Below are positions 1 to 25,898 of a DNA stretch of 25,898 nucleotides, in pieces. This DNA is from an uncultured bacterium (lineage in GTDB: Bacteria > Auribacterota > Erginobacteria > Erginobacterales > Erginobacteraceae). Below the pieces are notes generated by a model. The model did not search any database, was not told the origin of the DNA, and was given only the letters and a program-made list of their open reading frames with translations. The stretch covers positions 1 to 25,898 of the forward strand of contig CAKZYZ010000434.1 in the NCBI GenBank assembly GCA_937885075.1, in the 5' to 3' direction. The translations under genes and the position numbers were made by a program. Numbering within the stretch: the stretch's first letter is position 1; the number at the start of each line of letters is the position of its first letter.

Positions 1-74
1 CAATACCCCCTTGAGGGGTACGAAGAAAAACAAAGAAAACTATGGAATTTTCCTTTGTTTCTTCAAATTCCTTC

Positions 75-101
75 GTGAACTTCGTGTTCTTCGTGGTTTA
101 A
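75..101. repeat. 3 x 9-bp tandem repeat (cttcgtgNN)
   Basis: cttcgtgaa cttcgtgtt cttcgtggt; a related 'attcgtggactgcgaa' 16-mer occurs twice at 9417-9432 and 9464-9479. Confidence 0.7.
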
Positions 102-108
102 AAGGCTT

Positions 109-159
109 TTCGAGTAAGGTCAAGCTAAGTTCATCTTAGTGTCTTAGTGCCTTTGTGGC
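109..159. repeat. Partial/rearranged family A copy (tail then single arm)
   Basis: ttcgagtaaggtcaagctaagttc + atcttagtgtcttagtgcctttgtggc; tail motif 'ttcgagtaagRtcaagc' recurs at 17984-18000. Confidence 0.6.
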
Positions 160-163
160 GATT

Positions 164-1600
164 TTATTTAGAAAAAAATCCGATCCGGCTGAATATTGAC
201 CCCGCGCTGGAAATTATGCTCTTAAGATCGGCCCAGCTGTTTATGCTCAGGGCGGTCTGAATGATATAGGCCGGGCGAAAATAAAATTTCTTGTAGGCCC
301 GGACCCTCGCTTTCTCCGCCGCGTCCAGGGGGAACTCGGGTGTCTCGATCATCCCCAGGCAGGAAGAGAAATCCTCCCAGCTCTCATAACGGATCCAGCC
401 TTTCTCGGTTGTGGTATCAAAGAGTTCGGTTCCCGGATGCGGAATTGCCACCGCGAACTGGGCACTCCCCGGCTTGATCTTCTTCGCGAATTCTATCGTC
501 TCCCGGACCGTCTCCTCGGTCTCTCCCGGAAGCCCGAAGAGGAAGAATGCCTGAGTCCGGATCCCCACCTTCCGGGCCAGGCGGAACGCTTCCATCGCCT
601 TCTCGGTGGTGATGCCCTTCTTCATCAGCTTCAACATCCGGGGAGATCCCGATTCCACCCCGAACCGGATGTAACGGCAGCCGGCTTTCTTCATAGCCCG
701 CAGCACCTCTTCATCCATACTGTCTACCCGGCATTGGGAGATCCACTCAAACTTGATTCCCCGATCCACAATCAGCCGGCAAATTTCGAGCATCCGTTCC
801 TTATCCAGCGCCATCGAGTCATCATCAAAATATACTTCATCGATGCCGTACTTATTTACGCACTCCTCCAGTTCATCCACCACGTTCTTTGCCGTTCGGG
901 ACCGAAAATTATGCCCGTAGAGGGTATTGGGCCAGAGGCAGTATATACAGTGAAAGGGGCAGCCCCGGGAAGTAATCACCGTGGTGGGGTGCTTCCCCCG
1001 GAATGTCCCCTGGCGGTAGTTGGGGCTATCGACCAGATCCCGGGCCGGGAATGGAATCTCATCGAGATTCTCGATCACCGGACGATCCGGGTTGACTTTA
1101 ACCTCTCCATCTCTCCGCCAGGTCAGTCCAGGCACATCGGACCAATCCCGTCCTTCGGCCCGCGCCCGGACCAGATCCCGGACCGTGTAATCAAACTCAC
1201 CCCGGCAGATACCGTCCACCGAGGGATTTTCCGCCATGATCTCCTTGTGATAGACCGTGGGGTGAGAACCGATCAGGACCGTTTGGGTTGAAGGAGAGAC
1301 CTTCTTGACAGCGGCCGCGGATTGAAGATCAAAGTTGATCGAGGGGGTGGAGCACTCCAGAACCACTATATCCGGCCCGATCTCCTTTACCCGTTCCGCG
1401 AAATCTTCAATACTCAACTCCTCCAGGATCGCGTCCAGAAAACCGACCTCATATCCACTCTCCCGGACAATAGCCACCAGATAAGCGAGATAGATTGGAT
1501 ATTCAATAAATTTATCACTCCGCATATGCGGCCAGCGCACATCGGAGCGGGCCCCGAACCCTTCACCGGGCCAGGGGGGGTTTGTTATTAGTACTTTCAT
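164..1600 (-). CDS. B12-binding domain / radical SAM (class B) enzyme, probable methyltransferase-type
   Basis: 478 aa; N-terminal 'KVLITNPPW' cobalamin-binding-type beginning; canonical radical-SAM CxxxCxxC (RGCPFHCIYC); ATG at 1600; GGAG about 9 nt upstream. Confidence 0.85.
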   Translation of the reverse strand: MKVLITNPPWPGEGFGARSDVRWPHMRSDKFIEYPIYLAYLVAIVRESGYEVGFLDAILEELSIEDFAERVKEIGPDIVVLECSTPSINFDLQSAAAVKKVSPSTQTVLIGSHPTVYHKEIMAENPSVDGICRGEFDYTVRDLVRARAEGRDWSDVPGLTWRRDGEVKVNPDRPVIENLDEIPFPARDLVDSPNYRQGTFRGKHPTTVITSRGCPFHCIYCLWPNTLYGHNFRSRTAKNVVDELEECVNKYGIDEVYFDDDSMALDKERMLEICRLIVDRGIKFEWISQCRVDSMDEEVLRAMKKAGCRYIRFGVESGSPRMLKLMKKGITTEKAMEAFRLARKVGIRTQAFFLFGLPGETEETVRETIEFAKKIKPGSAQFAVAIPHPGTELFDTTTEKGWIRYESWEDFSSCLGMIETPEFPLDAAEKARVRAYKKFYFRPAYIIQTALSINSWADLKSIISSAGSIFSRIGFFSK

Positions 1601-1676
1601 AATATTTTGCTCCGCAAAATATTAGTTCTTTTTATTTTCATGACAATATTTATTTACTCCTAATTTTAATGAATCT

Positions 1677-1800
1677 GCCACAAAGGCACTAAGACACAAA
1701 GAAAAACTTAAGTAAGATTAAAAAACGTTGTTATTGCATCTTTAAATATTTTCTTTGTGTCTTAGTGTCTTTGTGGCAAAAAAGTTGCGAAGCTAAGTTC
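1677..1800. repeat. Repeat family A copy (inverted GCCACAAAGGCACTAAGACAC arms around AT-rich loop, plus AAAAAAGTTGCGAAGCTAAGTTC tail)
   Basis: Left arm 1677-1706 and right arm 1749-1777 are near-perfect reverse complements; tail 1778-1800; same architecture at 4953-5064. Confidence 0.85.
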
Positions 1801-2989
1801 TATACTCCTCACATAACTTCACAAACTCATCGGCTAAATGATCCCACCGGTATTTCTCCTCCACCAGCTTCATCCCCTCCTCTCCCATCTTTTTTGAGAG
1901 TTCACGGTCGTCGATCAGAGTTTCAATCTTGCTCACCAGGTCATCCTCATCACCCGGCTGATAAAAGAGACCGGTCTTGCCATCCTCAATCACTTCCTCC
2001 AGCGCGGGGAGACGCGGCGCCACCACCGAGAGCCCGCAGGCCCAGTATTCAAACTCCTTCAATGTTACCCTCCCCCGGGCCGAGACAATATCCGGGAGGA
2101 TGACCAGTCCGATATCCCCGGCCGACATATACCGGGATACCTCAGCCTGGGTCAGCCAGCCGGAAAAGAAAAACGCGTCGGTCAATCCGGCTTCACCCAC
2201 CATCTTCTTAAGGGCCGGGATAGCTGTCCCTTCTCCAATAATCCAGAATGCCGTCCCCGGGCGTCCGGCGCAAAGCTTTTTCGCGGCACCGACCAGCAGT
2301 TCCGGTCCATCCTGAGGATCGATCACCCCCTGGAAGATCAAGACCGTATCCTTCCCGGAAGCATGCTCCCGACGTAGATCATCACTCTGATATCTCTTAA
2401 AGATCCCCAGGTCAACCCCGTCACAGATTACTTCAATTCTATCCGCCGAGGTCCCGTACTCCAGAATGATCTCTTTCATGGCCCGGCTGATGGTGATGAT
2501 CCGGTCCGATCCCCGGATCGCGGCCGCCTCCATCTTCCGTCCGAACCGCTGGACCACTCTCAGCCATCCCCCGGAAGAATAGTCATCAAGATACTCGAAG
2601 AGGACATCGGTCAGATTCAAAACCAGAAGCGGTTTACACCCGGAGAATCTCGCTCCCAGAAGCGCCCCGTACCCGGCGATGGTATTATGCGGAACTATCA
2701 GATCGGGCTTGAATCTCCGGATCGCCCGGATCAGCCGGAACATATTAACCGGATGGGCCAGAAGATACTTCTTCATCTTATGCGGGTCCAGCCGGCTGAC
2801 TGTCTTCAGCCTGACGATCTCAGAACAACCGAGATACTCTTTCGCCTCTTCATCGCTGCTCGCGACCCCGCCCGCCACGCAGACCTCATGCCCCTGCCGG
2901 GCAAAACCCTGGATAATATTGGATATCCGGGGGCTTCCGCCCCCGGAAAGTGGATAGAGTTCTTCGAATATTGTAACCAGTACTTTCAT
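1793..2989 (-). CDS. Glycosyltransferase family 4 (GT-B, group 1)
   Basis: 398 aa; GT4-type two-domain layout; C-terminal E-x7-E-like region (GLVILPDIVSARGRVTLKEFEYWACGLSVV...EEVIEDGKTGL); ATG 2989 with GGAG upstream; stop codon TAG lies inside the tail of repeat A2. Confidence 0.85.
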   Translation of the reverse strand: MKVLVTIFEELYPLSGGGSPRISNIIQGFARQGHEVCVAGGVASSDEEAKEYLGCSEIVRLKTVSRLDPHKMKKYLLAHPVNMFRLIRAIRRFKPDLIVPHNTIAGYGALLGARFSGCKPLLVLNLTDVLFEYLDDYSSGGWLRVVQRFGRKMEAAAIRGSDRIITISRAMKEIILEYGTSADRIEVICDGVDLGIFKRYQSDDLRREHASGKDTVLIFQGVIDPQDGPELLVGAAKKLCAGRPGTAFWIIGEGTAIPALKKMVGEAGLTDAFFFSGWLTQAEVSRYMSAGDIGLVILPDIVSARGRVTLKEFEYWACGLSVVAPRLPALEEVIEDGKTGLFYQPGDEDDLVSKIETLIDDRELSKKMGEEGMKLVEEKYRWDHLADEFVKLCEEYRT

Positions 2990-3016
2990 TTTAATTGGCT
3001 CTCCTCGGTGGGGTTT

Positions 3017-3059
3017 TTATCCGACGGATCGGTCGGATCCGACCGATCCGACTGATTAA
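3017..3059. repeat. Repeat family C: GGATCC-centred REP-like palindrome
   Basis: ttatccgacggatcggtcggatcc|gaccgatccgactgattaa; imperfect at the outer end; immediately 3' of the acyltransferase gene (minus). Confidence 0.85.
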
Positions 3060-3097
3060 AAAAAACCGCCCCCCTCCATATTCACCGCCCTGGCCTG

Positions 3098-3856
3098 CTA
3101 TTCCCTGCTGTCCCCTGCCATGCCCTCCTCCTCCCTGCTCCGCACCACCCGCGCGGGAACTCCTACGGCTATCGCGTACTCCTCGATATCCTGGAGGACT
3201 ACCGCGCCGGCACCGATCACCGCTCCCTTCCCGATCGTAACTCCACCCCGGATAACGGCATGGGTCCCGATCCAGACATCTTCCCCGATCACTATCCGGC
3301 TGGGGGACCTCCCCTGGAACCGCATCGGTCGGGTCAGATCATCAAAGGTATGATCACCGCCGATAATCTCCACCTGGTTAGCGATCAGAGTATTATCCCC
3401 GATCTCTATATCTCCATAGCCATAGATAAATGAACCGGAGCCTAAGTTGATCTTCTCCCCGATCGTCACTTTCCCGAGTTGAGTCCGTATGGTCACCAAC
3501 CGGGCGATATGACTATCCGAACCTATGGTTATTCCCTCCGCCGATGCTCCGACATCAAAGAGACTTCCCTCCCCTAAAAAGACCCGGTCACCGAGGATAA
3601 GACTCTTTGGGTTATAGAAGCGAATATTCTTCTCCAGCAGGCATCTCCTTCCCAGGTCACCCAGTATCAACCGATAGATATAACCACGCAATACGGTTCC
3701 GGCGATGGTGGGAAAACAGGAGAAGAGAGTCAGCAGCAGTCCCTGCCCGAAAAACCGGCCCAGAGACCCGCTCCCATAAACTTTCTCCCGATAATGGCGA
3801 AAACCTTCCGAAAAACCACCGGCCGGGATCGTCCCTTCTCCGTCATAACCAGTCAT
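3098..3856 (-). CDS. Hexapeptide-repeat (left-handed beta-helix) acyl/acetyltransferase, WcaF/sugar O-acetyltransferase-like
   Basis: 252 aa; repeated [LIV]G-x4 hexapeptides (IGEDVWIGTHAVIRGGVTIGKGAVIGAGAVV); N-terminal hydrophobic segment; GAGGG RBS. Confidence 0.8.
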   Translation of the reverse strand: MTGYDGEGTIPAGGFSEGFRHYREKVYGSGSLGRFFGQGLLLTLFSCFPTIAGTVLRGYIYRLILGDLGRRCLLEKNIRFYNPKSLILGDRVFLGEGSLFDVGASAEGITIGSDSHIARLVTIRTQLGKVTIGEKINLGSGSFIYGYGDIEIGDNTLIANQVEIIGGDHTFDDLTRPMRFQGRSPSRIVIGEDVWIGTHAVIRGGVTIGKGAVIGAGAVVLQDIEEYAIAVGVPARVVRSREEEGMAGDSRE

Positions 3857-3881
3857 AAGAACTTATCCCTCTCTTTGTTCT

Positions 3882-3990
3882 GGCAACTTTGCCTCTAAGG
3901 AAAGCATGAAATCAGGAGAATTTAAAGTAATCCTCCTCCTGCCTTCCTGCTTTCCTTAGAGGTTATTGAAATTCCGAAGCAGTAAATTCA
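3882..3990. repeat. Repeat family B copy (imperfect hairpin cctctaaggaaagcaggaaatcaggag/ctcctcctgccttcctgctttccttagagg + tail ttattgaaattccgaagcagtaaatt)
   Basis: Shared about 100-bp element also at 12887-12995 and 21862-21992. Confidence 0.85.
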
Positions 3991-4943
3991 TCTTTGTGGT
4001 CTGCTTTTAATCTACAGGTTATCGCGACACAGATTAATTCCGCGACGACAGACCATATCCTGATAAAAACCGCAAAAATAGTACCATACCCGACCGGAAT
4101 CGAAAAGAGCGATTCTAAAAGAACCACGATAGAGAGTTCCGCTATCCCCAGACCGGCGGGCGTAAGAGGACTTATCGTTCCCAGTATCCATGATACCGCC
4201 ATTATCCCGGAGAATAACAGCCAGGAATATGCCGGAAGAGGGTGGGCCGCGAAGATATCACCGGGCAGAATAGTCAGAAGAAGATAGGTTGCCGCCCCTT
4301 TAATCAGCCAGAGACCGCACCAGTAGAGTACCAGCAGGAGGATGGAAGAGTAGCGGAGATTTACTCTCATCTCGATATGCTCAACCTTGCGGAGGAACCA
4401 GTTGAGAACCGGTTGAAAGATCCGGGGATGGAGCAGGGCCAACCCGATCGGGACCAGGGCTACCAGCAGAATGACCAGCCGGGAATCTCCGGCCACTTCC
4501 AGGCTGGGCCAGAGCGGCAATGTAGCAAGAGCGACCAATACCCCCGAGACCGCCAGGATTATCAGCATCGCGCCGACACTGGCGAGAGTTATCAACCGCG
4601 GCACCCCCTTCTTCTCCAGCATCACCACCCGACCGACCGCGGTCCAGATCTTGCCGGGGATATACTTGGCCAGTTCGCTCAGATAATATACCCGGAGAAT
4701 CTCCCCGTGTGAGACCACCTGCCCCAGGGCCCTCAGGATAAATCCCCACCCCAGGGCTACCAGGAGTCCTCCCCCCACCGTCATAATCATCGATAGAGCC
4801 AGGAGCCAGCGGTTGGCCTGAAGAAGACTCCGGGAAAATGCCTGCCAGTCAAGATCGATCAGGTTAAGAACCAGGAAATATCCGATCGCCCCCAGAATAA
4901 CAACCTGAACTATCCTGAAAATATAATGTTTGGTTATCTTCAT
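3963..4943 (-). CDS. Flippase-like / UPF0104 (lysylphosphatidylglycerol-synthase TM region-type) polytopic membrane protein
   Basis: 326 aa, about 8 predicted TM helices; N-terminus typical of this family; no SD; last 10 codons (KDEFTASEFQ) plus TAA are encoded by repeat B1 tail. Confidence 0.6.
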   Translation of the reverse strand: MKITKHYIFRIVQVVILGAIGYFLVLNLIDLDWQAFSRSLLQANRWLLALSMIMTVGGGLLVALGWGFILRALGQVVSHGEILRVYYLSELAKYIPGKIWTAVGRVVMLEKKGVPRLITLASVGAMLIILAVSGVLVALATLPLWPSLEVAGDSRLVILLVALVPIGLALLHPRIFQPVLNWFLRKVEHIEMRVNLRYSSILLLVLYWCGLWLIKGAATYLLLTILPGDIFAAHPLPAYSWLLFSGIMAVSWILGTISPLTPAGLGIAELSIVVLLESLFSIPVGYGTIFAVFIRIWSVVAELICVAITCRLKADHKDEFTASEFQ

Positions 4944-4952
4944 TAAAAAATA

Positions 4953-5064
4953 GCCACAAAGGAGCTAAGACACTAAGGAAAATAAGATACGTAGTTATTG
5001 CACCTATAATTCTTTTCTTTGTGTCTTCGTGTCTTTGTGGCAAAAAAACTGCGAAACTAAGTTC
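4953..5064. repeat. Repeat family A copy
   Basis: gccacaaaggagctaagacactaagg...ttctttgtgtcttcgtgtctttgtggc + aaaaaaactgcgaaactaagttc; about 90% identical to 1677-1800. Confidence 0.85.
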
Positions 5065-5147
5065 TTTTAACGTTCTTCTGCTTCAACGTCACTATTTTTC
5101 AACGTCAGTTATTTTAACGTTATAATTTAGCGCCAAGACGCTAAAGT
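5065..5147. repeat. Repeat family D: three to four ~16-bp-periodic TTTTCAACGTC direct repeats + E-type hairpin
   Basis: cttcaacgtcac tatttttcaacgtcag ttattttaacgtt ... aatttagcgccaagacgctaaagt; same arrangement at 18003-18091. Confidence 0.8.
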
Positions 5148-6826
5148 GTAGAGTAATCGACATCCACCCGATCGGAATGGGGCGTAATCTTTTTCTCTAT
5201 CTTCACACCTCCCGATCCGCTTAATATTTCACTGAGGCGAGCCTCATCACCCACGGCCGGGCGCGTCGAGATCAATCCGTTGGTTTTTACTTCGACTTCA
5301 ATCATAGCCTTCAGAGACCCCTCTCCCACCTCACCGGATATCTCATCCACTATCTCTATCGACTCATCCTTAAAGGTGATCGTCCGATTCAGCCGCCGGG
5401 ACGAAGCCCGGCCGGAGACCGCCGTAAGCTGAAACGAGGCGTTCTTTCTCCGGCGGATAAAATCAATCCCCTTCTTCACTATCAGATATCCGCCGGGGAG
5501 GCTGCTTATTGATTTCAGTAAAAACCGTGCCAGAGGATGAGGAAAATAATAAGAACCTTCCCGGAAGGAAGCGGTAACTTTCATCTCTCCTTCATCGGAC
5601 CAGGAGACTGTATTATCCGGGCCAAGGCGGAAAGAACTCCGGGACTTTTGATCCTGGGCCGTCAGAGTGTAGCCCCGATCCTGAAAAGAGAGATCTCCCC
5701 CCTCCGAAAATACCTTTACCAACCCTCCCGACTTTCCGGCGGATACGGCGTAATACCGCGCGGTCTTCACCGCCGCCAGGCCGCTTTCGGGGAAGAACCT
5801 CCGGAAAGGGTCGCCCTTAAACGGCAACTCCCGCCGGTCCCGACCCCATATTCCCTCATTCTCCCGGTAATGATCGTATGCCAGCAGACCATTATAGAGA
5901 TGATAACACCGGCTCAGATCATCCTGAGCTAACTGTACCATGGCATTTCCCCGGGCGATGCCCGCGGAGAAAAGTGAGCGGGCCAGAGGGGAGAATTCTC
6001 CCATGATAGATCCCGCCAAAAGTGAGATATATGAGTTTCCGCAGAGGTTATATTCCCGCCCGGTGGTCAGATCAGGATGGACGAAGTAGGCGAGGAAGTC
6101 GAGAGCCCGGCCTAACGCGTCCTTCAGCCTTTCATCCCGACTGTGGAGATAACATTGAGAGAGGTATTCCAGAGTGAGGAAGGAGTAGCCGGTATCAACC
6201 CCTCCCAATTCGGGAAACCACCCCTCCCGGGTCTGACGATCCAGGACCAGCTTTACCTTTCTCTCCGCCTCTTCGCGAAACCGGTCTTCCCCCAGTGTTT
6301 CTCCCAGGCTGTAGAGGGCGGCAGCGCCCACGGCTTCGTGGTTGATCTTATCAAGATCATCATGCCGGCAGAGCCATCCGGCGGCTCCGGAAAGTGCCTT
6401 CTTTATAACCTCGTGATCTTTGGAGCTCAACTCTTCTCTCAGTAACAAGAAGGTCTCCGAGAGAGCGAAACCGGAGAAGGCGGTCGCGGCGAATCCATGC
6501 TCTCCCGCGTACCACTCATCGAACGATCCGTCGGAATGCTGGAGTGATGCCCAGAAGAGCGCCCCGGCAACCGCCAACTCCCTGATCTCCTCGCGGCCAC
6601 GGCAGCTCACCCCCGGATAATCATTCTTATAGAGCAAGGCCAGAGTATAAACCGCTTCCTGGCAGCGAGCATTAACATAATCACTGCTCTTACTCCGCCA
6701 GTACGGGTAATAAAAACACCCATAGGTCGGCGAGAGCTGATCCCGGTCAGCCAGTTCAACCAGATCCCGCGAGGCACCGGCCATTGGGGTTATATAATCA
6801 AATACTTCTGGATTAATACCATTCAT
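5141..6826 (-). CDS. Heparinase II/III-like / polysaccharide-lyase-fold protein (possible sugar epimerase or lyase of glycan clusters)
   Basis: 561 aa; alpha/alpha-toroid-like N-terminal half and beta-rich C-terminal half recalled from Hepar_II_III family; co-located with GT4 and acyltransferase; no SD, hairpin abuts ATG; stop TAG inside repeat D1 hairpin. Confidence 0.45.
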   Translation of the reverse strand: MNGINPEVFDYITPMAGASRDLVELADRDQLSPTYGCFYYPYWRSKSSDYVNARCQEAVYTLALLYKNDYPGVSCRGREEIRELAVAGALFWASLQHSDGSFDEWYAGEHGFAATAFSGFALSETFLLLREELSSKDHEVIKKALSGAAGWLCRHDDLDKINHEAVGAAALYSLGETLGEDRFREEAERKVKLVLDRQTREGWFPELGGVDTGYSFLTLEYLSQCYLHSRDERLKDALGRALDFLAYFVHPDLTTGREYNLCGNSYISLLAGSIMGEFSPLARSLFSAGIARGNAMVQLAQDDLSRCYHLYNGLLAYDHYRENEGIWGRDRRELPFKGDPFRRFFPESGLAAVKTARYYAVSAGKSGGLVKVFSEGGDLSFQDRGYTLTAQDQKSRSSFRLGPDNTVSWSDEGEMKVTASFREGSYYFPHPLARFLLKSISSLPGGYLIVKKGIDFIRRRKNASFQLTAVSGRASSRRLNRTITFKDESIEIVDEISGEVGEGSLKAMIEVEVKTNGLISTRPAVGDEARLSEILSGSGGVKIEKKITPHSDRVDVDYSTL

Positions 6827-6850
6827 AAAATTAGCTCATTGCGCCGGGAA

Positions 6851-6898
6851 ATTATTATCCGACGGATCAGTCGGATCCGACTGATCCGTCGGATAATA
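6851..6898. repeat. Repeat family C: perfect 48-bp palindrome
   Basis: ttattatccgacggatcagtcggatcc|gactgatccgtcggataataa; 3' of the flotillin gene (minus). Confidence 0.9.
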
Positions 6899-6921
6899 AC
6901 TTCCCGAAAAAAGAGCCTGCG

Positions 6922-8379
6922 TTATTCTTCTTCCCCGGCAGCCTCGGACTCGGGCGGGGCCGGTTCGGGAGGAACCGGACCGGGAGAAGTTTTCCCATCC
7001 CCTTCCAACAACCGCGGCACCAGTTTGGTCAGATCCACTCCGGTCATCGCCTTCATCTGTTCCATGAAAGTCACCAGCGACTTCGGTGCGGCCGTCATCA
7101 AGCGGGAGACCGAACTCTCACTATCACCGGATCCGCCGTCGATGGCGATAACCTTGTCGAACTTAATATTACCGAGTGCGTCCGCCCCGGCTGCGGCCAC
7201 CACCTTGAGCGCTTCCAGGGCCAGGTTGAGCTTGGCCGCCTCTCCGTACATATCCCAGGCCCGGGCTTTCTGTTTTAGACCTTCAGCCTGCGCCTCGAGT
7301 ACCAGCTGAATCCCTTTCGCTTCAGCTTCCTTCTTCTTTAAAACGGCTGTCGCCTCTCCCTCCGCCTTCAAGATCGCGGCTAACTTCGCGGCTTGGGCCG
7401 GAACAACCATCTCCGCCTTATATTTCTGTTCTTCAGCACCGGCCCGGGCCTGTTCGGCCAGTTTCCGGGCCTGCTGATCGCGCTCTTTCACCCTCTGCTG
7501 CTCCACCACCACTGCCTGAAGAGCCTTGGCCTCGGCCAGGGGTCCCTGCTGATCGGCCCGTTTGTTGGCCGAAAGTGTCTCCCCGCGATAATTTTCCTGG
7601 GCCACATCCCGATCTTTCTGGGCTTCAGCGATCTGGCGCTCCTGCTCGGCCTTGACCACCTCCCCTTCCCGCCGGGCGGTCTCAGACTCTTTCATGGCGT
7701 CCCGTTCCGCCTGGGCCTTACCGATGGCGGCGTCCTTCTTTACCTCCGAGGTCCTCTTGACCCCAAGTGCCTCCAGGTATCCCCGCTCATCCCGGATATC
7801 CTGGATATTGATAATATCAATGATGACGCCGATCTTGGCCAGCTCTTCTCCGGACTGATCCAGGACCTTATCGACGAACATCTGCCTCTCCTGGTAGAGC
7901 TGCTCGACGGTCAGGACCCCGATAATATCACGGAGCTGACCCTCCAGTGTCTCCTTGATAATCTGTTTGATCTCCTGGGTTGAAGAACTGAGAAAACGTT
8001 CCACCGCCCGACCCAGCATCCCTTCATCACTGGAGATCTTAACATTAGCAACAGCTTCGATCGTCACCGGCACGCCTTCCTTGGAGTAGGCTTTCTCGAC
8101 CCGGACATCCTTCAGGTTGATCAGCTCAAGCGAGATACGGCTGATCTTCTCGAGGATAGGGATCTTCAGCGCTGCCCCTCCGACTATGGCTCGCCAGCCC
8201 CGCACTATCTGTTTCGTATTGCCATCCTGATCTATAACCGTAGTCCGGTACTTCCGACCGGTGAAGATCAAGGCCTCATTCGGCTCCGCCTTCCGGTAGT
8301 TACTGACAAATAAGATAAATACCGCCAGAATCCCGGCCAACGCCGCTATCACAATCAAAGGTACAATTATAACTCCCAT
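6922..8379 (-). CDS. Flotillin / SPFH (band 7) domain protein
   Basis: 485 aa; N-terminal TM; SPFH core; long Ala/Glu/Lys coiled-coil 'EA-repeat' region; Pro-rich acidic C-terminal tail; GGGAGG RBS. Confidence 0.85.
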   Translation of the reverse strand: MGVIIVPLIVIAALAGILAVFILFVSNYRKAEPNEALIFTGRKYRTTVIDQDGNTKQIVRGWRAIVGGAALKIPILEKISRISLELINLKDVRVEKAYSKEGVPVTIEAVANVKISSDEGMLGRAVERFLSSSTQEIKQIIKETLEGQLRDIIGVLTVEQLYQERQMFVDKVLDQSGEELAKIGVIIDIINIQDIRDERGYLEALGVKRTSEVKKDAAIGKAQAERDAMKESETARREGEVVKAEQERQIAEAQKDRDVAQENYRGETLSANKRADQQGPLAEAKALQAVVVEQQRVKERDQQARKLAEQARAGAEEQKYKAEMVVPAQAAKLAAILKAEGEATAVLKKKEAEAKGIQLVLEAQAEGLKQKARAWDMYGEAAKLNLALEALKVVAAAGADALGNIKFDKVIAIDGGSGDSESSVSRLMTAAPKSLVTFMEQMKAMTGVDLTKLVPRLLEGDGKTSPGPVPPEPAPPESEAAGEEE

Positions 8380-8395
8380 CTCTCGCCTCCCTTTT

Positions 8396-8432
8396 AAATT
8401 AGCTCCCTTCGGTCGCTAATTTAGTTTTAAAC
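8396..8432. repeat. Family E hairpin (aaattagc-loop-gctaattt) + conserved 'agttttaaac', 5' of flotillin RBS
   Basis: aaattagctcccttcggtcgctaattt agttttaaac; on the minus strand it lies 4 nt before GGGAGG. Confidence 0.75.
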
Positions 8433-8554
8433 AATGAATTACATTTATTTTTTTCTACTATGCCGGTTAAATGCCAATCACTATTTTCAAGATCAGAAAA
8501 TCCTGGCATCGGGTGGCCATGGAATGCTACTCCCTACTGCCCACTCCCCACTAT

Positions 8555-9109
8555 CTACTCTATTTTCGCCAACCCCGAAAAAACAGTGGTAATCGTTACC
8601 TCTTCTCCGGCCCGGAACTCCCTCTCGGGATCCACTGCCCGTGCTCTTAGATAGACGGTACTGCCGGTCCGGGGATCTTCGGATTTCACCTCCCCCGTCC
8701 CCCCCTTGAGGAGCGCGGAAGTTACCAACGCCTTCTTCCCCACCACCGACGTGCTGCTGGTCAGAGTATTGGCCTGCTGCTTATAGAGCAACTTGAGGAG
8801 TTGATAAACTATCGCGTAAACAATCACTCCGCCAATCAATCCTGATAAAATATGCGGAATCGGCCAGTGGAGACGGTAGGCCAGAAATCCCGCCAGTCCA
8901 AAGCCAATGATAAAACTGAATATCAATTTTATCCCGAGAAATCCCGGCCCACCGGCTTCGGAGATATCTCCCGCCTCCATCCCCCCCTCAACTTCAATAT
9001 CACCACCCCCCAGATCTCCCCCATCATCCCCGATCCCGAAGATAACCATAACCACCAGAAGCAGCGCCGGCAGAACAACCATCATCCCATAGATCCATTC
9101 AATTCCCAT
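8555..9109 (-). CDS. NfeD-like membrane protein (flotillin partner, YqiJ/YuaF-like)
   Basis: 184 aa; two TM segments separated by Gly/Asp-rich stretch; C-terminal OB-fold-like segment; AAGGAGGG RBS; directly upstream of the flotillin gene. Confidence 0.75.
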   Translation of the reverse strand: MGIEWIYGMMVVLPALLLVVMVIFGIGDDGGDLGGGDIEVEGGMEAGDISEAGGPGFLGIKLIFSFIIGFGLAGFLAYRLHWPIPHILSGLIGGVIVYAIVYQLLKLLYKQQANTLTSSTSVVGKKALVTSALLKGGTGEVKSEDPRTGSTVYLRARAVDPEREFRAGEEVTITTVFSGLAKIE

Positions 9110-9168
9110 CTTATCCCTCCTTATTTTTCTTTGGAGAAAAAAACTAAAATAAGATAATACCGAAAATA

Positions 9169-9196
9169 ATTATACTTCAGGTATCGAAAAAATCAA
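9169..9196 (-). promoter_or_regulatory. Sigma70-type promoter for the nfeD-flotillin operon
   Basis: Minus strand TTGATT-N16-TATAAT (-35 = 9191-9196, -10 = 9169-9174), about 50 nt upstream of AAGGAGGG and ATG 9109. Confidence 0.6.
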
Positions 9197-9457
9197 ATAT
9201 TATTAATTACTGTATGACCACCGCTAACGAATGGGGTGAAATTTGCGGTTTAACTACGGGGCCCAGGCAAGGGAATTTTTGCGAATTTTGCGCCTTTCTT
9301 GACCCGCCATCATGTCCGCCATAGCACGGAGTGCGAAGGAGGAAGCTCGAAGAGCGACGGCTGGTTTGCGGCTAATAAAGAAACCGAGGCGGGGTGAACA
9401 ATTAGTGTAAATTCGTGTAATTCGTGGACTGCGAAGGGGCCGAGGCCGGGCAATAAA

Positions 9458-10936
9458 TTAATATGAATTCGTGGACTGCGAAAAAGCTGAATCCGGCTTG
9501 AATACAAAATCCACCACGATGGGATAATGATCGCTGAGGGTCGGACTGTCATCCCGCCGCAATCCATAATCGGAGAGCTCACTCCTTTTCATGGTCTCGG
9601 TGCAGAGGATATATGACCGGACCGGCGTGATCACCGAATCGGTATAAATAACCAGGTCCATCCGGCCGGGTCCGAAACCTTTTCTCTGACTGGACTGCCA
9701 GGTGTAGGATTCCGGCGCACCGTTATGATAGGGGAAAAGATCGGTGAGAGCGGTTCCGTCCCAGTCCGGGCCTTTACCGCCTCCATGCAATAACATATCA
9801 AGCTGCCGGGACTCCCCCACCAGGTTATAATCTCCGATAATCACGATCGGAGTGCCGGGAGGAATGTCTGATTTCCCGGAGTCCTGTTTCACCCCGGCGA
9901 TAAACCTGATGATATCCTTCGCCTCCTTCCAGCGCCCGGCGTCATTCCCGCCGAAGGGGAGATGGACATTGATCACCAGAAGATCCCGGGGGAATGTTTC
10001 ATCGGGCAGATCAAAAAGGGTGGCAATATTTCCATCGATCGCACTGCTTTTTTTAATCGGGTAGCGCCCGGCCGTAACCACATCTTTCTTCCGGGAGGTC
10101 CGCCACTCCCCCCCCAGGATCTCGGTTAATATCTCCCGGACCTCCTCCTCCGAGTGACTCCCTACCTCCTGAAAAGTGATAATATCCGGCCGGATGATCT
10201 TCAAAATCTTGCTCAGCACCCATTTCTCTTTGAAGAGGTTATCCCAGAGGGTATTGTAAGTAGCCATCCGGATCGTTTCGGGGGCTTCTCTTTTCAGGGG
10301 AATCTCTTTATAATCAGGCGCTCTCTCGTCTTTGAGGAGATAGACCGAACCGGCCCCCGGGTCCGGAGCGATATCCCCGGATGAACTCCCTTCATCCCGG
10401 AGTACCCAGCGGAGCTCTTTTCCCGGGAAGAGGGTCGATCGGATACTTTCCCCGGGCGGAGCGACGAATTCTATCTCAAAATCCGATGAAGTAACAGTGG
10501 GCGCGGTTACCAGACCCAGTTCGTAAGCGTTAACCGGATTATCATCACCGCCAGCATAGAGACGGCCGGACCGCTGACCGAAACGCCATAGTAGATCGGC
10601 CCCGATCCCGTTAACCGAACGGCCGGTTGACGCGTCATTATCCGTATCCAGGTAGAGGACCAGATTATTACCGGACTGAAGCGATATCTCTTCCCCCAGT
10701 TCGAACCGGATAAATAAGCGTTTATCGTTATTGCTGAGCCAGACCCGGCCGATATCGATCCCGTCACCATCCCCGGTCTGATCGGAATAGGCCGGAGAAA
10801 TACCCGACCAGTCATCAAACCGCCCATCCGCCCGGATATCCCGTGAAGATGATCCTCGGATACACCCGGAAAAGATCATAACTCCCAGGAGGCAAATAGT
10901 AAGAATATATTGCTTCAACACAATCATAATGGTCAT
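9458..10936 (-). CDS. Secreted/lipoprotein endonuclease-exonuclease-phosphatase (EEP) family hydrolase with N-terminal beta-rich domain
   Basis: EEP motifs (ATYNTLW, ITFQEV, LSDHYPIVVDF); signal peptide with possible lipobox (IFSGC). ORF table start 10969 is TTG; I prefer the in-frame ATG at 10936 (MTIMIV...). C-terminal 5 codons overlap a repeated 16-mer. Confidence 0.65.
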   Translation of the reverse strand: MTIMIVLKQYILTICLLGVMIFSGCIRGSSSRDIRADGRFDDWSGISPAYSDQTGDGDGIDIGRVWLSNNDKRLFIRFELGEEISLQSGNNLVLYLDTDNDASTGRSVNGIGADLLWRFGQRSGRLYAGGDDNPVNAYELGLVTAPTVTSSDFEIEFVAPPGESIRSTLFPGKELRWVLRDEGSSSGDIAPDPGAGSVYLLKDERAPDYKEIPLKREAPETIRMATYNTLWDNLFKEKWVLSKILKIIRPDIITFQEVGSHSEEEVREILTEILGGEWRTSRKKDVVTAGRYPIKKSSAIDGNIATLFDLPDETFPRDLLVINVHLPFGGNDAGRWKEAKDIIRFIAGVKQDSGKSDIPPGTPIVIIGDYNLVGESRQLDMLLHGGGKGPDWDGTALTDLFPYHNGAPESYTWQSSQRKGFGPGRMDLVIYTDSVITPVRSYILCTETMKRSELSDYGLRRDDSPTLSDHYPIVVDFVFKPDSAFSQSTNSY

Positions 10937-10986
10937 TGTTAAAAACAGAACATAGCGCCTTCGGCCCAACCTCGTAGTGCAGGACT

Positions 10987-11056
10987 TCAGTCCTGCCCAA
11001 CGAAGGCAGGACTGAAGTCCTGTACTACGAGCTTATTGAAATTCCGAAACAGTAAA
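10987..11056. repeat. Family B-related element: 27-bp-stem perfect-ish hairpin + B tail (cttattgaaattccgaaacagtaaatt)
   Basis: ctcgtagtgcaggacttcagtcctgcc caacgaa ggcaggactgaagtcctgtactacgag (1 mismatch), then the B-family tail. Confidence 0.75.
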
Positions 11057-11083
11057 TTAGCGAACGAAGTGAGCTAATTTATT
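11057..11083. repeat. Family E hairpin overlapping the PPC gene stop
   Basis: aaattagcgaacgaagtgagctaattt. Confidence 0.65.
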
Positions 11084-11498
11084 GCCAGAGCGAAAGCCCG
11101 GTAGTCTCGTCATAACCCCGTTTAAGAGATTCGCCTTTAAACTCGGCAATCCGGCATTCGGCGGCAAAGATGATCGTCCCGGCACAGAGATGCCCTCCCA
11201 TGACCCGCCCTTCACGGTCCGCCAGGGTAACATGAGCGTGGACAAATATCTCCCCATCTTTCAGCGAGATATTCCCCAGACAGGAAGTAATCTCCATCGG
11301 TTCCTCAATGTCCTGCTCCCGGTACTCCCGGGCACTCTGGTCGTAATATCCGATCCGGGCTCTTTGAACCGCTCCGATTGCCATAATCGTACCGGTAGAG
11401 ATTTTCTCTCTTCGGGCCAGATCGGTAATCGCCTCCAGCAGGTCCGAATTGTGGGGAAGCCCGGTTAGTATTATCTTTCCTGTTTCATATTCTGTCAT
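11079..11498 (-). CDS. PPC (DUF296) domain protein, putative DNA-binding
   Basis: 139 aa; PPC/DUF296-like sequence as recalled; AAGGAG RBS 9 nt upstream; stop formed at edge of an E-type hairpin. Confidence 0.65.
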   Translation of the reverse strand: MTEYETGKIILTGLPHNSDLLEAITDLARREKISTGTIMAIGAVQRARIGYYDQSAREYREQDIEEPMEITSCLGNISLKDGEIFVHAHVTLADREGRVMGGHLCAGTIIFAAECRIAEFKGESLKRGYDETTGLSLWQ

Positions 11499-11520
11499 TC
11501 TATCATTCTCCTTTTGGAAA

Positions 11521-11740
11521 AGTTGAAAGTGCCTTTTGAAAAAGTTGAAAGTGCCTAAAGTGCGTTTGAAAGAAGTGCCTTAAGTGCCTAAAGTGCCTTA
11601 AGTTGAAAGTTGTCGCGTTCGCCTGGCTTTTCTATCGCCCTCATCACGGCGCCTAGCATCGAGGTCCAAAGCGACAACTTTAGGCACTTATTCATCCGCC
11701 ATAGCTTTAGCGACGGAGGAAGCGCACTTTAGGCACTTAT
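11521..11740. repeat. Repeat family F: 9-bp-periodic [T/A]AAGTGCC array; 11-bp inverted repeat (aaagttgtcgc/gcgacaacttt) flanking a 53-bp core; two inverted CTTTAGGCACTTAT copies
   Basis: GTGCC at 11529, 11551, 11575, 11584, 11593; GGCAC at 11683 and 11732; IR at 11606-11616 and 11670-11680. Confidence 0.75.
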
Positions 11741-12880
11741 AACTTCCCTTCCTCCCCTCCCCCCTCCCCACGGCTCGAACGATTCACCTTTTAAGGCCGC
11801 CACAATCCGGGATGCGGCTTTCCCATCCCCGTAAGGATTTTGAGCCCGGGCCATCCGGTCATATTCCTCAGCATCATAGAGGAGCTTATCGAGACCAGCT
11901 TCTATCCTCCCGCGATGCGGTCCGACCAGCAGACAGGTCCCGGCCTCAACTCCCTCCGGACGCTCGGTTAGATCCCGGAGTACCAGAACCGGCTTGCCCA
12001 GAGCCGGTCCCTCTTCCTGGACACCGCCGGAATCGGAGAGAAGAAGCTTCGCGCCTTTCATGGCATGGCTGAAGGCGATATAATCCAGCGGTCCGCTCAG
12101 AACAATATTAGGTTTCCCCGCTAAGATCTCATGAGCAGGCTGAGAGACCTCAGGATTGGGATGGACCGGGTACCAGAGATATATCTCCCGATGGAGGGAA
12201 AGATAATCCCGGACTGTCTCAAATACCTCCCGGATCGGCCTACCGAATATCTCCCGCCGGTGACAGGTCATCAGGACATACGGTTGATCTGCAGGAACCG
12301 GGACAGGAGGCGGATCAGTCCGATTAAGAATATCAAAGAGCGAGTCAATTACGGTATTACCGGTTATAAAGACTGCCCCGCGGGATACCCCTTCCCGGAG
12401 GAGATTTTCGGCGGCGCTTTTGGTCGGAGCAAAGTTGTATTCAGCGGCCAATCCCGCGATCTTCCGATTAAACTCTTCCGGAAACGGAGCGGAGAGGTCT
12501 CCGGTCCGCAGGCCGGCCTCAATATGACCAAAAGAAACCTGGTTGTGAAAACAAGCGATAGATACCGCCATCACCGTGGTGGTATCGCCCTGGGCCAGTA
12601 CAATATCAACCGGATTGTCAGTAAGATATTCATTCACCCCGATCAGTACCCTCCCGGCCAGGGTATTTAAGCTCTGCCCGGGTCGCATCAAATCAAGATC
12701 AACATCAGGGACGATAGAGAAGACCTCCAGTATCTGGTCGAGCATATCCCGGTGCTGGGCCGTCGCCAGAACCCGGACCCGGAAAGTATCGGCCTCAGCC
12801 CGCAGAGCGGCGATAACCGGAGCGACCTTAATCGCTTCCGGGCGGGTCCCTACTACGCAGAGTATATCCTTAATTGTCAT
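11729..12880 (-). CDS. wecB: UDP-N-acetylglucosamine 2-epimerase (non-hydrolysing)
   Basis: VVGTRPEAIKVAP N-terminal motif and overall WecB/MnaA layout. Table start 12886 is GTG; the ATG at 12880 gives the typical N-terminus. About 20 extra C-terminal residues (GGGRGGR...) are encoded by a C-rich tract that runs into repeat F. Confidence 0.88.
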   Translation of the reverse strand: MTIKDILCVVGTRPEAIKVAPVIAALRAEADTFRVRVLATAQHRDMLDQILEVFSIVPDVDLDLMRPGQSLNTLAGRVLIGVNEYLTDNPVDIVLAQGDTTTVMAVSIACFHNQVSFGHIEAGLRTGDLSAPFPEEFNRKIAGLAAEYNFAPTKSAAENLLREGVSRGAVFITGNTVIDSLFDILNRTDPPPVPVPADQPYVLMTCHRREIFGRPIREVFETVRDYLSLHREIYLWYPVHPNPEVSQPAHEILAGKPNIVLSGPLDYIAFSHAMKGAKLLLSDSGGVQEEGPALGKPVLVLRDLTERPEGVEAGTCLLVGPHRGRIEAGLDKLLYDAEEYDRMARAQNPYGDGKAASRIVAALKGESFEPWGGGRGGREVISA

Positions 12881-12886
12881 TAGCAC

Positions 12887-12995
12887 ATAGCCCTCGCCTT
12901 ACTCGGGCAACTTTCCCTCTGAGGAAAGCAGGAAATCAGGAGAATTTAAAATACTCTCTCCTCCTGCCTTCCTGCTTTCCTTAGGTGTTATTGTC
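12887..12995. repeat. Repeat family B copy (with 'tagccctcg...cgggcaacttt' head; tail diverged)
   Basis: Alignment to 21862-21992 and 3882-3990; the head contributes the putative wecB RBS. Confidence 0.8.
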
Positions 12996-13017
12996 CCGGT
13001 AATATCAATTAAGACAA

Positions 13018-13041
13018 CCGGGATCCCGAAGAATTTCGGGG
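13018..13041. repeat. Family G: CGGGATCCCG palindrome + CCCGAAG-N-TTCGGG hairpin
   Basis: ccgggatcccgaagaatttcgggg; related copy at 22117-22152. Confidence 0.65.
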
Positions 13042-13078
13042 AAATTCCGGAATAGGAACTTGCACCTTCTATTCAGGT

Positions 13079-13131
13079 GTCGTTATCGGACGGATCGGTC
13101 GGATCCGACCGATCCGTCCGATAACAATAAC
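13079..13131. repeat. Repeat family C: perfect 44-bp palindrome with imperfect extension
   Basis: gttatcggacggatcggtcggatcc|gaccgatccgtccgataac; 3' of the amidohydrolase gene (minus). Confidence 0.9.
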
Positions 13132-13155
13132 GCCCCGCCTTGTTAACCGCGCGTC

Positions 13156-13197
13156 GCTTGCCGCTTACTGCTTACCGCTTACCGCTTACTGCTTACC
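13156..13197. repeat. 7-bp tandem microsatellite (GCTTACY) x6
   Basis: gcttgcc gcttact gcttacc gcttacc gcttact gcttacc; immediately 3' of the amidohydrolase stop. Confidence 0.85.
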
Positions 13198-13204
13198 GAT
13201 CACC

Positions 13205-14683
13205 CTACTCCTGCCTGGCGCCTGTCGCCTTAATCTCCTGATGGCTCTCCCGGTACTCGGTTAGAAGTTCGGAGAGTTTCATAATATCACCCTTGATCTT
13301 CTCCTCGTCCAGGGTGACAAACCGATAATCATCCTTCAGTATATTTCCGTTGGCGATAACCCAGCGGACTTCACTCCCGTCGGAGGCCCAGATCAGGTTC
13401 TCCACCACATTATCGATCCGGGTCGGGGTAAGGTTCGGCCGGCGGAGGTCGATCAGAATCAGGTCGGCGTCCTTACCCGCCGAGAGTGAACCGGCATTAA
13501 GCCGAAGCATCTTTGCCGGAACCACCGTCACCATCTCCAGAACCTGCTGTGCGGGGAGGGCGTGAGCATCCTTATGGAAAGCTTTCTGATATTGGGATGC
13601 CATCCTGGCCGCGCCTAACATATTCTGACTGTCAGCGGAGCCGGAACCATCGGTGGAGATGGCGACCGGGATCCCCAACTCCAGCATCTCCATCACCGGC
13701 GGCATACCAGATCCGAGTATGGTGTTGGCCAGGGGGTTATGCACTATGCTGGTTCCGGTCTCTTTCAGGACCACCAAGTCAACATCGGTGTTATTTACCT
13801 GGTGAGCCAGAATAGTATTCTCATCCAGCGCGCCGGCCTGATTCAGATATTCGACCGGACTGCAAAGATACTGGGAGTAGAACCAGGCCGTCGTGCCTGG
13901 CTCCTCAGAGCTGTGCATATGAAAGAGCGTGCCGTGGGCATTCGCCCAATCTTTGAGCACCTTGATCATCTCAGCGCTGTTGGAGAAGACCTGATCCGGC
14001 CCCGGAAGGATCCAGGTCCGTTCCCGATCCCCGAACTCGGCGGTATAGTCATCCAGCCTTTTCACCGCTTCTTCAGGAGTATCCAGGATACGGGGATCGT
14101 AGTTCCGGTCCTGTCCGCCGACAGCAATCATGATCTTGGTCCCGGCTTCCGCGTTCGCCTCCACCAGTTCCGCCACGTGGTACTTATTAAAATTACAGTG
14201 GTGGGTCAGGGCGGAGGTGATCCCATAATAGATGTCATCCAGCTTGGCCTTGGTATAGGTGATCAGGTTGGCGGAGACCCCGAACTCAGCGGTCAGTTCA
14301 TCCTTATTCTCATTCAAAAACCCGGTGAAGACATTGACCGCGTGGTCGAGCCAGTCGGTCAGGGGTTCGTCCTTGGCGATCCCGATTATCGGAGACTCAT
14401 GATCGTGTCCGTGCGCCTTGATAAATCCGGGGAGTACCACCCCATCCAGGCAGGGGATATCTCCCTCGACCAAGCCTCCTTCTTTCTCCAGACCGATAAC
14501 CTGGAGATCGTCTCCGCATTCCCGGATAATTCTCTCCCCGATCCCGGATTCATACTTCCCGACTTCCTTGATCAGACTCCCCTCGGTCAGAACATACCCA
14601 TCCTCAATCCGGGTCGAAAGACCCAACTTCTCATCCATCGGTAACAGCAGACGGCTCCGGACAAGTTTAAACTTCTTTTTCAT
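13205..14683 (-). CDS. Amidohydrolase-superfamily metal-dependent hydrolase (chlorohydrolase/deaminase-like)
   Basis: 492 aa; HxH-type motif (AHGHDHE) and overall amidohydrolase layout; GGAG RBS; hairpin E directly 5' of RBS. Confidence 0.7.
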   Translation of the reverse strand: MKKKFKLVRSRLLLPMDEKLGLSTRIEDGYVLTEGSLIKEVGKYESGIGERIIRECGDDLQVIGLEKEGGLVEGDIPCLDGVVLPGFIKAHGHDHESPIIGIAKDEPLTDWLDHAVNVFTGFLNENKDELTAEFGVSANLITYTKAKLDDIYYGITSALTHHCNFNKYHVAELVEANAEAGTKIMIAVGGQDRNYDPRILDTPEEAVKRLDDYTAEFGDRERTWILPGPDQVFSNSAEMIKVLKDWANAHGTLFHMHSSEEPGTTAWFYSQYLCSPVEYLNQAGALDENTILAHQVNNTDVDLVVLKETGTSIVHNPLANTILGSGMPPVMEMLELGIPVAISTDGSGSADSQNMLGAARMASQYQKAFHKDAHALPAQQVLEMVTVVPAKMLRLNAGSLSAGKDADLILIDLRRPNLTPTRIDNVVENLIWASDGSEVRWVIANGNILKDDYRFVTLDEEKIKGDIMKLSELLTEYRESHQEIKATGARQE

Positions 14684-14696
14684 ATTTTCTCCTTAT

Positions 14697-14730
14697 AAAT
14701 CAGCGGGTTCTAGCTGATTTAGTTTTGAAC
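14697..14730. repeat. Family E hairpin with compensatory stem change + 'agttttgaac', 5' of amidohydrolase RBS
   Basis: aaatCagcgggttctagctGatttagttttgaac; the T->C / A->G change preserves pairing relative to copy 8396. Confidence 0.75.
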
Positions 14731-14897
14731 CAAGTCCAACATAATTATGTCAGAACAGTGCCAATAGTTATTTTAATAATTCCGGCGATACTTTTATTCG
14801 CCTTATGACCGCAAAAACAATGCTACATAAATACCTTAATATATTCAATAGTTTGTTGCCGCTTTCTTCGGGCAAACGGATAAATCGAAAAAATTTA

Positions 14898-14926
14898 TTC
14901 ACTTGATTTCCCCACCGGCTTATAGT
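14898..14926 (+). promoter_or_regulatory. Candidate sigma70 promoter for the FG-GAP/yjbQ unit
   Basis: TTCACT-N17-TATAGT; implies an about 110-nt leader. Confidence 0.4.
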
Positions 14927-15044
14927 ATTTTTAACATACTCATACCGTATAGAGCCTTCAGATTACGGAAGAGGAGATCAGGTAACGAAATTTATCATAG
15001 CTATCAGGGATCTATACCTTCCCTGAACTAAAATGGAGAAAAAT

Positions 15045-16115
15045 ATGAAGAAAGCTGTTTTCGCCGTCGCCGGCGCCGTCTTCTTGCTTCTATCGGGAAC
15101 CGTCCTTTTGGCCGATAACTTTTCCGGGAGTGATGATTTCAATGATAATAATATTAATCTAAGTAAGTGGGATGATACCATGGGAGGCTTTGGTGATTTA
15201 ACCGAGGCAAATCAGCTCTTGGAACTGGATCTTGACGGGGGCGGCTCCTCCCCGCAGGGGCATCTTCCCTGGAAATTAAACTACGGATCATATACCCAGG
15301 ATTGGGAAGTATATTATGATATTAATGTCCCAACCTTCACTCAATTTTCCGGAGATGAAGCCTCCTCGATGAGCATATTTATCTATGCCCTGCCGATGGG
15401 AACCGGTGGCTATATCGGTATGACCCTGGGACAGGAAACCGGCAGCAGCCCCTCCCGGAAATTTATGGCGAACATGTCCACCCTCTCTGATACTACTGAA
15501 GCTGAAATCATGACCACATCCACCGAATCTTCCGTGAGAATTCACTGGGACGCCTCCAGCACCACGCTTTATTGTGACTATGATTCCGATGGGGGGAGTG
15601 ACAGCTGGACCAATCTGAAGTCCTGGAACATCGCCCCCGGCCAACCATATTCCTGGAATATGACAACTGGAAGCACTTTTATTTGCTTTTTGATCGGGCA
15701 AGCGGAAATAACTCATGGGGGGGAGACTAACCCCTCCGGAGATAATTTTGTAGCCAACAGCACACCGCCGACCGCGCCTCTGGCGATTTTCCGGCCCGGC
15801 AGCGGGCTCTGGGCCCTCCGGAACATTACCCGGGCTTACTTCGGCGGGTCCAGTGATATCCCGGTTTACTCCGACTATGACGGCGACGGGACCAAGGATA
15901 TCGCGATCTTCCGGGGTTCTACCGGGCTCTGGGCGCTCCGGGGGATAACCCGGGCCTACTTCGGGGGCGGCTCCGATGAACCCATACCGGGCGATTACAA
16001 CGATGACGGCAGCGCCGATATCGCGATCTTCCGGGAATCCACCGGACTCTGGGCGGTCCGCGGACTGACCCGGGGTTACTTCGGCGCCACCGGAGATATT
16101 CCTCTGGAGCCATAA
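15045..16115 (+). CDS. Secreted protein: degenerate concanavalin-like/GH16-like N-terminal domain plus 3 FG-GAP/VCBS-type repeats
   Basis: Signal peptide MKKAVFAVAGAVFLLLSGTVLLA; 'DDFNDNNINLSKW' and 'ELDLDG' resemble the GH16/ConA-like fold but lack ExDxxE; three about 40-aa tandem repeats (DYDGDGxxDIAIFRxSTGLWA-R). Table start 15033; ATG at 15045 has GGAG at -6. Confidence 0.7.
   Translation: MKKAVFAVAGAVFLLLSGTVLLADNFSGSDDFNDNNINLSKWDDTMGGFGDLTEANQLLELDLDGGGSSPQGHLPWKLNYGSYTQDWEVYYDINVPTFTQFSGDEASSMSIFIYALPMGTGGYIGMTLGQETGSSPSRKFMANMSTLSDTTEAEIMTTSTESSVRIHWDASSTTLYCDYDSDGGSDSWTNLKSWNIAPGQPYSWNMTTGSTFICFLIGQAEITHGGETNPSGDNFVANSTPPTAPLAIFRPGSGLWALRNITRAYFGGSSDIPVYSDYDGDGTKDIAIFRGSTGLWALRGITRAYFGGGSDEPIPGDYNDDGSADIAIFRESTGLWAVRGLTRGYFGATGDIPLEP
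15757..16112 (+). repeat. Intragenic ~120-nt coding tandem repeat x3 (FG-GAP modules)
   Basis: ctctgggc(g/c)ctccgg...acccgggc(c/t)tacttcgg...gatatcgcgatcttccgg recurs three times. Confidence 0.8.
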
Positions 16116-16156
16116 ATAAAATCTATTTGAGAAATCTATCCTCTTTTTAAAAACTG

Positions 16157-16573
16157 ATGAAAACTATTACCGAACATCTCTGGTTTAACGCCCCTACCCG
16201 GCGGGCTTTTATCAACATCACTCCCCGGGTCGAGGCGCTGGTGAGGGAATCAGGTATTCGGGAAGGATTATGCCTGGTCAACGCCATGCATATCACCTCT
16301 TCGGTCTTCATCAACGACGATGAATCCGGCCTCCACCAGGACTTCGAACTCTGGCTGGAGAAGCTTGCCCCGGAGAAGCCCCACTCCCAGTACCGACACA
16401 ACGGATTCGAGGATAACGCCGACGCCCATCTCAAGCGCCAGATCATGGGGCGAGAGGTGGTGGTGGCGATCACGGAGGGGAAGCTCGACTTCGGCCCCTG
16501 GGAACAGATCTTCTACGGCGAATTTGACGGGAAACGAAAAAAACGGGTCCTGGTCAAGATCATCGGTGAATAA
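16157..16573 (+). CDS. yjbQ: YjbQ/UPF0047 family (secondary thiamine-phosphate synthase-like) protein
   Basis: 138 aa with characteristic YjbQ sequence; followed immediately by a 10-bp-stem hairpin plus T-run. Confidence 0.85.
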
Positions 16574-16596
16574 ATAATTCCCGGGGGGAATTATTT
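16574..16596 (+). terminator. Hairpin (10-bp perfect stem aataattccc/gggaattatt) + T-rich tail immediately after the yjbQ stop
   Basis: Read directly from the sequence. Confidence 0.5.
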
Positions 16597-16633
16597 ATTT
16601 CTTGAACTTATTTTATCGCGTACAGTTGGAATG

Positions 16634-16676
16634 AAACAGGCTTGGCCGCTAAAGCGGCCAGGCCTGTTTTTGCGTT
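16634..16676. terminator. Strong GC hairpin (16-bp stem, 1 G-T wobble) + TTTTT; bidirectional terminator between convergent yjbQ (+) and the BMP transporter operon (-)
   Basis: aaacaggcttggccgc taaa gcggccaggcctgttttt. Confidence 0.7.
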
Positions 16677-16699
16677 TATCTCCGGGAGATTATCCCGAA

Positions 16700-17809
16700 T
16701 TACGGCAGCTTAGTGACAACGTTCTTGACAAACCAGTCTATATGGCGGATCTCTTCCACCGAGAGTGACTTTCCCTTCGGAACCATCAGTTTGCCATTAT
16801 CCCAGCGATAGAGCGGACCGTGGAAGACTTTGAAGGTGCCGTCTATCATCTCCTGCTTCCGCTTCTTGACCAGGGCCTTAACCTGGGCCGGGATGGGAGC
16901 GTCCGGGTTGATCGGTGACAGATCTACCATGCCGTCGGACATATCACCCCAGTAATCAAAGTTCTTCACTCCGGCCCGGTAATCCTTGATCATCCTGTCG
17001 AAGACTGAACTCCAGTCCCAGATCGGGGCACAGACCTGATAATTCTTACCATCCGGCCCGACGCCGAACTTGCTCATATCGGCGTCATAACCGAAGCACC
17101 AGAGTTTCTTGGACGCCGCCGTGGTAACCGCGGTGGGCGAGTCCTGGTGCTGGGCGATGACATCGCATCCTTCCGCGATCAGTGACCTGGCCACCTCTCC
17201 TTCCGTAGGCGGATCAAACCAACTATTAGTCCATTTTACAATTATTTCGGCATCGGGATTGACTTCCCGGGCGCCGATCGCCATGGCATTGATCCTCATG
17301 TTCACCTGAGGCAGAGGCATCGCGGCCACAAAGCCGATCTTATTGGTTTTGGTCAGAGCGCCCGCCATTAAACCGGTTAGATAGGTGGGCTGATAGATCG
17401 CCCCGAAGTAATAGGCGACATTGGGATACTTGTGGGTAAACCCTTCGGTATATGCCACCATCACATCGGGATATTCCTTGGCTACCTCCTGAGCGACATC
17501 GGTAAACTGGGCCCCGTTCATGATAATGATATTGGCGCCCTTTCGGTCGATCATCATTGAGGCCACCGTATTCATGTCAGGCACCGACACGCTCTCTCTT
17601 ACCACTGAAGTAACAAATGGATACTTCTTGACCAACTTGGCGCGGGCCTGATCGTGGGCGTATGTCCAGCCCATATCACCAACCGGAGCCATCCAGCAGC
17701 AGCCCAGAACAACATCTTTATCACTCTGGGCGCCAGATCCGGCCAGACCCAGACCGCAGATCCCCAGCAAAAATATTACGCTAAAAGACAATACCAGAAA
17801 CTTTTTCAT
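16700..17809 (-). CDS. BMP-family (PnrA/Med-like) ABC transporter substrate-binding protein, nucleoside type
   Basis: Signal peptide (MKKFLVLSFSVIFLLGICGLGLAG); BMP fold sequence; table start 17908 overextends; ATG 17809 has GGAGGG RBS. Confidence 0.85.
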   Translation of the reverse strand: MKKFLVLSFSVIFLLGICGLGLAGSGAQSDKDVVLGCCWMAPVGDMGWTYAHDQARAKLVKKYPFVTSVVRESVSVPDMNTVASMMIDRKGANIIIMNGAQFTDVAQEVAKEYPDVMVAYTEGFTHKYPNVAYYFGAIYQPTYLTGLMAGALTKTNKIGFVAAMPLPQVNMRINAMAIGAREVNPDAEIIVKWTNSWFDPPTEGEVARSLIAEGCDVIAQHQDSPTAVTTAASKKLWCFGYDADMSKFGVGPDGKNYQVCAPIWDWSSVFDRMIKDYRAGVKNFDYWGDMSDGMVDLSPINPDAPIPAQVKALVKKRKQEMIDGTFKVFHGPLYRWDNGKLMVPKGKSLSVEEIRHIDWFVKNVVTKLP

Positions 17810-17983
17810 TCTTTCCCTCCTGAATCTTTCGAGAGACTGACACCTGAACTCGCGCGCCATCCCGGCCCAACCCGGTAAACACCCCCGGTCCTCCGAAAAA
17901 ACAGTCAATAAATTAACATCACCTCCCTGTTGTCTAAACTTGTGGTTTTGAATTTCTTAGAAGAATAAATCATGAAATGCCCT

Positions 17984-18091
17984 TTCGAGTAAGATCAAGC
18001 AATATTTTTTTAACGTCTTTTTTCTTCAACATCCTTATTTTTCAACGTCGGTTATCTTTAACGTTTAAATTAGTGCCGGAGGTGCTAATTT
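17984..18091. repeat. Repeat family D copy (with A-like 'ttcgagtaagatcaagc' head)
   Basis: ttttttaacgtc ttttttcttcaacatcc ttatttttcaacgtcgg ttatctttaacgtt + aaattagtgccggaggtgctaattt. Confidence 0.8.
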
Positions 18092-18092
18092 A

Positions 18093-18983
18093 TCAGGAAG
18101 ACCTCTCATACGGCACACCCAGCGCGGCGGGCCCGCCAATTCGTTTTCTCAGTTTTTCATTTGACATCACCAGCGTAACAATTAATACCGTGGCCAGATA
18201 AGGGATCATCATCAGGAGATAGGGCGAGGTAAAGATACTGGAGATAACCGGAATATCCATTCCCTGCAATTTGAACTGAAGAATCCAGAGACCGCCGAAT
18301 AATTCAGCGCCGATCAATACCATAGCGGGCCTCCACATCGAAAAGAAGGCCAGGGCGATACAGATCCATCCCCGTCCGGCGGTCATTCCTTCCCGCCACA
18401 TCGGTGAATAGGCCAGAGATAGATAGGCCCCGGCCAGACCAGCCATCATGCCGCCGATAAAGACGCAGATATAACGAACGCGGGCGACATTGATTCCGGC
18501 CGTGTCGGCGGCTTCAGGATCCTCTCCCACCGCCCGGACAATCAGACCGAAACGAGTTCGATAGATGACAAACCAGGTCAGAGGAACCAGCGCCAGTCCC
18601 AGGAAAAGCAAGGGAGTTATGCCGGACACTATGGTCGGCACCCGCGGGGGAGCTCCCACCATCAGAAAATGTTTTCCCACATAGGCGGTTAAACCCAGGC
18701 CGAATATCGTGAGAGCCATCCCGCTGACTACCTGGGATTGTCGGAGCGTTATAACAATAAACCCATGAATCAAGCTCATCAAGCCCCCGGCGATCATGGC
18801 CGCGGCCAGGCCGATCCAGGGACTACCGCTCAGAGTAGCCGCGGCAAATCCGGTTAAAGAACCAACCACCATCATTCCTTCCAATCCCAAATTCAGTACC
18901 CCGGAACGCTGACTCAAAACTTCGCCCATCGTACCGAAGATGAAGAGGGTGGCGGCCTGCATAATTAAAATAATCGTATCCAT
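18093..18983 (-). CDS. ABC transporter permease (BMP/nucleoside type, YufQ/NupC-like)
   Basis: 296 aa polytopic; ATG overlaps upstream stop (TAATG), indicating coupling. Confidence 0.85.
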   Translation of the reverse strand: MDTIILIMQAATLFIFGTMGEVLSQRSGVLNLGLEGMMVVGSLTGFAAATLSGSPWIGLAAAMIAGGLMSLIHGFIVITLRQSQVVSGMALTIFGLGLTAYVGKHFLMVGAPPRVPTIVSGITPLLFLGLALVPLTWFVIYRTRFGLIVRAVGEDPEAADTAGINVARVRYICVFIGGMMAGLAGAYLSLAYSPMWREGMTAGRGWICIALAFFSMWRPAMVLIGAELFGGLWILQFKLQGMDIPVISSIFTSPYLLMMIPYLATVLIVTLVMSNEKLRKRIGGPAALGVPYERSS

Positions 18984-20059
18984 TATGGTTCACCTGTCTT
19001 TAGCTTGATTTTATAACGAAGGAGCACCTGACCCCCGATCACGAAGATCAGGATTAAGCCCTGAAAGAGCCCGGTAATCCCTGAACTCAGATCCGCTATT
19101 ATCTGCAGGGTGTTTCCCCCGGTGATAATACCGCCGAAGAGAAAAGAAGAAATTATCAGGACCAGGGAATTCATGCCGGCTAAATAAGCGACAATGAGCC
19201 CGGAAAAGCCGTAACGGGCGTCCGGCGGAGTAAAGTCATTGACCCTCAGGCTATGCTGAAGACCGGAAACCTCGCCAAATCCGGCCAGACCGGCCAGGCC
19301 GCCGCCGATGAACATGGTAAGCAGGATAATCTTCATCGAACTTATCCCGGAATATTTGGCCGCCTGAGGATTGGAGCCGACCGTTCTAATCTCATAACCC
19401 GTCTTGGTCTTCCGCAGCCAGTAAAAGATAATAATCGCGGCGACGATCCCGATCACAACAGTATAATGAATTCTGGTTCCGGCGATTACCGGCATCCAGG
19501 CCGCGGGAACAATTTCGGATGTCATGGGATAGGCGATACCTCCTCCGCGCCGCCAGGGGTAGGCCGAAAGATGATTGACCAGCAGGATAGCCACATAGTT
19601 AAACATCATCGTGGTCACCACTTCATTGGCGGACCATTTAGCCTTGAGAAATCCGCAGATCCCTCCCAGCAGCCCCCCTCCGATAAAAGCGGCAATGATC
19701 ATGAGCGGGATCAGGAGCGGAGCGGGGAGGTCGGGAAAACTATACGCCACCCAGGCCGACATTACCGCGCCCATATGAAGCTGTCCCACCCCCCCGATAT
19801 TCCATAAGCCGGCCTTGCGGGGAACCAGAAACGCCAGACCGCAAAGGAGAAAAGGGATCATTTTTATCCCGGTATTGGATAATCCCCGCACCGAGCCGAA
19901 CGCCGCCATAACAATATCTTTATAGGCGGAAATAGGATCCGCTCCCGAGGCCAGAAGGACAAAGGAAAATGCCACCAGAGCCAGGGCTACGGAAATGAGC
20001 ACCGACCTGATATTGTTGGCCGCGGAAATATCCGTTCTTTTTTGCAGGAAAAACTTCAC
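18983..20059 (-). CDS. ABC transporter permease (BMP/nucleoside type, YufP/NupB-like)
   Basis: 358 aa polytopic; GTG start overlapping ATPase stop (GTGA); GGAG 7 nt upstream. Confidence 0.85.
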   Translation of the reverse strand: MKFFLQKRTDISAANNIRSVLISVALALVAFSFVLLASGADPISAYKDIVMAAFGSVRGLSNTGIKMIPFLLCGLAFLVPRKAGLWNIGGVGQLHMGAVMSAWVAYSFPDLPAPLLIPLMIIAAFIGGGLLGGICGFLKAKWSANEVVTTMMFNYVAILLVNHLSAYPWRRGGGIAYPMTSEIVPAAWMPVIAGTRIHYTVVIGIVAAIIIFYWLRKTKTGYEIRTVGSNPQAAKYSGISSMKIILLTMFIGGGLAGLAGFGEVSGLQHSLRVNDFTPPDARYGFSGLIVAYLAGMNSLVLIISSFLFGGIITGGNTLQIIADLSSGITGLFQGLILIFVIGGQVLLRYKIKLKTGEP

Positions 20060-21612
20060 AATTTAACTCCAGCCATCCAGGCCCCCAAATTATCTTTTAC
20101 CGCCTCCGCCGCCGGAACCATTCCGGTGATCCTTCCTTCATAGAAAACCGCGATCCGGTCACTGACCGACATTATCTCATCCAGATCTTCGGAGATCAGG
20201 AGGATGGCGCATTTCTCCAGCTTGAGAGCAAGCAACTGATTTTGAATAAACTCCGCCGCTCCAACATCCAGACCGTGAGTCGGCAGGTTGGTGATCAGCA
20301 ACCGGGGGTGGTGGGAAATTTCCCGGGCCAGAATAAGTTTCTGGAGGTTGCCGCCCGAGAGATGGATGGCCGGGGTTTCCTTGCTCGGGGTCCGAATATT
20401 ATACCGGGGGATCATTTCTTCCGCGAAGCGTTCGACCGCTTTATGATCGAGACCCCAGCGGCGGGAAAATGGTTTTTCGAAATATTTATCCAGCACCAGA
20501 TTATCGGCCACGGAAAAATCAGGAACCACACCTATCATATACTCTTCCGGAATATGACCGATACCTTTCTCTATTCTCCGGCGGGTAGATAGGCCGGTGA
20601 TATCTTCCCCGGAGAAAATAATCTCTCCCGATAATACCCCGCGCAACCCGGCGATAACCTCGGCCAACTCCGATTGACCGTTTCCCGCCACCCCGGCAAT
20701 CCCCAGGATCTCACTCTCCCGGATGGTCAGGGAGATGCCCTTTAAAGCCATAATCCCCTTGTCATTTAGGGCCCGCAGATTTTTTATCTCCAGGACCGGA
20801 TCACCGGGAGCTATTTCCGGTTTTTTTAGTTGGAAGAGCACACTCTTCCCCACCATCTTCCGGGCCAGATCCCGGGGATTGGTCTGGTCGGTCCTGATCT
20901 CCTCCACCACTCTCCCCCGCCGGAGAACCGTCACCCGATTGCTGGTGGCTATTACCTCCGGAAGTTTATGAGTAATGAAAGGAACCACAGCCATCTCCTG
21001 GGTCGCCATCCGACGGAGCAGAAGCGAGAGCTGCTCCGCTTCGGCCGGGGTAAGGATTGAGGTTGGTTCATCCAGCACTAAAATCTGAGCGTTCCGATAG
21101 AGCATCTTCAGAATCTCAACCCGCTGTTTCTCCCCGGCGGAAAGCTGCCAGATGCGCGCGGAGGGATCGACCTGAAGGGAATATTTCTCGGAAAGCTTTT
21201 CTATCCTTTCCACCACCCTCTTCATTCTTCCGATGATCCCCCCTTCCCTGAGGCCCAGGATAATGTTTTCCGCTACGGTCAGGGAAGGCACCAGCTTGAA
21301 GCGCTGATGAACCATCCCGATTCCCAGCGCGATCGCGTCGAGGGGCGATCTGATGACGACTTTCTTTCCCCTCAGATAGATTTCTCCCTCATCGGGCTGG
21401 TATAAGCCGTAGATAATATTCATCAGGGTGGTCTTTCCGGCCCCGTTTTCACCGAGCAGAGCATGGACCTCACCGGCTTTGACGTCGAAGTTGATATGAT
21501 CATTGGCCAGGACACCCGGGAAACGCTTGGTGATATTCCTTAACTCCAGGACCATATCTCCCGGCTTACAGCCTTGCCGAAAATCGATATCGATTGTCTT
21601 TTCTTCCCTCAT
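20056..21612 (-). CDS. ABC transporter ATP-binding protein with two fused NBDs (nucleoside/sugar type)
   Basis: Two Walker A (GENGAGKTT, GVAGNGQSE), two signature motifs (LSAGEKQR, LSGGNLQK). Start uncertain: 21612 (no SD, hairpin abuts) or 21555 (MVLELRNITKRF, typical N-terminus). Confidence 0.9.
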   Translation of the reverse strand: MREEKTIDIDFRQGCKPGDMVLELRNITKRFPGVLANDHINFDVKAGEVHALLGENGAGKTTLMNIIYGLYQPDEGEIYLRGKKVVIRSPLDAIALGIGMVHQRFKLVPSLTVAENIILGLREGGIIGRMKRVVERIEKLSEKYSLQVDPSARIWQLSAGEKQRVEILKMLYRNAQILVLDEPTSILTPAEAEQLSLLLRRMATQEMAVVPFITHKLPEVIATSNRVTVLRRGRVVEEIRTDQTNPRDLARKMVGKSVLFQLKKPEIAPGDPVLEIKNLRALNDKGIMALKGISLTIRESEILGIAGVAGNGQSELAEVIAGLRGVLSGEIIFSGEDITGLSTRRRIEKGIGHIPEEYMIGVVPDFSVADNLVLDKYFEKPFSRRWGLDHKAVERFAEEMIPRYNIRTPSKETPAIHLSGGNLQKLILAREISHHPRLLITNLPTHGLDVGAAEFIQNQLLALKLEKCAILLISEDLDEIMSVSDRIAVFYEGRITGMVPAAEAVKDNLGAWMAGVKL

Positions 21613-21615
21613 TAC

Positions 21616-21660
21616 AAATTAGTGCCGGCGGCGCTAATTCAGTGGAAATGCACTAAAATT
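21616..21660. repeat. Two adjacent E-type near-palindromes abutting the ABC ATPase ATG
   Basis: aaattagtgccggcggcgctaatt and tgcactaaaattagcacc. Confidence 0.6.
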
Positions 21661-21861
21661 AGCACCTCTATATTTTTGTATTATATATTATTATCTTGAT
21701 TTTTTCAACAATACTTACAATCGCGAGAAAATCAATGCCTATATATATTTTATTTTACAATATACTTTTATCGCCATTTTACAAATATTTTGCTCGCGGT
21801 GATAATCTCTGAATCTAACCCTTGCGGGAGTGGGCCACATCTGCTATTCCATAATAGAACT

Positions 21862-21992
21862 TAGCCCTCGGCTTTGCCTCGGGCAACTTTTCCTCTAAGG
21901 AGAGCAGGAAATCAGGAAAATTAAAATACTCCCTCCTCCTGCCTTCCTGCTTTCCTTAGGGGTTATTGAAATTCCGAAGCAGGAAATTAGTT
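21862..21992. repeat. Repeat family B copy (head + hairpin + tail)
   Basis: tagccctcggctttgcctcgggcaacttttcctctaaggagagcaggaaatcagg...ttccttaggggttattgaaattccgaagcaggaaatt. Confidence 0.85.
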
Positions 21993-22087
21993 CGCTACTT
22001 TATCCGGTCCCGCACATAGTTTATGTGAGGGACAATAAACAGCGGATTGTTTTTTTCTTTTAATCAGCATAATCCGCTTTATCCGCG

Positions 22088-22110
22088 GTTAAAAAAGTTG
22101 CGAAGCTAAG
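22088..22110. repeat. Solo family-A tail (aaaaaagttgcgaagctaagttc)
   Basis: Identical 23-mer to 1778-1800, with no arms. Confidence 0.6.
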
Positions 22111-22116
22111 TTCCTG

Positions 22117-22152
22117 CTTCGGAATTTTCCCGAAATACTTCGGGATCCCGAG
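22117..22152. repeat. Family G copy
   Basis: cttcggaattttcccgaaatacttcgggatcccgag. Confidence 0.65.
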
Positions 22153-22191
22153 TTGTTTAATATTAAGTCTCGGGACAATAAATGAGATAAT

Positions 22192-22248
22192 ACTGGAGTA
22201 CTGGAGTGATGGGGGCGCCTTCCCAACACTCCAATACTCCAATATTCC
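22192..22248. promoter_or_regulatory. Imperfect inverted repeat with internal 8-mer duplications (ctggagtactggagtg ... cactccaatactccaatattccag), candidate operator
   Basis: Abuts the putative -35; in the divergent region between the nucleoside-transporter operon and the deaminase gene. Confidence 0.4.
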
Positions 22249-22254
22249 AGAACA

Positions 22255-22283
22255 GTTGCCCGGAGCAAAGCGACGGGCTATGT
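22255..22283 (+). promoter_or_regulatory. Candidate promoter of the cytosine-deaminase-like gene
   Basis: TTGCCC-N17-TATGTT directly upstream of the GGAG RBS. Confidence 0.35.
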
Positions 22284-22305
22284 TCTAAAAGGAGAAGAAG
22301 AATTG

Positions 22306-23532
22306 ATGAGATCCATCCTGATAAAAAATGCCCAACTGAGAGATCGGAAAACCCCGGTTGACATTCTGATCGAGCAGGGGAAATTTAGCAAAATCGAGCC
22401 CCAACTGACGGCGACCGCCGATGAATTCATTGATGCCGCGGGGGCTCTGGTAACCCCTACTTTCATTGACCCCCATCTTCATATAGATAAAGCCTATACC
22501 GCTCTCTCCGGACGATTGAGCCGGAGGGAGACTCTGGAAGAGTCCATCGAAATCATGCAGGAGATCAAGCGGAATTACACCGTTGACGATGTCCGGCAGC
22601 GGGCGGTCCGGGCTATTAAAGATTCGGTTAAATACGGAGTAACCAAAATCCGGGGTGACGTGGATATTGACACCATCGGCGGACTGACCGCCCTGGAAGG
22701 ATGCCTCCAGGCCCGGGAAGAGACCAGGGATATCGCCGACGTGGAACTGGTCGCGTTTCCCCAGGAAGGAATCTTCCGGGATCCGGGAACCGAAGAATTG
22801 ATGTGGCAAGCGATGGAGATGGGGGCGGACGTGGTCGGCGGCATGCCGGCGGCGGAATGGATCATGGCTGAAGCCAGAAGACATGTCGACCTGGTCTTTG
22901 CCATCGCCCGGAAGTTCGATGCCGACATTGACATGCATATCGATCAGACCAAGGATCCCTGCGCCCAGTCCCTGGAATATTCCGCCTGGCTCAGCATAAA
23001 AAACGGCTATCAGGGCCGGGTAACCGGGGGACACTGCACCTCCCTGGCATATCAGACCGATGCCCACGCCCATAAGGTGATCGAACTGCTCAAATATGCC
23101 AACTTCAATATCTGCATTAACCCCCAGGTCCTGGCCATTATGGGGGTGGATGCGGAACCCCGGACCCGGGGACTGACCCGGGTGCGGGAACTGGTGGCTG
23201 CCGGGGTTAACGTGGCTACCGCCCAGGATACCATCTGCGACGGGTTCCATATCTTCGGAACCGGGGATCCCCTCGACTACGGGATGCTGATGGCCTACCA
23301 GGCCCAGTACAACTCCACCGAAAAAGTTAAAATTGTTTATGATATGATTACGGAAAATGCGGCCCGGCTGATGCGAATCGAAAATTATGGGATATCGGTC
23401 GGTAATCCCGCCGATTTTAATATCATCTACGCGCCCAATGAAGCCGAGGCTTTTCGCACCCGTCCGAAACGTCTGGTTTTTAAAAACGGAAAATTGATCG
23501 CCCGGGGAGAGAAGCGGACGGAACTACTCTGA
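22306..23532 (+). CDS. Cytosine deaminase-like amidohydrolase
   Basis: N-terminus 'PTFIDPHLHIDKAYT' parallels E. coli CodA 'PFVEPHIHLDTTQT'. Table start 22303 is TTG; the ATG at 22306 has GGAG upstream; divergent from the nucleoside transporter operon. Confidence 0.72.
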   Translation: MRSILIKNAQLRDRKTPVDILIEQGKFSKIEPQLTATADEFIDAAGALVTPTFIDPHLHIDKAYTALSGRLSRRETLEESIEIMQEIKRNYTVDDVRQRAVRAIKDSVKYGVTKIRGDVDIDTIGGLTALEGCLQAREETRDIADVELVAFPQEGIFRDPGTEELMWQAMEMGADVVGGMPAAEWIMAEARRHVDLVFAIARKFDADIDMHIDQTKDPCAQSLEYSAWLSIKNGYQGRVTGGHCTSLAYQTDAHAHKVIELLKYANFNICINPQVLAIMGVDAEPRTRGLTRVRELVAAGVNVATAQDTICDGFHIFGTGDPLDYGMLMAYQAQYNSTEKVKIVYDMITENAARLMRIENYGISVGNPADFNIIYAPNEAEAFRTRPKRLVFKNGKLIARGEKRTELL

Positions 23533-23561
23533 TAAAACAACGGATTAATTTGTTGTTTTAT
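23533..23561. terminator. AT-rich hairpin (ataaaacaac ... gttgttttat) between the convergent deaminase and FAD-oxidoreductase genes
   Basis: 10-bp stem; stop codons of both genes flank it. Confidence 0.4.
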
Positions 23562-24691
23562 TAGAGGATCTTCTCCACCAGGTTCTTCACGTACCTCCCG
23601 ATCGCCGGGGCGGCGGTCAGGCCGGGGGACTCGATGCCGATCAGGTTTATCAGTCCCGGCAGGCCCCGGTCTTCTTCGTGATGGATAACGAAGTCCCGCT
23701 CCGCCTCTCCCTTCCGGTAGAGCTTGGGGCGGATCCCGGCCATATCAGGGGAGAGATTATCTCTCTGCAATTCCGGAAGATACTTTTCCGCGCCGCGGAA
23801 GAAATCCTCCCGATGCTGTTCGTCCACGGTATAGTCGACCTCATCCACATAGAAAGCGCTCGGACCGATCTTCATCCCGCCCTGAAGATCCACCACCGTG
23901 TGGAGGCCCAGACTGATCTCGGTCGGGGGGGGATAAACCAGATTGCTGAATAAGGCCCCCTCCGTCCCCCCGACCCGGAAGTACTCGCCCTTGCAGGGAT
24001 AGATCCTGTAACCGGCGGCGGCGGTATCGATCCCGGCCATTATCGCCACTCTCTCCGCCCCCAATCCGGCCGCGTTCACGACTACCCGGCTGAAAAACTC
24101 ATACTCCTCCCCGTCGGCATCACGGATCACTACCCGATAACCTTCCCCCTTCTTTTTGAGGGCGATAAGTTCACAGTTATACGCGAATGTCGTATCGCAG
24201 GAGGCCTTCTTCTCCAGGTAGGCCATCAGGCGATGGCTGTCGATAATACCGGTCCCGGAGGACCAGAGGCCCCCTTCCGCCCGCACCCGGGGCTCAATCG
24301 CCCGCACCTCGCCGCGGGAAAGAAGACGAAGCCCCTCAACTCCGTTCTCTTCCGCCCGCTCCTTCAGCGCCGCGATAACCGGGAGATCTCCCTTCTCGAT
24401 AGCGATGATAAGCTTACCGCATTTACGGAACGGAATATCCACCCGGGGACAGAGTTCGTAAAGAATCCGGCGCCCTTCGGTACAGAGCCGGGTCTTATGA
24501 AAATCCCTTGAGTAATAGATCCCGGCGTGGATCACCTCGCTGTTCCGGCTACTCGACTCCCGGCCGAACCCGTCATGCCGTTCCACCGCGATAATCTCCC
24601 TCCCCCCCCCGCTCAGCTCCGCCGCGACCGCCAGCCCCACCACCCCCACCCCAATAATAGCAACATCAACCTTTTCCAATTTATTCTCCAT
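23561..24691 (-). CDS. FAD-dependent oxidoreductase (L-2-hydroxyglutarate oxidase/LhgO-like)
   Basis: N-terminal dinucleotide-binding GxGxxG (VAIIGVGVVGLAVA); 376 aa; no SD. Confidence 0.7.
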   Translation of the reverse strand: MENKLEKVDVAIIGVGVVGLAVAAELSGGGREIIAVERHDGFGRESSSRNSEVIHAGIYYSRDFHKTRLCTEGRRILYELCPRVDIPFRKCGKLIIAIEKGDLPVIAALKERAEENGVEGLRLLSRGEVRAIEPRVRAEGGLWSSGTGIIDSHRLMAYLEKKASCDTTFAYNCELIALKKKGEGYRVVIRDADGEEYEFFSRVVVNAAGLGAERVAIMAGIDTAAAGYRIYPCKGEYFRVGGTEGALFSNLVYPPPTEISLGLHTVVDLQGGMKIGPSAFYVDEVDYTVDEQHREDFFRGAEKYLPELQRDNLSPDMAGIRPKLYRKGEAERDFVIHHEEDRGLPGLINLIGIESPGLTAAPAIGRYVKNLVEKIL

Positions 24692-24696
24692 TTTTA

Positions 24697-24829
24697 GGGG
24701 TCAAGTCTACTTATTGCTTAACTTTATATTTAAATTCTTCCCTGATCGGGTATATTTATAGGGGTCAAGTCTACTCATTGTTTAACTTTATATTTGAATT
24801 CCTTCCCTGATCGGGTATATATTTATCGT
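24697..24829. repeat. Two tandem ~64-bp direct repeats between the FAD-oxidoreductase and RayT-like genes
   Basis: ggggtcaagtctacttattgcttaactttatatttaaattcttccctgatcgggtatatttata (24697-24760), then a second copy (24761-~24829) with 4 substitutions and small indels. Confidence 0.85.
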
Positions 24830-24878
24830 TCGATTATATTAACAATTAAAACCAATATATCAAGGAGTCTTAAATACG

Positions 24879-25808
24879 ATGTCTCGACCCCTGAGAATTC
24901 AGTACCCCGGTGCCTGGTACCATATAATGAACCGTGGCGGCCATCATCGAAATATTTTCAGCAATGAGAATGATCGACTGGAATTTTTACGATTGCTAAA
25001 GGAAACGATTGAGATGTGGGAGATAGAGGTGCATGCTTATTCATTGCTGGATACGCATTATCATCTTCTAATCCATACACCCCTGGGCAACCTTTCCCGG
25101 GCAATGAGGCATATCGGCGGAGTTTATACTCAACGTTATAACATTCGTCATGATACTGATGGTCAACTATTTCGGGGAAGATATAAATCAATCCTGGTAG
25201 ATAAAGATAATTATCTGCTGGAAGTAGTGAGATATATTCACCTGCAAGGAGTTCGGGCAGGGATAATAAGTCAGCCTGAAGATGATATCTGGTCATCTTA
25301 TCGGGCATATTTATTCCAGCAGGATAGCTTGACCTGGTTAAGCACCGGGAAAATACTCAGTATTTTTAACAGGAACCGCTCGGCCGCAAGAAAACGACTG
25401 ATTGAATTTATCAGCAATGGTATCTCTCCCGGTATCAAAGAATTCTATTCCAAAGAAAGGCTATCTCCAGTGTTGGGTTCTAAAGAGTTTATTAAAAATA
25501 TCAAGGATACTTACATAATTCCGGAAGCGCCTTTCTATGAAATCCCGGATAGTAAAGTCAAAAATGGCCACAGCACAATAACTATGATAAATAAAATAGT
25601 CTGTGAGCAATATCTCATCTCACAAAAATCCTTGCTGGAAGTATCCAGGGGAATTCACAATGAACCACGGGATATCGCGGTATATTTAGCCCGGCAAGAG
25701 GGGAAATATTCTTTGAATGAAATTGCTGATAGTTACGGTTTCTCAAGTTATTCCGGAGTTAATTCAACCATCAGGAGAATTAAACATCGCTTAAAAACAG
25801 ACAAGAAC
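24879..25808 (+). CDS. RayT-like (COG1943) HUH Y1 tyrosine transposase fused to DnaA-C-like HTH; 3'-truncated by adapter at contig end
   Basis: N-terminus 'RPLRIQYPGAWYHIMNRG' and HUH motif 'THYHLLIHTP' typical of IS200-like/REP-associated Y1 transposases. C-terminal 'IAVYLARQEGKYSLNEIADSYGFSSYSGV' resembles the DnaA C-terminal HTH. AAGGAG RBS. ORF continues into adapter-derived sequence (25809 onward), so the true end is unknown. Confidence 0.7.
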
Positions 25809-25885
25809 AGATCGGAAGAGCGTCGTGTAGGGAAAGAGTGTAGATCTCGGTGGTCGCCGGAGCATTAAAAAAAAAAAAGAAAAAA
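25809..25885. other. Sequencing artefact: Illumina TruSeq universal adapter (reverse complement) followed by poly-A
   Basis: 25809-25859 = AGATCGGAAGAGCGTCGTGTAGGGAAAGAGTGTAGATCTCGGTGGTCGCCG, a 51/51 match to the revcomp of the TruSeq universal adapter. Then 'gagcatt' (adapter has TATCATT), then A12 G A6. Confidence 0.93.
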
Positions 25886-25898
25886 CTGAATGTTAGAT

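Follow-up and report, generated by a model that had tools for sequence, protein, structure and literature searches.

Mosaic palindromic repeats in the intergenic gaps of an uncultivated bacterium related to Candidatus Euphemobacter

Results and discussion

The stretch of DNA analysed here, referred to as the window, is an entire 25.9-kb contig, and its source is an uncultivated bacterium related to Candidatus Euphemobacter, within the Ca. Auribacterota of the PVC group. Designations such as L001 or L030 denote comparison loci from other assemblies. The genes of the window include those for a hexapeptide transferase, a UDP-GlcNAc 2-epimerase, an amidohydrolase and an ABC ATPase, and it closes with a gene for a Y1 HUH protein (24879–25808, plus strand) whose 3′ end is truncated by the contig end. 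Positions 25809–25898 (plus strand) are non-genomic: an Illumina TruSeq adapter (58 nt, 2 mismatches) runs into poly-A. An adapter at the contig end indicates that read trimming was imperfect, and would be in keeping with the repeats being a chimera or an assembly artefact. Against this, an independent assembly (L029, ENA DRR093004) matches window positions 1–3873 at 99.66% with identical repeats, and several elements together with the gene order were found again in relatives from different samples and assemblers; an artefact is effectively refuted already, and its residual probability is negligible.

Dispersed repeats, defined as copies more than 300 nt apart with a blastn-short E-value below 1e-3, covered 765 of the 3652 intergenic bases (21%) versus 38 of the 22156 genic bases (0.17%). 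With dinucleotide shuffles as the reference, folding z-scores were below −2 in 12 of the 18 gaps, the mean being −5.0 for intergenic sequence versus −0.2 for length-matched coding controls, and Tandem Repeats Finder placed some 27 of its 42 arrays, mostly with a period of 7–9, in the intergenic space, which makes up 14% of the window. The repeats are intergenic-specific and real. All the families named in an earlier note on this DNA were located within a few bases of the positions it gave. Its description of the intergenic space as saturated was borne out as enrichment but overstated the extent, as about 13 of the 18 gaps contain a family member and coverage is 21% by the strict criterion; copies within families are 70–95% identical rather than 85–100%. 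The compensatory stem changes that it reported were found in family C, where G..C becomes A..T and C..G becomes G..C with the palindrome preserved. Stems are near-perfectly Watson–Crick paired on either strand without G–U strand bias, which is consistent with a palindrome process acting at the DNA level. Scans for consensus promoters and terminators performed no better than chance.

A common unit order was recognised across the families: a conserved HEAD (GAACTTAGC plus a small GC hairpin or TTCG plus GCAACTTTT), an exchangeable cassette and a conserved TAIL (GTTATTGAAATTCCGAAGCAG). The cassette is a long hairpin assembled from tandem "words" of 7–9 nt or a GTAG-tagged REP dimer, and at least four types occur (the cassette being of family A, family B, the CGGATT type or the ACTGGAG type, or else a REP dimer). 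Units chain head to tail, with tandem units in L016, and they also nest, family G lying inside the TAIL in the window, L026 and L013. The HEAD usually faces a start codon at a distance of 1–30 nt; an ORF of 80 aa or more begins 1–29 nt downstream in 9 of 26 HEAD matches, the others being mostly internal to mosaics or at locus ends. The ends of the elements are marked neither by a clean target-site duplication nor by a terminal inverted repeat, and no empty HEAD–TAIL site was found. Recurrence of GAACTTAGC at both sides could reflect a duplication or merely the next unit.

Family A is represented on the plus strand by a half copy with a single arm preceded by AAGCTAAGTTC (123–159), by copy 1 (1676–1800), a hairpin with a 30-bp stem built from 8-nt words (GCCACAAAG/GCACTAAG/ACACAAAG), and by copy 2 (4953–5064), which is 87% identical to copy 1 and has a variant HEAD at 5042–5064. 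In copy 1 the A-type HEAD stands in reverse (AAAAAAGTTGCGAAGCTAAGTTC, 1778–1800) and overlaps the GT4 stop codon. Copies of family B abut start codons and do not simply lie at the 3′ ends of genes, where the earlier note had placed most of the elements. Copy 1 (3859–3985, plus strand) comprises HEAD, a 27-bp hairpin and TAIL; its reversed HEAD stops 2 nt before the hexapeptide transferase ATG (3856), and its TAIL overlaps the final codons of the gene at 3963–4943. In copy 2 (12885–12995, plus strand) the HEAD directly adjoins the ATG at 12880, the true start of the UDP-GlcNAc 2-epimerase gene as confirmed by P0122, and this copy is missing from the same gap of L030, L031 and L001. Copy 3 (21857–21985, plus strand) adjoins no start codon; a sigma-70-like site (21708–21680) is found downstream of it. 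Two further cassettes on the plus strand are a CGGATT word hairpin with a reversed A-type HEAD (22040–22113, HEAD at 22095–22113) and an ACTGGAG word hairpin with a reversed B-type HEAD (22185–22285, HEAD at 22253–22285), the latter separated by 17 nt from the downstream start (22303) of the cytosine-deaminase-like gene. Family G consists of two small hairpins, placed in copy 1 (12988–13061, plus strand) within the TAIL of the second B copy, between GTTATTG and AAATTCCG; copy 2 (22108–22181, minus strand) is inverted, 77% identical and likewise within a TAIL.

The three family C palindromes lie at 3010–3073 (ATCCGACGGATCGGTCGGATCCGACCGATCC...), at 6845–6906 (loopless, with 31-nt arms of 97% complementarity) and at 13076–13139 (22-nt arms, 100% complementary). 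Family D copy 1 (5062–5147, plus strand) carries four AACGTT/CAACGT words at a spacing of ~16 nt and ends in a small E-type hairpin, and copy 2 (18005–18091, plus strand), which includes an E hairpin at 18067–18090, has related copies in L001 and L013. Further E hairpins sit at gene boundaries: directly 5′ of the Shine–Dalgarno sequence and ATG of the Band7 gene (8395–8423, AAATTAGC..GCTAATTT), directly after the stop codon of the PCC gene (11053–11081), 5′ of the amidohydrolase Shine–Dalgarno sequence together with a conserved AGTTTTGAACCAA box (14697–14733, an insertion of ~90 bp when compared with L001 and L005), and abutting the ABC ATPase start codon (21616–21639). What had been listed as a dispersed family F occupies one locus only and repeats internally, as a nested hairpin of AAGTGCCTT/AAGTTGAAA words (11499–11750). 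A CACGAAG-word hairpin (1–100) is truncated by the contig start; contig L029, from the same strain, has the missing arm. An array of the heptamer CGCTTAC (gene sense GGTAAGC) is found just past the amidohydrolase stop (13155–13198).

Positions 10971–11052 hold a tail-to-tail dimer of GTAG-tagged REPs (CTCGTAG-TGCAGGACTTCAGTCCTGCC, a 7-nt spacer and an inverted copy) followed by a TAIL at 11033–11052. This dimer (10971–11031) is the one true, classical GTAG-tagged REP dimer in the window; the same 27-mer is present in L012. The proposed relationship of 10987–11056 to family B reduces to the 20-nt TAIL, the hairpin being a different one. The gap that holds the dimer is 30 bp long in L031 and replaced by a gene overlap in L030.

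Comparison with relatives at 82–93% protein identity agreed with the expectation that occupancy would vary, as orthologous gaps hold different cassettes or none. Specifically, the Hexapep–GT4 gap contains a C palindrome in the window and L036 (GT4 identity 92%), a GCAACCG hairpin plus HEAD in L037, and TAIL, G hairpins and HEAD in L039; the GT4–rSAM gap contains the A hairpin in the window (192 bp), a GTAG REP dimer with a TAIL-like box in L036 (125 bp) and 8 bp alone in L039. In the amidohydrolase–epimerase gap, the window alone has B and G in addition, and the PCC–EEP gap measures 109 bp in the window versus 30 bp in L031. Divergence alone does not explain unrelated cassettes in one gap across species. 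Other elements occupy the same site in the window and in relatives: the first C palindrome (L036), the third (L030), F and the CACGAAG hairpin (L037). This bears out in part what the earlier note had named as evidence against its own reading. Differences in steps of a word were also observed: the F orthologue is a terminator with an 11-bp stem in L030, intermediate in L031 and longest in the window; the heptamer is single in L030 and L031 versus 6.3 copies in the window; and the B arm of L015, L020 and L028 has lost a word of precisely 8 nt.

The same modules recur at unrelated, non-orthologous sites in several Auribacterota/PVC assemblies, and they are not a local duplication. The repeats are of the REP/BIME kind: palindromic and dispersed, located between genes and restricted to a lineage. 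The CGGATT-plus-HEAD element recurs at sites that are not orthologous, with 93% identity between the window (52% GC) and L006 (62% GC) and 89% between the window and L001, and an identical B arm of 24–28 nt occurs in contigs of 55–72% GC that otherwise share nothing with the window. Some modules are better conserved than the adjacent coding sequence, and very high cross-species identity of this kind could reflect functional constraint instead of mobility. The claim of an active system found no backing in strain pairs at 99.66–100% identity, in which no indel or substitution fell in any repeat and no insertion event was caught; the sole pair that truly differs spans 3.9 kb. Nor was a high copy number apparent: exact-word scans of whole collections returned 6 and 17 loci only, suggesting low copy number in relatives, and families A and B were not found in 62 kb of relatives chosen independently of the repeats.

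In the reading of the earlier note, families A–G make up a REPIN-like population, and the terminal Y1 protein, taken as a RayT–DnaA_C fusion, mobilises them in trans. The ORF is real and has the domains described, a Y1_Tnp HUH domain (H60-Y61-H62, Y119) and a DnaA domain-IV HTH, but its last 19 codons derive from the adapter and poly-A sequence. The protein keeps its HUH and Tyr residues on the same contig as the repeats, which as hairpins are the substrate type of HUH enzymes; the HTH is of the type that recognises 9-bp boxes in DnaA, and words of 7–9 nt make up the repeat arms, although this is only suggestive; and Di Nocera et al. reported that certain TIRYT end repeats make up moderately abundant families. 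The gene is, however, a TIRYT (Quentin subclass 2.1; Y1_Tnp plus Bac_DnaA_C) and not a REP-associated RAYT, scoring 49.8 bits against NCBIfam REP_Tyr_transpos (cut-off 80), and Quentin et al. found no associated REPs for this subclass. It is vertically inherited and keeps the gene order DAO–TIRYT–PMT_2/TPR across three species. The gene has terminal inverted repeats of its own: in relatives, a 30-bp inverted repeat (TAGGGGTCAAGTC...) flanks it on either side, is unlike every one of families A–G and has no occurrence away from the gene in ~300 kb. The upstream repeat is borne in the window by a tandem duplication of 64 nt × 2 (24692–24820, plus strand; TAGGGGTCAAGTCTACTTATTGCTTAACTT at 24695 and 24759). 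A relationship of this end repeat to family D was rejected, the similarity being weak, local and lost in multiple alignment. No Y1 homologue lies close to any repeat-ascertained locus. The link between TIRYT and the A–G repeats is unsupported on present evidence, and we consider mobilisation by this protein very improbable. A canonical RAYT elsewhere in the genome might instead mobilise the GTAG REP dimers, with HEAD and TAIL as a preferred palindromic target for REPs and other hairpins. Such dimers adjoin a TAIL box each time in the window, L012 and L036, their 8-bp stem and 2-nt loop agree with published GTAG REP features, and REPs inserted into specific palindromic targets are on record (Anabaena GTAG-15, Thermomicrobium GTAG-23). 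This too appears unlikely, with just three GTAG REP sites in ~300 kb, a RAYT in no locus examined and the GTAG/CGTC tag missing from most cassettes (A, B, CGGATT, ACTGGAG).

A further alternative dispenses with mobility and takes the elements as vertically inherited, cis-acting gene-boundary signals (terminators, 5′ leaders or protein-binding arrays). Copies would be alike through a lineage-specific factor needing HEAD, TAIL and E, and species would differ by local divergence and deletion. The elements found at the same gaps in relatives, the fixed position of HEAD and E relative to start codons (including a conserved GCTA(A/G)(A/G)TTATA-ATG that L001, L030 and L031 share where the epimerase gene begins), the lack of strain polymorphism, the strong conservation of some modules and the low copy number in relatives all favour it. 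It is harder to reconcile with unrelated cassettes in one gap according to species, with nested and tandem units, with the B arm shared across contigs of different GC content, and with identical cassettes preceding functionally unrelated genes in either orientation, and we hold it to be a possible but doubtful account. We cautiously favour the reading that the gaps of the window carry mosaic, non-autonomous palindromic repeats with cassette turnover, in-place growth of words and a probable gene-boundary role, TIRYT not being their mobiliser.

Conclusions

By analogy with the BIMEs of E. coli and the BOX elements of pneumococci, the repeats would represent a BIME/BOX-like mosaic system in a candidate phylum. 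No earlier description of these mosaic repeats was found in the literature, in line with the earlier note's impression of an undescribed system, but the Y1–DnaA_C fusion had already been described (PMC6006769, PMC3733652). Two processes are proposed to shape the repeats. Whole cassettes would occasionally be gained, lost or replaced at gene boundaries, a turnover seen between relatives; the boundary hairpin that HEAD and E have in common may be where they insert or recombine. Elements would also grow and shrink in place through slippage of 7–9-nt words, and intrastrand template switching, which in the established work on quasipalindromes homogenises and expands inverted-repeat arms (PMC13100816, PMC5941160, PMC7202029), may re-homogenise both arms. 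The location of elements just past stop codons, with reversed HEADs 1–30 nt before starts, suggests that they are probably transcribed and act as gene-boundary hairpins. For the upstream cistron such an element would protect or terminate the 3′ end, and for the downstream cistron it would supply a small hairpin holding the GAGGG Shine–Dalgarno sequence.

A modular plan of intergenic repeats

All of the repeat families (A-G, including the E hairpins) that the earlier note had named in the intergenic DNA of the window were found, at or near the places where it had put them. Repeats with copies more than 300 nt apart covered 21% of intergenic vs 0.17% of genic bases, and folding was far better than that of dinucleotide shuffles in 12 of the 18 gaps (mean z of -5.0, compared with -0.2 in coding controls). 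By row count, approximately 27 of the 42 arrays reported by Tandem Repeats Finder, mostly with a period of 7-9, fell inside the intergenic 14% of the window. Compensatory stem changes were confirmed directly as paired substitutions that preserve the perfect palindrome of family C. Other parts of the earlier description required amendment. Copy identity was measured at 70-95% instead of 85-100%; a family member is present in approximately 13 of the 18 gaps and not in essentially every one; family F is a single locus with internal repeats, not a dispersed family; the supposed B relative at 10987-11056 has only a 20-nt box in common with B; and the placement of elements at gene 3' ends holds only in part, the B copies adjoining start codons.

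Metagenome contigs (241 million records) were scanned with a 24-nt family B arm, which returned 17 loci at approximately 11 distinct sites. Based on the alignment of all copies, the 'families' proved to be parts of one modular plan, in which two conserved boxes, HEAD and TAIL, enclose an exchangeable long hairpin, the cassette. HEAD is composed of GAACTTAGC, a small GC hairpin or a bare TTCG, and GCAACTTTT; the cassette follows, then TAIL (GTTATTGAAATTCCGAAGCAG), and a further hairpin, HEAD-like or of E type (AAATTAGC..GCTAATTT), usually comes next. The middle position was seen to be occupied by at least four cassettes unrelated to one another: the hairpin of family B, a hairpin of CGGATT words, a hairpin of ACTGGAG words together with G, and a further type in L031 (L numbers denote contigs of other assemblies). 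GTAG REP dimers also directly precede the TAIL box. Family A is a cassette joined to a short form of HEAD, family G consists of paired small hairpins inserted within TAIL, and tandem units occur, for example in L016. These data show that palindromic intergenic elements form a modular set that spans the lineage.

The cassette arms are composed of tandem 7-9-nt words, and the stems are nearly perfectly Watson-Crick paired on both strands, without any skew of G-U pairs to the transcribed strand. MITEs have target-site duplications and terminal inverted repeats that match those of an autonomous IS. Here, one end of a unit (GAACTTAGC...) is no inverted copy of the other (...CCGAAGCAG), and GAACTTAGC frequently repeats directly after TAIL, which could represent either the start of the following unit or a duplication. 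A parent IS for the repeat units was not found. A different intergenic repeat was observed in L005 at 5154-5467, where tandem units of approximately 45 nt (GTGTCATTGCGAACGCAGTGAAGCAATCTCAC...) are followed by an inverted partner; the repeat style recurs with lineage-specific sequences.

HEAD faces start codons. In 9 of 26 HEAD matches, an ORF of at least 80 aa begins 1-29 nt past the GCTAAGTTC end of HEAD, the others being mostly mosaic-internal or at locus ends. Where HEAD runs straight into an ATG, GAGGGC, which is the 3' half of its small hairpin, lies at Shine-Dalgarno distance. The short form of HEAD (1784-1800 and 22097-22113 in the window; also in L006, L008, L011 and L001) contains GCGAAGC, an exceptionally stable DNA mini-hairpin, with an AAGTT direct repeat on both sides. 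At least four assemblies, which differ in GC content, share the 19-mer without a change.

Other identities considered

Several established types of element were examined and set aside. Intrinsic terminators have a GC-rich stem of 5-20 bp and a short loop, with a U-tract straight after the stem; a consensus scan for them yielded a chance number of matches, none at families A-D or G; ordinary terminators are present at 16574-16605 and 23533-23560, and the E hairpins end in TAATTT, a partial U-tract only. Consensus promoter scans were likewise at chance level and left the elements unexplained. By inspection, HEAD has the wrong spacing for a sigma-70 or sigma-54 promoter, TTGCGA and TAAGTT being only 3 nt apart in the A-type HEAD, and only 3 nt from TAAGTT to ATG for the promoter of a leaderless mRNA. 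The best sigma-70-like match of the window (TTGAAA, 17 nt, TATAAT; 11/12) lies at 21708-21680 on the minus strand, between the third B copy and the ABC transporter operon, and is plausible as a real promoter. An integron attC identity was rejected, as the GGGCAAC... and ...GTTATTG motifs beside the hairpin fit neither RYYYAAC nor GTTRRRY and do not pair; there is no integrase in the window and gene order is kept with relatives. Rfam searches (E up to 1) gave no match at gathering score and five below threshold, all to miRNA or snoRNA models, which simply reflect long hairpins. A test for an RNA-only function revealed no G-U strand asymmetry in the stems.

Comparison across relatives and strains

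The window encodes 20 genes, the majority on the minus strand, which include cell-envelope sugar enzymes, an SPFH protein, a Bmp-type ABC transporter, amidohydrolases and a DAO oxidoreductase. The nearest named protein relatives, at 72-83% identity, are from 'PVC group bacterium' and 'Candidatus Euphemobacter frigidus' (Ca. Auribacterota), on which basis the window is assigned to an uncultivated relative of this lineage. Syntenic contigs were obtained by exact-protein look-up, with orthologues 82-93% identical.

Cassettes differ at orthologous sites, the same gap often being occupied by different elements among relatives. Between the hexapeptide transferase and GT4 genes, the window and L036 (92%) both carry a C palindrome, L037 (86%) a GCAACCG-word hairpin with a HEAD adjoining the ATG, and L039 (E. 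frigidus, 82%) a TAIL, G-type hairpins, more hairpins and a short HEAD; the GCAACCG-word family was also found at a different gap in L001. The GT4 to radical SAM gap measures 192 bp with an A hairpin in the window; in L036 the same flanks enclose 125 bp that include a GTAG REP dimer plus a TAIL-like box, and the gap has 215 bp of other sequence in L037 and 8 bp in L039. B and G are present between the amidohydrolase and epimerase genes of the window and absent in L030, L031 and L001, and the PCC to nuclease gap is 109 bp in the window and 30 bp in L031, the two genes overlapping in L030.

Some elements have stayed in place by inheritance, which the earlier note would have read as a sign of ancient, immobile terminators: the first C copy (same site in L036), the third C copy (in L030), a CACGAAG hairpin (also in L037) and the F locus. 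Some hairpins change by whole words in place. The F element derives from a hairpin that is an ordinary terminator (11-bp stem and T6) in L030, a longer form in L031 and a complex of approximately 230 bp in the window; a heptamer that is single in relatives is present in approximately six tandem copies in the window, and certain B copies are without exactly one 8-nt word. The window and L029, a contig of the same strain from an independent assembly (ENA DRR093004, PRJDB5792), share 99.66% identity over 3,873 bases, with 13/13 differences in coding sequence, and three further sets of near-identical contigs showed no change in any repeat. In the presence/absence comparison proposed in the earlier note, cassettes differed at orthologous gaps between species, and no repeat change was seen at strain level.

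Gene-level differences were also recorded. The UDP-GlcNAc 2-epimerase, listed as 11729-12886 with a GTG start at 12886, was reassigned to the ATG at 12880 on the basis of an identical 383-aa database protein and the register with other B copies; its ORF is 10 codons longer than those of its orthologues and runs into the family F element. A 360-aa hypothetical protein (15033-16115) contains three 120-nt (40-aa) tandem repeats at 15752-16084, and its gene, single in the window, has three tandem paralogues in L001 (2419-5753). The YjbQ-DAO interval holds a four-gene Bmp/ABC transporter operon and a cytosine-deaminase-like gene in the window (16700-21612) and two Lcl_C-domain genes instead in L001 (6663-8582), so that the gene content has been exchanged although the flanks are otherwise syntenic. 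At 1605-1630, the radical SAM ATG is directly preceded by a small hairpin, AATATTTTGC GGA GCAAAATATT, without a Shine-Dalgarno sequence; it is kept in L037 (6290-6330), with an ordinary Shine-Dalgarno instead in L036. In L039 (13788-15212), a DDE_Tnp_1 (IS4/IS5-type) transposase gene, which the window does not have, lies a short way downstream of the syntenic glycosyltransferase cluster.

Abundance and spread

A 19-nt HEAD word was found at six loci in a genome collection among which the window's own genome was not included. Five are in four MAGs labelled Ca. Euphemobacter, PVC group or 'uncultured bacterium', at 1-2 per MAG, and the sixth is an intergenic copy in a MAG labelled Oxalobacter; one HEAD-word locus, inside coding-like sequence of an Armatimonadetes MAG, is probably due to chance. 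Profile searches for families A and B gave no copy in 62 kb of relatives chosen independently of the repeats, and four patterns had 0 matches in viral collections. A strict regular expression for the E hairpins recovered only 6 and was unsuitable for counting. On the HEAD-word, B-arm and profile-search counts, a high copy number, which in REP/REPIN systems means tens to hundreds per genome, is unproven, and copy number in relatives looks modest.

Three B-arm loci are on contigs of 55-72% GC from other metagenomes (L014 2441-2502, L017 744-837 and L021 194-275). Their hairpin arms are identical to family B over 24-28 nt, HEAD and TAIL are absent, and the hairpin is the sole feature in common with the window. 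Identical arms in contigs otherwise unlike the window suggest that the bare B hairpin may have spread horizontally.

The GTAG dimer and the Y1 gene

By definition, REPs are imperfect palindromes of 20-40 bp in which a GTAG (or CGTC) tag at one end is left unpaired, the stem measures 5-13 bp and the loop 2-20 nt. Families A-G, with 22-31-bp stems in units of 45-130 nt, carry neither tag, and the REP-type tags envisaged for the repeats were encountered only in a dimer at 10971-11031, the one element that conforms to the published GTAG REP definition. It consists of two inverted CTCGTAG-TGCAGGACTTCAGTCCTGCC copies, tail to tail, in each of which a stem of 8 bp and a loop of 2 nt are accompanied by a GTAG tag that stays unpaired. 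The 27-mer of the dimer is identical in L012, and a different GTAG dimer is present in L036. Should the genome contain a canonical RAYT, GTAG dimers would be its substrates.

The gene at 24879..25808 (+), described previously as a RayT-like transposase gene, codes for a protein with a Y1_Tnp domain (Pfam, E = 3.7e-11) and a C-terminal Bac_DnaA_C domain (Pfam, E = 3.1e-8), and its family profile matches DnaA domain IV structures (E = 8.6e-14). Loss of the catalytic HUH/Tyr residues, raised earlier as a possible objection, was not observed: H60-Y61-H62 and Y119 are invariant in 18 homologues. The right end of the contig is not genomic, as positions 25809-25866 correspond to the Illumina TruSeq universal adapter (2 mismatches/58) and are followed by poly-A to 25898. 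The annotated protein ends in 19 residues (RSEERRVGKECRSRWSPEH) that stem from translation of the adapter, and the stop of this last ORF is therefore artificial.

The combination of Y1_Tnp and Bac_DnaA_C is very common (5,985 database proteins, E <= 0.001). A Y1 domain with a DnaA_C-type HTH defines TnpA_REP subclass 2.1.2, near whose genes no REP-like sequences were found (Quentin 2018, PMC6006769), and Quentin et al. equated this subclass with the TIRYTs of Di Nocera et al. (PMC6006769). TIRYTs, or TIRtrons, are flanked by terminal inverted repeats with a common GGGGWSAS motif (Di Nocera 2013, PMC3733652). In L001 and L005, a protein 82% identical is encoded in the same DAO - gene - PMT_2/TPR neighbourhood, between inverted copies of TAGGGGTCAAGTCTACTT(A/T)TTGCTTAACTT (L001 9870-9899 and, as reverse complement, 11021-11050; L005 2031-2058 and 3177-3204), which match at 29/30 positions and begin TAGGGGTCAA, in agreement with GGGGWSAS at 7/8 positions. 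The window retains the upstream end repeat only, tandemly duplicated, the downstream side having been lost to the contig end. The end repeat occurs nowhere else in approximately 300 kb of the lineage and is unrelated to families A-G. A likeness to family D, significant against mononucleotide shuffles, was unsupported by the multiple alignment of all copies, and an 11-nt match to TAIL (p ~0.03) was too weak. In L001 and L005, the upstream repeat adjoins the DAO start codon on the opposite strand, and the downstream repeat is inside the first 12 codons of the PMT_2/TPR gene (MAEVKQKVDLTPIL; L001 11014-11050, L005 3168-3204).

The Y1 gene is thus a TIRYT with private ends. It resembles the described TIRYTs in its HUH and Tyr residues, its C-terminal Bac_DnaA_C-like HTH and its long inverted repeats, which are not REPs and open with a GGGGWSAS-like motif (here GGGGTCAA), and also in the dimer formed by the window's end repeat; it differs in having A instead of S at the final motif position, in the downstream repeat lying within the first codons of the next gene and in the missing downstream end in the window. 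The proposed link of the repeats to a RayT was not upheld: with NCBIfam NF047646 (REP_Tyr_transpos) the protein scored 49.8 bits vs a curated cut-off of 80 and is not a RAYT equivalog, and the flanks in L001, in L005 and upstream in the window are the private 30-bp inverted repeat instead of inverted pairs of the family repeats. A profile search of six-frame ORFs from all repeat-carrying loci found no Y1 homologue besides the syntenic TIRYT. The Y1-DnaA_C fusion has been described (PMC6006769, PMC3733652). The earlier note did not recognise the repeat system as described, and for the mosaic repeats this stands, no published description having been found.

Interpretation

In the way it works, the mosaic comes closest to the BIMEs of E. 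coli and the BOX elements of pneumococci, with REPs as one component, and is a member of neither by sequence. Like BIMEs and REP-REPIN elements, the repeats are intergenic, palindromic and dispersed, consist of mosaic hairpin units with short conserved linkers, lie between co-directional genes just past stop codons, vary in occupancy among relatives and include one genuine GTAG REP dimer. In contrast, their hairpins are mostly of 22-31-bp stems rather than 5-13 bp, are built of 7-9-nt words and have no GTAG/CGTC tag; it is the linkers, HEAD and TAIL, that are conserved and not the palindrome, and no flanked RAYT was found. Pneumococcal BOX elements (boxA - boxB(n) - boxC) are intergenic, with conserved ends, a variable middle, strong hairpins and no encoded transposase. 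The three-part plan of conserved ends around a variable middle is shared with BOX of Streptococcus pneumoniae, whereas sequence and phylum are unrelated, the middle is made of unrelated interchangeable hairpins instead of n copies of one box, and HEAD faces start codons. Cyanobacterial STRR heptamer arrays, reportedly described by Elhai et al. in 2008 together with small dispersed repeats nested in hairpins, are similar in their heptamer-type words in intergenic DNA and their small repeats nested in larger palindromes, but belong to another phylum with other sequences, and the words of the window make up the two arms of hairpins that lie between HEAD and TAIL boxes. Quasipalindrome template switching is an established mechanism of inverted-repeat evolution (PMC13100816, PMC5941160, PMC7202029), with which the perfect arm complementarity through paired changes and the lengthening at a fixed site over evolutionary time agree; growth in the window differs in taking discrete 7-9-nt steps on both arms, up to stems of 30-50 bp. 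Such word-step growth implies slippage coupled with arm homogenisation, a combination for which we found no description in the literature.

We somewhat favour a composite reading, in which mosaic elements gain cassettes, lengthen their arms and serve as boundary hairpins. Cassettes would be gained by insertion or by recombination at a shared boundary hairpin, arms would grow by slippage and be re-homogenised by template switching, and the elements may be transcribed, to act as 3'-end and 5'-leader hairpins. That the elements are purely vertical and non-mobile is less probable and deserves some weight: the C, CACGAAG and F elements kept in place in relatives and the stability of repeats among near-identical contigs are consistent with it, and the different cassettes at orthologous gaps argue against it. 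It is improbable, as one joint proposition, that HEAD-cassette-TAIL constitutes a dedicated system for hairpin cassettes. There, conserved boundary boxes would mark out, at the starts and ends of genes, a docking site for the exchange of unrelated long hairpins, cassettes would elongate autonomously in 7-9-nt steps by slippage and arm homogenisation, and some would move between phyla, as the B arm shared over 24-28 nt with 55-72% GC contigs might indicate; a single-strand HUH enzyme with a DnaA-type HTH that recognises the tandem words is a conceivable catalyst. The REPIN system driven by the adjacent transposase, as the earlier note had it, is very improbable; the private ends of the TIRYT and the untagged, long-stemmed families speak against it.

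Most of what is known of REP, BIME, BOX and MITE elements comes from cultivated Proteobacteria, Firmicutes and Cyanobacteria; the window offers a clear and dissectable case of dispersed palindromes from a candidate phylum known only by metagenomes. A 'RayT-like' gene beside palindromic repeats is no evidence of a REPIN system, which cautions against this annotation shortcut. Unless the elements are shown to be mobile or to have a part in regulation, the practical impact is modest. The plan itself is unusual, with conserved linkers and interchangeable palindromes that grow by discrete words, and the passage in orthologues from an 11-bp terminator through a longer form to a complex of approximately 230 bp provides a natural time course for the origin of long palindromes from ordinary terminators.

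What the first reader, a model, noticed from the sequence alone, without database searches (positions are those of the whole stretch)
1793..11740. Repeat elements donate stop codons and C-terminal residues to several unrelated genes
Read directly from the sequence:
- **GT4 gene:** ends with TAG inside the family-A tail (gaagCTAagttc).
- **Flippase-like gene (3963):** takes its last 10 codons (KDEFTASEFQ) and TAA from the family-B tail 'ttattgaaattccgaagcagtaaattcat'.
- **Heparinase-like gene:** ends TAG inside the D1 hairpin.
- **EEP gene:** last 5 codons lie in the repeated 'gaattcgtggactgcgaa' 16-mer.
- **PPC gene:** stop is the edge of an E hairpin.
- **wecB:** carries an about 20-aa Gly/Arg-rich extension from a C-rich tract that runs into family F.

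This implies the elements inserted into, or recombined at, the extreme 3' ends of ORFs, replacing native C-termini. That is a signature of targeted integration (for example into terminator hairpins) and a source of C-terminal protein variation.
Basis: seen in the sequence. Interest (0 to 1): 0.55.

Follow-up and report, generated by a model that had tools for sequence, protein, structure and literature searches.

The report
Repeat modules supply gene stop codons
In this uncultured Auribacterota-type bacterium, small hairpin-forming repeats packed between genes run into the ends of ordinary genes, giving them their stop codons and sometimes 8 to 44 extra tail residues; this effect is already known for bacterial mini-repeats, but here it is unusually dense and involves repeat families not found in the literature searched.

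Summary
All six gene ends overlap sequences that recur in the window and in 100+ loci from related metagenomes and MAGs.

- **wecB:** most relatives end ...EPWEG*. The window lost that stop and reads 10 codons to a TAA inside a family-F unit. A sister strain reads through the whole element (+44 aa).
- **LPG-synthase-like gene:** the last 8 residues (EFTASEFQ) and the TAA are a 20-nt module "T", found in at least 75 stretches across Auribacterota MAGs.
- **Ulvan-lyase-like gene:** a roughly 85-nt unit, absent in relatives, sits two codons before the older stop.
- **EEP:** extended 6-8 aa into a tandem unit.
- **GT4 and PCC:** native length kept; only the stop (plus up to 2 codons) lies in a repeat.

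C-terminal variation is real. Most cases are stop loss with read-through into stop-rich modules, or replacement of the intergenic spacer, not insertion aimed at 3' ends. The modules occur in both orientations and also abut start codons.

The same effect is documented for Coxiella QMITEs, so this is a new member of a known kind. How the modules move is unknown.

The parts
1793..2989 (-). GT4 glycosyltransferase gene; stop TAG at 1793-1795
   Evidence: Pfam hits PF00534 and PF13439. It is 398 aa in W, L002/L004 and L006, with C-termini EEYRT, EKYRN and GKWRG.
1778..1800 (-).
   Evidence: Exact second copy at 22091-22113 and a diverged copy at 5042-5064. The 20-mer occurs in 42 metagenome contigs, in front of many different hairpin families.
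1676..1778 (-). Family-A hairpin; arms are tandem 8-mers of the type CACAAAG/CTAAG
   Evidence: Inverted repeat I9, 97% complementary. Predicted dG -49.4 kcal/mol, z -8.4.
3963..4943 (-).
   Evidence: Pfam hit PF03706. Orthologue alignment shows tails of variable length after ...ITCRLK.
3963..3989 (-). Module T (CTGCTTCGGAATTTCAATAA, 3963-3982) plus degenerate prefix GAATTTA (3983-3989); together they encode EFTASEFQ and the stop
   Evidence: Copies at 11033-11052 and 21963-21982. At least 75 stretches in Auribacterota MAGs. The stop at -7 and the stop at +17 are in the same frame.
3892..3962 (-). Family-B hairpin, starting 1 nt after the LPG-synthase-like stop
   Evidence: Inverted repeat I16. 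Predicted dG -43.2 kcal/mol, z -5.1. Further copies near 12916-12993 and 21892-21962.
5141..6826 (-).
   Evidence: No Pfam hit for the window protein. Its orthologues carry a precomputed PF25840 hit. C-termini are YSTL* in the window, SIFGT* in L004/L131/L033 and SISDT* in L006.
5062..5146 (-). Family-D unit: small E-like hairpin CTTTAGCG..CGCTAAA (5126-5146) plus an ACGTTGAA-type array. It is present only in the window, 2 codons before the older head-borne stop
   Evidence: Second copy at 18005-18092 (D10). Absent at the orthologous site in L004, L131, L033 and L006, where the gene ends GGA/GAT ACT TAG in the head.
4953..5064 (-). Second family-A hairpin with its head copy (5042-5064); conserved at this site in relatives
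   Evidence: In L006 the orthologous hairpin uses CGCAGAG units on both arms.
9458..10969 (-). Endonuclease/exonuclease/phosphatase (EEP) gene; stop TAA at 9458-9460
   Evidence: Pfam hit PF03372. C-termini are ...VFKPDSAFSQSTNSY* in the window...VFEPSASAR* in L006 and ...VFDPSAD* in L051.
9385..9484 (-). Two tandem ~50-nt units (TTCGCAGTCCACGAATT...CCCGCCTCGG). The first unit supplies about 6 codons; the TAA seems to lie in the unit too, where the two copies share only TAATT
   Evidence: Exact 17-mers at 9419-9435 and 9466-9482. Similar units lie about 290 nt downstream of the EEP stop in L006.
11079..11498 (-). PCC-domain gene; stop TAA at 11079-11081
   Evidence: Pfam hit PF03479. 139 aa and ...GLSLWQ/K* in W, L006 and L051, so the C-terminus is native.
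11033..11081 (-). E palindrome TAAATTAGCTCAC-TTCG-TTCGCTAATTTA (11053-11081), whose first TAA is the PCC stop, followed by module T (11033-11052)
   Evidence: (I8). The same E-then-T arrangement recurs in many MAG loci.
10968..11034 (-). Long hairpin GTAGTGCAGGACTTCAGTCCTGCC... that follows T
   Evidence: Inverted repeat I11, 93% complementary. The segment has predicted dG -61.4 kcal/mol, z -10.2.
11729..12886 (-). wecB (UDP-GlcNAc 2-epimerase); stop TAA at 11729-11731; likely true start is the ATG at 12880
   Evidence: Pfam hit PF02350. Most orthologues are 373 aa and end EPWEG*. L051 and L054 keep the TGA that the window has lost.
11520..11745 (-). Family-F element: arrays of AAGTGCCT units around a GTTGTCGC...GCGACAAC hairpin. 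The first unit (11724-11738) holds the wecB stop and the last 2-3 codons
   Evidence: The element is orthologous in L006, L052 and L054. L051 has only a minimal hairpin at this site.
11691..11719 (-). Module M (CCTCCGTCGCTAAAGCTATGGCGGATGAA) nested in the F array
   Evidence: Present in W and absent in L006. The same kind of indel separates L016 from L020. A related copy lies near 9316-9345.
3098..3140 (-).
   Evidence: C-termini are SREEEGMAGDSRE* in the window, SRKSSEYQ* in L004 and SRKSGES* in L006. Sequence read.

Best explanation
The window is a whole contig of an Auribacterota-type (PVC group) MAG. Its intergenic spacers are almost completely filled by a lineage-specific system of small, modular, hairpin-forming repeats.

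**The modules**
- Short conserved adaptors: the E palindrome TAAATTAGCG..CGCTAATTTA; its minimal 'head' form GAACTTAGCTTCGCAAC; the 20-nt module T; and modules K and M.
- These are joined in many combinations to variable long hairpins whose arms are tandem 7-10-nt units (families A, B, C, F and others).
- The adaptors are full of TAA/TAG triplets.
- The modules behave as DNA-level dispersed elements of the REP/BIME/MITE kind. They occur in both orientations and at both ends of genes, and they are gained, lost, nested and swapped between close strains.
- Only purifying selection on coding sequence limits how far they reach, so their edges sit exactly at start and stop codons.

**Three routes by which a gene ends inside a repeat**
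1. The module abuts or overlaps the native stop position, so the stop triplet itself is module sequence (GT4, PCC).
2. A unit lands within the last few codons and its built-in stop truncates or replaces the tail (the D unit in the ulvan-lyase-like gene; module K in the L006 LPG-synthase-like gene).
3. The native or module-borne stop is lost by a point change or indel, and translation runs to the next in-frame stop inside the repeat. Examples are wecB (+10 aa here, +44 aa in a sister strain), the LPG-synthase-like gene (+8 aa, probably TAA to GAA at the position 7 nt before T) and EEP (+6-8 aa).

**Shown:** the overlaps, the dispersal of the modules, the orthologue differences and the indels.

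**Inferred:** the direction of each change, the role of selection in setting the boundaries, and any transposition or recombination mechanism. No transposase was identified.
For: **Modules are multi-copy and dispersed**
- Within the window.
- The head 20-mer occurs in 42 metagenome contigs, in front of at least 7 different hairpin families.
- T occurs in at least 75 stretches across the MAGs JAZDIV01 and CAWGIE01 and Ca. Euphemobacter, Erginobacter and Tritonobacter, usually in the order E, T, variable hairpin.
- Module K occurs in more than 10 loci.
- Hairpins are very stable: predicted dG -43 to -61 kcal/mol, z -5 to -12.

**Stops of real, unrelated genes fall at fixed module positions**
- Head TAG: GT4, the ulvan-lyase-like gene, a radical-SAM gene, a GT2 gene, a membrane protein and a 188-aa ORF.
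- The stop 7 nt before T: MnmA, a TPR protein and OAD-beta.
- The terminal TAA of T: RecJ and the window's LPG-synthase-like gene.

**Orthologue evidence**
- LPG-synthase-like tails.
- all junctions compared with L004 and L006.
- wecB stop loss, and read-through giving KGSYKCLKCAKVPKV, which is the F units translated in another frame.
- four or more different 3' ends of the LPG-synthase-like gene, including module K.

**Turnover between strains**
- spacer swap and M indel.

**No orientation bias**
-.

**Independent assembly**
-.
Against: - No transposase, terminal-repeat/target-duplication signature or parent element was found, so mobility is inferred from distribution only. The D and M filled/empty comparisons show no clear target-site duplication.
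- The exact coincidence of module-borne TAA/TAG with native stop positions could point to real target specificity for stop-codon-like sequence rather than selection alone. In OAD-beta the Pfam domain ends at residue 376 of 377, and GT4 length is conserved.
- The F element is orthologous across several lineages and could have grown in place from a terminator-like hairpin, as seen in L051, rather than by insertion.
- Exact 20-mers are conserved across genera. This is more than neutral selfish DNA would predict and hints at a host function or a co-evolving enzyme.
- Nothing shows that the extended proteins are made.
Confidence: 0.7

Rival explanations
1. Site-specific integration. The modules are moved by an enzyme that recognises stop-codon-like sequence (TAA/TAG, or an existing E palindrome or hairpin). 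On this view gene 3' ends and older hairpins are true targets, as IS200/IS605-type elements insert beside a fixed tetra- or pentanucleotide, and as some IS elements target REPs.
For: - Stops coincide exactly with module positions in many unrelated genes. Six of about ten forward-oriented head copies that follow a gene use its TAG as the stop. Several genes stop at the TAA/TAG of the prefix 7 nt before T with no loss of domain.
- Three different elements abut the same GT4 stop position in three lineages.
- Units are nested inside older arrays or hairpins.
Against: - The same modules abut start codons and occur in both orientations.
- The strain-level spacer swap has one breakpoint 1 nt before an ATG.
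- Only about one third of co-oriented T copies have the stop inside a module. The rest lie 10-400 nt away.
- No recombinase was found, and no target duplication is evident.
Confidence: 0.2
2. Structures that evolved in place. The hairpins are terminators or mRNA-stability or processing elements that grow and shrink locally by slippage of 7-10-nt units. Similarity between loci comes from shared function or gene conversion, and overlap with stops reflects tight packing of genes and terminators.
For: - L051 has a minimal F-unit hairpin followed by a T-run in a 51-nt spacer at the same site where other lineages carry 150-230-nt versions.
- Unit numbers differ between orthologous arrays.
- The convergent genes at 23533-23560 share a terminator-like hairpin that overlaps the stop region without being a dispersed repeat.
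Against: - Exact 20-nt adaptors sit in front of unrelated hairpins at over 100 loci and in several genera.
- Discrete units are present or absent between relatives (D, M, K).
- Both orientations occur.
- On the coding strand the T-run lies 5' of the family-A hairpin, and terminator-like sites are no more frequent than in shuffles (16 found, 15.1 expected).
Confidence: 0.07
3. The shared segments are native coding sequence, or the overlaps are assembly or gene-calling artefacts. Either the repeats derive from gene ends, or the tails are not real.
For: - The G-rich tract before the wecB stop is the kind of sequence prone to indel errors.
- Some database gene calls extend into repeats, for example the N-terminus VSSCLRGYFL of P0001.
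Against: - More distant orthologues lack the tails.
- The modules mostly lie in non-coding contexts (71 of 76 T copies have no long ORF running into them).
- Independent assemblies agree: L001 is 100% identical. P0058 is seen in JGI, Logan and ENA data on 3 contigs, and P0057 has 23 member sequences and 2 contigs.
Confidence: 0.03

Closest known systems
Coxiella burnetii QMITE1/QMITE2 (PMC5896051)
   Same: - Small non-coding hairpin repeats overlap the last 1-50 bp of several functional genes.
- An indel links enhC to a QMITE2 copy and gives a 33-aa repeat-encoded C-terminal extension in one strain, while another strain has a stop just before the element.
- This matches the wecB and LPG-synthase-like cases here.
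   Different: - The lineage and the sequences differ.
- QMITEs are described with terminal inverted repeats and direct repeats.
- The elements here are mosaics of much smaller adaptors plus variable hairpins, at far higher local density (6-7 of 11 consecutive genes affected).
REP / BIME / REPIN elements of Enterobacteria and Pseudomonas (REPINs: PMC3116915; BIME structure from general knowledge)
   Same: - Extragenic palindromes at hundreds of copies per genome.
- They sit next to gene ends.
- They are combined as mosaics of palindromic units and conserved linkers.
- They are conserved across related genera.
   Different: - REPs are 20-40-nt imperfect palindromes tied to a RAYT transposase.
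- No RAYT was looked for genome-wide here.
- The arms here are tandem 7-10-nt units up to 30 nt long, and there are many families.
Cyanobacterial STRR heptamer arrays and small dispersed repeats (Elhai et al. 2008, Genome Research; from my own knowledge, cited in PMC3116915 and PMC2884548)
   Same: - Intergenic arrays of 7-nt-scale tandem units in several sequence families.
- Very small (about 20-30 nt) units are found nested inside such arrays and hairpins. Module M inside F arrays behaves the same way.
   Different: - The phylum and the sequences differ.
- Here the arrays are organised as long perfect hairpins with shared adaptors.
- As far as I recall, a link to gene termini was not the focus of that work.
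Neisseria Correia elements, enterobacterial ERIC/RU elements and pneumococcal BOX (Delihas reviews: PMC2229807, PMC2759123)
   Same: - Small mobile repeats that can lie inside or overlap ORFs and add or change peptide sequence.
- BOX is modular (boxA, boxB repeated, boxC).
   Different: - Those are single defined families with known ends. Correia elements duplicate TA on insertion.
- No equivalent ends or duplications could be defined here.
Rickettsia palindromic elements (from my own knowledge)
   Same: Hairpin repeats that end up translated as part of proteins.
   Different: Those insert in frame inside genes. Here the effect is confined to the extreme 3' ends.

Membership tests
MITE | Small (under about 600 bp), non-coding, multi-copy and dispersed | tested here: met
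   Units are 20-130 nt. The head is in 42 contigs and T in at least 75 stretches. Most copies lie outside long ORFs.
MITE | Terminal inverted repeats flanked by a target-site duplication | tested here: inconclusive
   The elements are palindromic. The D and M filled/empty comparisons show no clear duplication. A TA flank on the E palindrome is possible but not consistent across copies.
MITE | A parent insertion sequence with matching ends | not tested
   No whole-genome annotation was available. The one ORF found between inverted T copies (L077:300-806) has no Pfam hit.
REP/BIME/REPIN | Extragenic palindromic units combined in mosaics with conserved linkers | tested here: met
   The orders E, T, variable hairpin and head, T-run, variable hairpin recur.
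REP/BIME/REPIN | Association with a RAYT (Y1 transposase) gene flanked by the repeats | not tested
   This needs a scan of complete MAGs.
Intrinsic (Rho-independent) terminator | G+C-rich stem followed by a U-run on the transcribed strand, oriented with the upstream gene | tested here: not met
   - The scan found 16 terminator-like sites against 15.1 expected, none at the repeat hairpins.
- The T-run lies 5' of the family-A hairpin on the coding strand.
- The modules occur in both orientations.
- Exception: the minimal hairpin in L051.
Integron attC / gene cassettes | Array of mobile promoterless cassettes, each ending in an attC site, next to an integrase | tested here: not met
   The genes are housekeeping-type and syntenic across lineages that are 69-92% identical at the protein level. 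No integrase domain occurs in the window.
CRISPR array | Regularly spaced identical repeats with unique spacers | tested here: not met
   Copies are kilobases apart and separated by genes.
Known structured RNA family (Rfam) | Match to a curated covariance model | tested here: not met
   No hit at gathering threshold in the whole window. No hit at E up to 1 in 9100-9470.
STRR/SDR-type repeats | Intergenic tandem 7-nt-scale units in several families, with tiny units nested inside them | tested here: met
   Arms and arrays of 7-10-nt units are read directly from the sequence. There is an M indel inside F arrays in two independent strain pairs. The resemblance is in behaviour only: there is no sequence relationship and the phylum is different.

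The most novel reading that the evidence does not exclude
The adaptors (E/head, T, K, M) may be a new class of ultra-small (20-60 nt) nested mobile modules that carry stop codons at their ends. A still unidentified, lineage-conserved enzyme would recognise them and direct them to gene boundaries or to existing hairpins. In Auribacterota, whole intergenic spacers would then behave as exchangeable cassettes delimited by the stop codon and the next start codon, and conserved proteins would routinely gain and lose repeat-encoded tails.
Probability: 0.2. Interest if true: 0.7.

Novelty: new member of a known kind. Interest (0 to 1): 0.4.

Why it matters
**Annotation**
- Gene ends, and some gene starts, in Auribacterota MAGs cannot be taken at face value. 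Close strains differ by 0-44 C-terminal residues in conserved enzymes because ORFs run into intergenic repeats. This will split orthologue clusters and mislead domain-boundary calls.

**Biology**
- It gives a clear, comparative example of how stop-rich mini-repeats buffer stop-codon loss and generate tail variation.
- It exposes a dense, modular repeat system in a candidate phylum. The Ace Lake Auribacterota genome paper does not mention repeats.
- Many genes have a hairpin of -40 to -60 kcal/mol within 0-15 nt of the stop codon. In E. coli, REPs that close to a stop are reported to stall ribosomes and lower expression (Liang, Rudd and Deutscher 2015; from my own knowledge). The arrangement may therefore affect expression genome-wide.
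- Exact conservation of 20-nt adaptors across genera suggests a recognising protein worth finding.

Tried and rejected
- **Rfam.** No family matched in the window or in the large EEP/hyp184 spacer.
- **Promoter and terminator scans.** Counts equal the shuffled expectation, so I dropped the view that these are ordinary terminators.
- **CRISPR and integron attC readings.** Rejected on spacing, synteny and the lack of cas or integrase genes.
- **Transposase between inverted T copies (L077).** The 168-aa ORF has no Pfam hit and its neighbour is a chorismate mutase.
- **Bulk Pfam scan of all ORFs in fetched loci.** Not run. The summary output lists only the 25 commonest families and would hide a single transposase.
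- **Target-site duplications.** None convincing around the D and M indels.
- **TA-target (Tc1/IS630-like) idea for the E palindrome.** It fits TAAATTAGC...GCTAATTTA copies but not AAGTTGCGCC...GGCGCTAACTTG copies, so I left it open.
- **The T-module TAA as a systematic stop donor.** Rejected. Only 1 of the 76 MAG T copies (RecJ in L079) uses it, besides the window's LPG-synthase-like gene.
- **Two ORFs that seemed to end in modules (L121, L069).** They look spurious (Arg/Gly-rich, no Pfam hit) and were not counted.
- **Literature.** The Ace Lake Auribacterota genome paper contains no mention of repeats, palindromes, intergenic regions, transposases or MITEs.

Full report
**Context**

The window is a complete 25,898-nt contig of an uncultured bacterium. 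An identical wecB protein (P0054) is on record from NCBI, Logan and ENA on a contig of exactly this length. The closest named relatives are Candidatus Auribacterota MAGs: Ca. Euphemobacter frigidus (wecB 72% identical), Erginobacter, Tritonobacter and 'PVC group bacterium'.

From 164 to 14683, eleven genes lie head-to-tail on the minus strand:
- radical SAM
- GT4 glycosyltransferase
- hexapeptide transferase
- LPG_synthase_TM-family membrane protein
- an ulvan-lyase-N-like protein
- Band 7 protein
- a 184-aa hypothetical protein
- EEP (endonuclease/exonuclease/phosphatase)
- PCC-domain protein
- wecB
- an amidohydrolase

The ten spacers between them are 95-348 nt long. They are filled with inverted and direct repeats.

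**Check of the observation**

In 100 dinucleotide-preserving shuffles none reached the observed counts.

I also mapped, base by base, where sequence around each stop codon recurs in 717 kb of related but non-orthologous loci. Repeated sequence starts:
- 8 nt before the GT4 stop
- 23 nt before the LPG-synthase-like stop
- 2 nt before the PCC stop
- 8 nt before the wecB stop
- from about -19 to -5 for EEP

For the radical-SAM gene, Band 7, hyp184 and the amidohydrolase it starts only after the stop.

The ulvan-lyase-like TAG lies in the small hairpin CTTTAGCG-TCTTGG-CGCTAAA at 5126-5146. The hairpins are real and very stable, with predicted dG of -43 to -61 kcal/mol and z-scores of -5 to -12. 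An independent assembly from another metagenome (L001) is 100% identical across the LPG-synthase/T/B junction. The corrections of detail are listed in the observation check.

Syntenic loci from two related lineages were recovered. In L002-L005 and L006-L008 the orthologous proteins are 69-93% identical to the window's. Further loci were fetched for wecB and for the LPG-synthase-like gene.

*wecB.* Most orthologues, down to about 60% identity, are 373-374 aa. The closest clade ends ...EPWEG/TG/DG*.
- L051 and L054 keep a TGA right after that Gly.
- In the window the TGA is gone. Translation runs through a G-rich spacer to the TAA inside the first AAGTGCCTAAAGTGC unit of family F (+10 aa, ...GGRGGREVISA*).
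- L006 does the same (+8 aa).
- L052 and L053 read the F units in another frame. This gives ...KGSYKCLKCAKVPKVV... and a 44-aa extension.

*LPG-synthase-like gene.* Distant orthologues end at ...CRLK. Close relatives carry at least five different ends:
- RLKS* in L131.
- RLDAGSKKE* in L004, with module T lying 7 nt downstream.
- ...ANHKDKKIDN* in L130, with the TGA inside the leader of a CGCAGAG-type hairpin.
- C-LIFPSKK* in L006, encoded by a dispersed module K that occurs in more than 10 loci.
- A 29-aa read-through of module K in L132.
- The window's ...ADHKD-EFTASEFQ*.

*Ulvan-lyase-like gene.* In L004, L131, L033 and L006 it ends GGA/GAT ACT TAG inside the head motif. The window has an extra unit of about 85 nt (family D) two codons upstream, and that unit brings a new TAG.

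*EEP.* It ends ...PSASAR* in L006 and ...PSAD* in L051. The window has ...PDSAFSQSTNSY*, and the extra codons lie in a tandem unit of about 50 nt.

*GT4 and PCC.* Both keep exactly the same length in all lineages compared. For these two genes only the stop triplet, and up to two codons in GT4, is repeat sequence. Three different elements abut the same GT4 stop position in three lineages.

**What the repeats are**

Scanning public collections with two of the short tails showed they are not tails of particular families. They are conserved adaptors.

It sits in front of hairpins built from quite different 8-nt units: CACAAAG, CACAGAG, CGCAGAG, CGGATTA, CACGAAT, CTGATT and others.
All but nine of these stretches are from MAGs of this group. 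T is usually preceded by a small palindrome E (TAAATTAGCG-loop-CGCTAATTTA and variants). It is followed by a variable hairpin or by its own inverted copy.
- The head motif looks like a variant of the E palindrome with a much reduced stem; this is my reading of the sequences.

Between strains whose flanking genes are 90-97% identical, a whole spacer is replaced. One breakpoint is at GAACTTAGC, so the stop is kept and the protein ends ...LLRRT* in both strains. The other breakpoint is 1 nt before the ATG of the next gene.

A unit of about 30-57 nt (module M) is present or absent inside F arrays in two independent strain pairs. At one orthologous site the hairpin uses CACAAAG units in the window and L004 but CGCAGAG units on both arms in L006.

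The modules have no orientation preference relative to genes. T is co-oriented with its left-hand gene in 40 cases and opposed in 33. The head is forward in about 10 distinct loci and reversed in about 15. In reverse orientation the head sits 2-9 nt before ATG codons.

This is the behaviour of DNA-level dispersed repeats of the REP/BIME/MITE kind. It is not that of strand-specific RNA elements or classical terminators.

**How gene ends come to lie in them**

The adaptors are rich in TAA and TAG. Across the fetched loci, stops of genuine, unrelated genes fall at fixed module positions:
- the TAA at the left edge of E (PCC)
- the TAG in the left arm of E (the ulvan-lyase-like gene here; GT4 in L004)
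- the head TAG (GT4 here; the ulvan-lyase-like gene in four relatives; a radical-SAM gene; a GT2 gene; a membrane protein; a 188-aa ORF)
- the TAA/TAG of the prefix TAAnTTn 7 nt before T (MnmA, a TPR protein and OAD-beta, whose Pfam domains are complete)
- the terminal TAA of T (RecJ in L079 and the window's LPG-synthase-like gene)

The stop at -7 and the stop at +17 are in the same frame. The window reads GAA where other copies read TAA at -7. The simplest reading of EFTASEFQ is therefore a TAA-to-GAA change followed by read-through to the next module stop. This step is inferred.

About a third of the T copies that follow a co-oriented gene have the stop inside a module. The rest lie 10-400 nt away. 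Only 1 of the 76 MAG copies uses T's own TAA. Donation is thus a frequent by-product, not the purpose of the elements.

**Verdict on the interpretation**

The claim of C-terminal variation is strongly supported. Insertion or replacement within the last codons is shown for the D unit and for module K. Stop loss with read-through is shown by the DNA for wecB and is inferred for the LPG-synthase-like gene and EEP. GT4 and PCC are unchanged in length.

'Targeted integration at 3' ends' is not supported as stated, because the same precision is seen at start codons and in both orientations. A weaker form remains possible: a preference for stop-like sequence or for existing hairpins. I give that about 0.2. 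No transposase was found, and the mechanism of spread is unknown.

**Comparison with what is known**

The effect matches what has been described for Coxiella QMITE1/2. There, repeats overlap 1-50 bp of the 3' ends of several genes, and an indel fuses enhC to a QMITE2 to give a 33-aa extension (PMC5896051). Delihas's surveys of ERIC/RU and other small mobile sequences that contribute peptide sequence describe similar effects (PMC2759123, PMC2229807).

In architecture the system is closest to BIMEs/REPINs (PMC3116915) and to modular BOX elements. In its 7-10-nt tandem units and nested mini-insertions it recalls cyanobacterial STRR/SDR repeats (my own knowledge). The Ace Lake Auribacterota genome paper does not mention repeats.

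The finding is therefore a new member of a known kind. It is notable for its density (6-7 of 11 consecutive genes) and for the clear comparative record. It is of moderate interest.

Noticed in passing
window 3098-3140 (hexapeptide-transferase 3' end): The last ~11 residues (EEEGMAGDSRE*) are encoded by tandem ~10-nt ...CAGGG... units. Orthologues end SRKSSEYQ* (L004) or SRKSGES* (L006). This is probably a seventh gene whose tail is repeat-derived.
   Followed up: partly
window 8520-8554; L004 about 3511-3545; L006 about 5140-5175: After the stop of the 184-aa gene lies an array of 8-nt units. The unit differs by lineage at the same site: GGGAGTAG-like in the window and L004, GGGAATAG-like in L006. 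All units have changed together, which suggests concerted change or element replacement.
   Followed up: no
L006 13264-13680 and 16541-16963: Two small PF05635 (23S rRNA intervening-sequence protein, four-helix-bundle) genes lie in intergenic spacers that are gene-free in the window and L004. They are flanked by GGTTGCG/GGTTACG 7-mer repeats. They may be mobile small genes travelling with a lineage-specific repeat family.
   Followed up: no
window 9230-9400 versus L006 about 3935-4100: A conserved non-coding block of about 150 nt (GCCGCAAACCAGCC...GCTATGGCGG...GGTCAAGAAAGGCGCAAAATTC) lies after the tandem units in the window. In L006 it lies directly after the EEP stop, so the spacer has been rearranged. 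There is no Rfam match. It could be an unrecognised small RNA or another module.
   Followed up: partly
window 15752-16084 (+), inside ORF 15033-16115: Three 120-nt (40-aa) in-frame tandem repeats (DYDGDG..DIAIFR..GLWA.R..TR.YFG), 63-77% identical at DNA level. The protein has no Pfam hit at E up to 0.001.
   Followed up: no
window 23530-23563: The convergent genes (amidohydrolase on the plus strand, FAD oxidoreductase on the minus strand) are separated by 28 nt that form one perfect hairpin, TAAAACAAC-GGATTAATTT-GTTGTTTTA. Each gene's stop is followed immediately by a TAA that forms the outer end of the stem. This is a bidirectional terminator-like structure and not a dispersed repeat.
   Followed up: no
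window 24690-24806: Two 53-nt direct repeats (89% identical, 64 nt apart) lie in the divergent promoter region between the oxidoreductase gene and the gene starting at 24879. They may be paired operator or binding sites.
   Followed up: no
L131 2192 (protein P0001 N-terminus); loci L013, L018, L025, L034, L036, L040: Repeats also touch gene starts. P0001 is called with an N-terminal VSSCLRGYFL that is the translated arm of the family-A hairpin. The head motif in reverse orientation sits 2-9 nt before ATG codons with no obvious Shine-Dalgarno sequence. Start-codon calls in these genomes may be unreliable.
   Followed up: partly
L051 2165-2215: In one relative the wecB-PCC spacer is only 51 nt. 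It holds a minimal hairpin made of one F unit per arm followed by a T-run, whereas other lineages have 150-230 nt at this site. It is either the seed from which the large F element grew or a deletion remnant.
   Followed up: partly

Follow-up and report, generated by a model that had tools for sequence, protein, structure and literature searches.

Two hairpins of similar sequence stand directly upstream of two unrelated genes in the DNA analyzed here, a contig of 25,898 nucleotides (nt) from an uncultured bacterium (the window). Pfam assigns the two downstream genes to Band_7 (flotillin-like) and Amidohydro_1. The question posed by this locus is whether such hairpins regulate the translation of the genes that they precede, as the initial annotation suggested, or are copies of an element with a more general relationship to gene boundaries. 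Here, we describe the hairpins, their relatives, and the explanations that may account for them.

Hairpins in the window and their leaders

On the minus strand, the flotillin leader reads gtttaaaact-AAATTAGC-gaccgaaggga-GCTAATTT-aaaa-GGGAGG-cgagag-ATG (start, 8379), and the amidohydrolase leader reads gttcaaaact-AAATCAGC-tagaaccc-GCTGATTT-ataa-GGAG-aaaat-ATG (start, 14683). Both hairpins (copies 1 and 2) are therefore real, as the initial annotation had it, and so are its layout of copy 1, the compensated T:A-to-C:G pair that distinguishes the copies, and their shared flank, GTTYAAAACT. For copy 2, two details of it need correction: the loop is 8 nt and not 10 nt (a "gc" had been written twice), and the spacer between the Shine-Dalgarno (SD) sequence and the ATG is 5 nt and not 8 nt. 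The functional SD lies 4 nt outside the stem in both copies.

The stem of copy 1 comprises eight A/U-rich pairs followed by G-C, C-G, tandem G.A/A.G, and two C-G pairs. Its leader RNA folds at -15.6 kcal/mol (z = -3.05) and its covariance-model score is 55.9 bits; the corresponding values for copy 2 are -10.5 kcal/mol (z = -1.95) and 49.8 bits. The pattern AAATYAGC-N6-14-GCTRATTT occurs three times in the window, compared with no occurrence in 100 dinucleotide shuffles. The third of these hairpins (copy 3), read on the minus strand, overlaps with its first bases the TAA stop of a PCC-domain gene (11079-11498), a terminator-side use, and its flanking module is partly deleted. In all, the 26-kb window holds five hairpins of this type (Table 1), among them the "E-type" hairpin described initially as abutting the ATG of an ABC ATPase gene that lacks an SD, a description that our coordinates confirm. 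Simple scans for sigma-70 promoters and for terminators flagged neither copy 1 nor copy 2.

Table 1. Features of the hairpin-bearing module in the window
Feature	Position	Strand	Basis or remark
Hairpin copy 1, AAATTAGCGACC-GAA-GGGAGCTAATTT	8396..8422	-	Sequence, pattern scan, fold, covariance model
Copy 1, conserved 22-nt leader/flank ATGTAATTCATTGTTTAAAACT	8423..8444	-	Family information profile and alignments
Copy 1, distal AT-rich promoter-like part, degenerate	8445..8491	-	Weakly conserved across the family
SD GGGAGG, 6-nt spacer, and ATG of Band_7/flotillin gene	8377..8391	-	SD begins 4 nt past hairpin
Hairpin copy 2, AAATCAGC-tagaaccc-GCTGATTT	14697..14720	-	Upper stem decayed; C:G at stem position 5
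Copy 2, conserved 22-nt leader/flank ATGTTGGACTTGGTTCAAAACT	14721..14742	-	Family information profile
Copy 2, distal promoter-like part, TTAAAA ... cTGaCATAAT	14743..14786	-	Within segment missing from L058
SD AAGGAG, 5-nt spacer, and ATG of amidohydrolase gene	14681..14694	-	Sequence
Hairpin copy 3, GAA loop on + strand	11054..11080	+	Overlaps stop of PCC-domain gene
Variant hairpin AAATTAGTGCC-GGA-GGTGCTAATTT	18067..18091	+	Directly past stop of ABC permease gene 18093-18983(-)
Variant "E-type" hairpin GAATTAGCGCC-GCC-GGCACTAATTT	21616..21640	-	3 nt ahead of ABC ATPase ATG at 21612; no SD

A multi-copy module that ends in a hairpin

A scan of metagenomes for the flank plus hairpin returned at least 120 matching loci, and seven GTDB metagenome-assembled genome (MAG) matches were found. 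From the matches listed, removal of near-duplicates left a family set of 62 non-redundant flank-bearing copies, a biased sample in that the scan pattern fixed most stem bases. A covariance model trained on 41 copies and applied to about 600 kb of related loci found additional copies outside the reach of the text pattern. Judged by contig accession series, most of the metagenome contigs come from a few lake sample sets, which biases the sample further; an origin in Ace Lake is documented only for the Auribacterota MAGs, L174, and L020. The window itself is a contig from a marine metagenome. The GTDB carriers are "PVC group bacterium" MAGs, one unclassified MAG, and Candidatus Euphemobacter frigidus, which a taxonomy look-up places in Candidatus Auribacterota; each has one to four exact-pattern copies. 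A protein encoded in the window shares 85% identity with one from the PVC-group MAG. We infer that the family's host is a PVC-group lineage including Candidatus Auribacterota, and not Omnitrophota; in this lineage the module is multi-copy.

None of the Rfam 15 covariance models matched the window at its gathering score. A sub-threshold match to RF02980 (freshwater-2) at 14681-14754(-), with 23.8 bits (gathering score, 49.9) and E = 0.14 in a search of 401 nt, did not recur in 12 other family loci and probably arose by chance. The 15 matches to the flank and 5' arm in a scan of viral contigs included none with the hairpin and are chance matches. We found no description of the element in the literature searched, and the published description of the Ace Lake Auribacterota MAGs does not mention it. 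The element is non-random and is new relative to Rfam and to that literature. Its general kind (dispersed palindromic repeat or mobile promoter) is known, and its tight register to translation starts is unusual. An unrelated conserved element, AAATGAGCTAAAGCTCATTTAGTTTTCGCTTACGCTCAAACT, was matched by the same scan pattern on low-GC (0.34-0.39) metagenome contigs (L057, L063, L068, L076, L077, L089, L112, L127, L139, L144, and L156).

An information profile of the 62 copies, anchored on the hairpin, is high in the stem and from -22 to -1 (ATGnTnGTCnTnGTTCAAAACT), moderate from about -60 to -23, and zero past -62 and past +2. These drops delimit a unit of about 90 nt that ends exactly at the hairpin. 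The conserved 5' flank noted initially is therefore real and belongs to this longer conserved module, not to a bare REP. Within it, the conserved 22-nt leader ends in a nearly invariant TTCAAAACT, and the hairpin is 23 to 27 nt long with a C(GNA)G-type loop. High identity is limited to the leader and the stems; the distal part, -62 to -23, is weakly conserved and AT-rich; its TTGAAA-like box occupies -56 to -51 and its TAnAAT box occupies -29 to -24. A gap of 21 nt separates the best -35-like and -10-like boxes, and 20% of copies have a TG ahead of the -10 box. This composition suggests a promoter-like part and is suggestive only. The 21-nt spacing departs from canonical sigma-70 geometry, the sigma-70 scan did not flag the module, and sigma-54, ECF, and Bacteroidetes-type promoter readings did not fit by eye.

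A possible 7-codon mini-ORF, ATG-N18-TAA (MxVLVQN*), spans -22 to +2 of the module, so that its stop overlaps the beginning of the hairpin. Window copy 2 (14719-14742, minus strand) is among the 28 of 60 copies in which it is intact, and in copy 1 it is broken. As a leaderless ORF, it is regarded here as coincidental; its ATG follows the -10-like box and precedes the predicted start site.

Double substitutions preserve the pairing of the stem. Among 68 distinct sequences, standard pairs occupy 91% of cells, compared with no more than 48% after the 3' partner is shifted, and changes on both sides are seen in 8 of 11 pairs (21 cells); these copies are related by descent, and none of 500 shuffles reached any of five covariation measures. 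Comparison of orthologs agrees, giving the same answer without family-wide statistics. One stem position is occupied by A-T, T-A, and G-C in the flotillin leaders of the window, L174, and L190, whose proteins are 91 to 93% identical, and the L174 ortholog of copy 3, which lies in a full reversed module, has C-G where the window has A-T. The initial suggestion of constraint beyond neutral decay is thus borne out both by the family and by three compensated base pairs at a single position. Selection need not be the cause of the compensatory changes, which template switching or conversion between copies could also produce. A DNA-uptake sequence or dimeric operator was set aside as well, as the spacing of the arms varies (3 to 11 nt or more) and stem bases change in pairs.

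The module is also polar. On the TTCAAAACT strand, the central loop triplet is GNA in 43 of 63 cases and TNC in 1 of 63, with N variable, and one subfamily carries tandem G.A/A.G in its upper stem (GCGACC...GGGAGC), which is favorable on the module strand only. Both features point to a strand-specific single-strand structure, whether RNA or single-stranded DNA (ssDNA), and not to a symmetric duplex site. Counts of G.U and A.C mismatches on the module strand (14 and 11, respectively) reveal no strand bias and hence do not demonstrate selection acting on one RNA strand.

The hairpin end of the module, not its distal end, is flush with gene boundaries. An ORF begins -3 to +30 nt past the hairpin in 34 of the 62 copies, compared with 5.5% of random positions and 3 of 58 copies on the mirror (distal) side, and the start distances run from 0 to 28 nt and cluster at 0 to 8 nt (17 copies) and 13 to 20 nt (16 copies). 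In reversed copies, the stop of a convergent ORF lies within 15 nt (10 of 62, compared with 2.2% of random positions and 1 of 58 on the mirror side), and the stop codon is often inside AAATTAGC. The median gap to a gene measures 17 nt from the hairpin end and 145 nt from the distal end; gaps of 20 nt or less number 34 of 60 and 3 of 51, respectively. About 27 secondary covariance-model hits, which had not been selected by pattern, include 10 that abut a start and 8 that abut a stop in a classification by hand. By our reading, a stop codon precedes seven of nine hairpins in the GTDB-MAG loci, and the U-rich tail given by the reverse complement of the flank is then on the coding strand. The initial observation stands, since the copies display both positional bias relative to start codons and covariation.

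Three architectures occur at starts. In the first, found in both window copies, the hairpin is followed after 3 to 8 nt by an SD. In the second, confined to a subfamily, the ATG directly abuts the hairpin, and GGAG in the 3' arm lies about 7 nt upstream. In the third, the ATG follows the hairpin after 1 to 6 nt, with no SD. The downstream genes are unrelated, their N termini suggesting S4-like and L13-like ribosomal proteins, a response regulator, and a metallophosphoesterase, and one copy lies 20 nt ahead of a tRNA-Gln gene (L116). L104, L125, L078, and L116 contain promoter-like modules in divergent or tandem arrangement, and in L116 a canonical GC-stem/U7 terminator follows the tRNA-Gln gene.

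Close relatives differ in whether they have the module, which is gained or lost as a unit. L058 is syntenic with the window from 13.2 to 19 kb (amidohydrolase, BMP-family binding protein, and permease are 93%, 87%, and 95% identical, respectively). There, the homologous amidohydrolase leader runs directly into AAGGAG-N5-ATG, with the module missing and the SD kept. The window has 92 nt extra (14695-14786) that end just before AAGGAG, and this indel has the same bounds as the module delimited by conservation across the family; this single junction bears no evident target duplication. Since the L058 ortholog does without the module, any benefit that the module confers is dispensable. At the 3' end of the permease gene, both loci have a hairpin on the stop with different adjoining modules, L058 carrying a full reversed module where the window has the variant at 18067-18091.

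The flotillin locus varies similarly. No element is present in L171 (79% identical), and the L190 leader contains the E-type subtype with the same 5' flank as the hairpin at 21616-21640. Long retention is seen between L023 and its ortholog in L108 (66% amino acid identity, 47% at third codon positions), where -22 to -1 is 86% identical and the stems are identical. Taken together, these patterns of presence, absence, and retention indicate a discrete unit that is inserted, replaced, and sometimes long retained. Different hairpins also seem interchangeable at the end of the PCC gene (window and L174 compared with L190). After this gene, L190 has a long near-perfect inverted repeat at 2607-2683, TTTGGTGATTATAAAAGGTTTGCCACCAGATT...AATCTGATGGCAAACCTTTTATAATCACCAAA, which is unrelated to hairpin copy 3.

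A gene of about 180 amino acids with no Pfam hit lies upstream of the flotillin gene (window 8555-9109 and 6922-8379, respectively) and is its partner in all relatives (L171, L174, and L190). In L171, 57 nt separate the two, which places the copy 1 module inside a probable ancestral two-gene operon.

Candidate functions and origins of the module

We consider, with moderate confidence, that the module is a copy-and-paste expression or boundary cassette with a terminal 5'-untranslated-region (5'-UTR) stem-loop, a probable promoter, and a terminator function when reversed, these functions being read from sequence and position. Each window hairpin would then be the terminal stem-loop of one strand-polar, dispersed, intergenic module of about 90 nt. 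There is no space for a promoter between hairpin and start, which implies that the hairpin is transcribed within the 5' UTR from a promoter upstream; copies in divergent intergenic regions (window copy 2, L023, and L104) lead to the same expectation. The predicted transcript 5' end lies about 10 to 17 nt upstream of the hairpin. The module probably supplies this promoter and, in one subfamily, would supply the SD too. Most likely, the hairpin serves as a generic 5' stem-loop that protects the mRNA end, keeps the A-rich SD and start region insulated and unstructured, or both. In reversed copies, the hairpin followed by UAAUUUAGUUUUGAAC would act as terminator of the abutting gene, and transcript 3' ends would fall in UAAUUUAGUUUU.

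If the cassette explanation is correct, a single cassette acts as promoter, 5' leader, and terminator for many genes of an uncultured PVC-group lineage. Its sequence would help to identify true start codons and the limits of transcription units in these MAGs; it would also be an instance of natural promoter/UTR propagation in which expression is rewired by insertion flush to the ribosome-binding site (RBS), and a compact natural design of insulator hairpin plus RBS. Natural controls for presence and absence exist at the amidohydrolase gene (window and L058) and at the flotillin gene (L171 as against L174, L190, and the window).

The main rival, which we regard as unlikely, is a selfish ssDNA hairpin repeat with no host function, either REP/REPIN-RAYT-like or derived from IS200/IS605. 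The hairpin and 5' flank would be the substrate of a Y1 transposase, stem and loop would be kept for mobilization, and adjacency to genes would reflect targeting or tolerance. This accounts well for the polarity of the module, whose 5' flank is conserved and whose loop is GNA on one strand, for the lack of G.U strand bias, and for a unit that comes and goes between close relatives with no obvious target duplication. Subfamilies exist, tandem and back-to-back (REPIN-like) pairs occur in L092, L078, L116, and L125, and several further families of hairpin repeats make the window a mosaic. Reversed copies next to stops retain an apparently intact "promoter" that points into the gene, which a selfish repeat fits better than a designed cassette. 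It accounts poorly for the exact register to SD, ATG, and stop. The hairpin end, unlike the distal end, is flush with one of these in 44 of 62 copies, and the placement of a hairpin GGAG about 7 nt before the ATG across a whole subfamily would be unexpected from random tolerated insertion. The element is also kept at orthologous genes across saturated synonymous divergence, and the flotillin site swaps hairpin subtypes while always keeping a hairpin (window, L174, and L190).

It is very unlikely that the hairpin is a translational operator or riboregulatory stem through which a protein, small RNA, or temperature occludes or exposes the RBS of co-regulated genes. The 22-nt single-stranded leader is conserved beyond what a promoter needs, the SD lies 3 to 8 nt past the stem or, in the ATG-abutting subfamily with tandem G.A pairs, inside the 3' arm, and several genes without an SD begin 1 to 6 nt past the stem, all of which would suit an operator. 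Occlusion of the RBS, as initially proposed, fits the position of the SD in that subfamily only; in the window copies, the SDs are outside the stem. The genes downstream share no function, one of them is a tRNA gene and is not translated, the same element sits reversed on stop codons, and L058 dispenses with it. For these reasons we reject the gene-specific operator of the initial annotation; the module is not an operator for the flotillin or amidohydrolase gene.

Most improbable of all is an intrinsic, possibly bidirectional, terminator or insulator by which the window copies would halt antisense or read-through transcription at the 5' edges of their genes. The reverse complement of the conserved flank does give a U-rich tail (UAAUUUAGUUUUGAAC), the GTDB-MAG hairpins that follow stops have this tail on the coding strand, and stop-adjacent (E-class) copies make up 16% of the family, whereas 2.2% of random positions are stop-adjacent. 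The U-rich tail is antisense to the neighboring gene in both window copies, where a pure terminator reading consequently fails, and in 55% of the family; a coding transcript cannot reach a start-proximal hairpin from the tail-strand side. Loop polarity tracks the module and not the mRNA to be terminated, canonical GC-stem/U7 terminators are present in the same genomes, and the simple terminator scan passed over the window copies. The view that all copies are intrinsic terminators was rejected as a general account, as most metagenome copies precede starts.

A bolder reading, which we think quite unlikely, is that the module is a lineage-wide RNA signal read by a dedicated factor or, equally, a new hairpin-ended mobile element that targets initiation regions and stops. 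As an RNA signal, the 22-nt leader and GNA hairpin could be read by an RNA-binding protein, a nuclease, or the ribosome and could mark or set up initiation regions, including SD-less starts 0 to 6 nt past the stem. If this is true, copy-and-paste would have spread a start-site determinant of a new general class.

Known systems and other repeats

REP, BIME, and REPIN elements of Proteobacteria are short imperfect palindromes whose conserved 5' flank is asymmetric; they are multi-copy and extragenic, occur in both orientations with occasional inverted doublets, and form mosaics with other repeats, and the module is like them in all of these respects. RAYT-mobilized REPs number in the hundreds per genome, lie mostly at 3' ends or between convergent genes, and typically flank the gene of their cognate RAYT, a Y1 transposase. 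Its palindrome is 23 to 27 nt long, within the 20 to 40 nt of REPs, and its flank, TTCAAAACT, is unrelated to the GTAG of REPs. Unlike REPs, its hairpin is set within a module of about 90 nt with a promoter-like part and lies mainly flush upstream of an SD or ATG and not at 3' ends. REPs can act as mRNA stabilizers or terminators.

Correia elements, which are miniature inverted-repeat transposable elements (MITEs) of Neisseria, are dispersed intergenic sequences of about 100 to 150 nt that can supply promoters, terminators, and RNA stem-loops; they are present or absent between close relatives, are bounded by terminal inverted repeats of 26 bp, and come with a duplicated TA target. The module resembles them in its intergenic dispersal and its presence or absence between close relatives. 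It differs in having one terminal hairpin and no terminal inverted repeats: the information profile reveals no inverted repeat at the left end, and there is no duplication at the copy 2 indel, the one junction with L058.

Stable stem-loops that adjoin or contain the SD are found among 5'-UTR stabilizers (the ompA and aprE leaders) and thermometers (ROSE and fourU). The module hairpin, a presumed stable 5'-UTR stem-loop beside or including the SD, is comparable. Those are single-gene elements, whereas the module is one stereotyped sequence before dozens of unrelated genes, and its hairpin begins about 10 to 17 nt from the predicted 5' end, unlike 5'-terminal stabilizers. In window copies 1 and 2 the SD lies outside the hairpin; only the ATG-abutting subfamily, with GGAG in the 3' arm, pairs its SD in this way. 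Similarly, a stem followed by a coding-strand U-tract past a stop, as in an intrinsic terminator, is seen in copy 3, the 18067 variant, and 10 of 62 family members, and not in window copies 1 and 2. C(GNA)G loops such as d(GCGAAGC) are unusually stable in both DNA and RNA. The hairpin tops, GCGC-GAA-GCGC or GCC-GNA-GGC, resemble d(GCGAAGC), a structural likeness with no functional implication. An integron attC site, which has R''/L''-L'/R' boxes with the core GTTRRRY and comes with cassette arrays and an integrase, was rejected, as GTTCAAA/GTTTAAA does not fit this core and the neighbors are housekeeping genes and operons in conserved synteny.

Putative mobile promoters are homologous upstream regions of 50 to 100 nt before non-homologous genes, within and across genomes, and are defined by at least 80% upstream identity with no structural requirement (Matus-Garcia, Nijveen, and van Passel 2012; PMC3488235). 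The module is like them in lying upstream of non-homologous genes, although such identity is reached only by its 22-nt leader and stems. It is unlike them in its core of covarying hairpin and leader, its poorly conserved distal part, and its reversed copies at 3' ends.

Several other repeats share the window. A second hairpin family (ATCCGACGGATCGGTCGGATCCGACCGATCCGTCGGAT), a near-perfect palindrome of about 50 to 60 nt, is intergenic and near gene boundaries (3010-3073, 6848-6911, and 13076-13139), and one copy ends a few nucleotides before the GAGGAG-N11-ATG of the gene starting at 2989. A third module of about 110 to 130 nt with the hairpin CCTCTAAGGAAAGCAGGAA...TTCCTGCTTTCCTTAGAGG (3852-3988, 12876-12993, and 21855-21988) is partly joined to a segment, GAAATTCCGAAACAGT, that also flanks hairpin copy 3. 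A fourth, intergenic family has inverted repeats, GCCACAAAG(A/G)CACTAAGACAC, and short CACNAAG-like periodic units (126-178, 1668-1801, and 4934-5065). An ACGTT-spaced module (acgttaaa..gacgttgaaaaata..gttgaag..acgttaaaa) is found at 5062-5134 and 18005-18077, its second copy directly joined to the hairpin at 18067-18091.

Runs of G-rich heptamers (GGGAGTA/GGGCAGTA, GGTAAGC, and GGAGTAT) come right after stop codons (8526-8554, ~13155-13204, and ~22225-22260), and their position is conserved in orthologous loci (L174 3365-3395 and L190 3345-3370). Two tandem 64-nt repeats, 89% identical, occupy 24690-24806 in the divergent region between the genes at 23561-24691(-) and 24879-25868(+). Finally, the gene at 15033-16115 contains three 40-amino-acid tandem repeats at 15752-16084 (FG-GAP/VCBS-like, "DIAIFR..GLWA.R..TR.YFG"), and many paralogous repeat proteins are found in nearly all related loci.

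What the first reader, a model, noticed from the sequence alone, without database searches (positions are those of the whole stretch)
24692..25808. HUH (RayT-like) nuclease fused to a DnaA-C-like HTH, preceded by two 64-bp direct repeats: transposase or Rep-like initiator with iterons?
The protein combines an N-terminal Y1 HUH domain (YHIMNRG...HYHLLIH) with a C-terminal segment (IAVYLARQEGKYSLNEIADSYGFS...) that resembles the DnaA domain-IV helix-turn-helix. Classical RAYTs are about 150-aa single-domain proteins. Immediately upstream (24697-24829) are two tandem 64-bp direct repeats, iteron-like, rather than the flanking inverted REPs expected for a classical RAYT. Possible explanations:
- a domesticated transposase with sequence-specific targeting through the HTH;
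- a rolling-circle-type initiator with its origin repeats;
- an element whose right end is lost at the contig break.
Basis: partly seen in the sequence, partly recalled or inferred. Interest (0 to 1): 0.65.

Follow-up and report, generated by a model that had tools for sequence, protein, structure and literature searches.

The report
TIR-flanked tyrosine transposase with duplicated end
This is a member of an already described, very widespread group of RAYT-like tyrosine (HUH) transposases that carry a DnaA-type DNA-binding tail and sit between terminal inverted repeats; the "iterons" are a local doubling of the element's left end, and the right end is missing only because the contig stops there.

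Summary
ORF 24879-25808 has a Y1 HUH domain and a DnaA domain-IV-like HTH, by sequence and by predicted structure. Two 64-bp tandem units lie at 24690-24818.

The ORF is cut at residue 310. Positions 25809 onward are an Illumina adapter plus poly-A, so the last 19 codons and the stop are artefacts.

The architecture is known: TnpAY1 subclass 2.1.2 (Quentin 2018), equated with TIRYT/TIRtrons (Di Nocera 2013). About 6,000 homologues share it.

Each 64-bp unit starts with the family's terminal inverted repeat, TAGGGGTCAAGTCTAC. Syntenic orthologues (56-93% identity) have one left copy and an inverted copy after the stop codon. Across 85 loci with 37-82% identical proteins, the box GGGGTCAAGTCT flanks nearly every gene.

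The "iterons" are therefore a lineage-specific tandem duplication of the left end (TIR plus promoter-like site). An independent assembly carries the same duplication.

A rolling-circle initiator is not supported: the context is a conserved chromosomal one, orthologues have a single unit, and plasmids and phages are almost free of homologues.

In this lineage the element looks fixed. Synteny is conserved, the TIR hairpin has decayed, and both neighbouring genes start at its ends.

It is a new member of a known kind, of modest interest.

The parts
24690..24753 (+). 64-bp unit 1: a duplicated copy of the element's left end. It abuts the ribosome-binding site and start of the divergent FAD-oxidoreductase gene.
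   Evidence: TRF; the repeat finder; alignment to orthologues with a single unit.
24754..24818 (+). 64/65-bp unit 2: the copy of the left end next to the gene. It is about 92% identical to unit 1.
   Evidence: The same duplication is in the independent assembly L102.
24695..24724 (+). Terminal inverted repeat, copy 1 (TAGGGGTCAAGTCTACTTATTGCTTAACTT). The core box GGGGTCAAGTCT is at 24697-24708.
   Evidence: Exact 16-mer hits. The same 30 nt are found inverted at both ends of the orthologous elements L001 and L005. The box consensus comes from 139 ends.
24759..24788 (+). Terminal inverted repeat, copy 2 (TAGGGGTCAAGTCTACTCATTGTTTAACTT). The core box is at 24761-24772.
24794..24823 (+). Sigma-70-like promoter match (TTGAAT-N18-TATATT) inside unit 2, facing the transposase gene. 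A weaker duplicate (TTTAAA-N16-TATATT) lies at 24729-24756 in unit 1.
   Evidence: Consensus scan, (3 sites found against 1.3 expected). This is a consensus match only.
24836..24863 (-). Promoter-like site (TTGATA-N16-TAATAT, with an extended TG) facing the FAD-oxidoreductase gene. Its transcript would run through both units.
   Evidence: consensus match only.
24862..24867 (+). Shine-Dalgarno sequence AAGGAG, 11 nt before the ATG.
   Evidence: Read from the sequence. It is conserved in L001, L005 and L101.
24879..25808 (+). TIRYT gene (TnpAY1 subclass 2.1.2), residues 1-310 of about 322-326. The 3' end is lost at the contig break.
24912..25247 (+). Y1 HUH nuclease domain (aa 12-123). HUH is H60-Y-H62 (25056-25064). 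The catalytic Tyr is Y119 (25233-25235). A WSS motif lies at aa 138-140.
   Evidence: Pfam. H60, H62, Y119, W138 and S140 are invariant in the 18-sequence alignment. Foldseek hits 4er8 and the IS608/ISDra2 TnpA structures.
25581..25781 (+). DnaA domain-IV-like helix-turn-helix (aa 235-301). The arginine aligned with the conserved DnaA arginine (PRQIAMYL in 8btg) is invariant (R264). The DnaA signature RDHTTV is replaced by SSYSGV.
25809..25898 (.). Illumina TruSeq adapter read-through plus poly-A. This is not biological sequence. It supplies the false last 19 codons and the stop of the 329-aa ORF.
   Evidence: Exact 33-nt adapter match with 0 expected by chance; sequence.
23561..24679 (-). Divergent neighbour, a FAD-dependent oxidoreductase (DAO family). 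Its likely true start is TTG at 24679, with SD GGAG at 24683-24686, about 10 nt from the TIR.
   Evidence: Pfam. A 372-aa gene call exists on the 25,898-nt contig. Synteny is shown.

Best explanation
The locus is a 'TIRtron': a compact element of about 1.2 kb, made of one gene between two terminal inverted repeats (TIRs).

The gene encodes a TIRYT, that is, TnpAY1 subclass 2.1.2. This is a RAYT-like single-tyrosine HUH nuclease with a helical middle domain, a flexible linker and a DnaA domain-IV-type HTH.

Shown:
- The protein architecture is present, with intact HUH and Tyr residues.
- The element's left TIR is present twice in the window, because a 64-bp block (TIR plus promoter-like site) was tandemly duplicated in this lineage.
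- Orthologues have one left TIR and an inverted right TIR after the stop codon.
- The window lacks the right TIR only because the contig ends.
- The box GGGGTCAAGTCT is nearly invariant at both ends of family members whose proteins are only 37-48% identical to the window protein.

Inferred:
- The HTH binds the double-stranded GGGGTCA box at both ends, which would explain why the ends are symmetric. It would thereby position the HUH domain to nick one strand at or near the small TIR hairpin (GTCAAG-loop-CTTGAC).
- In typical members the hairpin's 3' arm, TTGAC, doubles as the -35 box of a promoter for a leaderless mRNA, so binding would also autoregulate the gene.
- In the window's lineage the element is probably no longer mobile. 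It has been inherited vertically at one site, its hairpin arm has decayed, it has acquired an SD-led 5' UTR, and both neighbouring genes start at its ends.
- The perfectly conserved boxes then suggest that protein binding is retained, for autoregulation or for control of the neighbours. The duplication doubles that operator and promoter.
For: Architecture. Catalytic residues invariant. All of the best 120 of 5,985 homologues listed have the same two Pfam domains.

Literature: subclass 2.1.2 carries Bac_DnaA_C, has no REPs and is equated with TIRYTs that have GGGGWSAS TIRs (PMC6006769; PMC3733652).

TIRs in orthologues: L001-L005, L019, L021 and L101.

Family-wide TIR: of 85 loci, the box is found on the left in 73, on the right in 66 and on both sides in 56. 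The consensus is AAA|GGGGTCAAGTCTnCnnTTGACTcTT.

Spacing and promoter: in 49 loci the left box starts 50-53 nt before the ATG, a -10-like element follows, and there is no SD.

Hairpin: it folds in L017 (-7.7 kcal/mol, z -2.6) but not in the window (z +0.35).

Duplication: orthologues have a single unit, and the same duplication is in the independent assembly L102.

Fixation: DAO upstream and a PMT_2/TPR gene downstream are conserved down to 56% protein identity, but not in more distant members.

Mobility elsewhere in the family: two 138-bp gene-less TIR doublets, identical but for 2 substitutions, have unrelated flanks in L016. Further doublets are in L006, L010 and L015.
Against: - No experiment shows that the HTH binds the box or that the HUH domain cuts there.
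- The right end of this particular copy is not in the window.
- The box matches the published GGGGWSAS motif at only 7 of 8 positions.
- The comparison of HTH recognition-helix variants with box variants is suggestive at best and is confounded by phylogeny.
- Intact catalytic residues and intact boxes would also fit an element that is still mobile.
- The gene's GC content stays 14-16 points below its flanks throughout the clade. That is odd for a long-resident gene and is unexplained.
Confidence: 0.82

Rival explanations
1. It is a still-active insertion-sequence-like transposon. The protein excises and reinserts the TIR-bounded unit in this genome, and the doubled left end is a by-product of aberrant or one-ended transposition.
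For: The ORF is intact, with invariant HUH and Tyr residues. The TIR boxes are perfectly conserved. MITE-like TIR doublets have multiplied in another genome. Direct TIR pairs also occur elsewhere, for example L008 with 54-bp spacing. The gene's low GC relative to its flanks is typical of acquired DNA.
Against: The chromosomal neighbours are the same in relatives down to 56% protein identity. There is no second TIR copy in the 25.9-kb window. The TIR hairpin has decayed and does not fold better than shuffled sequence. Both neighbouring genes start at or inside the ends, so excision would damage them. The duplication junctions share the short motif ATTTWT, which suggests replication slippage (read from the sequence).
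Confidence: 0.12
2. It is a rolling-circle-type (Rep-like) initiator whose origin consists of the two 64-bp iterons.
For: HUH nucleases include the RCR Rep proteins. A DnaA-type HTH next to direct repeats resembles initiator-iteron systems. In about 23% of family ends a second GGGGTCA box lies 11-13 nt outside the TIR, in direct orientation.
Against: Orthologues have one unit, not two. The same sequence recurs inverted at the other end of the gene. The context is a conserved chromosomal one, with metabolic and glycosyltransferase neighbours. Only 1 of 72,556 plasmids and no phage has a full-length homologue. The best structural match is the RAYT/IS200 Y1 fold, not a Rep protein.
Confidence: 0.02
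3. It is a classical RAYT that mobilises the other palindromic intergenic repeat families present in the window (REP or REPIN-like). The 64-bp units would then be incidental.
For: The window is unusually rich in intergenic palindromic repeat families. The N-terminal domain is RAYT-like.
Against: None of those families contains the GGGGTCA box, and none flanks this gene. The NCBIfam REP_Tyr_transpos score is 49.8, below the cutoff of 80. Subclass 2.1 was found not to be associated with REPs (PMC6006769). The sequence conserved with the protein across the family is the TIR.
Confidence: 0.04

Closest known systems
TIRYT / TIRtron (Di Nocera, De Gregorio & Rocco 2013, PMC3733652)
   Same: A RAYT-like tyrosine transposase gene longer than classical RAYTs. 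It is flanked at fixed short distances by terminal inverted repeats that share a GGGG-led motif. The TIRs are sometimes found as dimers or clusters elsewhere in the genome.
   Different: The box here is GGGGTCAA, which matches 7 of 8 positions of GGGGWSAS. In this copy the left end is tandemly duplicated and the right end is not in the window. In this lineage the TIR-to-ATG distance is 122-130 nt (186 with the duplication) instead of about 51, and the TIR hairpin has decayed.
TnpAY1 subclass 2.1, subgroup 2.1.2 (Quentin, Siguier, Chandler & Fichant 2018, PMC6006769)
   Same: An HUH/Y1 core, a serine motif (WSS) after the catalytic Tyr, a C-terminal Bac_DnaA_C-like HTH, and no REPs near the gene.
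   Different: Nothing essential. That paper doubted that the HTH reads the TIR, because the TIR does not resemble a DnaA box. Here the residues at the DnaA signature positions are replaced (RDHTTV to SSYSGV), and the box is nearly invariant across the family. A changed specificity is therefore plausible.
E. coli RAYT / TnpAREP (PDB 4er8) and REPtrons
   Same: It is the best structural match for the N-terminal domain (E 4.5e-8, TM 0.76). It has the same HUH and single-Tyr chemistry. It is a single-copy, vertically inherited gene flanked by its cognate repeats in inverted orientation.
   Different: The RAYT is about 165 aa with no HTH, and it recognises REP hairpins with a GTAG head that occur in hundreds of copies. 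Here the protein has at least 310 aa and a DnaA-like HTH. The window's TIR does not fold, and there are no further copies in the window. The NCBIfam equivalog cutoff is not reached.
DnaA domain IV (PDB 1j1v, 8btg)
   Same: The fold matches (rmsd 1.8 A, 32% identity), as do the whole-domain sequence profile (E 6e-14) and the conserved arginine (R264).
   Different: There is no AAA+ domain and no domains I-II. The DnaA signature motif (RDHTTV) is replaced by SSYSGV. No DnaA box (TTATCCACA) is present in the repeats.
IS200/IS605 TnpA (IS608, ISDra2)
   Same: The Y1 HUH fold matches (Foldseek E about 1e-5), and there are small hairpins at the ends in typical family members.
   Different: IS200/IS605 ends are asymmetric, with no TIRs, and are read as single-stranded hairpins. 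The protein has about 130-150 aa and no HTH.

Membership tests
TIRYT / TnpAY1 subclass 2.1.2 | Y1 core with an HUH motif and a single catalytic tyrosine | tested here: met
   Pfam Y1_Tnp scores 43.8 bits against a cutoff of 23. H60, H62 and Y119 are invariant in the alignment. The fold matches 4er8 and IS608/ISDra2 TnpA.
TIRYT / TnpAY1 subclass 2.1.2 | C-terminal extension with a Bac_DnaA_C-type or other HTH | tested here: met
   Bac_DnaA_C scores 34.1 bits against a cutoff of 31.5. The family profile hits PDB DnaA at E 6e-14. The model matches 1j1v at rmsd 1.8 A.
TIRYT / TnpAY1 subclass 2.1.2 | Gene flanked by terminal inverted repeats, both ends present | tested here: inconclusive
   The left TIR is present twice in the window. 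The right end lies beyond the contig break and adapter. Syntenic orthologues at 56-82% identity have both ends, and the 93% relative L101 shows the right end although its contig is cut inside the left end. So do 56 of 85 family loci, the rest mostly limited by short flanks.
TIRYT / TnpAY1 subclass 2.1.2 | TIR carries the GGGGWSAS motif | tested here: inconclusive
   The window has GGGGTCAA, which matches 7 of 8 positions (A instead of S at the last one). The same deviation is the majority form among 139 ends. Variants with GGGGTCAG fit the motif exactly.
TIRYT / TnpAY1 subclass 2.1.2 | No REP family associated with the gene | tested here: met
   No hairpin-forming REP flanks the gene. There is no further copy of the flanking repeat in the 25.9-kb window. 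The whole genome was not available.
Classical RAYT / REPtron | Reaches the NCBIfam REP_Tyr_transpos equivalog score | tested here: not met
   49.8 bits against a cutoff of 80.
Classical RAYT / REPtron | Single-domain protein of about 150-190 aa, flanked by REP hairpins | tested here: not met
   The protein has at least 310 aa and an extra HTH domain. The flanking repeat does not fold better than shuffled sequence (z +0.35 and +0.87).
IS200/IS605 | Asymmetric ends with subterminal hairpins and no terminal inverted repeats | tested here: not met
   The ends of orthologues are 27-31-nt inverted repeats.
Rolling-circle Rep initiator with iterons | Resides on a plasmid, phage or other replicon, with the origin repeats conserved in copy number among orthologues | tested here: not met
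   The context is chromosomal and syntenic. Orthologues have one unit. One full-length hit was found in 72,556 plasmids and none in phages.
Rolling-circle Rep initiator with iterons | Supports autonomous replication of DNA carrying the repeats | not testable with these tools
   This needs a replication assay.
DnaA | AAA+ domain III together with domain IV | tested here: not met
   Only domain IV is matched: TIGR00362 positions 340-424 and PDB DnaA residues 333-445.

The most novel reading that the evidence does not exclude
The DnaA-type HTH has been retargeted to the double-stranded GGGGTCA box. This subfamily would then be a hybrid Y1 transposase that finds its ends as duplex DNA, which explains the TIRs, the one-helical-turn 'outer boxes' and a promoter built into the TIR, yet cuts single strands.

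In the window's lineage the element would be domesticated. It would act as a fixed operator-plus-regulator cassette controlling itself and the two genes that start at its ends. The 64-bp duplication would double the operator and promoter.
Probability: 0.3. Interest if true: 0.55.

Novelty: new member of a known kind. Interest (0 to 1): 0.3.

Why it matters
For the window itself it matters little. The result removes an apparent novelty: the 'HUH-DnaA fusion with iterons' is a described and very common protein class, seen here with a truncated end.

The family is still biochemically uncharacterised. Three findings give concrete substrates for the first in vitro test of a TIRYT, and for asking how a single-strand HUH nuclease uses a duplex-binding domain:
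- One 12-nt box is nearly invariant at both ends across proteins only 37-48% identical to the query and from several phyla.
- The left box sits at a fixed distance from a leaderless start codon.
- Some genomes carry multiplied gene-less doublets of the TIRs.

Tried and rejected
1. The 26-nt inverted match between the TIR and the start of the gene (24690-24715 against 24873-24898) was rejected as a functional repeat. It lies in the conserved codons S-R-P-L-R, and its GGGG is broken by a synonymous change in L001, L005 and L101.

2. Hairpin formation by the 64-bp units was tested on both strands. They fold no better than shuffled sequence.

3. I looked for further copies of the TIR or unit in the window and found none, even with up to 3 mismatches.

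4. An Rfam scan of the whole window gave no hit.

5. A functional link to the downstream PMT_2/TPR gene was considered. The association holds only within the window's clade, so it reflects vertical inheritance and is not a family trait.

6. Covariation between the HTH recognition helix and box variants was examined. Divergent boxes often go with divergent helices, but L079 is an exception and phylogeny confounds the comparison, so it is inconclusive.

7. Three of the 13 genome hits to the 18-mer (L012, L013, L014) look like chance matches, with no hairpin half or partner.

8. The literature search for the box sequence returned only unrelated primer matches.

9. I could not establish which RAYT group of Bertels et al. 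(PMC5581495) corresponds to this family.

Full report
**What is in the window**

ORF 24879-25868 (+) was listed as 329 aa. From 25809 onward, however, the sequence is an exact Illumina TruSeq adapter (AGATCGGAAGAGCGTCGTGTAGGGAAAGAGTGT; 0 matches expected by chance), followed by poly-A.
- Genuine sequence therefore ends at 25808.
- The protein is cut at residue 310.
- The last 19 codons and the stop are artefacts.
- Full-length relatives have 322-332 aa.

Upstream, Tandem Repeats Finder reports a 64-bp period with 2.0 copies, 92% matches and score 227, at 24690-24820. The two units are 24690-24753 and 24754-24818.

The divergent neighbour on the minus strand (23561-24691) is a DAO-family FAD oxidoreductase. 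Its likely real start is the TTG at 24679, preceded by GGAG. A 372-aa gene call on a 25,898-nt contig exists in the protein collection. The first repeat unit therefore begins about 10 nt from that gene's ribosome-binding site.

**The protein**

*Sequence evidence*
- Pfam gives Y1_Tnp at aa 12-123 (43.8 bits, cutoff 23) and Bac_DnaA_C at aa 235-301 (34.1 bits, cutoff 31.5).
- NCBIfam's classical RAYT equivalog is matched only below threshold (49.8 against 80). DnaA models match through domain IV only.
- A profile of 18 family members hits DnaA domain IV in the PDB at E 6e-14.

*Structural evidence*
- The AlphaFold model has mean pLDDT 86.6. It shows an N-terminal domain (aa 1-215), a disordered linker (aa 216-227) and a C-terminal helical domain.
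- Foldseek puts the E. coli RAYT-REP complex 4er8 first (E 4.5e-8, TM 0.76).
- IS608 and ISDra2 TnpA follow.
- It also finds the DnaA domain IV-DnaA box complex 1j1v (rmsd 1.8 A over 78 columns, 32% identity).

*Conserved residues*
- H60 and H62 (the HUH motif), Y119, W138 and S140 are invariant in the alignment. So is R264, which aligns with the conserved arginine of DnaA (PRQIAMYL in 8btg).
- The DnaA signature RDHTTV is replaced by SSYSGV here, and by xxYS(S/T)VS in the family consensus.

**The architecture is already described**

All 120 best of 5,985 homologues carry the same two Pfam domains.

Quentin, Siguier, Chandler and Fichant (PMC6006769) placed such proteins in TnpAY1 subclass 2.1.
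- Subgroup 2.1.2 has a C-terminal Bac_DnaA_C-like HTH.
- They found no REPs near these genes.
- They equated the subclass with the TIRYTs of Di Nocera et al.

Di Nocera et al. (PMC3733652) described RAYT-like genes flanked by terminal inverted repeats. Many of these share the motif GGGGWSAS, lie at similar distances from the gene, and sometimes occur as dimers or clusters elsewhere in the genome.

**What the 64-bp repeats are**

Each unit begins with TAGGGGTCAAGTCTAC (24695 and 24759).

Orthologous loci were fetched by exact protein look-up:
- L001-L004 and L005 (82% identity),
- L021 (64%),
- L019 (56%),
- L101 (93%).

The 82% loci have the same neighbours as the window (DAO upstream, PMT_2/TPR downstream). 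L019 and L021 keep the PMT_2/TPR gene downstream. L101 is a 1.2-kb contig that shows only the start of that downstream ORF. Where the left end is on the contig (all but L101, which is cut inside it), it carries one copy of the unit's 5' part. All of them carry an inverted copy just after the stop codon. For example, L001 has 5870-5899 (+) and 7021-7050 (-), matching at 29 of 30 nt.

The repeats are therefore the element's terminal inverted repeat. The window shows a tandem duplication of the left end and lacks the right end only because the contig stops.

The duplication is real. An independent assembly (L102, GCA_011041085.1) has it with only a few SNPs. The duplicated block is bounded by the short motif ATTTWT, which suggests replication slippage; that is an inference.

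Each unit also contains a sigma-70-like consensus match facing the gene: TTGAAT-N18-TATATT at 24794-24823, and a weaker copy at 24729-24756. A minus-strand match at 24863-24836 faces DAO. These are consensus matches only.

**The family picture**

A metagenome scan with the family alignment returned 79 loci whose proteins are 37-48% identical to the query. A genome scan for the 18-mer returned 13 more.

*A nearly invariant terminal box*
- Across 85 distinct gene-bearing loci, a GGGGTCAAGTCT-like box (up to 2 mismatches) was found on the left in 73, on the right in 66 and on both sides in 56. Most of the misses had short flanks.
- The consensus of 139 ends is AAA|GGGGTCAAGTCTnCnnTTGACTcTT.
- This is a GGGG head followed by a small hairpin, GTCAAG-loop-CTTGAC.
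- The hairpin folds in L017 (-7.7 kcal/mol, z -2.6) but not in the window's clade, where the 3' arm has decayed (z +0.35).

*A promoter built into the left TIR*
- In 49 loci the left box starts 50-53 nt before the ATG.
- The TTGAC arm is followed about 15-17 nt later by a TGnTAnnnT-like element that ends 6-7 nt before the ATG.
- There is no Shine-Dalgarno sequence.
- This layout fits a promoter whose -35 box lies in the TIR and a leaderless mRNA. That reading is an inference from consensus.

*Differences in the window's clade*
- The box-to-ATG distance is 107-130 nt, or 186 in the window with the duplication.
- An AAGGAG Shine-Dalgarno sequence is present in the 82-93% relatives (GGGAG in L021, AAGGAT in L019).
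- In the 82% orthologues the DAO ribosome-binding site abuts the left TIR.
- In L001, L005, L019, L021 and L101 the called start of the downstream PMT_2/TPR ORF lies just inside the right TIR, which encodes K-V-D-L-T-P in L001 and L101.

*Inheritance and mobility*
- The PMT_2 association is confined to this clade. It indicates long vertical inheritance at one site.
- Elsewhere the family shows signs of mobility. L016 has two 138-bp gene-less TIR doublets that are identical but for 2 substitutions and have unrelated flanks. L006, L010 and L015 carry other doublets, and L008 a direct pair.

**Rival readings**

*Rolling-circle initiator with iterons.* This is contradicted on four counts.
- Orthologues have a single unit.
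- The gene has an inverted partner of the repeat at its other end.
- The context is chromosomal and syntenic.
- Only one of 72,556 plasmids has a full-length homologue, and no phage does. That one is a 365-kb Legionella adelaidensis plasmid whose gene also has variant TIRs, AGGGTCAGGCCT on both sides.

*Classical RAYT acting on the window's other palindromic repeat families.* This is not supported. Those families lack the box and do not flank the gene.

*A still-mobile element in this genome.* This cannot be excluded, since the ORF and boxes are intact. It is made less likely by the conserved synteny, the decayed hairpin and the dependence of both neighbours on the ends.

**Mechanism**

*Shown*
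- The domain architecture, with intact catalytic residues.
- The identity of the repeats as the element's TIR, and their conservation across the family.
- The duplication, the truncation and the synteny.

*Inferred*
- The HTH reads the duplex GGGGTCA box at both ends.
- The HUH domain nicks at or near the hairpin.
- Binding at the left TIR autoregulates the gene.
- In this lineage the element is fixed, and the boxes survive as protein-binding sites.

Quentin et al. doubted that the HTH reads the TIR, because the TIR does not resemble a DnaA box. Three things make a retargeted specificity plausible but unproven:
- the replaced DnaA signature residues (RDHTTV to SSYSGV),
- the near-invariance of the box,
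- a second, co-varying box one helical turn outside the TIR in about 23% of ends.

**Verdict**

This is a new member of a known kind (TIRYT, TnpAY1 subclass 2.1.2) with a lineage-specific duplication of its left end. Interest is modest.

Noticed in passing
window 25809-25898: Illumina TruSeq adapter read-through plus poly-A at the contig end. It creates a false C-terminus (RSEERRVGKECRSRWSPEH) and stop codon for the ORF. Any protein predicted from this contig end is contaminated.
   Followed up: yes
window 126-178, 1676-1778, 4934-5042; 3010-3073, 6848-6911, 13076-13139; 3879-3988, 12876-12993, 21879-21988; 5062-5134, 18005-18077: There are several other families of intergenic, mostly palindromic repeats in AT-rich spacers. 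Examples are TTATCCGACGGATCrGTCGGATCCGACyGATCCGTCGGATAA, TGCCACAAAGGCACTAAGACACAAAGAAAA and CCTCTAAGGAAAGCAGGAAATCAGGAG with its complement. None contains the GGGGTCA box. What spreads them is unknown.
   Followed up: partly
L022-L100 (for example L042 1962-2018, L093 886-940): In 49 family loci the left TIR box starts 50-53 nt before the ATG. The hairpin's 3' arm, TTGAC, sits where a -35 box would. A TGnTAnnnT-like -10 element ends 6-7 nt before the ATG, and there is no Shine-Dalgarno sequence. This suggests a TIR-embedded promoter and a leaderless mRNA. I did not find this layout in the papers read here.
   Followed up: partly
L019 3875-3908, L021 3650-3680, L042, L067, L079, L090, L103 269-294 and others: A second 'outer' GGGGTCA box lies 11-13 nt outside the TIR box, in direct orientation, at 17 of 73 left ends and 15 of 66 right ends. 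Where the inner box is the variant GGTGTCA (L079, L090), the outer box is the same variant. It is absent from the window's left end.
   Followed up: partly
L016 1111-1248 and 2814-2951; L015 1619-1709; L010 18-91; L006 1026-1111: Gene-less inverted TIR doublets (MITE-like) occur in other genomes. The two L016 copies are identical but for 2 substitutions over 138 bp, have unrelated flanks and bracket a 472-aa ORF. The L006 doublet sits directly after the last repeat of a CRISPR array.
   Followed up: partly
window 24879-25808; L001 6001-6981; L005; L019; L021: Throughout the window's clade the gene is 12-16 GC points below its flanks (41% against 53% in the window, and 37-44% against 51-58% in the orthologous loci), despite apparently long vertical inheritance. 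More distant family members show no systematic difference. This is unexplained.
   Followed up: partly
L001 7014-7050, L101 1105-1141, L019 4996-5032, L021 3626-3665: The called start codon of the downstream PMT_2/TPR membrane protein lies just inside the element's right end. The right TIR then encodes residues 7-12 (K-V-D-L-T-P) in L001 and L101. In L019 the two ORFs overlap by 4 nt, which suggests co-transcription with the transposase gene.
   Followed up: partly
window 24677-24691: The ATG start of the 376-aa DAO ORF is probably an over-extension. A TTG four codons downstream (24679), preceded by GGAG (24683-24686), matches a 372-aa gene call on the same-length contig in the public collection.
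   Followed up: partly
window 15752-16084: Three in-frame copies of a repeat with 120-nt period (93 nt aligned) lie inside ORF 15033-16115. The syntenic ORF in L001 (692-1753) has no Pfam hit on record, so the repeat's domain identity is unknown. This is a coding repeat, not a regulatory one.
   Followed up: no

What the first reader, a model, noticed from the sequence alone, without database searches (positions are those of the whole stretch)
25809..25885. Contig 3' end is Illumina TruSeq adapter + poly-A; the RayT-like ORF's C-terminus is an artefact
Positions 25809-25859 match the reverse complement of the TruSeq universal adapter exactly (AGATCGGAAGAGCGTCGTGTAGGGAAAGAGTGTAGATCTCGGTGGTCGCCG). 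A degenerate remainder and A12-G-A6 follow. The translated adapter gives '...SEERRVGKECRSRWSP...', a peptide I recognise as a recurrent contaminant in hypothetical proteins. So the ORF 24879..25868 really ends (is truncated) at or before 25808, and any annotation or protein-family assignment built on its last about 20 aa would be wrong. It also suggests the assembly broke inside or next to a repeat or transposase, as expected for a repeat-rich genome.
Basis: seen in the sequence. Interest (0 to 1): 0.7.

Follow-up and report, generated by a model that had tools for sequence, protein, structure and literature searches.

The report
Sequencing adapter at contig end
The last 90 bases of this contig are a leftover Illumina sequencing adapter plus read-through junk, not genome. 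They give a truncated transposase-like gene a false 19-residue tail and a false stop codon, which is a common and well-known assembly artefact.

Summary
Window 25809-25866 is the reverse complement of the 58-nt TruSeq universal adapter: 51 bases exact, then T52G and T54G, 56/58 in all. A12-G-A6 and 13 unassignable bases follow to the contig end. Three related loci align up to 25807/25808 and lose all similarity exactly there.

The 329-aa ORF is genuine only for aa 1-310. Its last 19 residues (RSEERRVGKECRSRWSPEH) and its TAA stop are synthetic. Relatives are 322-326 aa, so about 12-16 real residues are missing. Both Pfam domains (Y1_Tnp, and Bac_DnaA_C ending at aa 301) are complete and unaffected.

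The same layout (adapter pointing outward, about 11 A, junk) recurs at the ends of at least 111 public genome contigs. The adapter peptide ends thousands of unrelated predicted proteins.

The gene is best filed as a TIRYT, a tyrosine transposase associated with terminal inverted repeats. In relatives it is single-copy and syntenic, and a non-palindromic 27-nt repeat flanks it in inverted orientation. The window holds two tandem upstream copies. The downstream copy would lie about 93 nt past the junction.

As biology the finding is an artefact of low interest.

The parts
25809..25866 (+). Reverse complement of the 58-nt Illumina TruSeq universal (P5-side) adapter. 51 nt are exact, then T52G and T54G. 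The leading A corresponds to the A-tail/T-overhang ligation base.
   Evidence: 56/58 identity, 0 matches in 100 shuffles; its first 33 nt are listed as a sequencing adapter to be trimmed in PMC8263000.
25867..25885 (+). A12-G-A6 read-through beyond the end of the adapter.
   Evidence: In public contigs carrying the same adapter, 90 of 91 tails have a poly-A run directly after ...ATCATT. The run length peaks at 10-13, median 11.
25886..25898 (+). 13 unassignable bases (CTGAATGTTAGAT) at the contig end, most likely low-quality base calls from the end of one read.
   Evidence: No adapter seed matches them. The public examples end in similar A-rich, non-repeating junk.
25866..25868 (+). Artefactual TAA stop codon, made of the last T of the adapter and two A of the poly-A run.
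24879..25808 (+). Genuine part of the coding sequence, aa 1-310, truncated at the 3' end. It encodes a Y1 HUH tyrosine transposase-like protein with a C-terminal DnaA domain IV-like helix-turn-helix (TIRYT / TnpA_REP subclass 2.1 type).
   Evidence: 93% identity to P0001 and 82% to P0002/P0003 over all 310 aa. DNA similarity stops at 25807/25808.
24912..25247 (+). Y1_Tnp (IS200-like HUH) domain, aa 12-123. The HUH motif H60-Y61-H62 is at 25056-25064 and the conserved Tyr119 at 25233-25235.
   Evidence: E 3.4e-11. Invariant columns H60, Y61, H62, R118, Y119 in alignment A1.
25581..25781 (+). Bac_DnaA_C helix-turn-helix domain, aa 235-301. It is complete (profile positions 2-69 of 69) and lies wholly upstream of the adapter.
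   Evidence: E 2.8e-08, above the gathering score; aligns to E. coli DnaA domain IV, PDB 1J1V, E 0.0015.
24696..24722 (+). Distal upstream copy of the 27-nt terminal-inverted-repeat motif AGGGGTCAAGTCTACTTATTGCTTAAC. It lies 4 nt from the start codon of the divergent DAO gene.
   Evidence: 0 mismatches, 0 expected by chance; relatives carry one copy upstream (+) and one downstream (-) of the gene.
24760..24786 (+). Proximal upstream copy of the motif (2 mismatches). It is part of a 64-nt tandem duplication (24690-24742 / 24754-24806) that the 82% relatives lack.
   Evidence: The duplication is also present in an independent public assembly, L133, 99.84% identical.

Best explanation
The last 90 bases of the contig (25809-25898) are technical sequence, most likely carried in by one or a few untrimmed reads.

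The likely sequence of events is as follows. A DNA fragment shorter than the read length ended at window 25808. It then read the oligo-T linker of the flow-cell primer as about 10-12 A, and ended in noise. The assembler used this read to extend a contig end.

As a result the real gene loses its last 12-16 codons and its stop. This gene is a single-copy, syntenic TIRYT-type Y1 tyrosine transposase homologue with a DnaA-like helix-turn-helix. In place of its true end it gains 19 adapter-encoded residues and an adapter/poly-A-derived TAA, so a gene caller reports a complete 329-aa protein.

Shown here: the adapter identity, the exact point where homology is lost, the completeness of both domains, and the recurrence of the same signature in public data. 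Inferred: the read-level history (single read, Read 2, short insert, flow-cell linker) and low coverage as the reason the adapter tip survived.
For: - Adapter: 56/58 identity, 51 nt exact, 0 matches in shuffles.
- Loss of homology: protein alignment A1 and DNA alignment A2 with L001 (93% aa), L002 and L006 (82% aa) are collinear to 25807/25808. The relatives then continue ...KLS.TI..LI..* while the window reads RSEERR....
- Family length is 322-332 aa.
- Domain calls are identical with and without the tail.
114 of 117 occurrences lie within 200 nt of a contig end and point outward. 90 of 91 are followed by poly-A with median length 11. The same T52G error occurs in 6 of the 12 variant copies.
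- The adapter peptide ends unrelated proteins: 7897 of the 8000 scored candidates pass E<=10, and 11 of 12 inspected proteins end in RSEERRVGKECRSRWSPYH (the twelfth carries RSEERRVGKECRSRWSP internally).
- The literature states that Illumina adapter contamination of assemblies is well documented (PMC13182109).
Against: There are no reads, so coverage, soft-clipping and the number of supporting reads cannot be seen. The last genuine base is uncertain by one position: 25808 is C where all three relatives have A (Asn310 against Lys). This could be a real substitution or an end-of-fragment error. The exact true continuation could not be retrieved.
Confidence: 0.97

Rival explanations
1. The assembly stopped here mainly because of a repeat (the transposase-like gene or its flanking 27-nt repeat). 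On this view the adapter is only incidental decoration of a repeat-induced break.
For: - The 27-nt motif is dispersed in related metagenome contigs: 15 stretches, 13 of them without the gene.
- The contig of the closest relative (L001, Logan assembly) starts 4 nt after the aligned position of the upstream motif.
- An independent public assembly of the same population (L133, 99.84% identical) ends 25 nt into this gene.
Against: - Four metagenome contigs and one MAG contig of 82% relatives run straight through the gene and both repeats.
- The gene is single-copy in the window and syntenic, with neighbours at 76-90% aa identity.
- The contig leaves genuine sequence about 93 nt before the expected downstream repeat, not at it.
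- The repeat is only about 27-30 nt, shorter than the usual final k-mers.
- L133 is a 1.9-kb fragment broken at both ends, which points to low coverage rather than a repeat.
Confidence: 0.2
2. The adapter marks an internal chimeric join, and the bases after the poly-A run (25886-25898) are genuine DNA from another fragment. The contig would then be a misjoin rather than simply ending in junk.
For: A few public examples have further sequence behind the adapter: L075, L084 (with a P7 oligo) and L059 (followed by a scaffold gap).
Against: Only 13 bases follow, and they match nothing in the window or in the relatives' downstream region. 114 of 117 public cases are terminal like this one.
Confidence: 0.02
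3. The 58-nt stretch is genuine genomic DNA that happens to resemble the adapter.
For: None.
Against: 51 exact bases give 0 matches in shuffles. Orthologous loci lose similarity exactly at the junction. The adapter is followed by the stereotyped poly-A signature seen at unrelated contig ends across phyla.
Confidence: 0.001

Closest known systems
Untrimmed Illumina TruSeq universal-adapter read-through at contig ends (adapter contamination of public assemblies and of proteins predicted from them)
   Same: The oligo is the same (56/58). It has the same outward orientation at the contig terminus and the same poly-A run of about 11 nt followed by junk. The same RSEERRVGKECRSRWSP(Y/E)H peptide is fused to the C-terminus of a real protein (PMC13182109).
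   Different: Nothing essential differs. Two base-call errors in the last 7 adapter bases turn ...SPYH into ...SPEH.
TIRYT / TIRtron (Di Nocera et al. 2013, PMC3733652), which is TnpA_REP subclass 2.1 with a Bac_DnaA_C or HTH C-terminal domain (Quentin et al. 2018, PMC6006769)
   Same: It has a Y1 HUH domain with HUH and Tyr conserved. It is longer than RAYTs and carries a C-terminal DnaA-like helix-turn-helix. Non-palindromic inverted repeats flank it, starting with a GGGG-rich motif (GGGGTCAA against the consensus GGGGWSAS). The repeat family is moderately dispersed elsewhere.
   Different: In the window only the upstream repeat is present, as a tandem pair, because the contig ends before the downstream one. 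The last position of the 8-nt motif is A rather than S. The repeats abut or overlap the 5' ends of the two neighbouring genes. No activity is known.
Canonical RAYT / TnpA_REP with palindromic GTAG-tagged REPs (E. coli, Pseudomonas)
   Same: It is related to the HUH Y1 fold family and is single-copy. It sits in a conserved position between diverged relatives and is flanked by inverted copies of a short dispersed repeat.
   Different: The NCBIfam REP_Tyr_transpos score is 49.8, below the cut-off of 80. The repeat does not fold into a hairpin (z-scores -0.8 to +0.9). The protein has an extra DnaA_C domain.

Membership tests
Illumina TruSeq universal-adapter read-through artefact | Near-identity to the reverse complement of the 58-nt universal adapter | tested here: met
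   56/58 identity with 51 nt exact, and 0 matches in 100 shuffles.
Illumina TruSeq universal-adapter read-through artefact | Located at a contig terminus, pointing outward, followed by a short poly-A run and non-reproducible bases | tested here: met
   The adapter ends 32 nt before the window end and A12-G-A6 plus 13 nt follow. The same layout is seen in 114 of 117 public occurrences, and 90 of 91 have poly-A.
Illumina TruSeq universal-adapter read-through artefact | Orthologous sequence from other sources loses similarity exactly at the junction | tested here: met
   DNA alignment A2 and protein alignment A1.
Illumina TruSeq universal-adapter read-through artefact | Supported only by reads whose insert is shorter than the read, with soft-clipping and a coverage drop at the junction | not testable with these tools
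   No reads are available.
TIRYT / TnpA_REP subclass 2.1 | Y1 HUH transposase domain with conserved HUH and catalytic Tyr | tested here: met
   Pfam Y1_Tnp E 3.4e-11. H60-Y61-H62 and Y119 are invariant among 12 homologues.
TIRYT / TnpA_REP subclass 2.1 | C-terminal helix-turn-helix extension (Bac_DnaA_C, HTH_23 or HTH_28) | tested here: met
   Bac_DnaA_C at aa 235-301, 34.1 bits against a cut-off of 31.5. PDB 1J1V DnaA domain IV matches at E 0.0015. The definition is from PMC6006769.
TIRYT / TnpA_REP subclass 2.1 | Gene flanked by terminal inverted repeats that are not REP hairpins | tested here: inconclusive
   The feature is met in relatives L002-L006: 26/27 identity over the 27-mer (29/30 when the next 3 nt are included), with the upstream copy on + and the downstream copy on -. 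No hairpin is predicted. In the window only the upstream copies exist, because the contig ends about 93 nt before the expected downstream copy.
TIRYT / TnpA_REP subclass 2.1 | Repeat carries the GGGGWSAS motif (shared by many but not all TIRYT repeats) | tested here: inconclusive
   GGGGTCAA fits 7 of 8 positions. A dispersed variant, GGGGTCAC at L122:283, fits 8 of 8 (consensus from PMC3733652).
Canonical RAYT (NCBIfam NF047646 REP_Tyr_transpos) | Score at or above the curated equivalog cut-off | tested here: not met
   49.8 bits against a cut-off of 80.
Canonical RAYT (NCBIfam NF047646 REP_Tyr_transpos) | Flanking repeats are palindromic REPs that form stem-loops | tested here: not met
   Folding the repeat units on either strand gives energies no better than shuffles.
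IS200/IS605 insertion sequence | Multi-copy mobile unit found in varying genomic positions | tested here: not met
   There is one copy in the 25.9-kb window. The position between the DAO and PMT_2/TPR genes is the same in relatives whose neighbours are 76-90% identical. Whole genomes were not available.

The most novel reading that the evidence does not exclude
Nothing novel remains in the flagged 90 bases. The most novel reading still open concerns the gene they damage.

Its 27-nt non-palindromic repeat is dispersed in related genomes. In some contigs, same-orientation copies bracket segments of about 3 kb that carry toxin-antitoxin or defence-like genes and are present or absent between strains. 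The TIRYT, through its DnaA-like domain, might recognise these repeats and take part in cassette gain or loss. That would make it a repeat-bounded cassette system run by a domesticated HUH enzyme.
Probability: 0.08. Interest if true: 0.5.

Novelty: not a real feature. Interest (0 to 1): 0.08.

Why it matters
The value is practical, not biological. Positions 25809-25898 should be trimmed and the CDS marked as 3'-partial, ending at 25808. A complete-looking 329-aa protein with a synthetic tail would otherwise enter databases, as thousands already have.

An adapter at one contig end also shows that this assembly was made from incompletely trimmed reads. Its other contig ends therefore deserve the same screen.

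The false tail happens to restore a family-typical length, so length-based quality checks would not catch it.

Tried and rejected
- An exact look-up of the 329-aa ORF in the public gene index found nothing.
- Exact scans for the 43 nt just before the junction found nothing in metagenome contigs or genome contigs. The true continuation from the same organism could therefore not be recovered.
- An independent assembly of the same population (L133, GCA_011041085.1) covers only window 23042-24903 and stops 25 nt into the gene.
- A literature search for the adapter peptide string found no paper.
A duplicated 43-aa construct was used instead.
- Is the 326-aa ORF at 3963..4943 a second copy of the gene? 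No. It shows no similarity and is an LPG_synthase_TM protein.
- Is the flanking repeat a REP-type hairpin? No structure beyond shuffles was found.
- Is the 64-nt spacing of the two upstream copies CRISPR-like? Rejected, because the 'spacer' is duplicated too, so it is a tandem duplication.
- A PDB sequence search gave only DnaA domain IV and no hit for the HUH half.
- I did not determine the organism's taxonomy.

Full report
**1. The observation**

The end of the window reads ...GACAAGAAC | AGATCGGAAGAGCGTCGTGTAGGGAAAGAGTGTAGATCTCGGTGGTCGCCG GAGCATT | AAAAAAAAAAAA G AAAAAA | CTGAATGTTAGAT. A scripted comparison with standard Illumina oligos finds one hit. It is the reverse complement of the 58-nt TruSeq universal adapter at 25809-25866. 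The first 51 bases are exact and there are two substitutions (T52G, T54G) in the last seven. The pattern search gives one match with up to 3 mismatches and none in 100 dinucleotide-preserving shuffles. No seed of the indexed adapter, Nextera or P7 occurs anywhere else, and the 5' end of the window is clean.

**2. Effect on the ORF**

ORF 24879..25868 (329 aa) ends ...RLKTDKN-RSEERRVGKECRSRWSPEH*. The adapter begins exactly at codon 311. The TAA stop is built from the adapter's last T and two A of the poly-A run, so the tail and the stop are both synthetic.

**3. Where genuine sequence ends**

A database search with aa 1-310 finds 5984 relatives at E<=1e-10, nearly all 313-332 aa long. The closest are P0001 (93% identity, 322 aa) and P0002/P0003 (82%, 326 aa). 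In the protein alignment the window follows them to ...RLKTDK. The relatives then continue K-L-S-x-T-I-x-x-L-I... for 12-16 residues while the window switches to the adapter peptide.

The DNA alignment with their loci (L001, L002, L006) is collinear to GACAAGAA (25800-25807) and unrelated afterwards. Base 25808 is C where all three relatives have A. It is either a real Lys-to-Asn change or an end-of-fragment error, so the junction is known to within one base. The real protein therefore lacks about 12-16 residues and should be annotated as 3'-partial.

**4. Does the false tail distort annotation?**

It does not distort the domain calls. Pfam gives Y1_Tnp (aa 12-123, E 3.4e-11) and Bac_DnaA_C (aa 235-301, covering profile positions 2-69 of 69, E 2.8e-08). 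The scores are practically identical with the tail included.

The harm is subtler. The 19 false residues replace 12-16 real ones, so the ORF looks complete and has a family-typical length.

**5. Is this a recurrent artefact?**

The 117 occurrences in them show the following:

- 114 lie within 200 nt of a contig end and point outward.
- 92 continue with the full TATCATT.
- 90 of 91 with enough tail are followed directly by poly-A.
- The A-run length peaks sharply at 10-13 (median 11), and the window has 12.
- The commonest variant of the last seven bases is the same T52G seen here.

The fixed A-run length fits what I know of flow-cell primers, which carry an oligo-T linker 5' of the P5 sequence. 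That point rests on my own knowledge and was not tested. The same applies to assigning this adapter strand to Read 2 read-through.

In 34 of the 117 cases at least 60 codons are open upstream in the adapter's open frame. A search of the 5.8-billion-protein collection with the adapter peptide returned 7897 proteins at E<=10 among the 8000 candidates that were scored, so this is a lower bound. Of twelve inspected, eleven end in ...RSEERRVGKECRSRWSPYH after unrelated N-terminal parts (the twelfth, P0121, carries RSEERRVGKECRSRWSP internally), several with unrelated Pfam domains.

The string is listed as an adapter to be trimmed in methods sections (for example PMC8263000). A 2026 survey states that Illumina adapter contamination of assemblies is well documented (PMC13182109).

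**6. What the gene really is**

The N-terminal half is an IS200-like HUH Y1 domain. The HUH motif (H60-Y61-H62) and Tyr119 are invariant among homologues. The C-terminal part aligns with DnaA domain IV (PDB 1J1V). The NCBIfam model for canonical REP-associated tyrosine transposases scores 49.8 bits, below its cut-off of 80.

In the 82% relatives the gene is flanked by an inverted pair of a 27-30-nt sequence, AGGGGTCAAGTCTACTT(A/T)TTGCTTAAC. One copy lies about 100 nt upstream and one about 41 nt after the stop. The sequence does not fold into a hairpin on either strand.

This matches the published TIRYT/TIRtron class. Those are RAYT-like genes flanked by terminal inverted repeats instead of REPs, many sharing the motif GGGGWSAS (Di Nocera 2013, PMC3733652). 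It also matches TnpA_REP subclass 2.1, defined by a C-terminal Bac_DnaA_C or HTH domain (Quentin 2018, PMC6006769). Here the motif is GGGGTCAA, a 7/8 fit.

The window carries two tandem upstream copies (24696-24722 and 24760-24786), which are part of a 64-nt duplication. An independent public assembly that is 99.84% identical has the same duplication, so it is real. The downstream copy would lie about 93 nt beyond the adapter junction, by transfer from L002 and L001.

**7. Genomic context**

The rest of the window is ordinary chromosomal DNA. It encodes a radical SAM/B12 enzyme, glycosyltransferases, UDP-GlcNAc 2-epimerase, amidohydrolases, an ABC transporter and a FAD oxidoreductase.

Three anchors are shared with L002-L006. 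They are epimerase-amidohydrolase (90% aa identity), the DAO oxidoreductase (76%) directly upstream, and the TIRYT gene (82%). In those contigs a PMT_2/TPR gene follows. The gene is therefore single-copy, vertically inherited and in a fixed position, as described for domesticated RAYTs. It does not behave as an active insertion sequence.

**8. Why did the contig end here?**

Against this: five contigs of relatives cross the gene and both repeats. The repeat is only about 30 nt. The window leaves genuine sequence about 93 nt before the expected repeat rather than at it.

For this: the motif is dispersed in related genomes. The L001 contig of the closest relative starts 4 nt after the aligned position of the upstream repeat. 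The independent assembly of this same population stops 25 nt into the gene, although that contig is a 1.9-kb fragment broken at both ends.

My inference is that local coverage was low, the contig would have ended nearby anyway, and an untrimmed read added 90 nt of junk. I give the repeat about a 0.2 chance of being the main cause. Only the reads or the assembly graph can settle this.

**9. Verdict**

The finding is correct, and it is an artefact. It is not a biological feature, it is already well known as a class, and its interest is low. The useful actions are to trim 25809-25898, flag the CDS as 3'-partial and screen the rest of the assembly.

The only biologically interesting material is incidental: the TIRYT gene and its dispersed repeat family, listed under things noticed in passing.

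Noticed in passing
window 24696-24722 and 24760-24786; L118-L132: The 27-nt repeat that flanks the TIRYT gene is a dispersed family in related metagenome contigs. There are 15 stretches with an exact match, 13 of them without the gene, and at least 9 different flank contexts, mostly intergenic and next to gene ends or starts.
   Followed up: partly
L124:122-3086 compared with L127:5240-5392 and 4586-5274: Two same-orientation copies of the repeat bracket a 2.9-kb segment carrying ORFs (L124 1039..1944 and 1913..2536, minus strand) whose translations read to me like an AbiEii-type nucleotidyltransferase toxin and an AbiEi-type antitoxin; this label is from inspection only, no family search was run. 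The segment is absent from another contig, in which left flank, one repeat and right flank join exactly. This is a cassette-like insertion/deletion bounded by direct repeat copies. L122 has three tandem units of about 250 nt, at least one of which starts with a repeat variant (L122:283); L122 and L126 each hold two same-orientation copies.
   Followed up: partly
window 24690-24806: There is a 64-nt tandem duplication of the upstream repeat plus adjacent sequence (53 nt at 89% identity). The 82% relatives lack it, but an independent public assembly of the same population (L133, DRDP01000448.1 of GCA_011041085.1, 99.84% identical over 1862 nt) has it.
   Followed up: partly
L002:11014-11049 and window 24691-24722: Both inverted repeat copies sit right at the 5' ends of the divergently oriented neighbouring genes. 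The upstream copy ends 4 nt from the DAO start codon. The downstream copy overlaps the first codons of the called PMT_2/TPR gene (read by eye as MAEVKQKVDLTP...), where a T-to-A change removes the TAA that the other copies contain.
   Followed up: no
P0151: One adapter-tailed public protein also starts with MCSSDL. I recognise this from memory as the translation of the other TruSeq adapter arm (...GTGTGCTCTTCCGATCT), which would mean a short contig with adapters at both ends translated as one protein. This was not tested.
   Followed up: no
window 1-25: The window begins with a short palindrome, TACCCCCTTGAGGGGTA (positions 4-20). It shares CTTGA/GGGG-type bases with the repeat core but is not a copy of it.
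   Followed up: no
window 13205-16115 and 23561-25808 compared with L002: Synteny with the 82% relatives holds at both flanks (epimerase-amidohydrolase, DAO-TIRYT). The middle differs: the window has a Bmp-type ABC transporter and a second amidohydrolase where L002 has YjbQ and two Lcl_C proteins.
   Followed up: no
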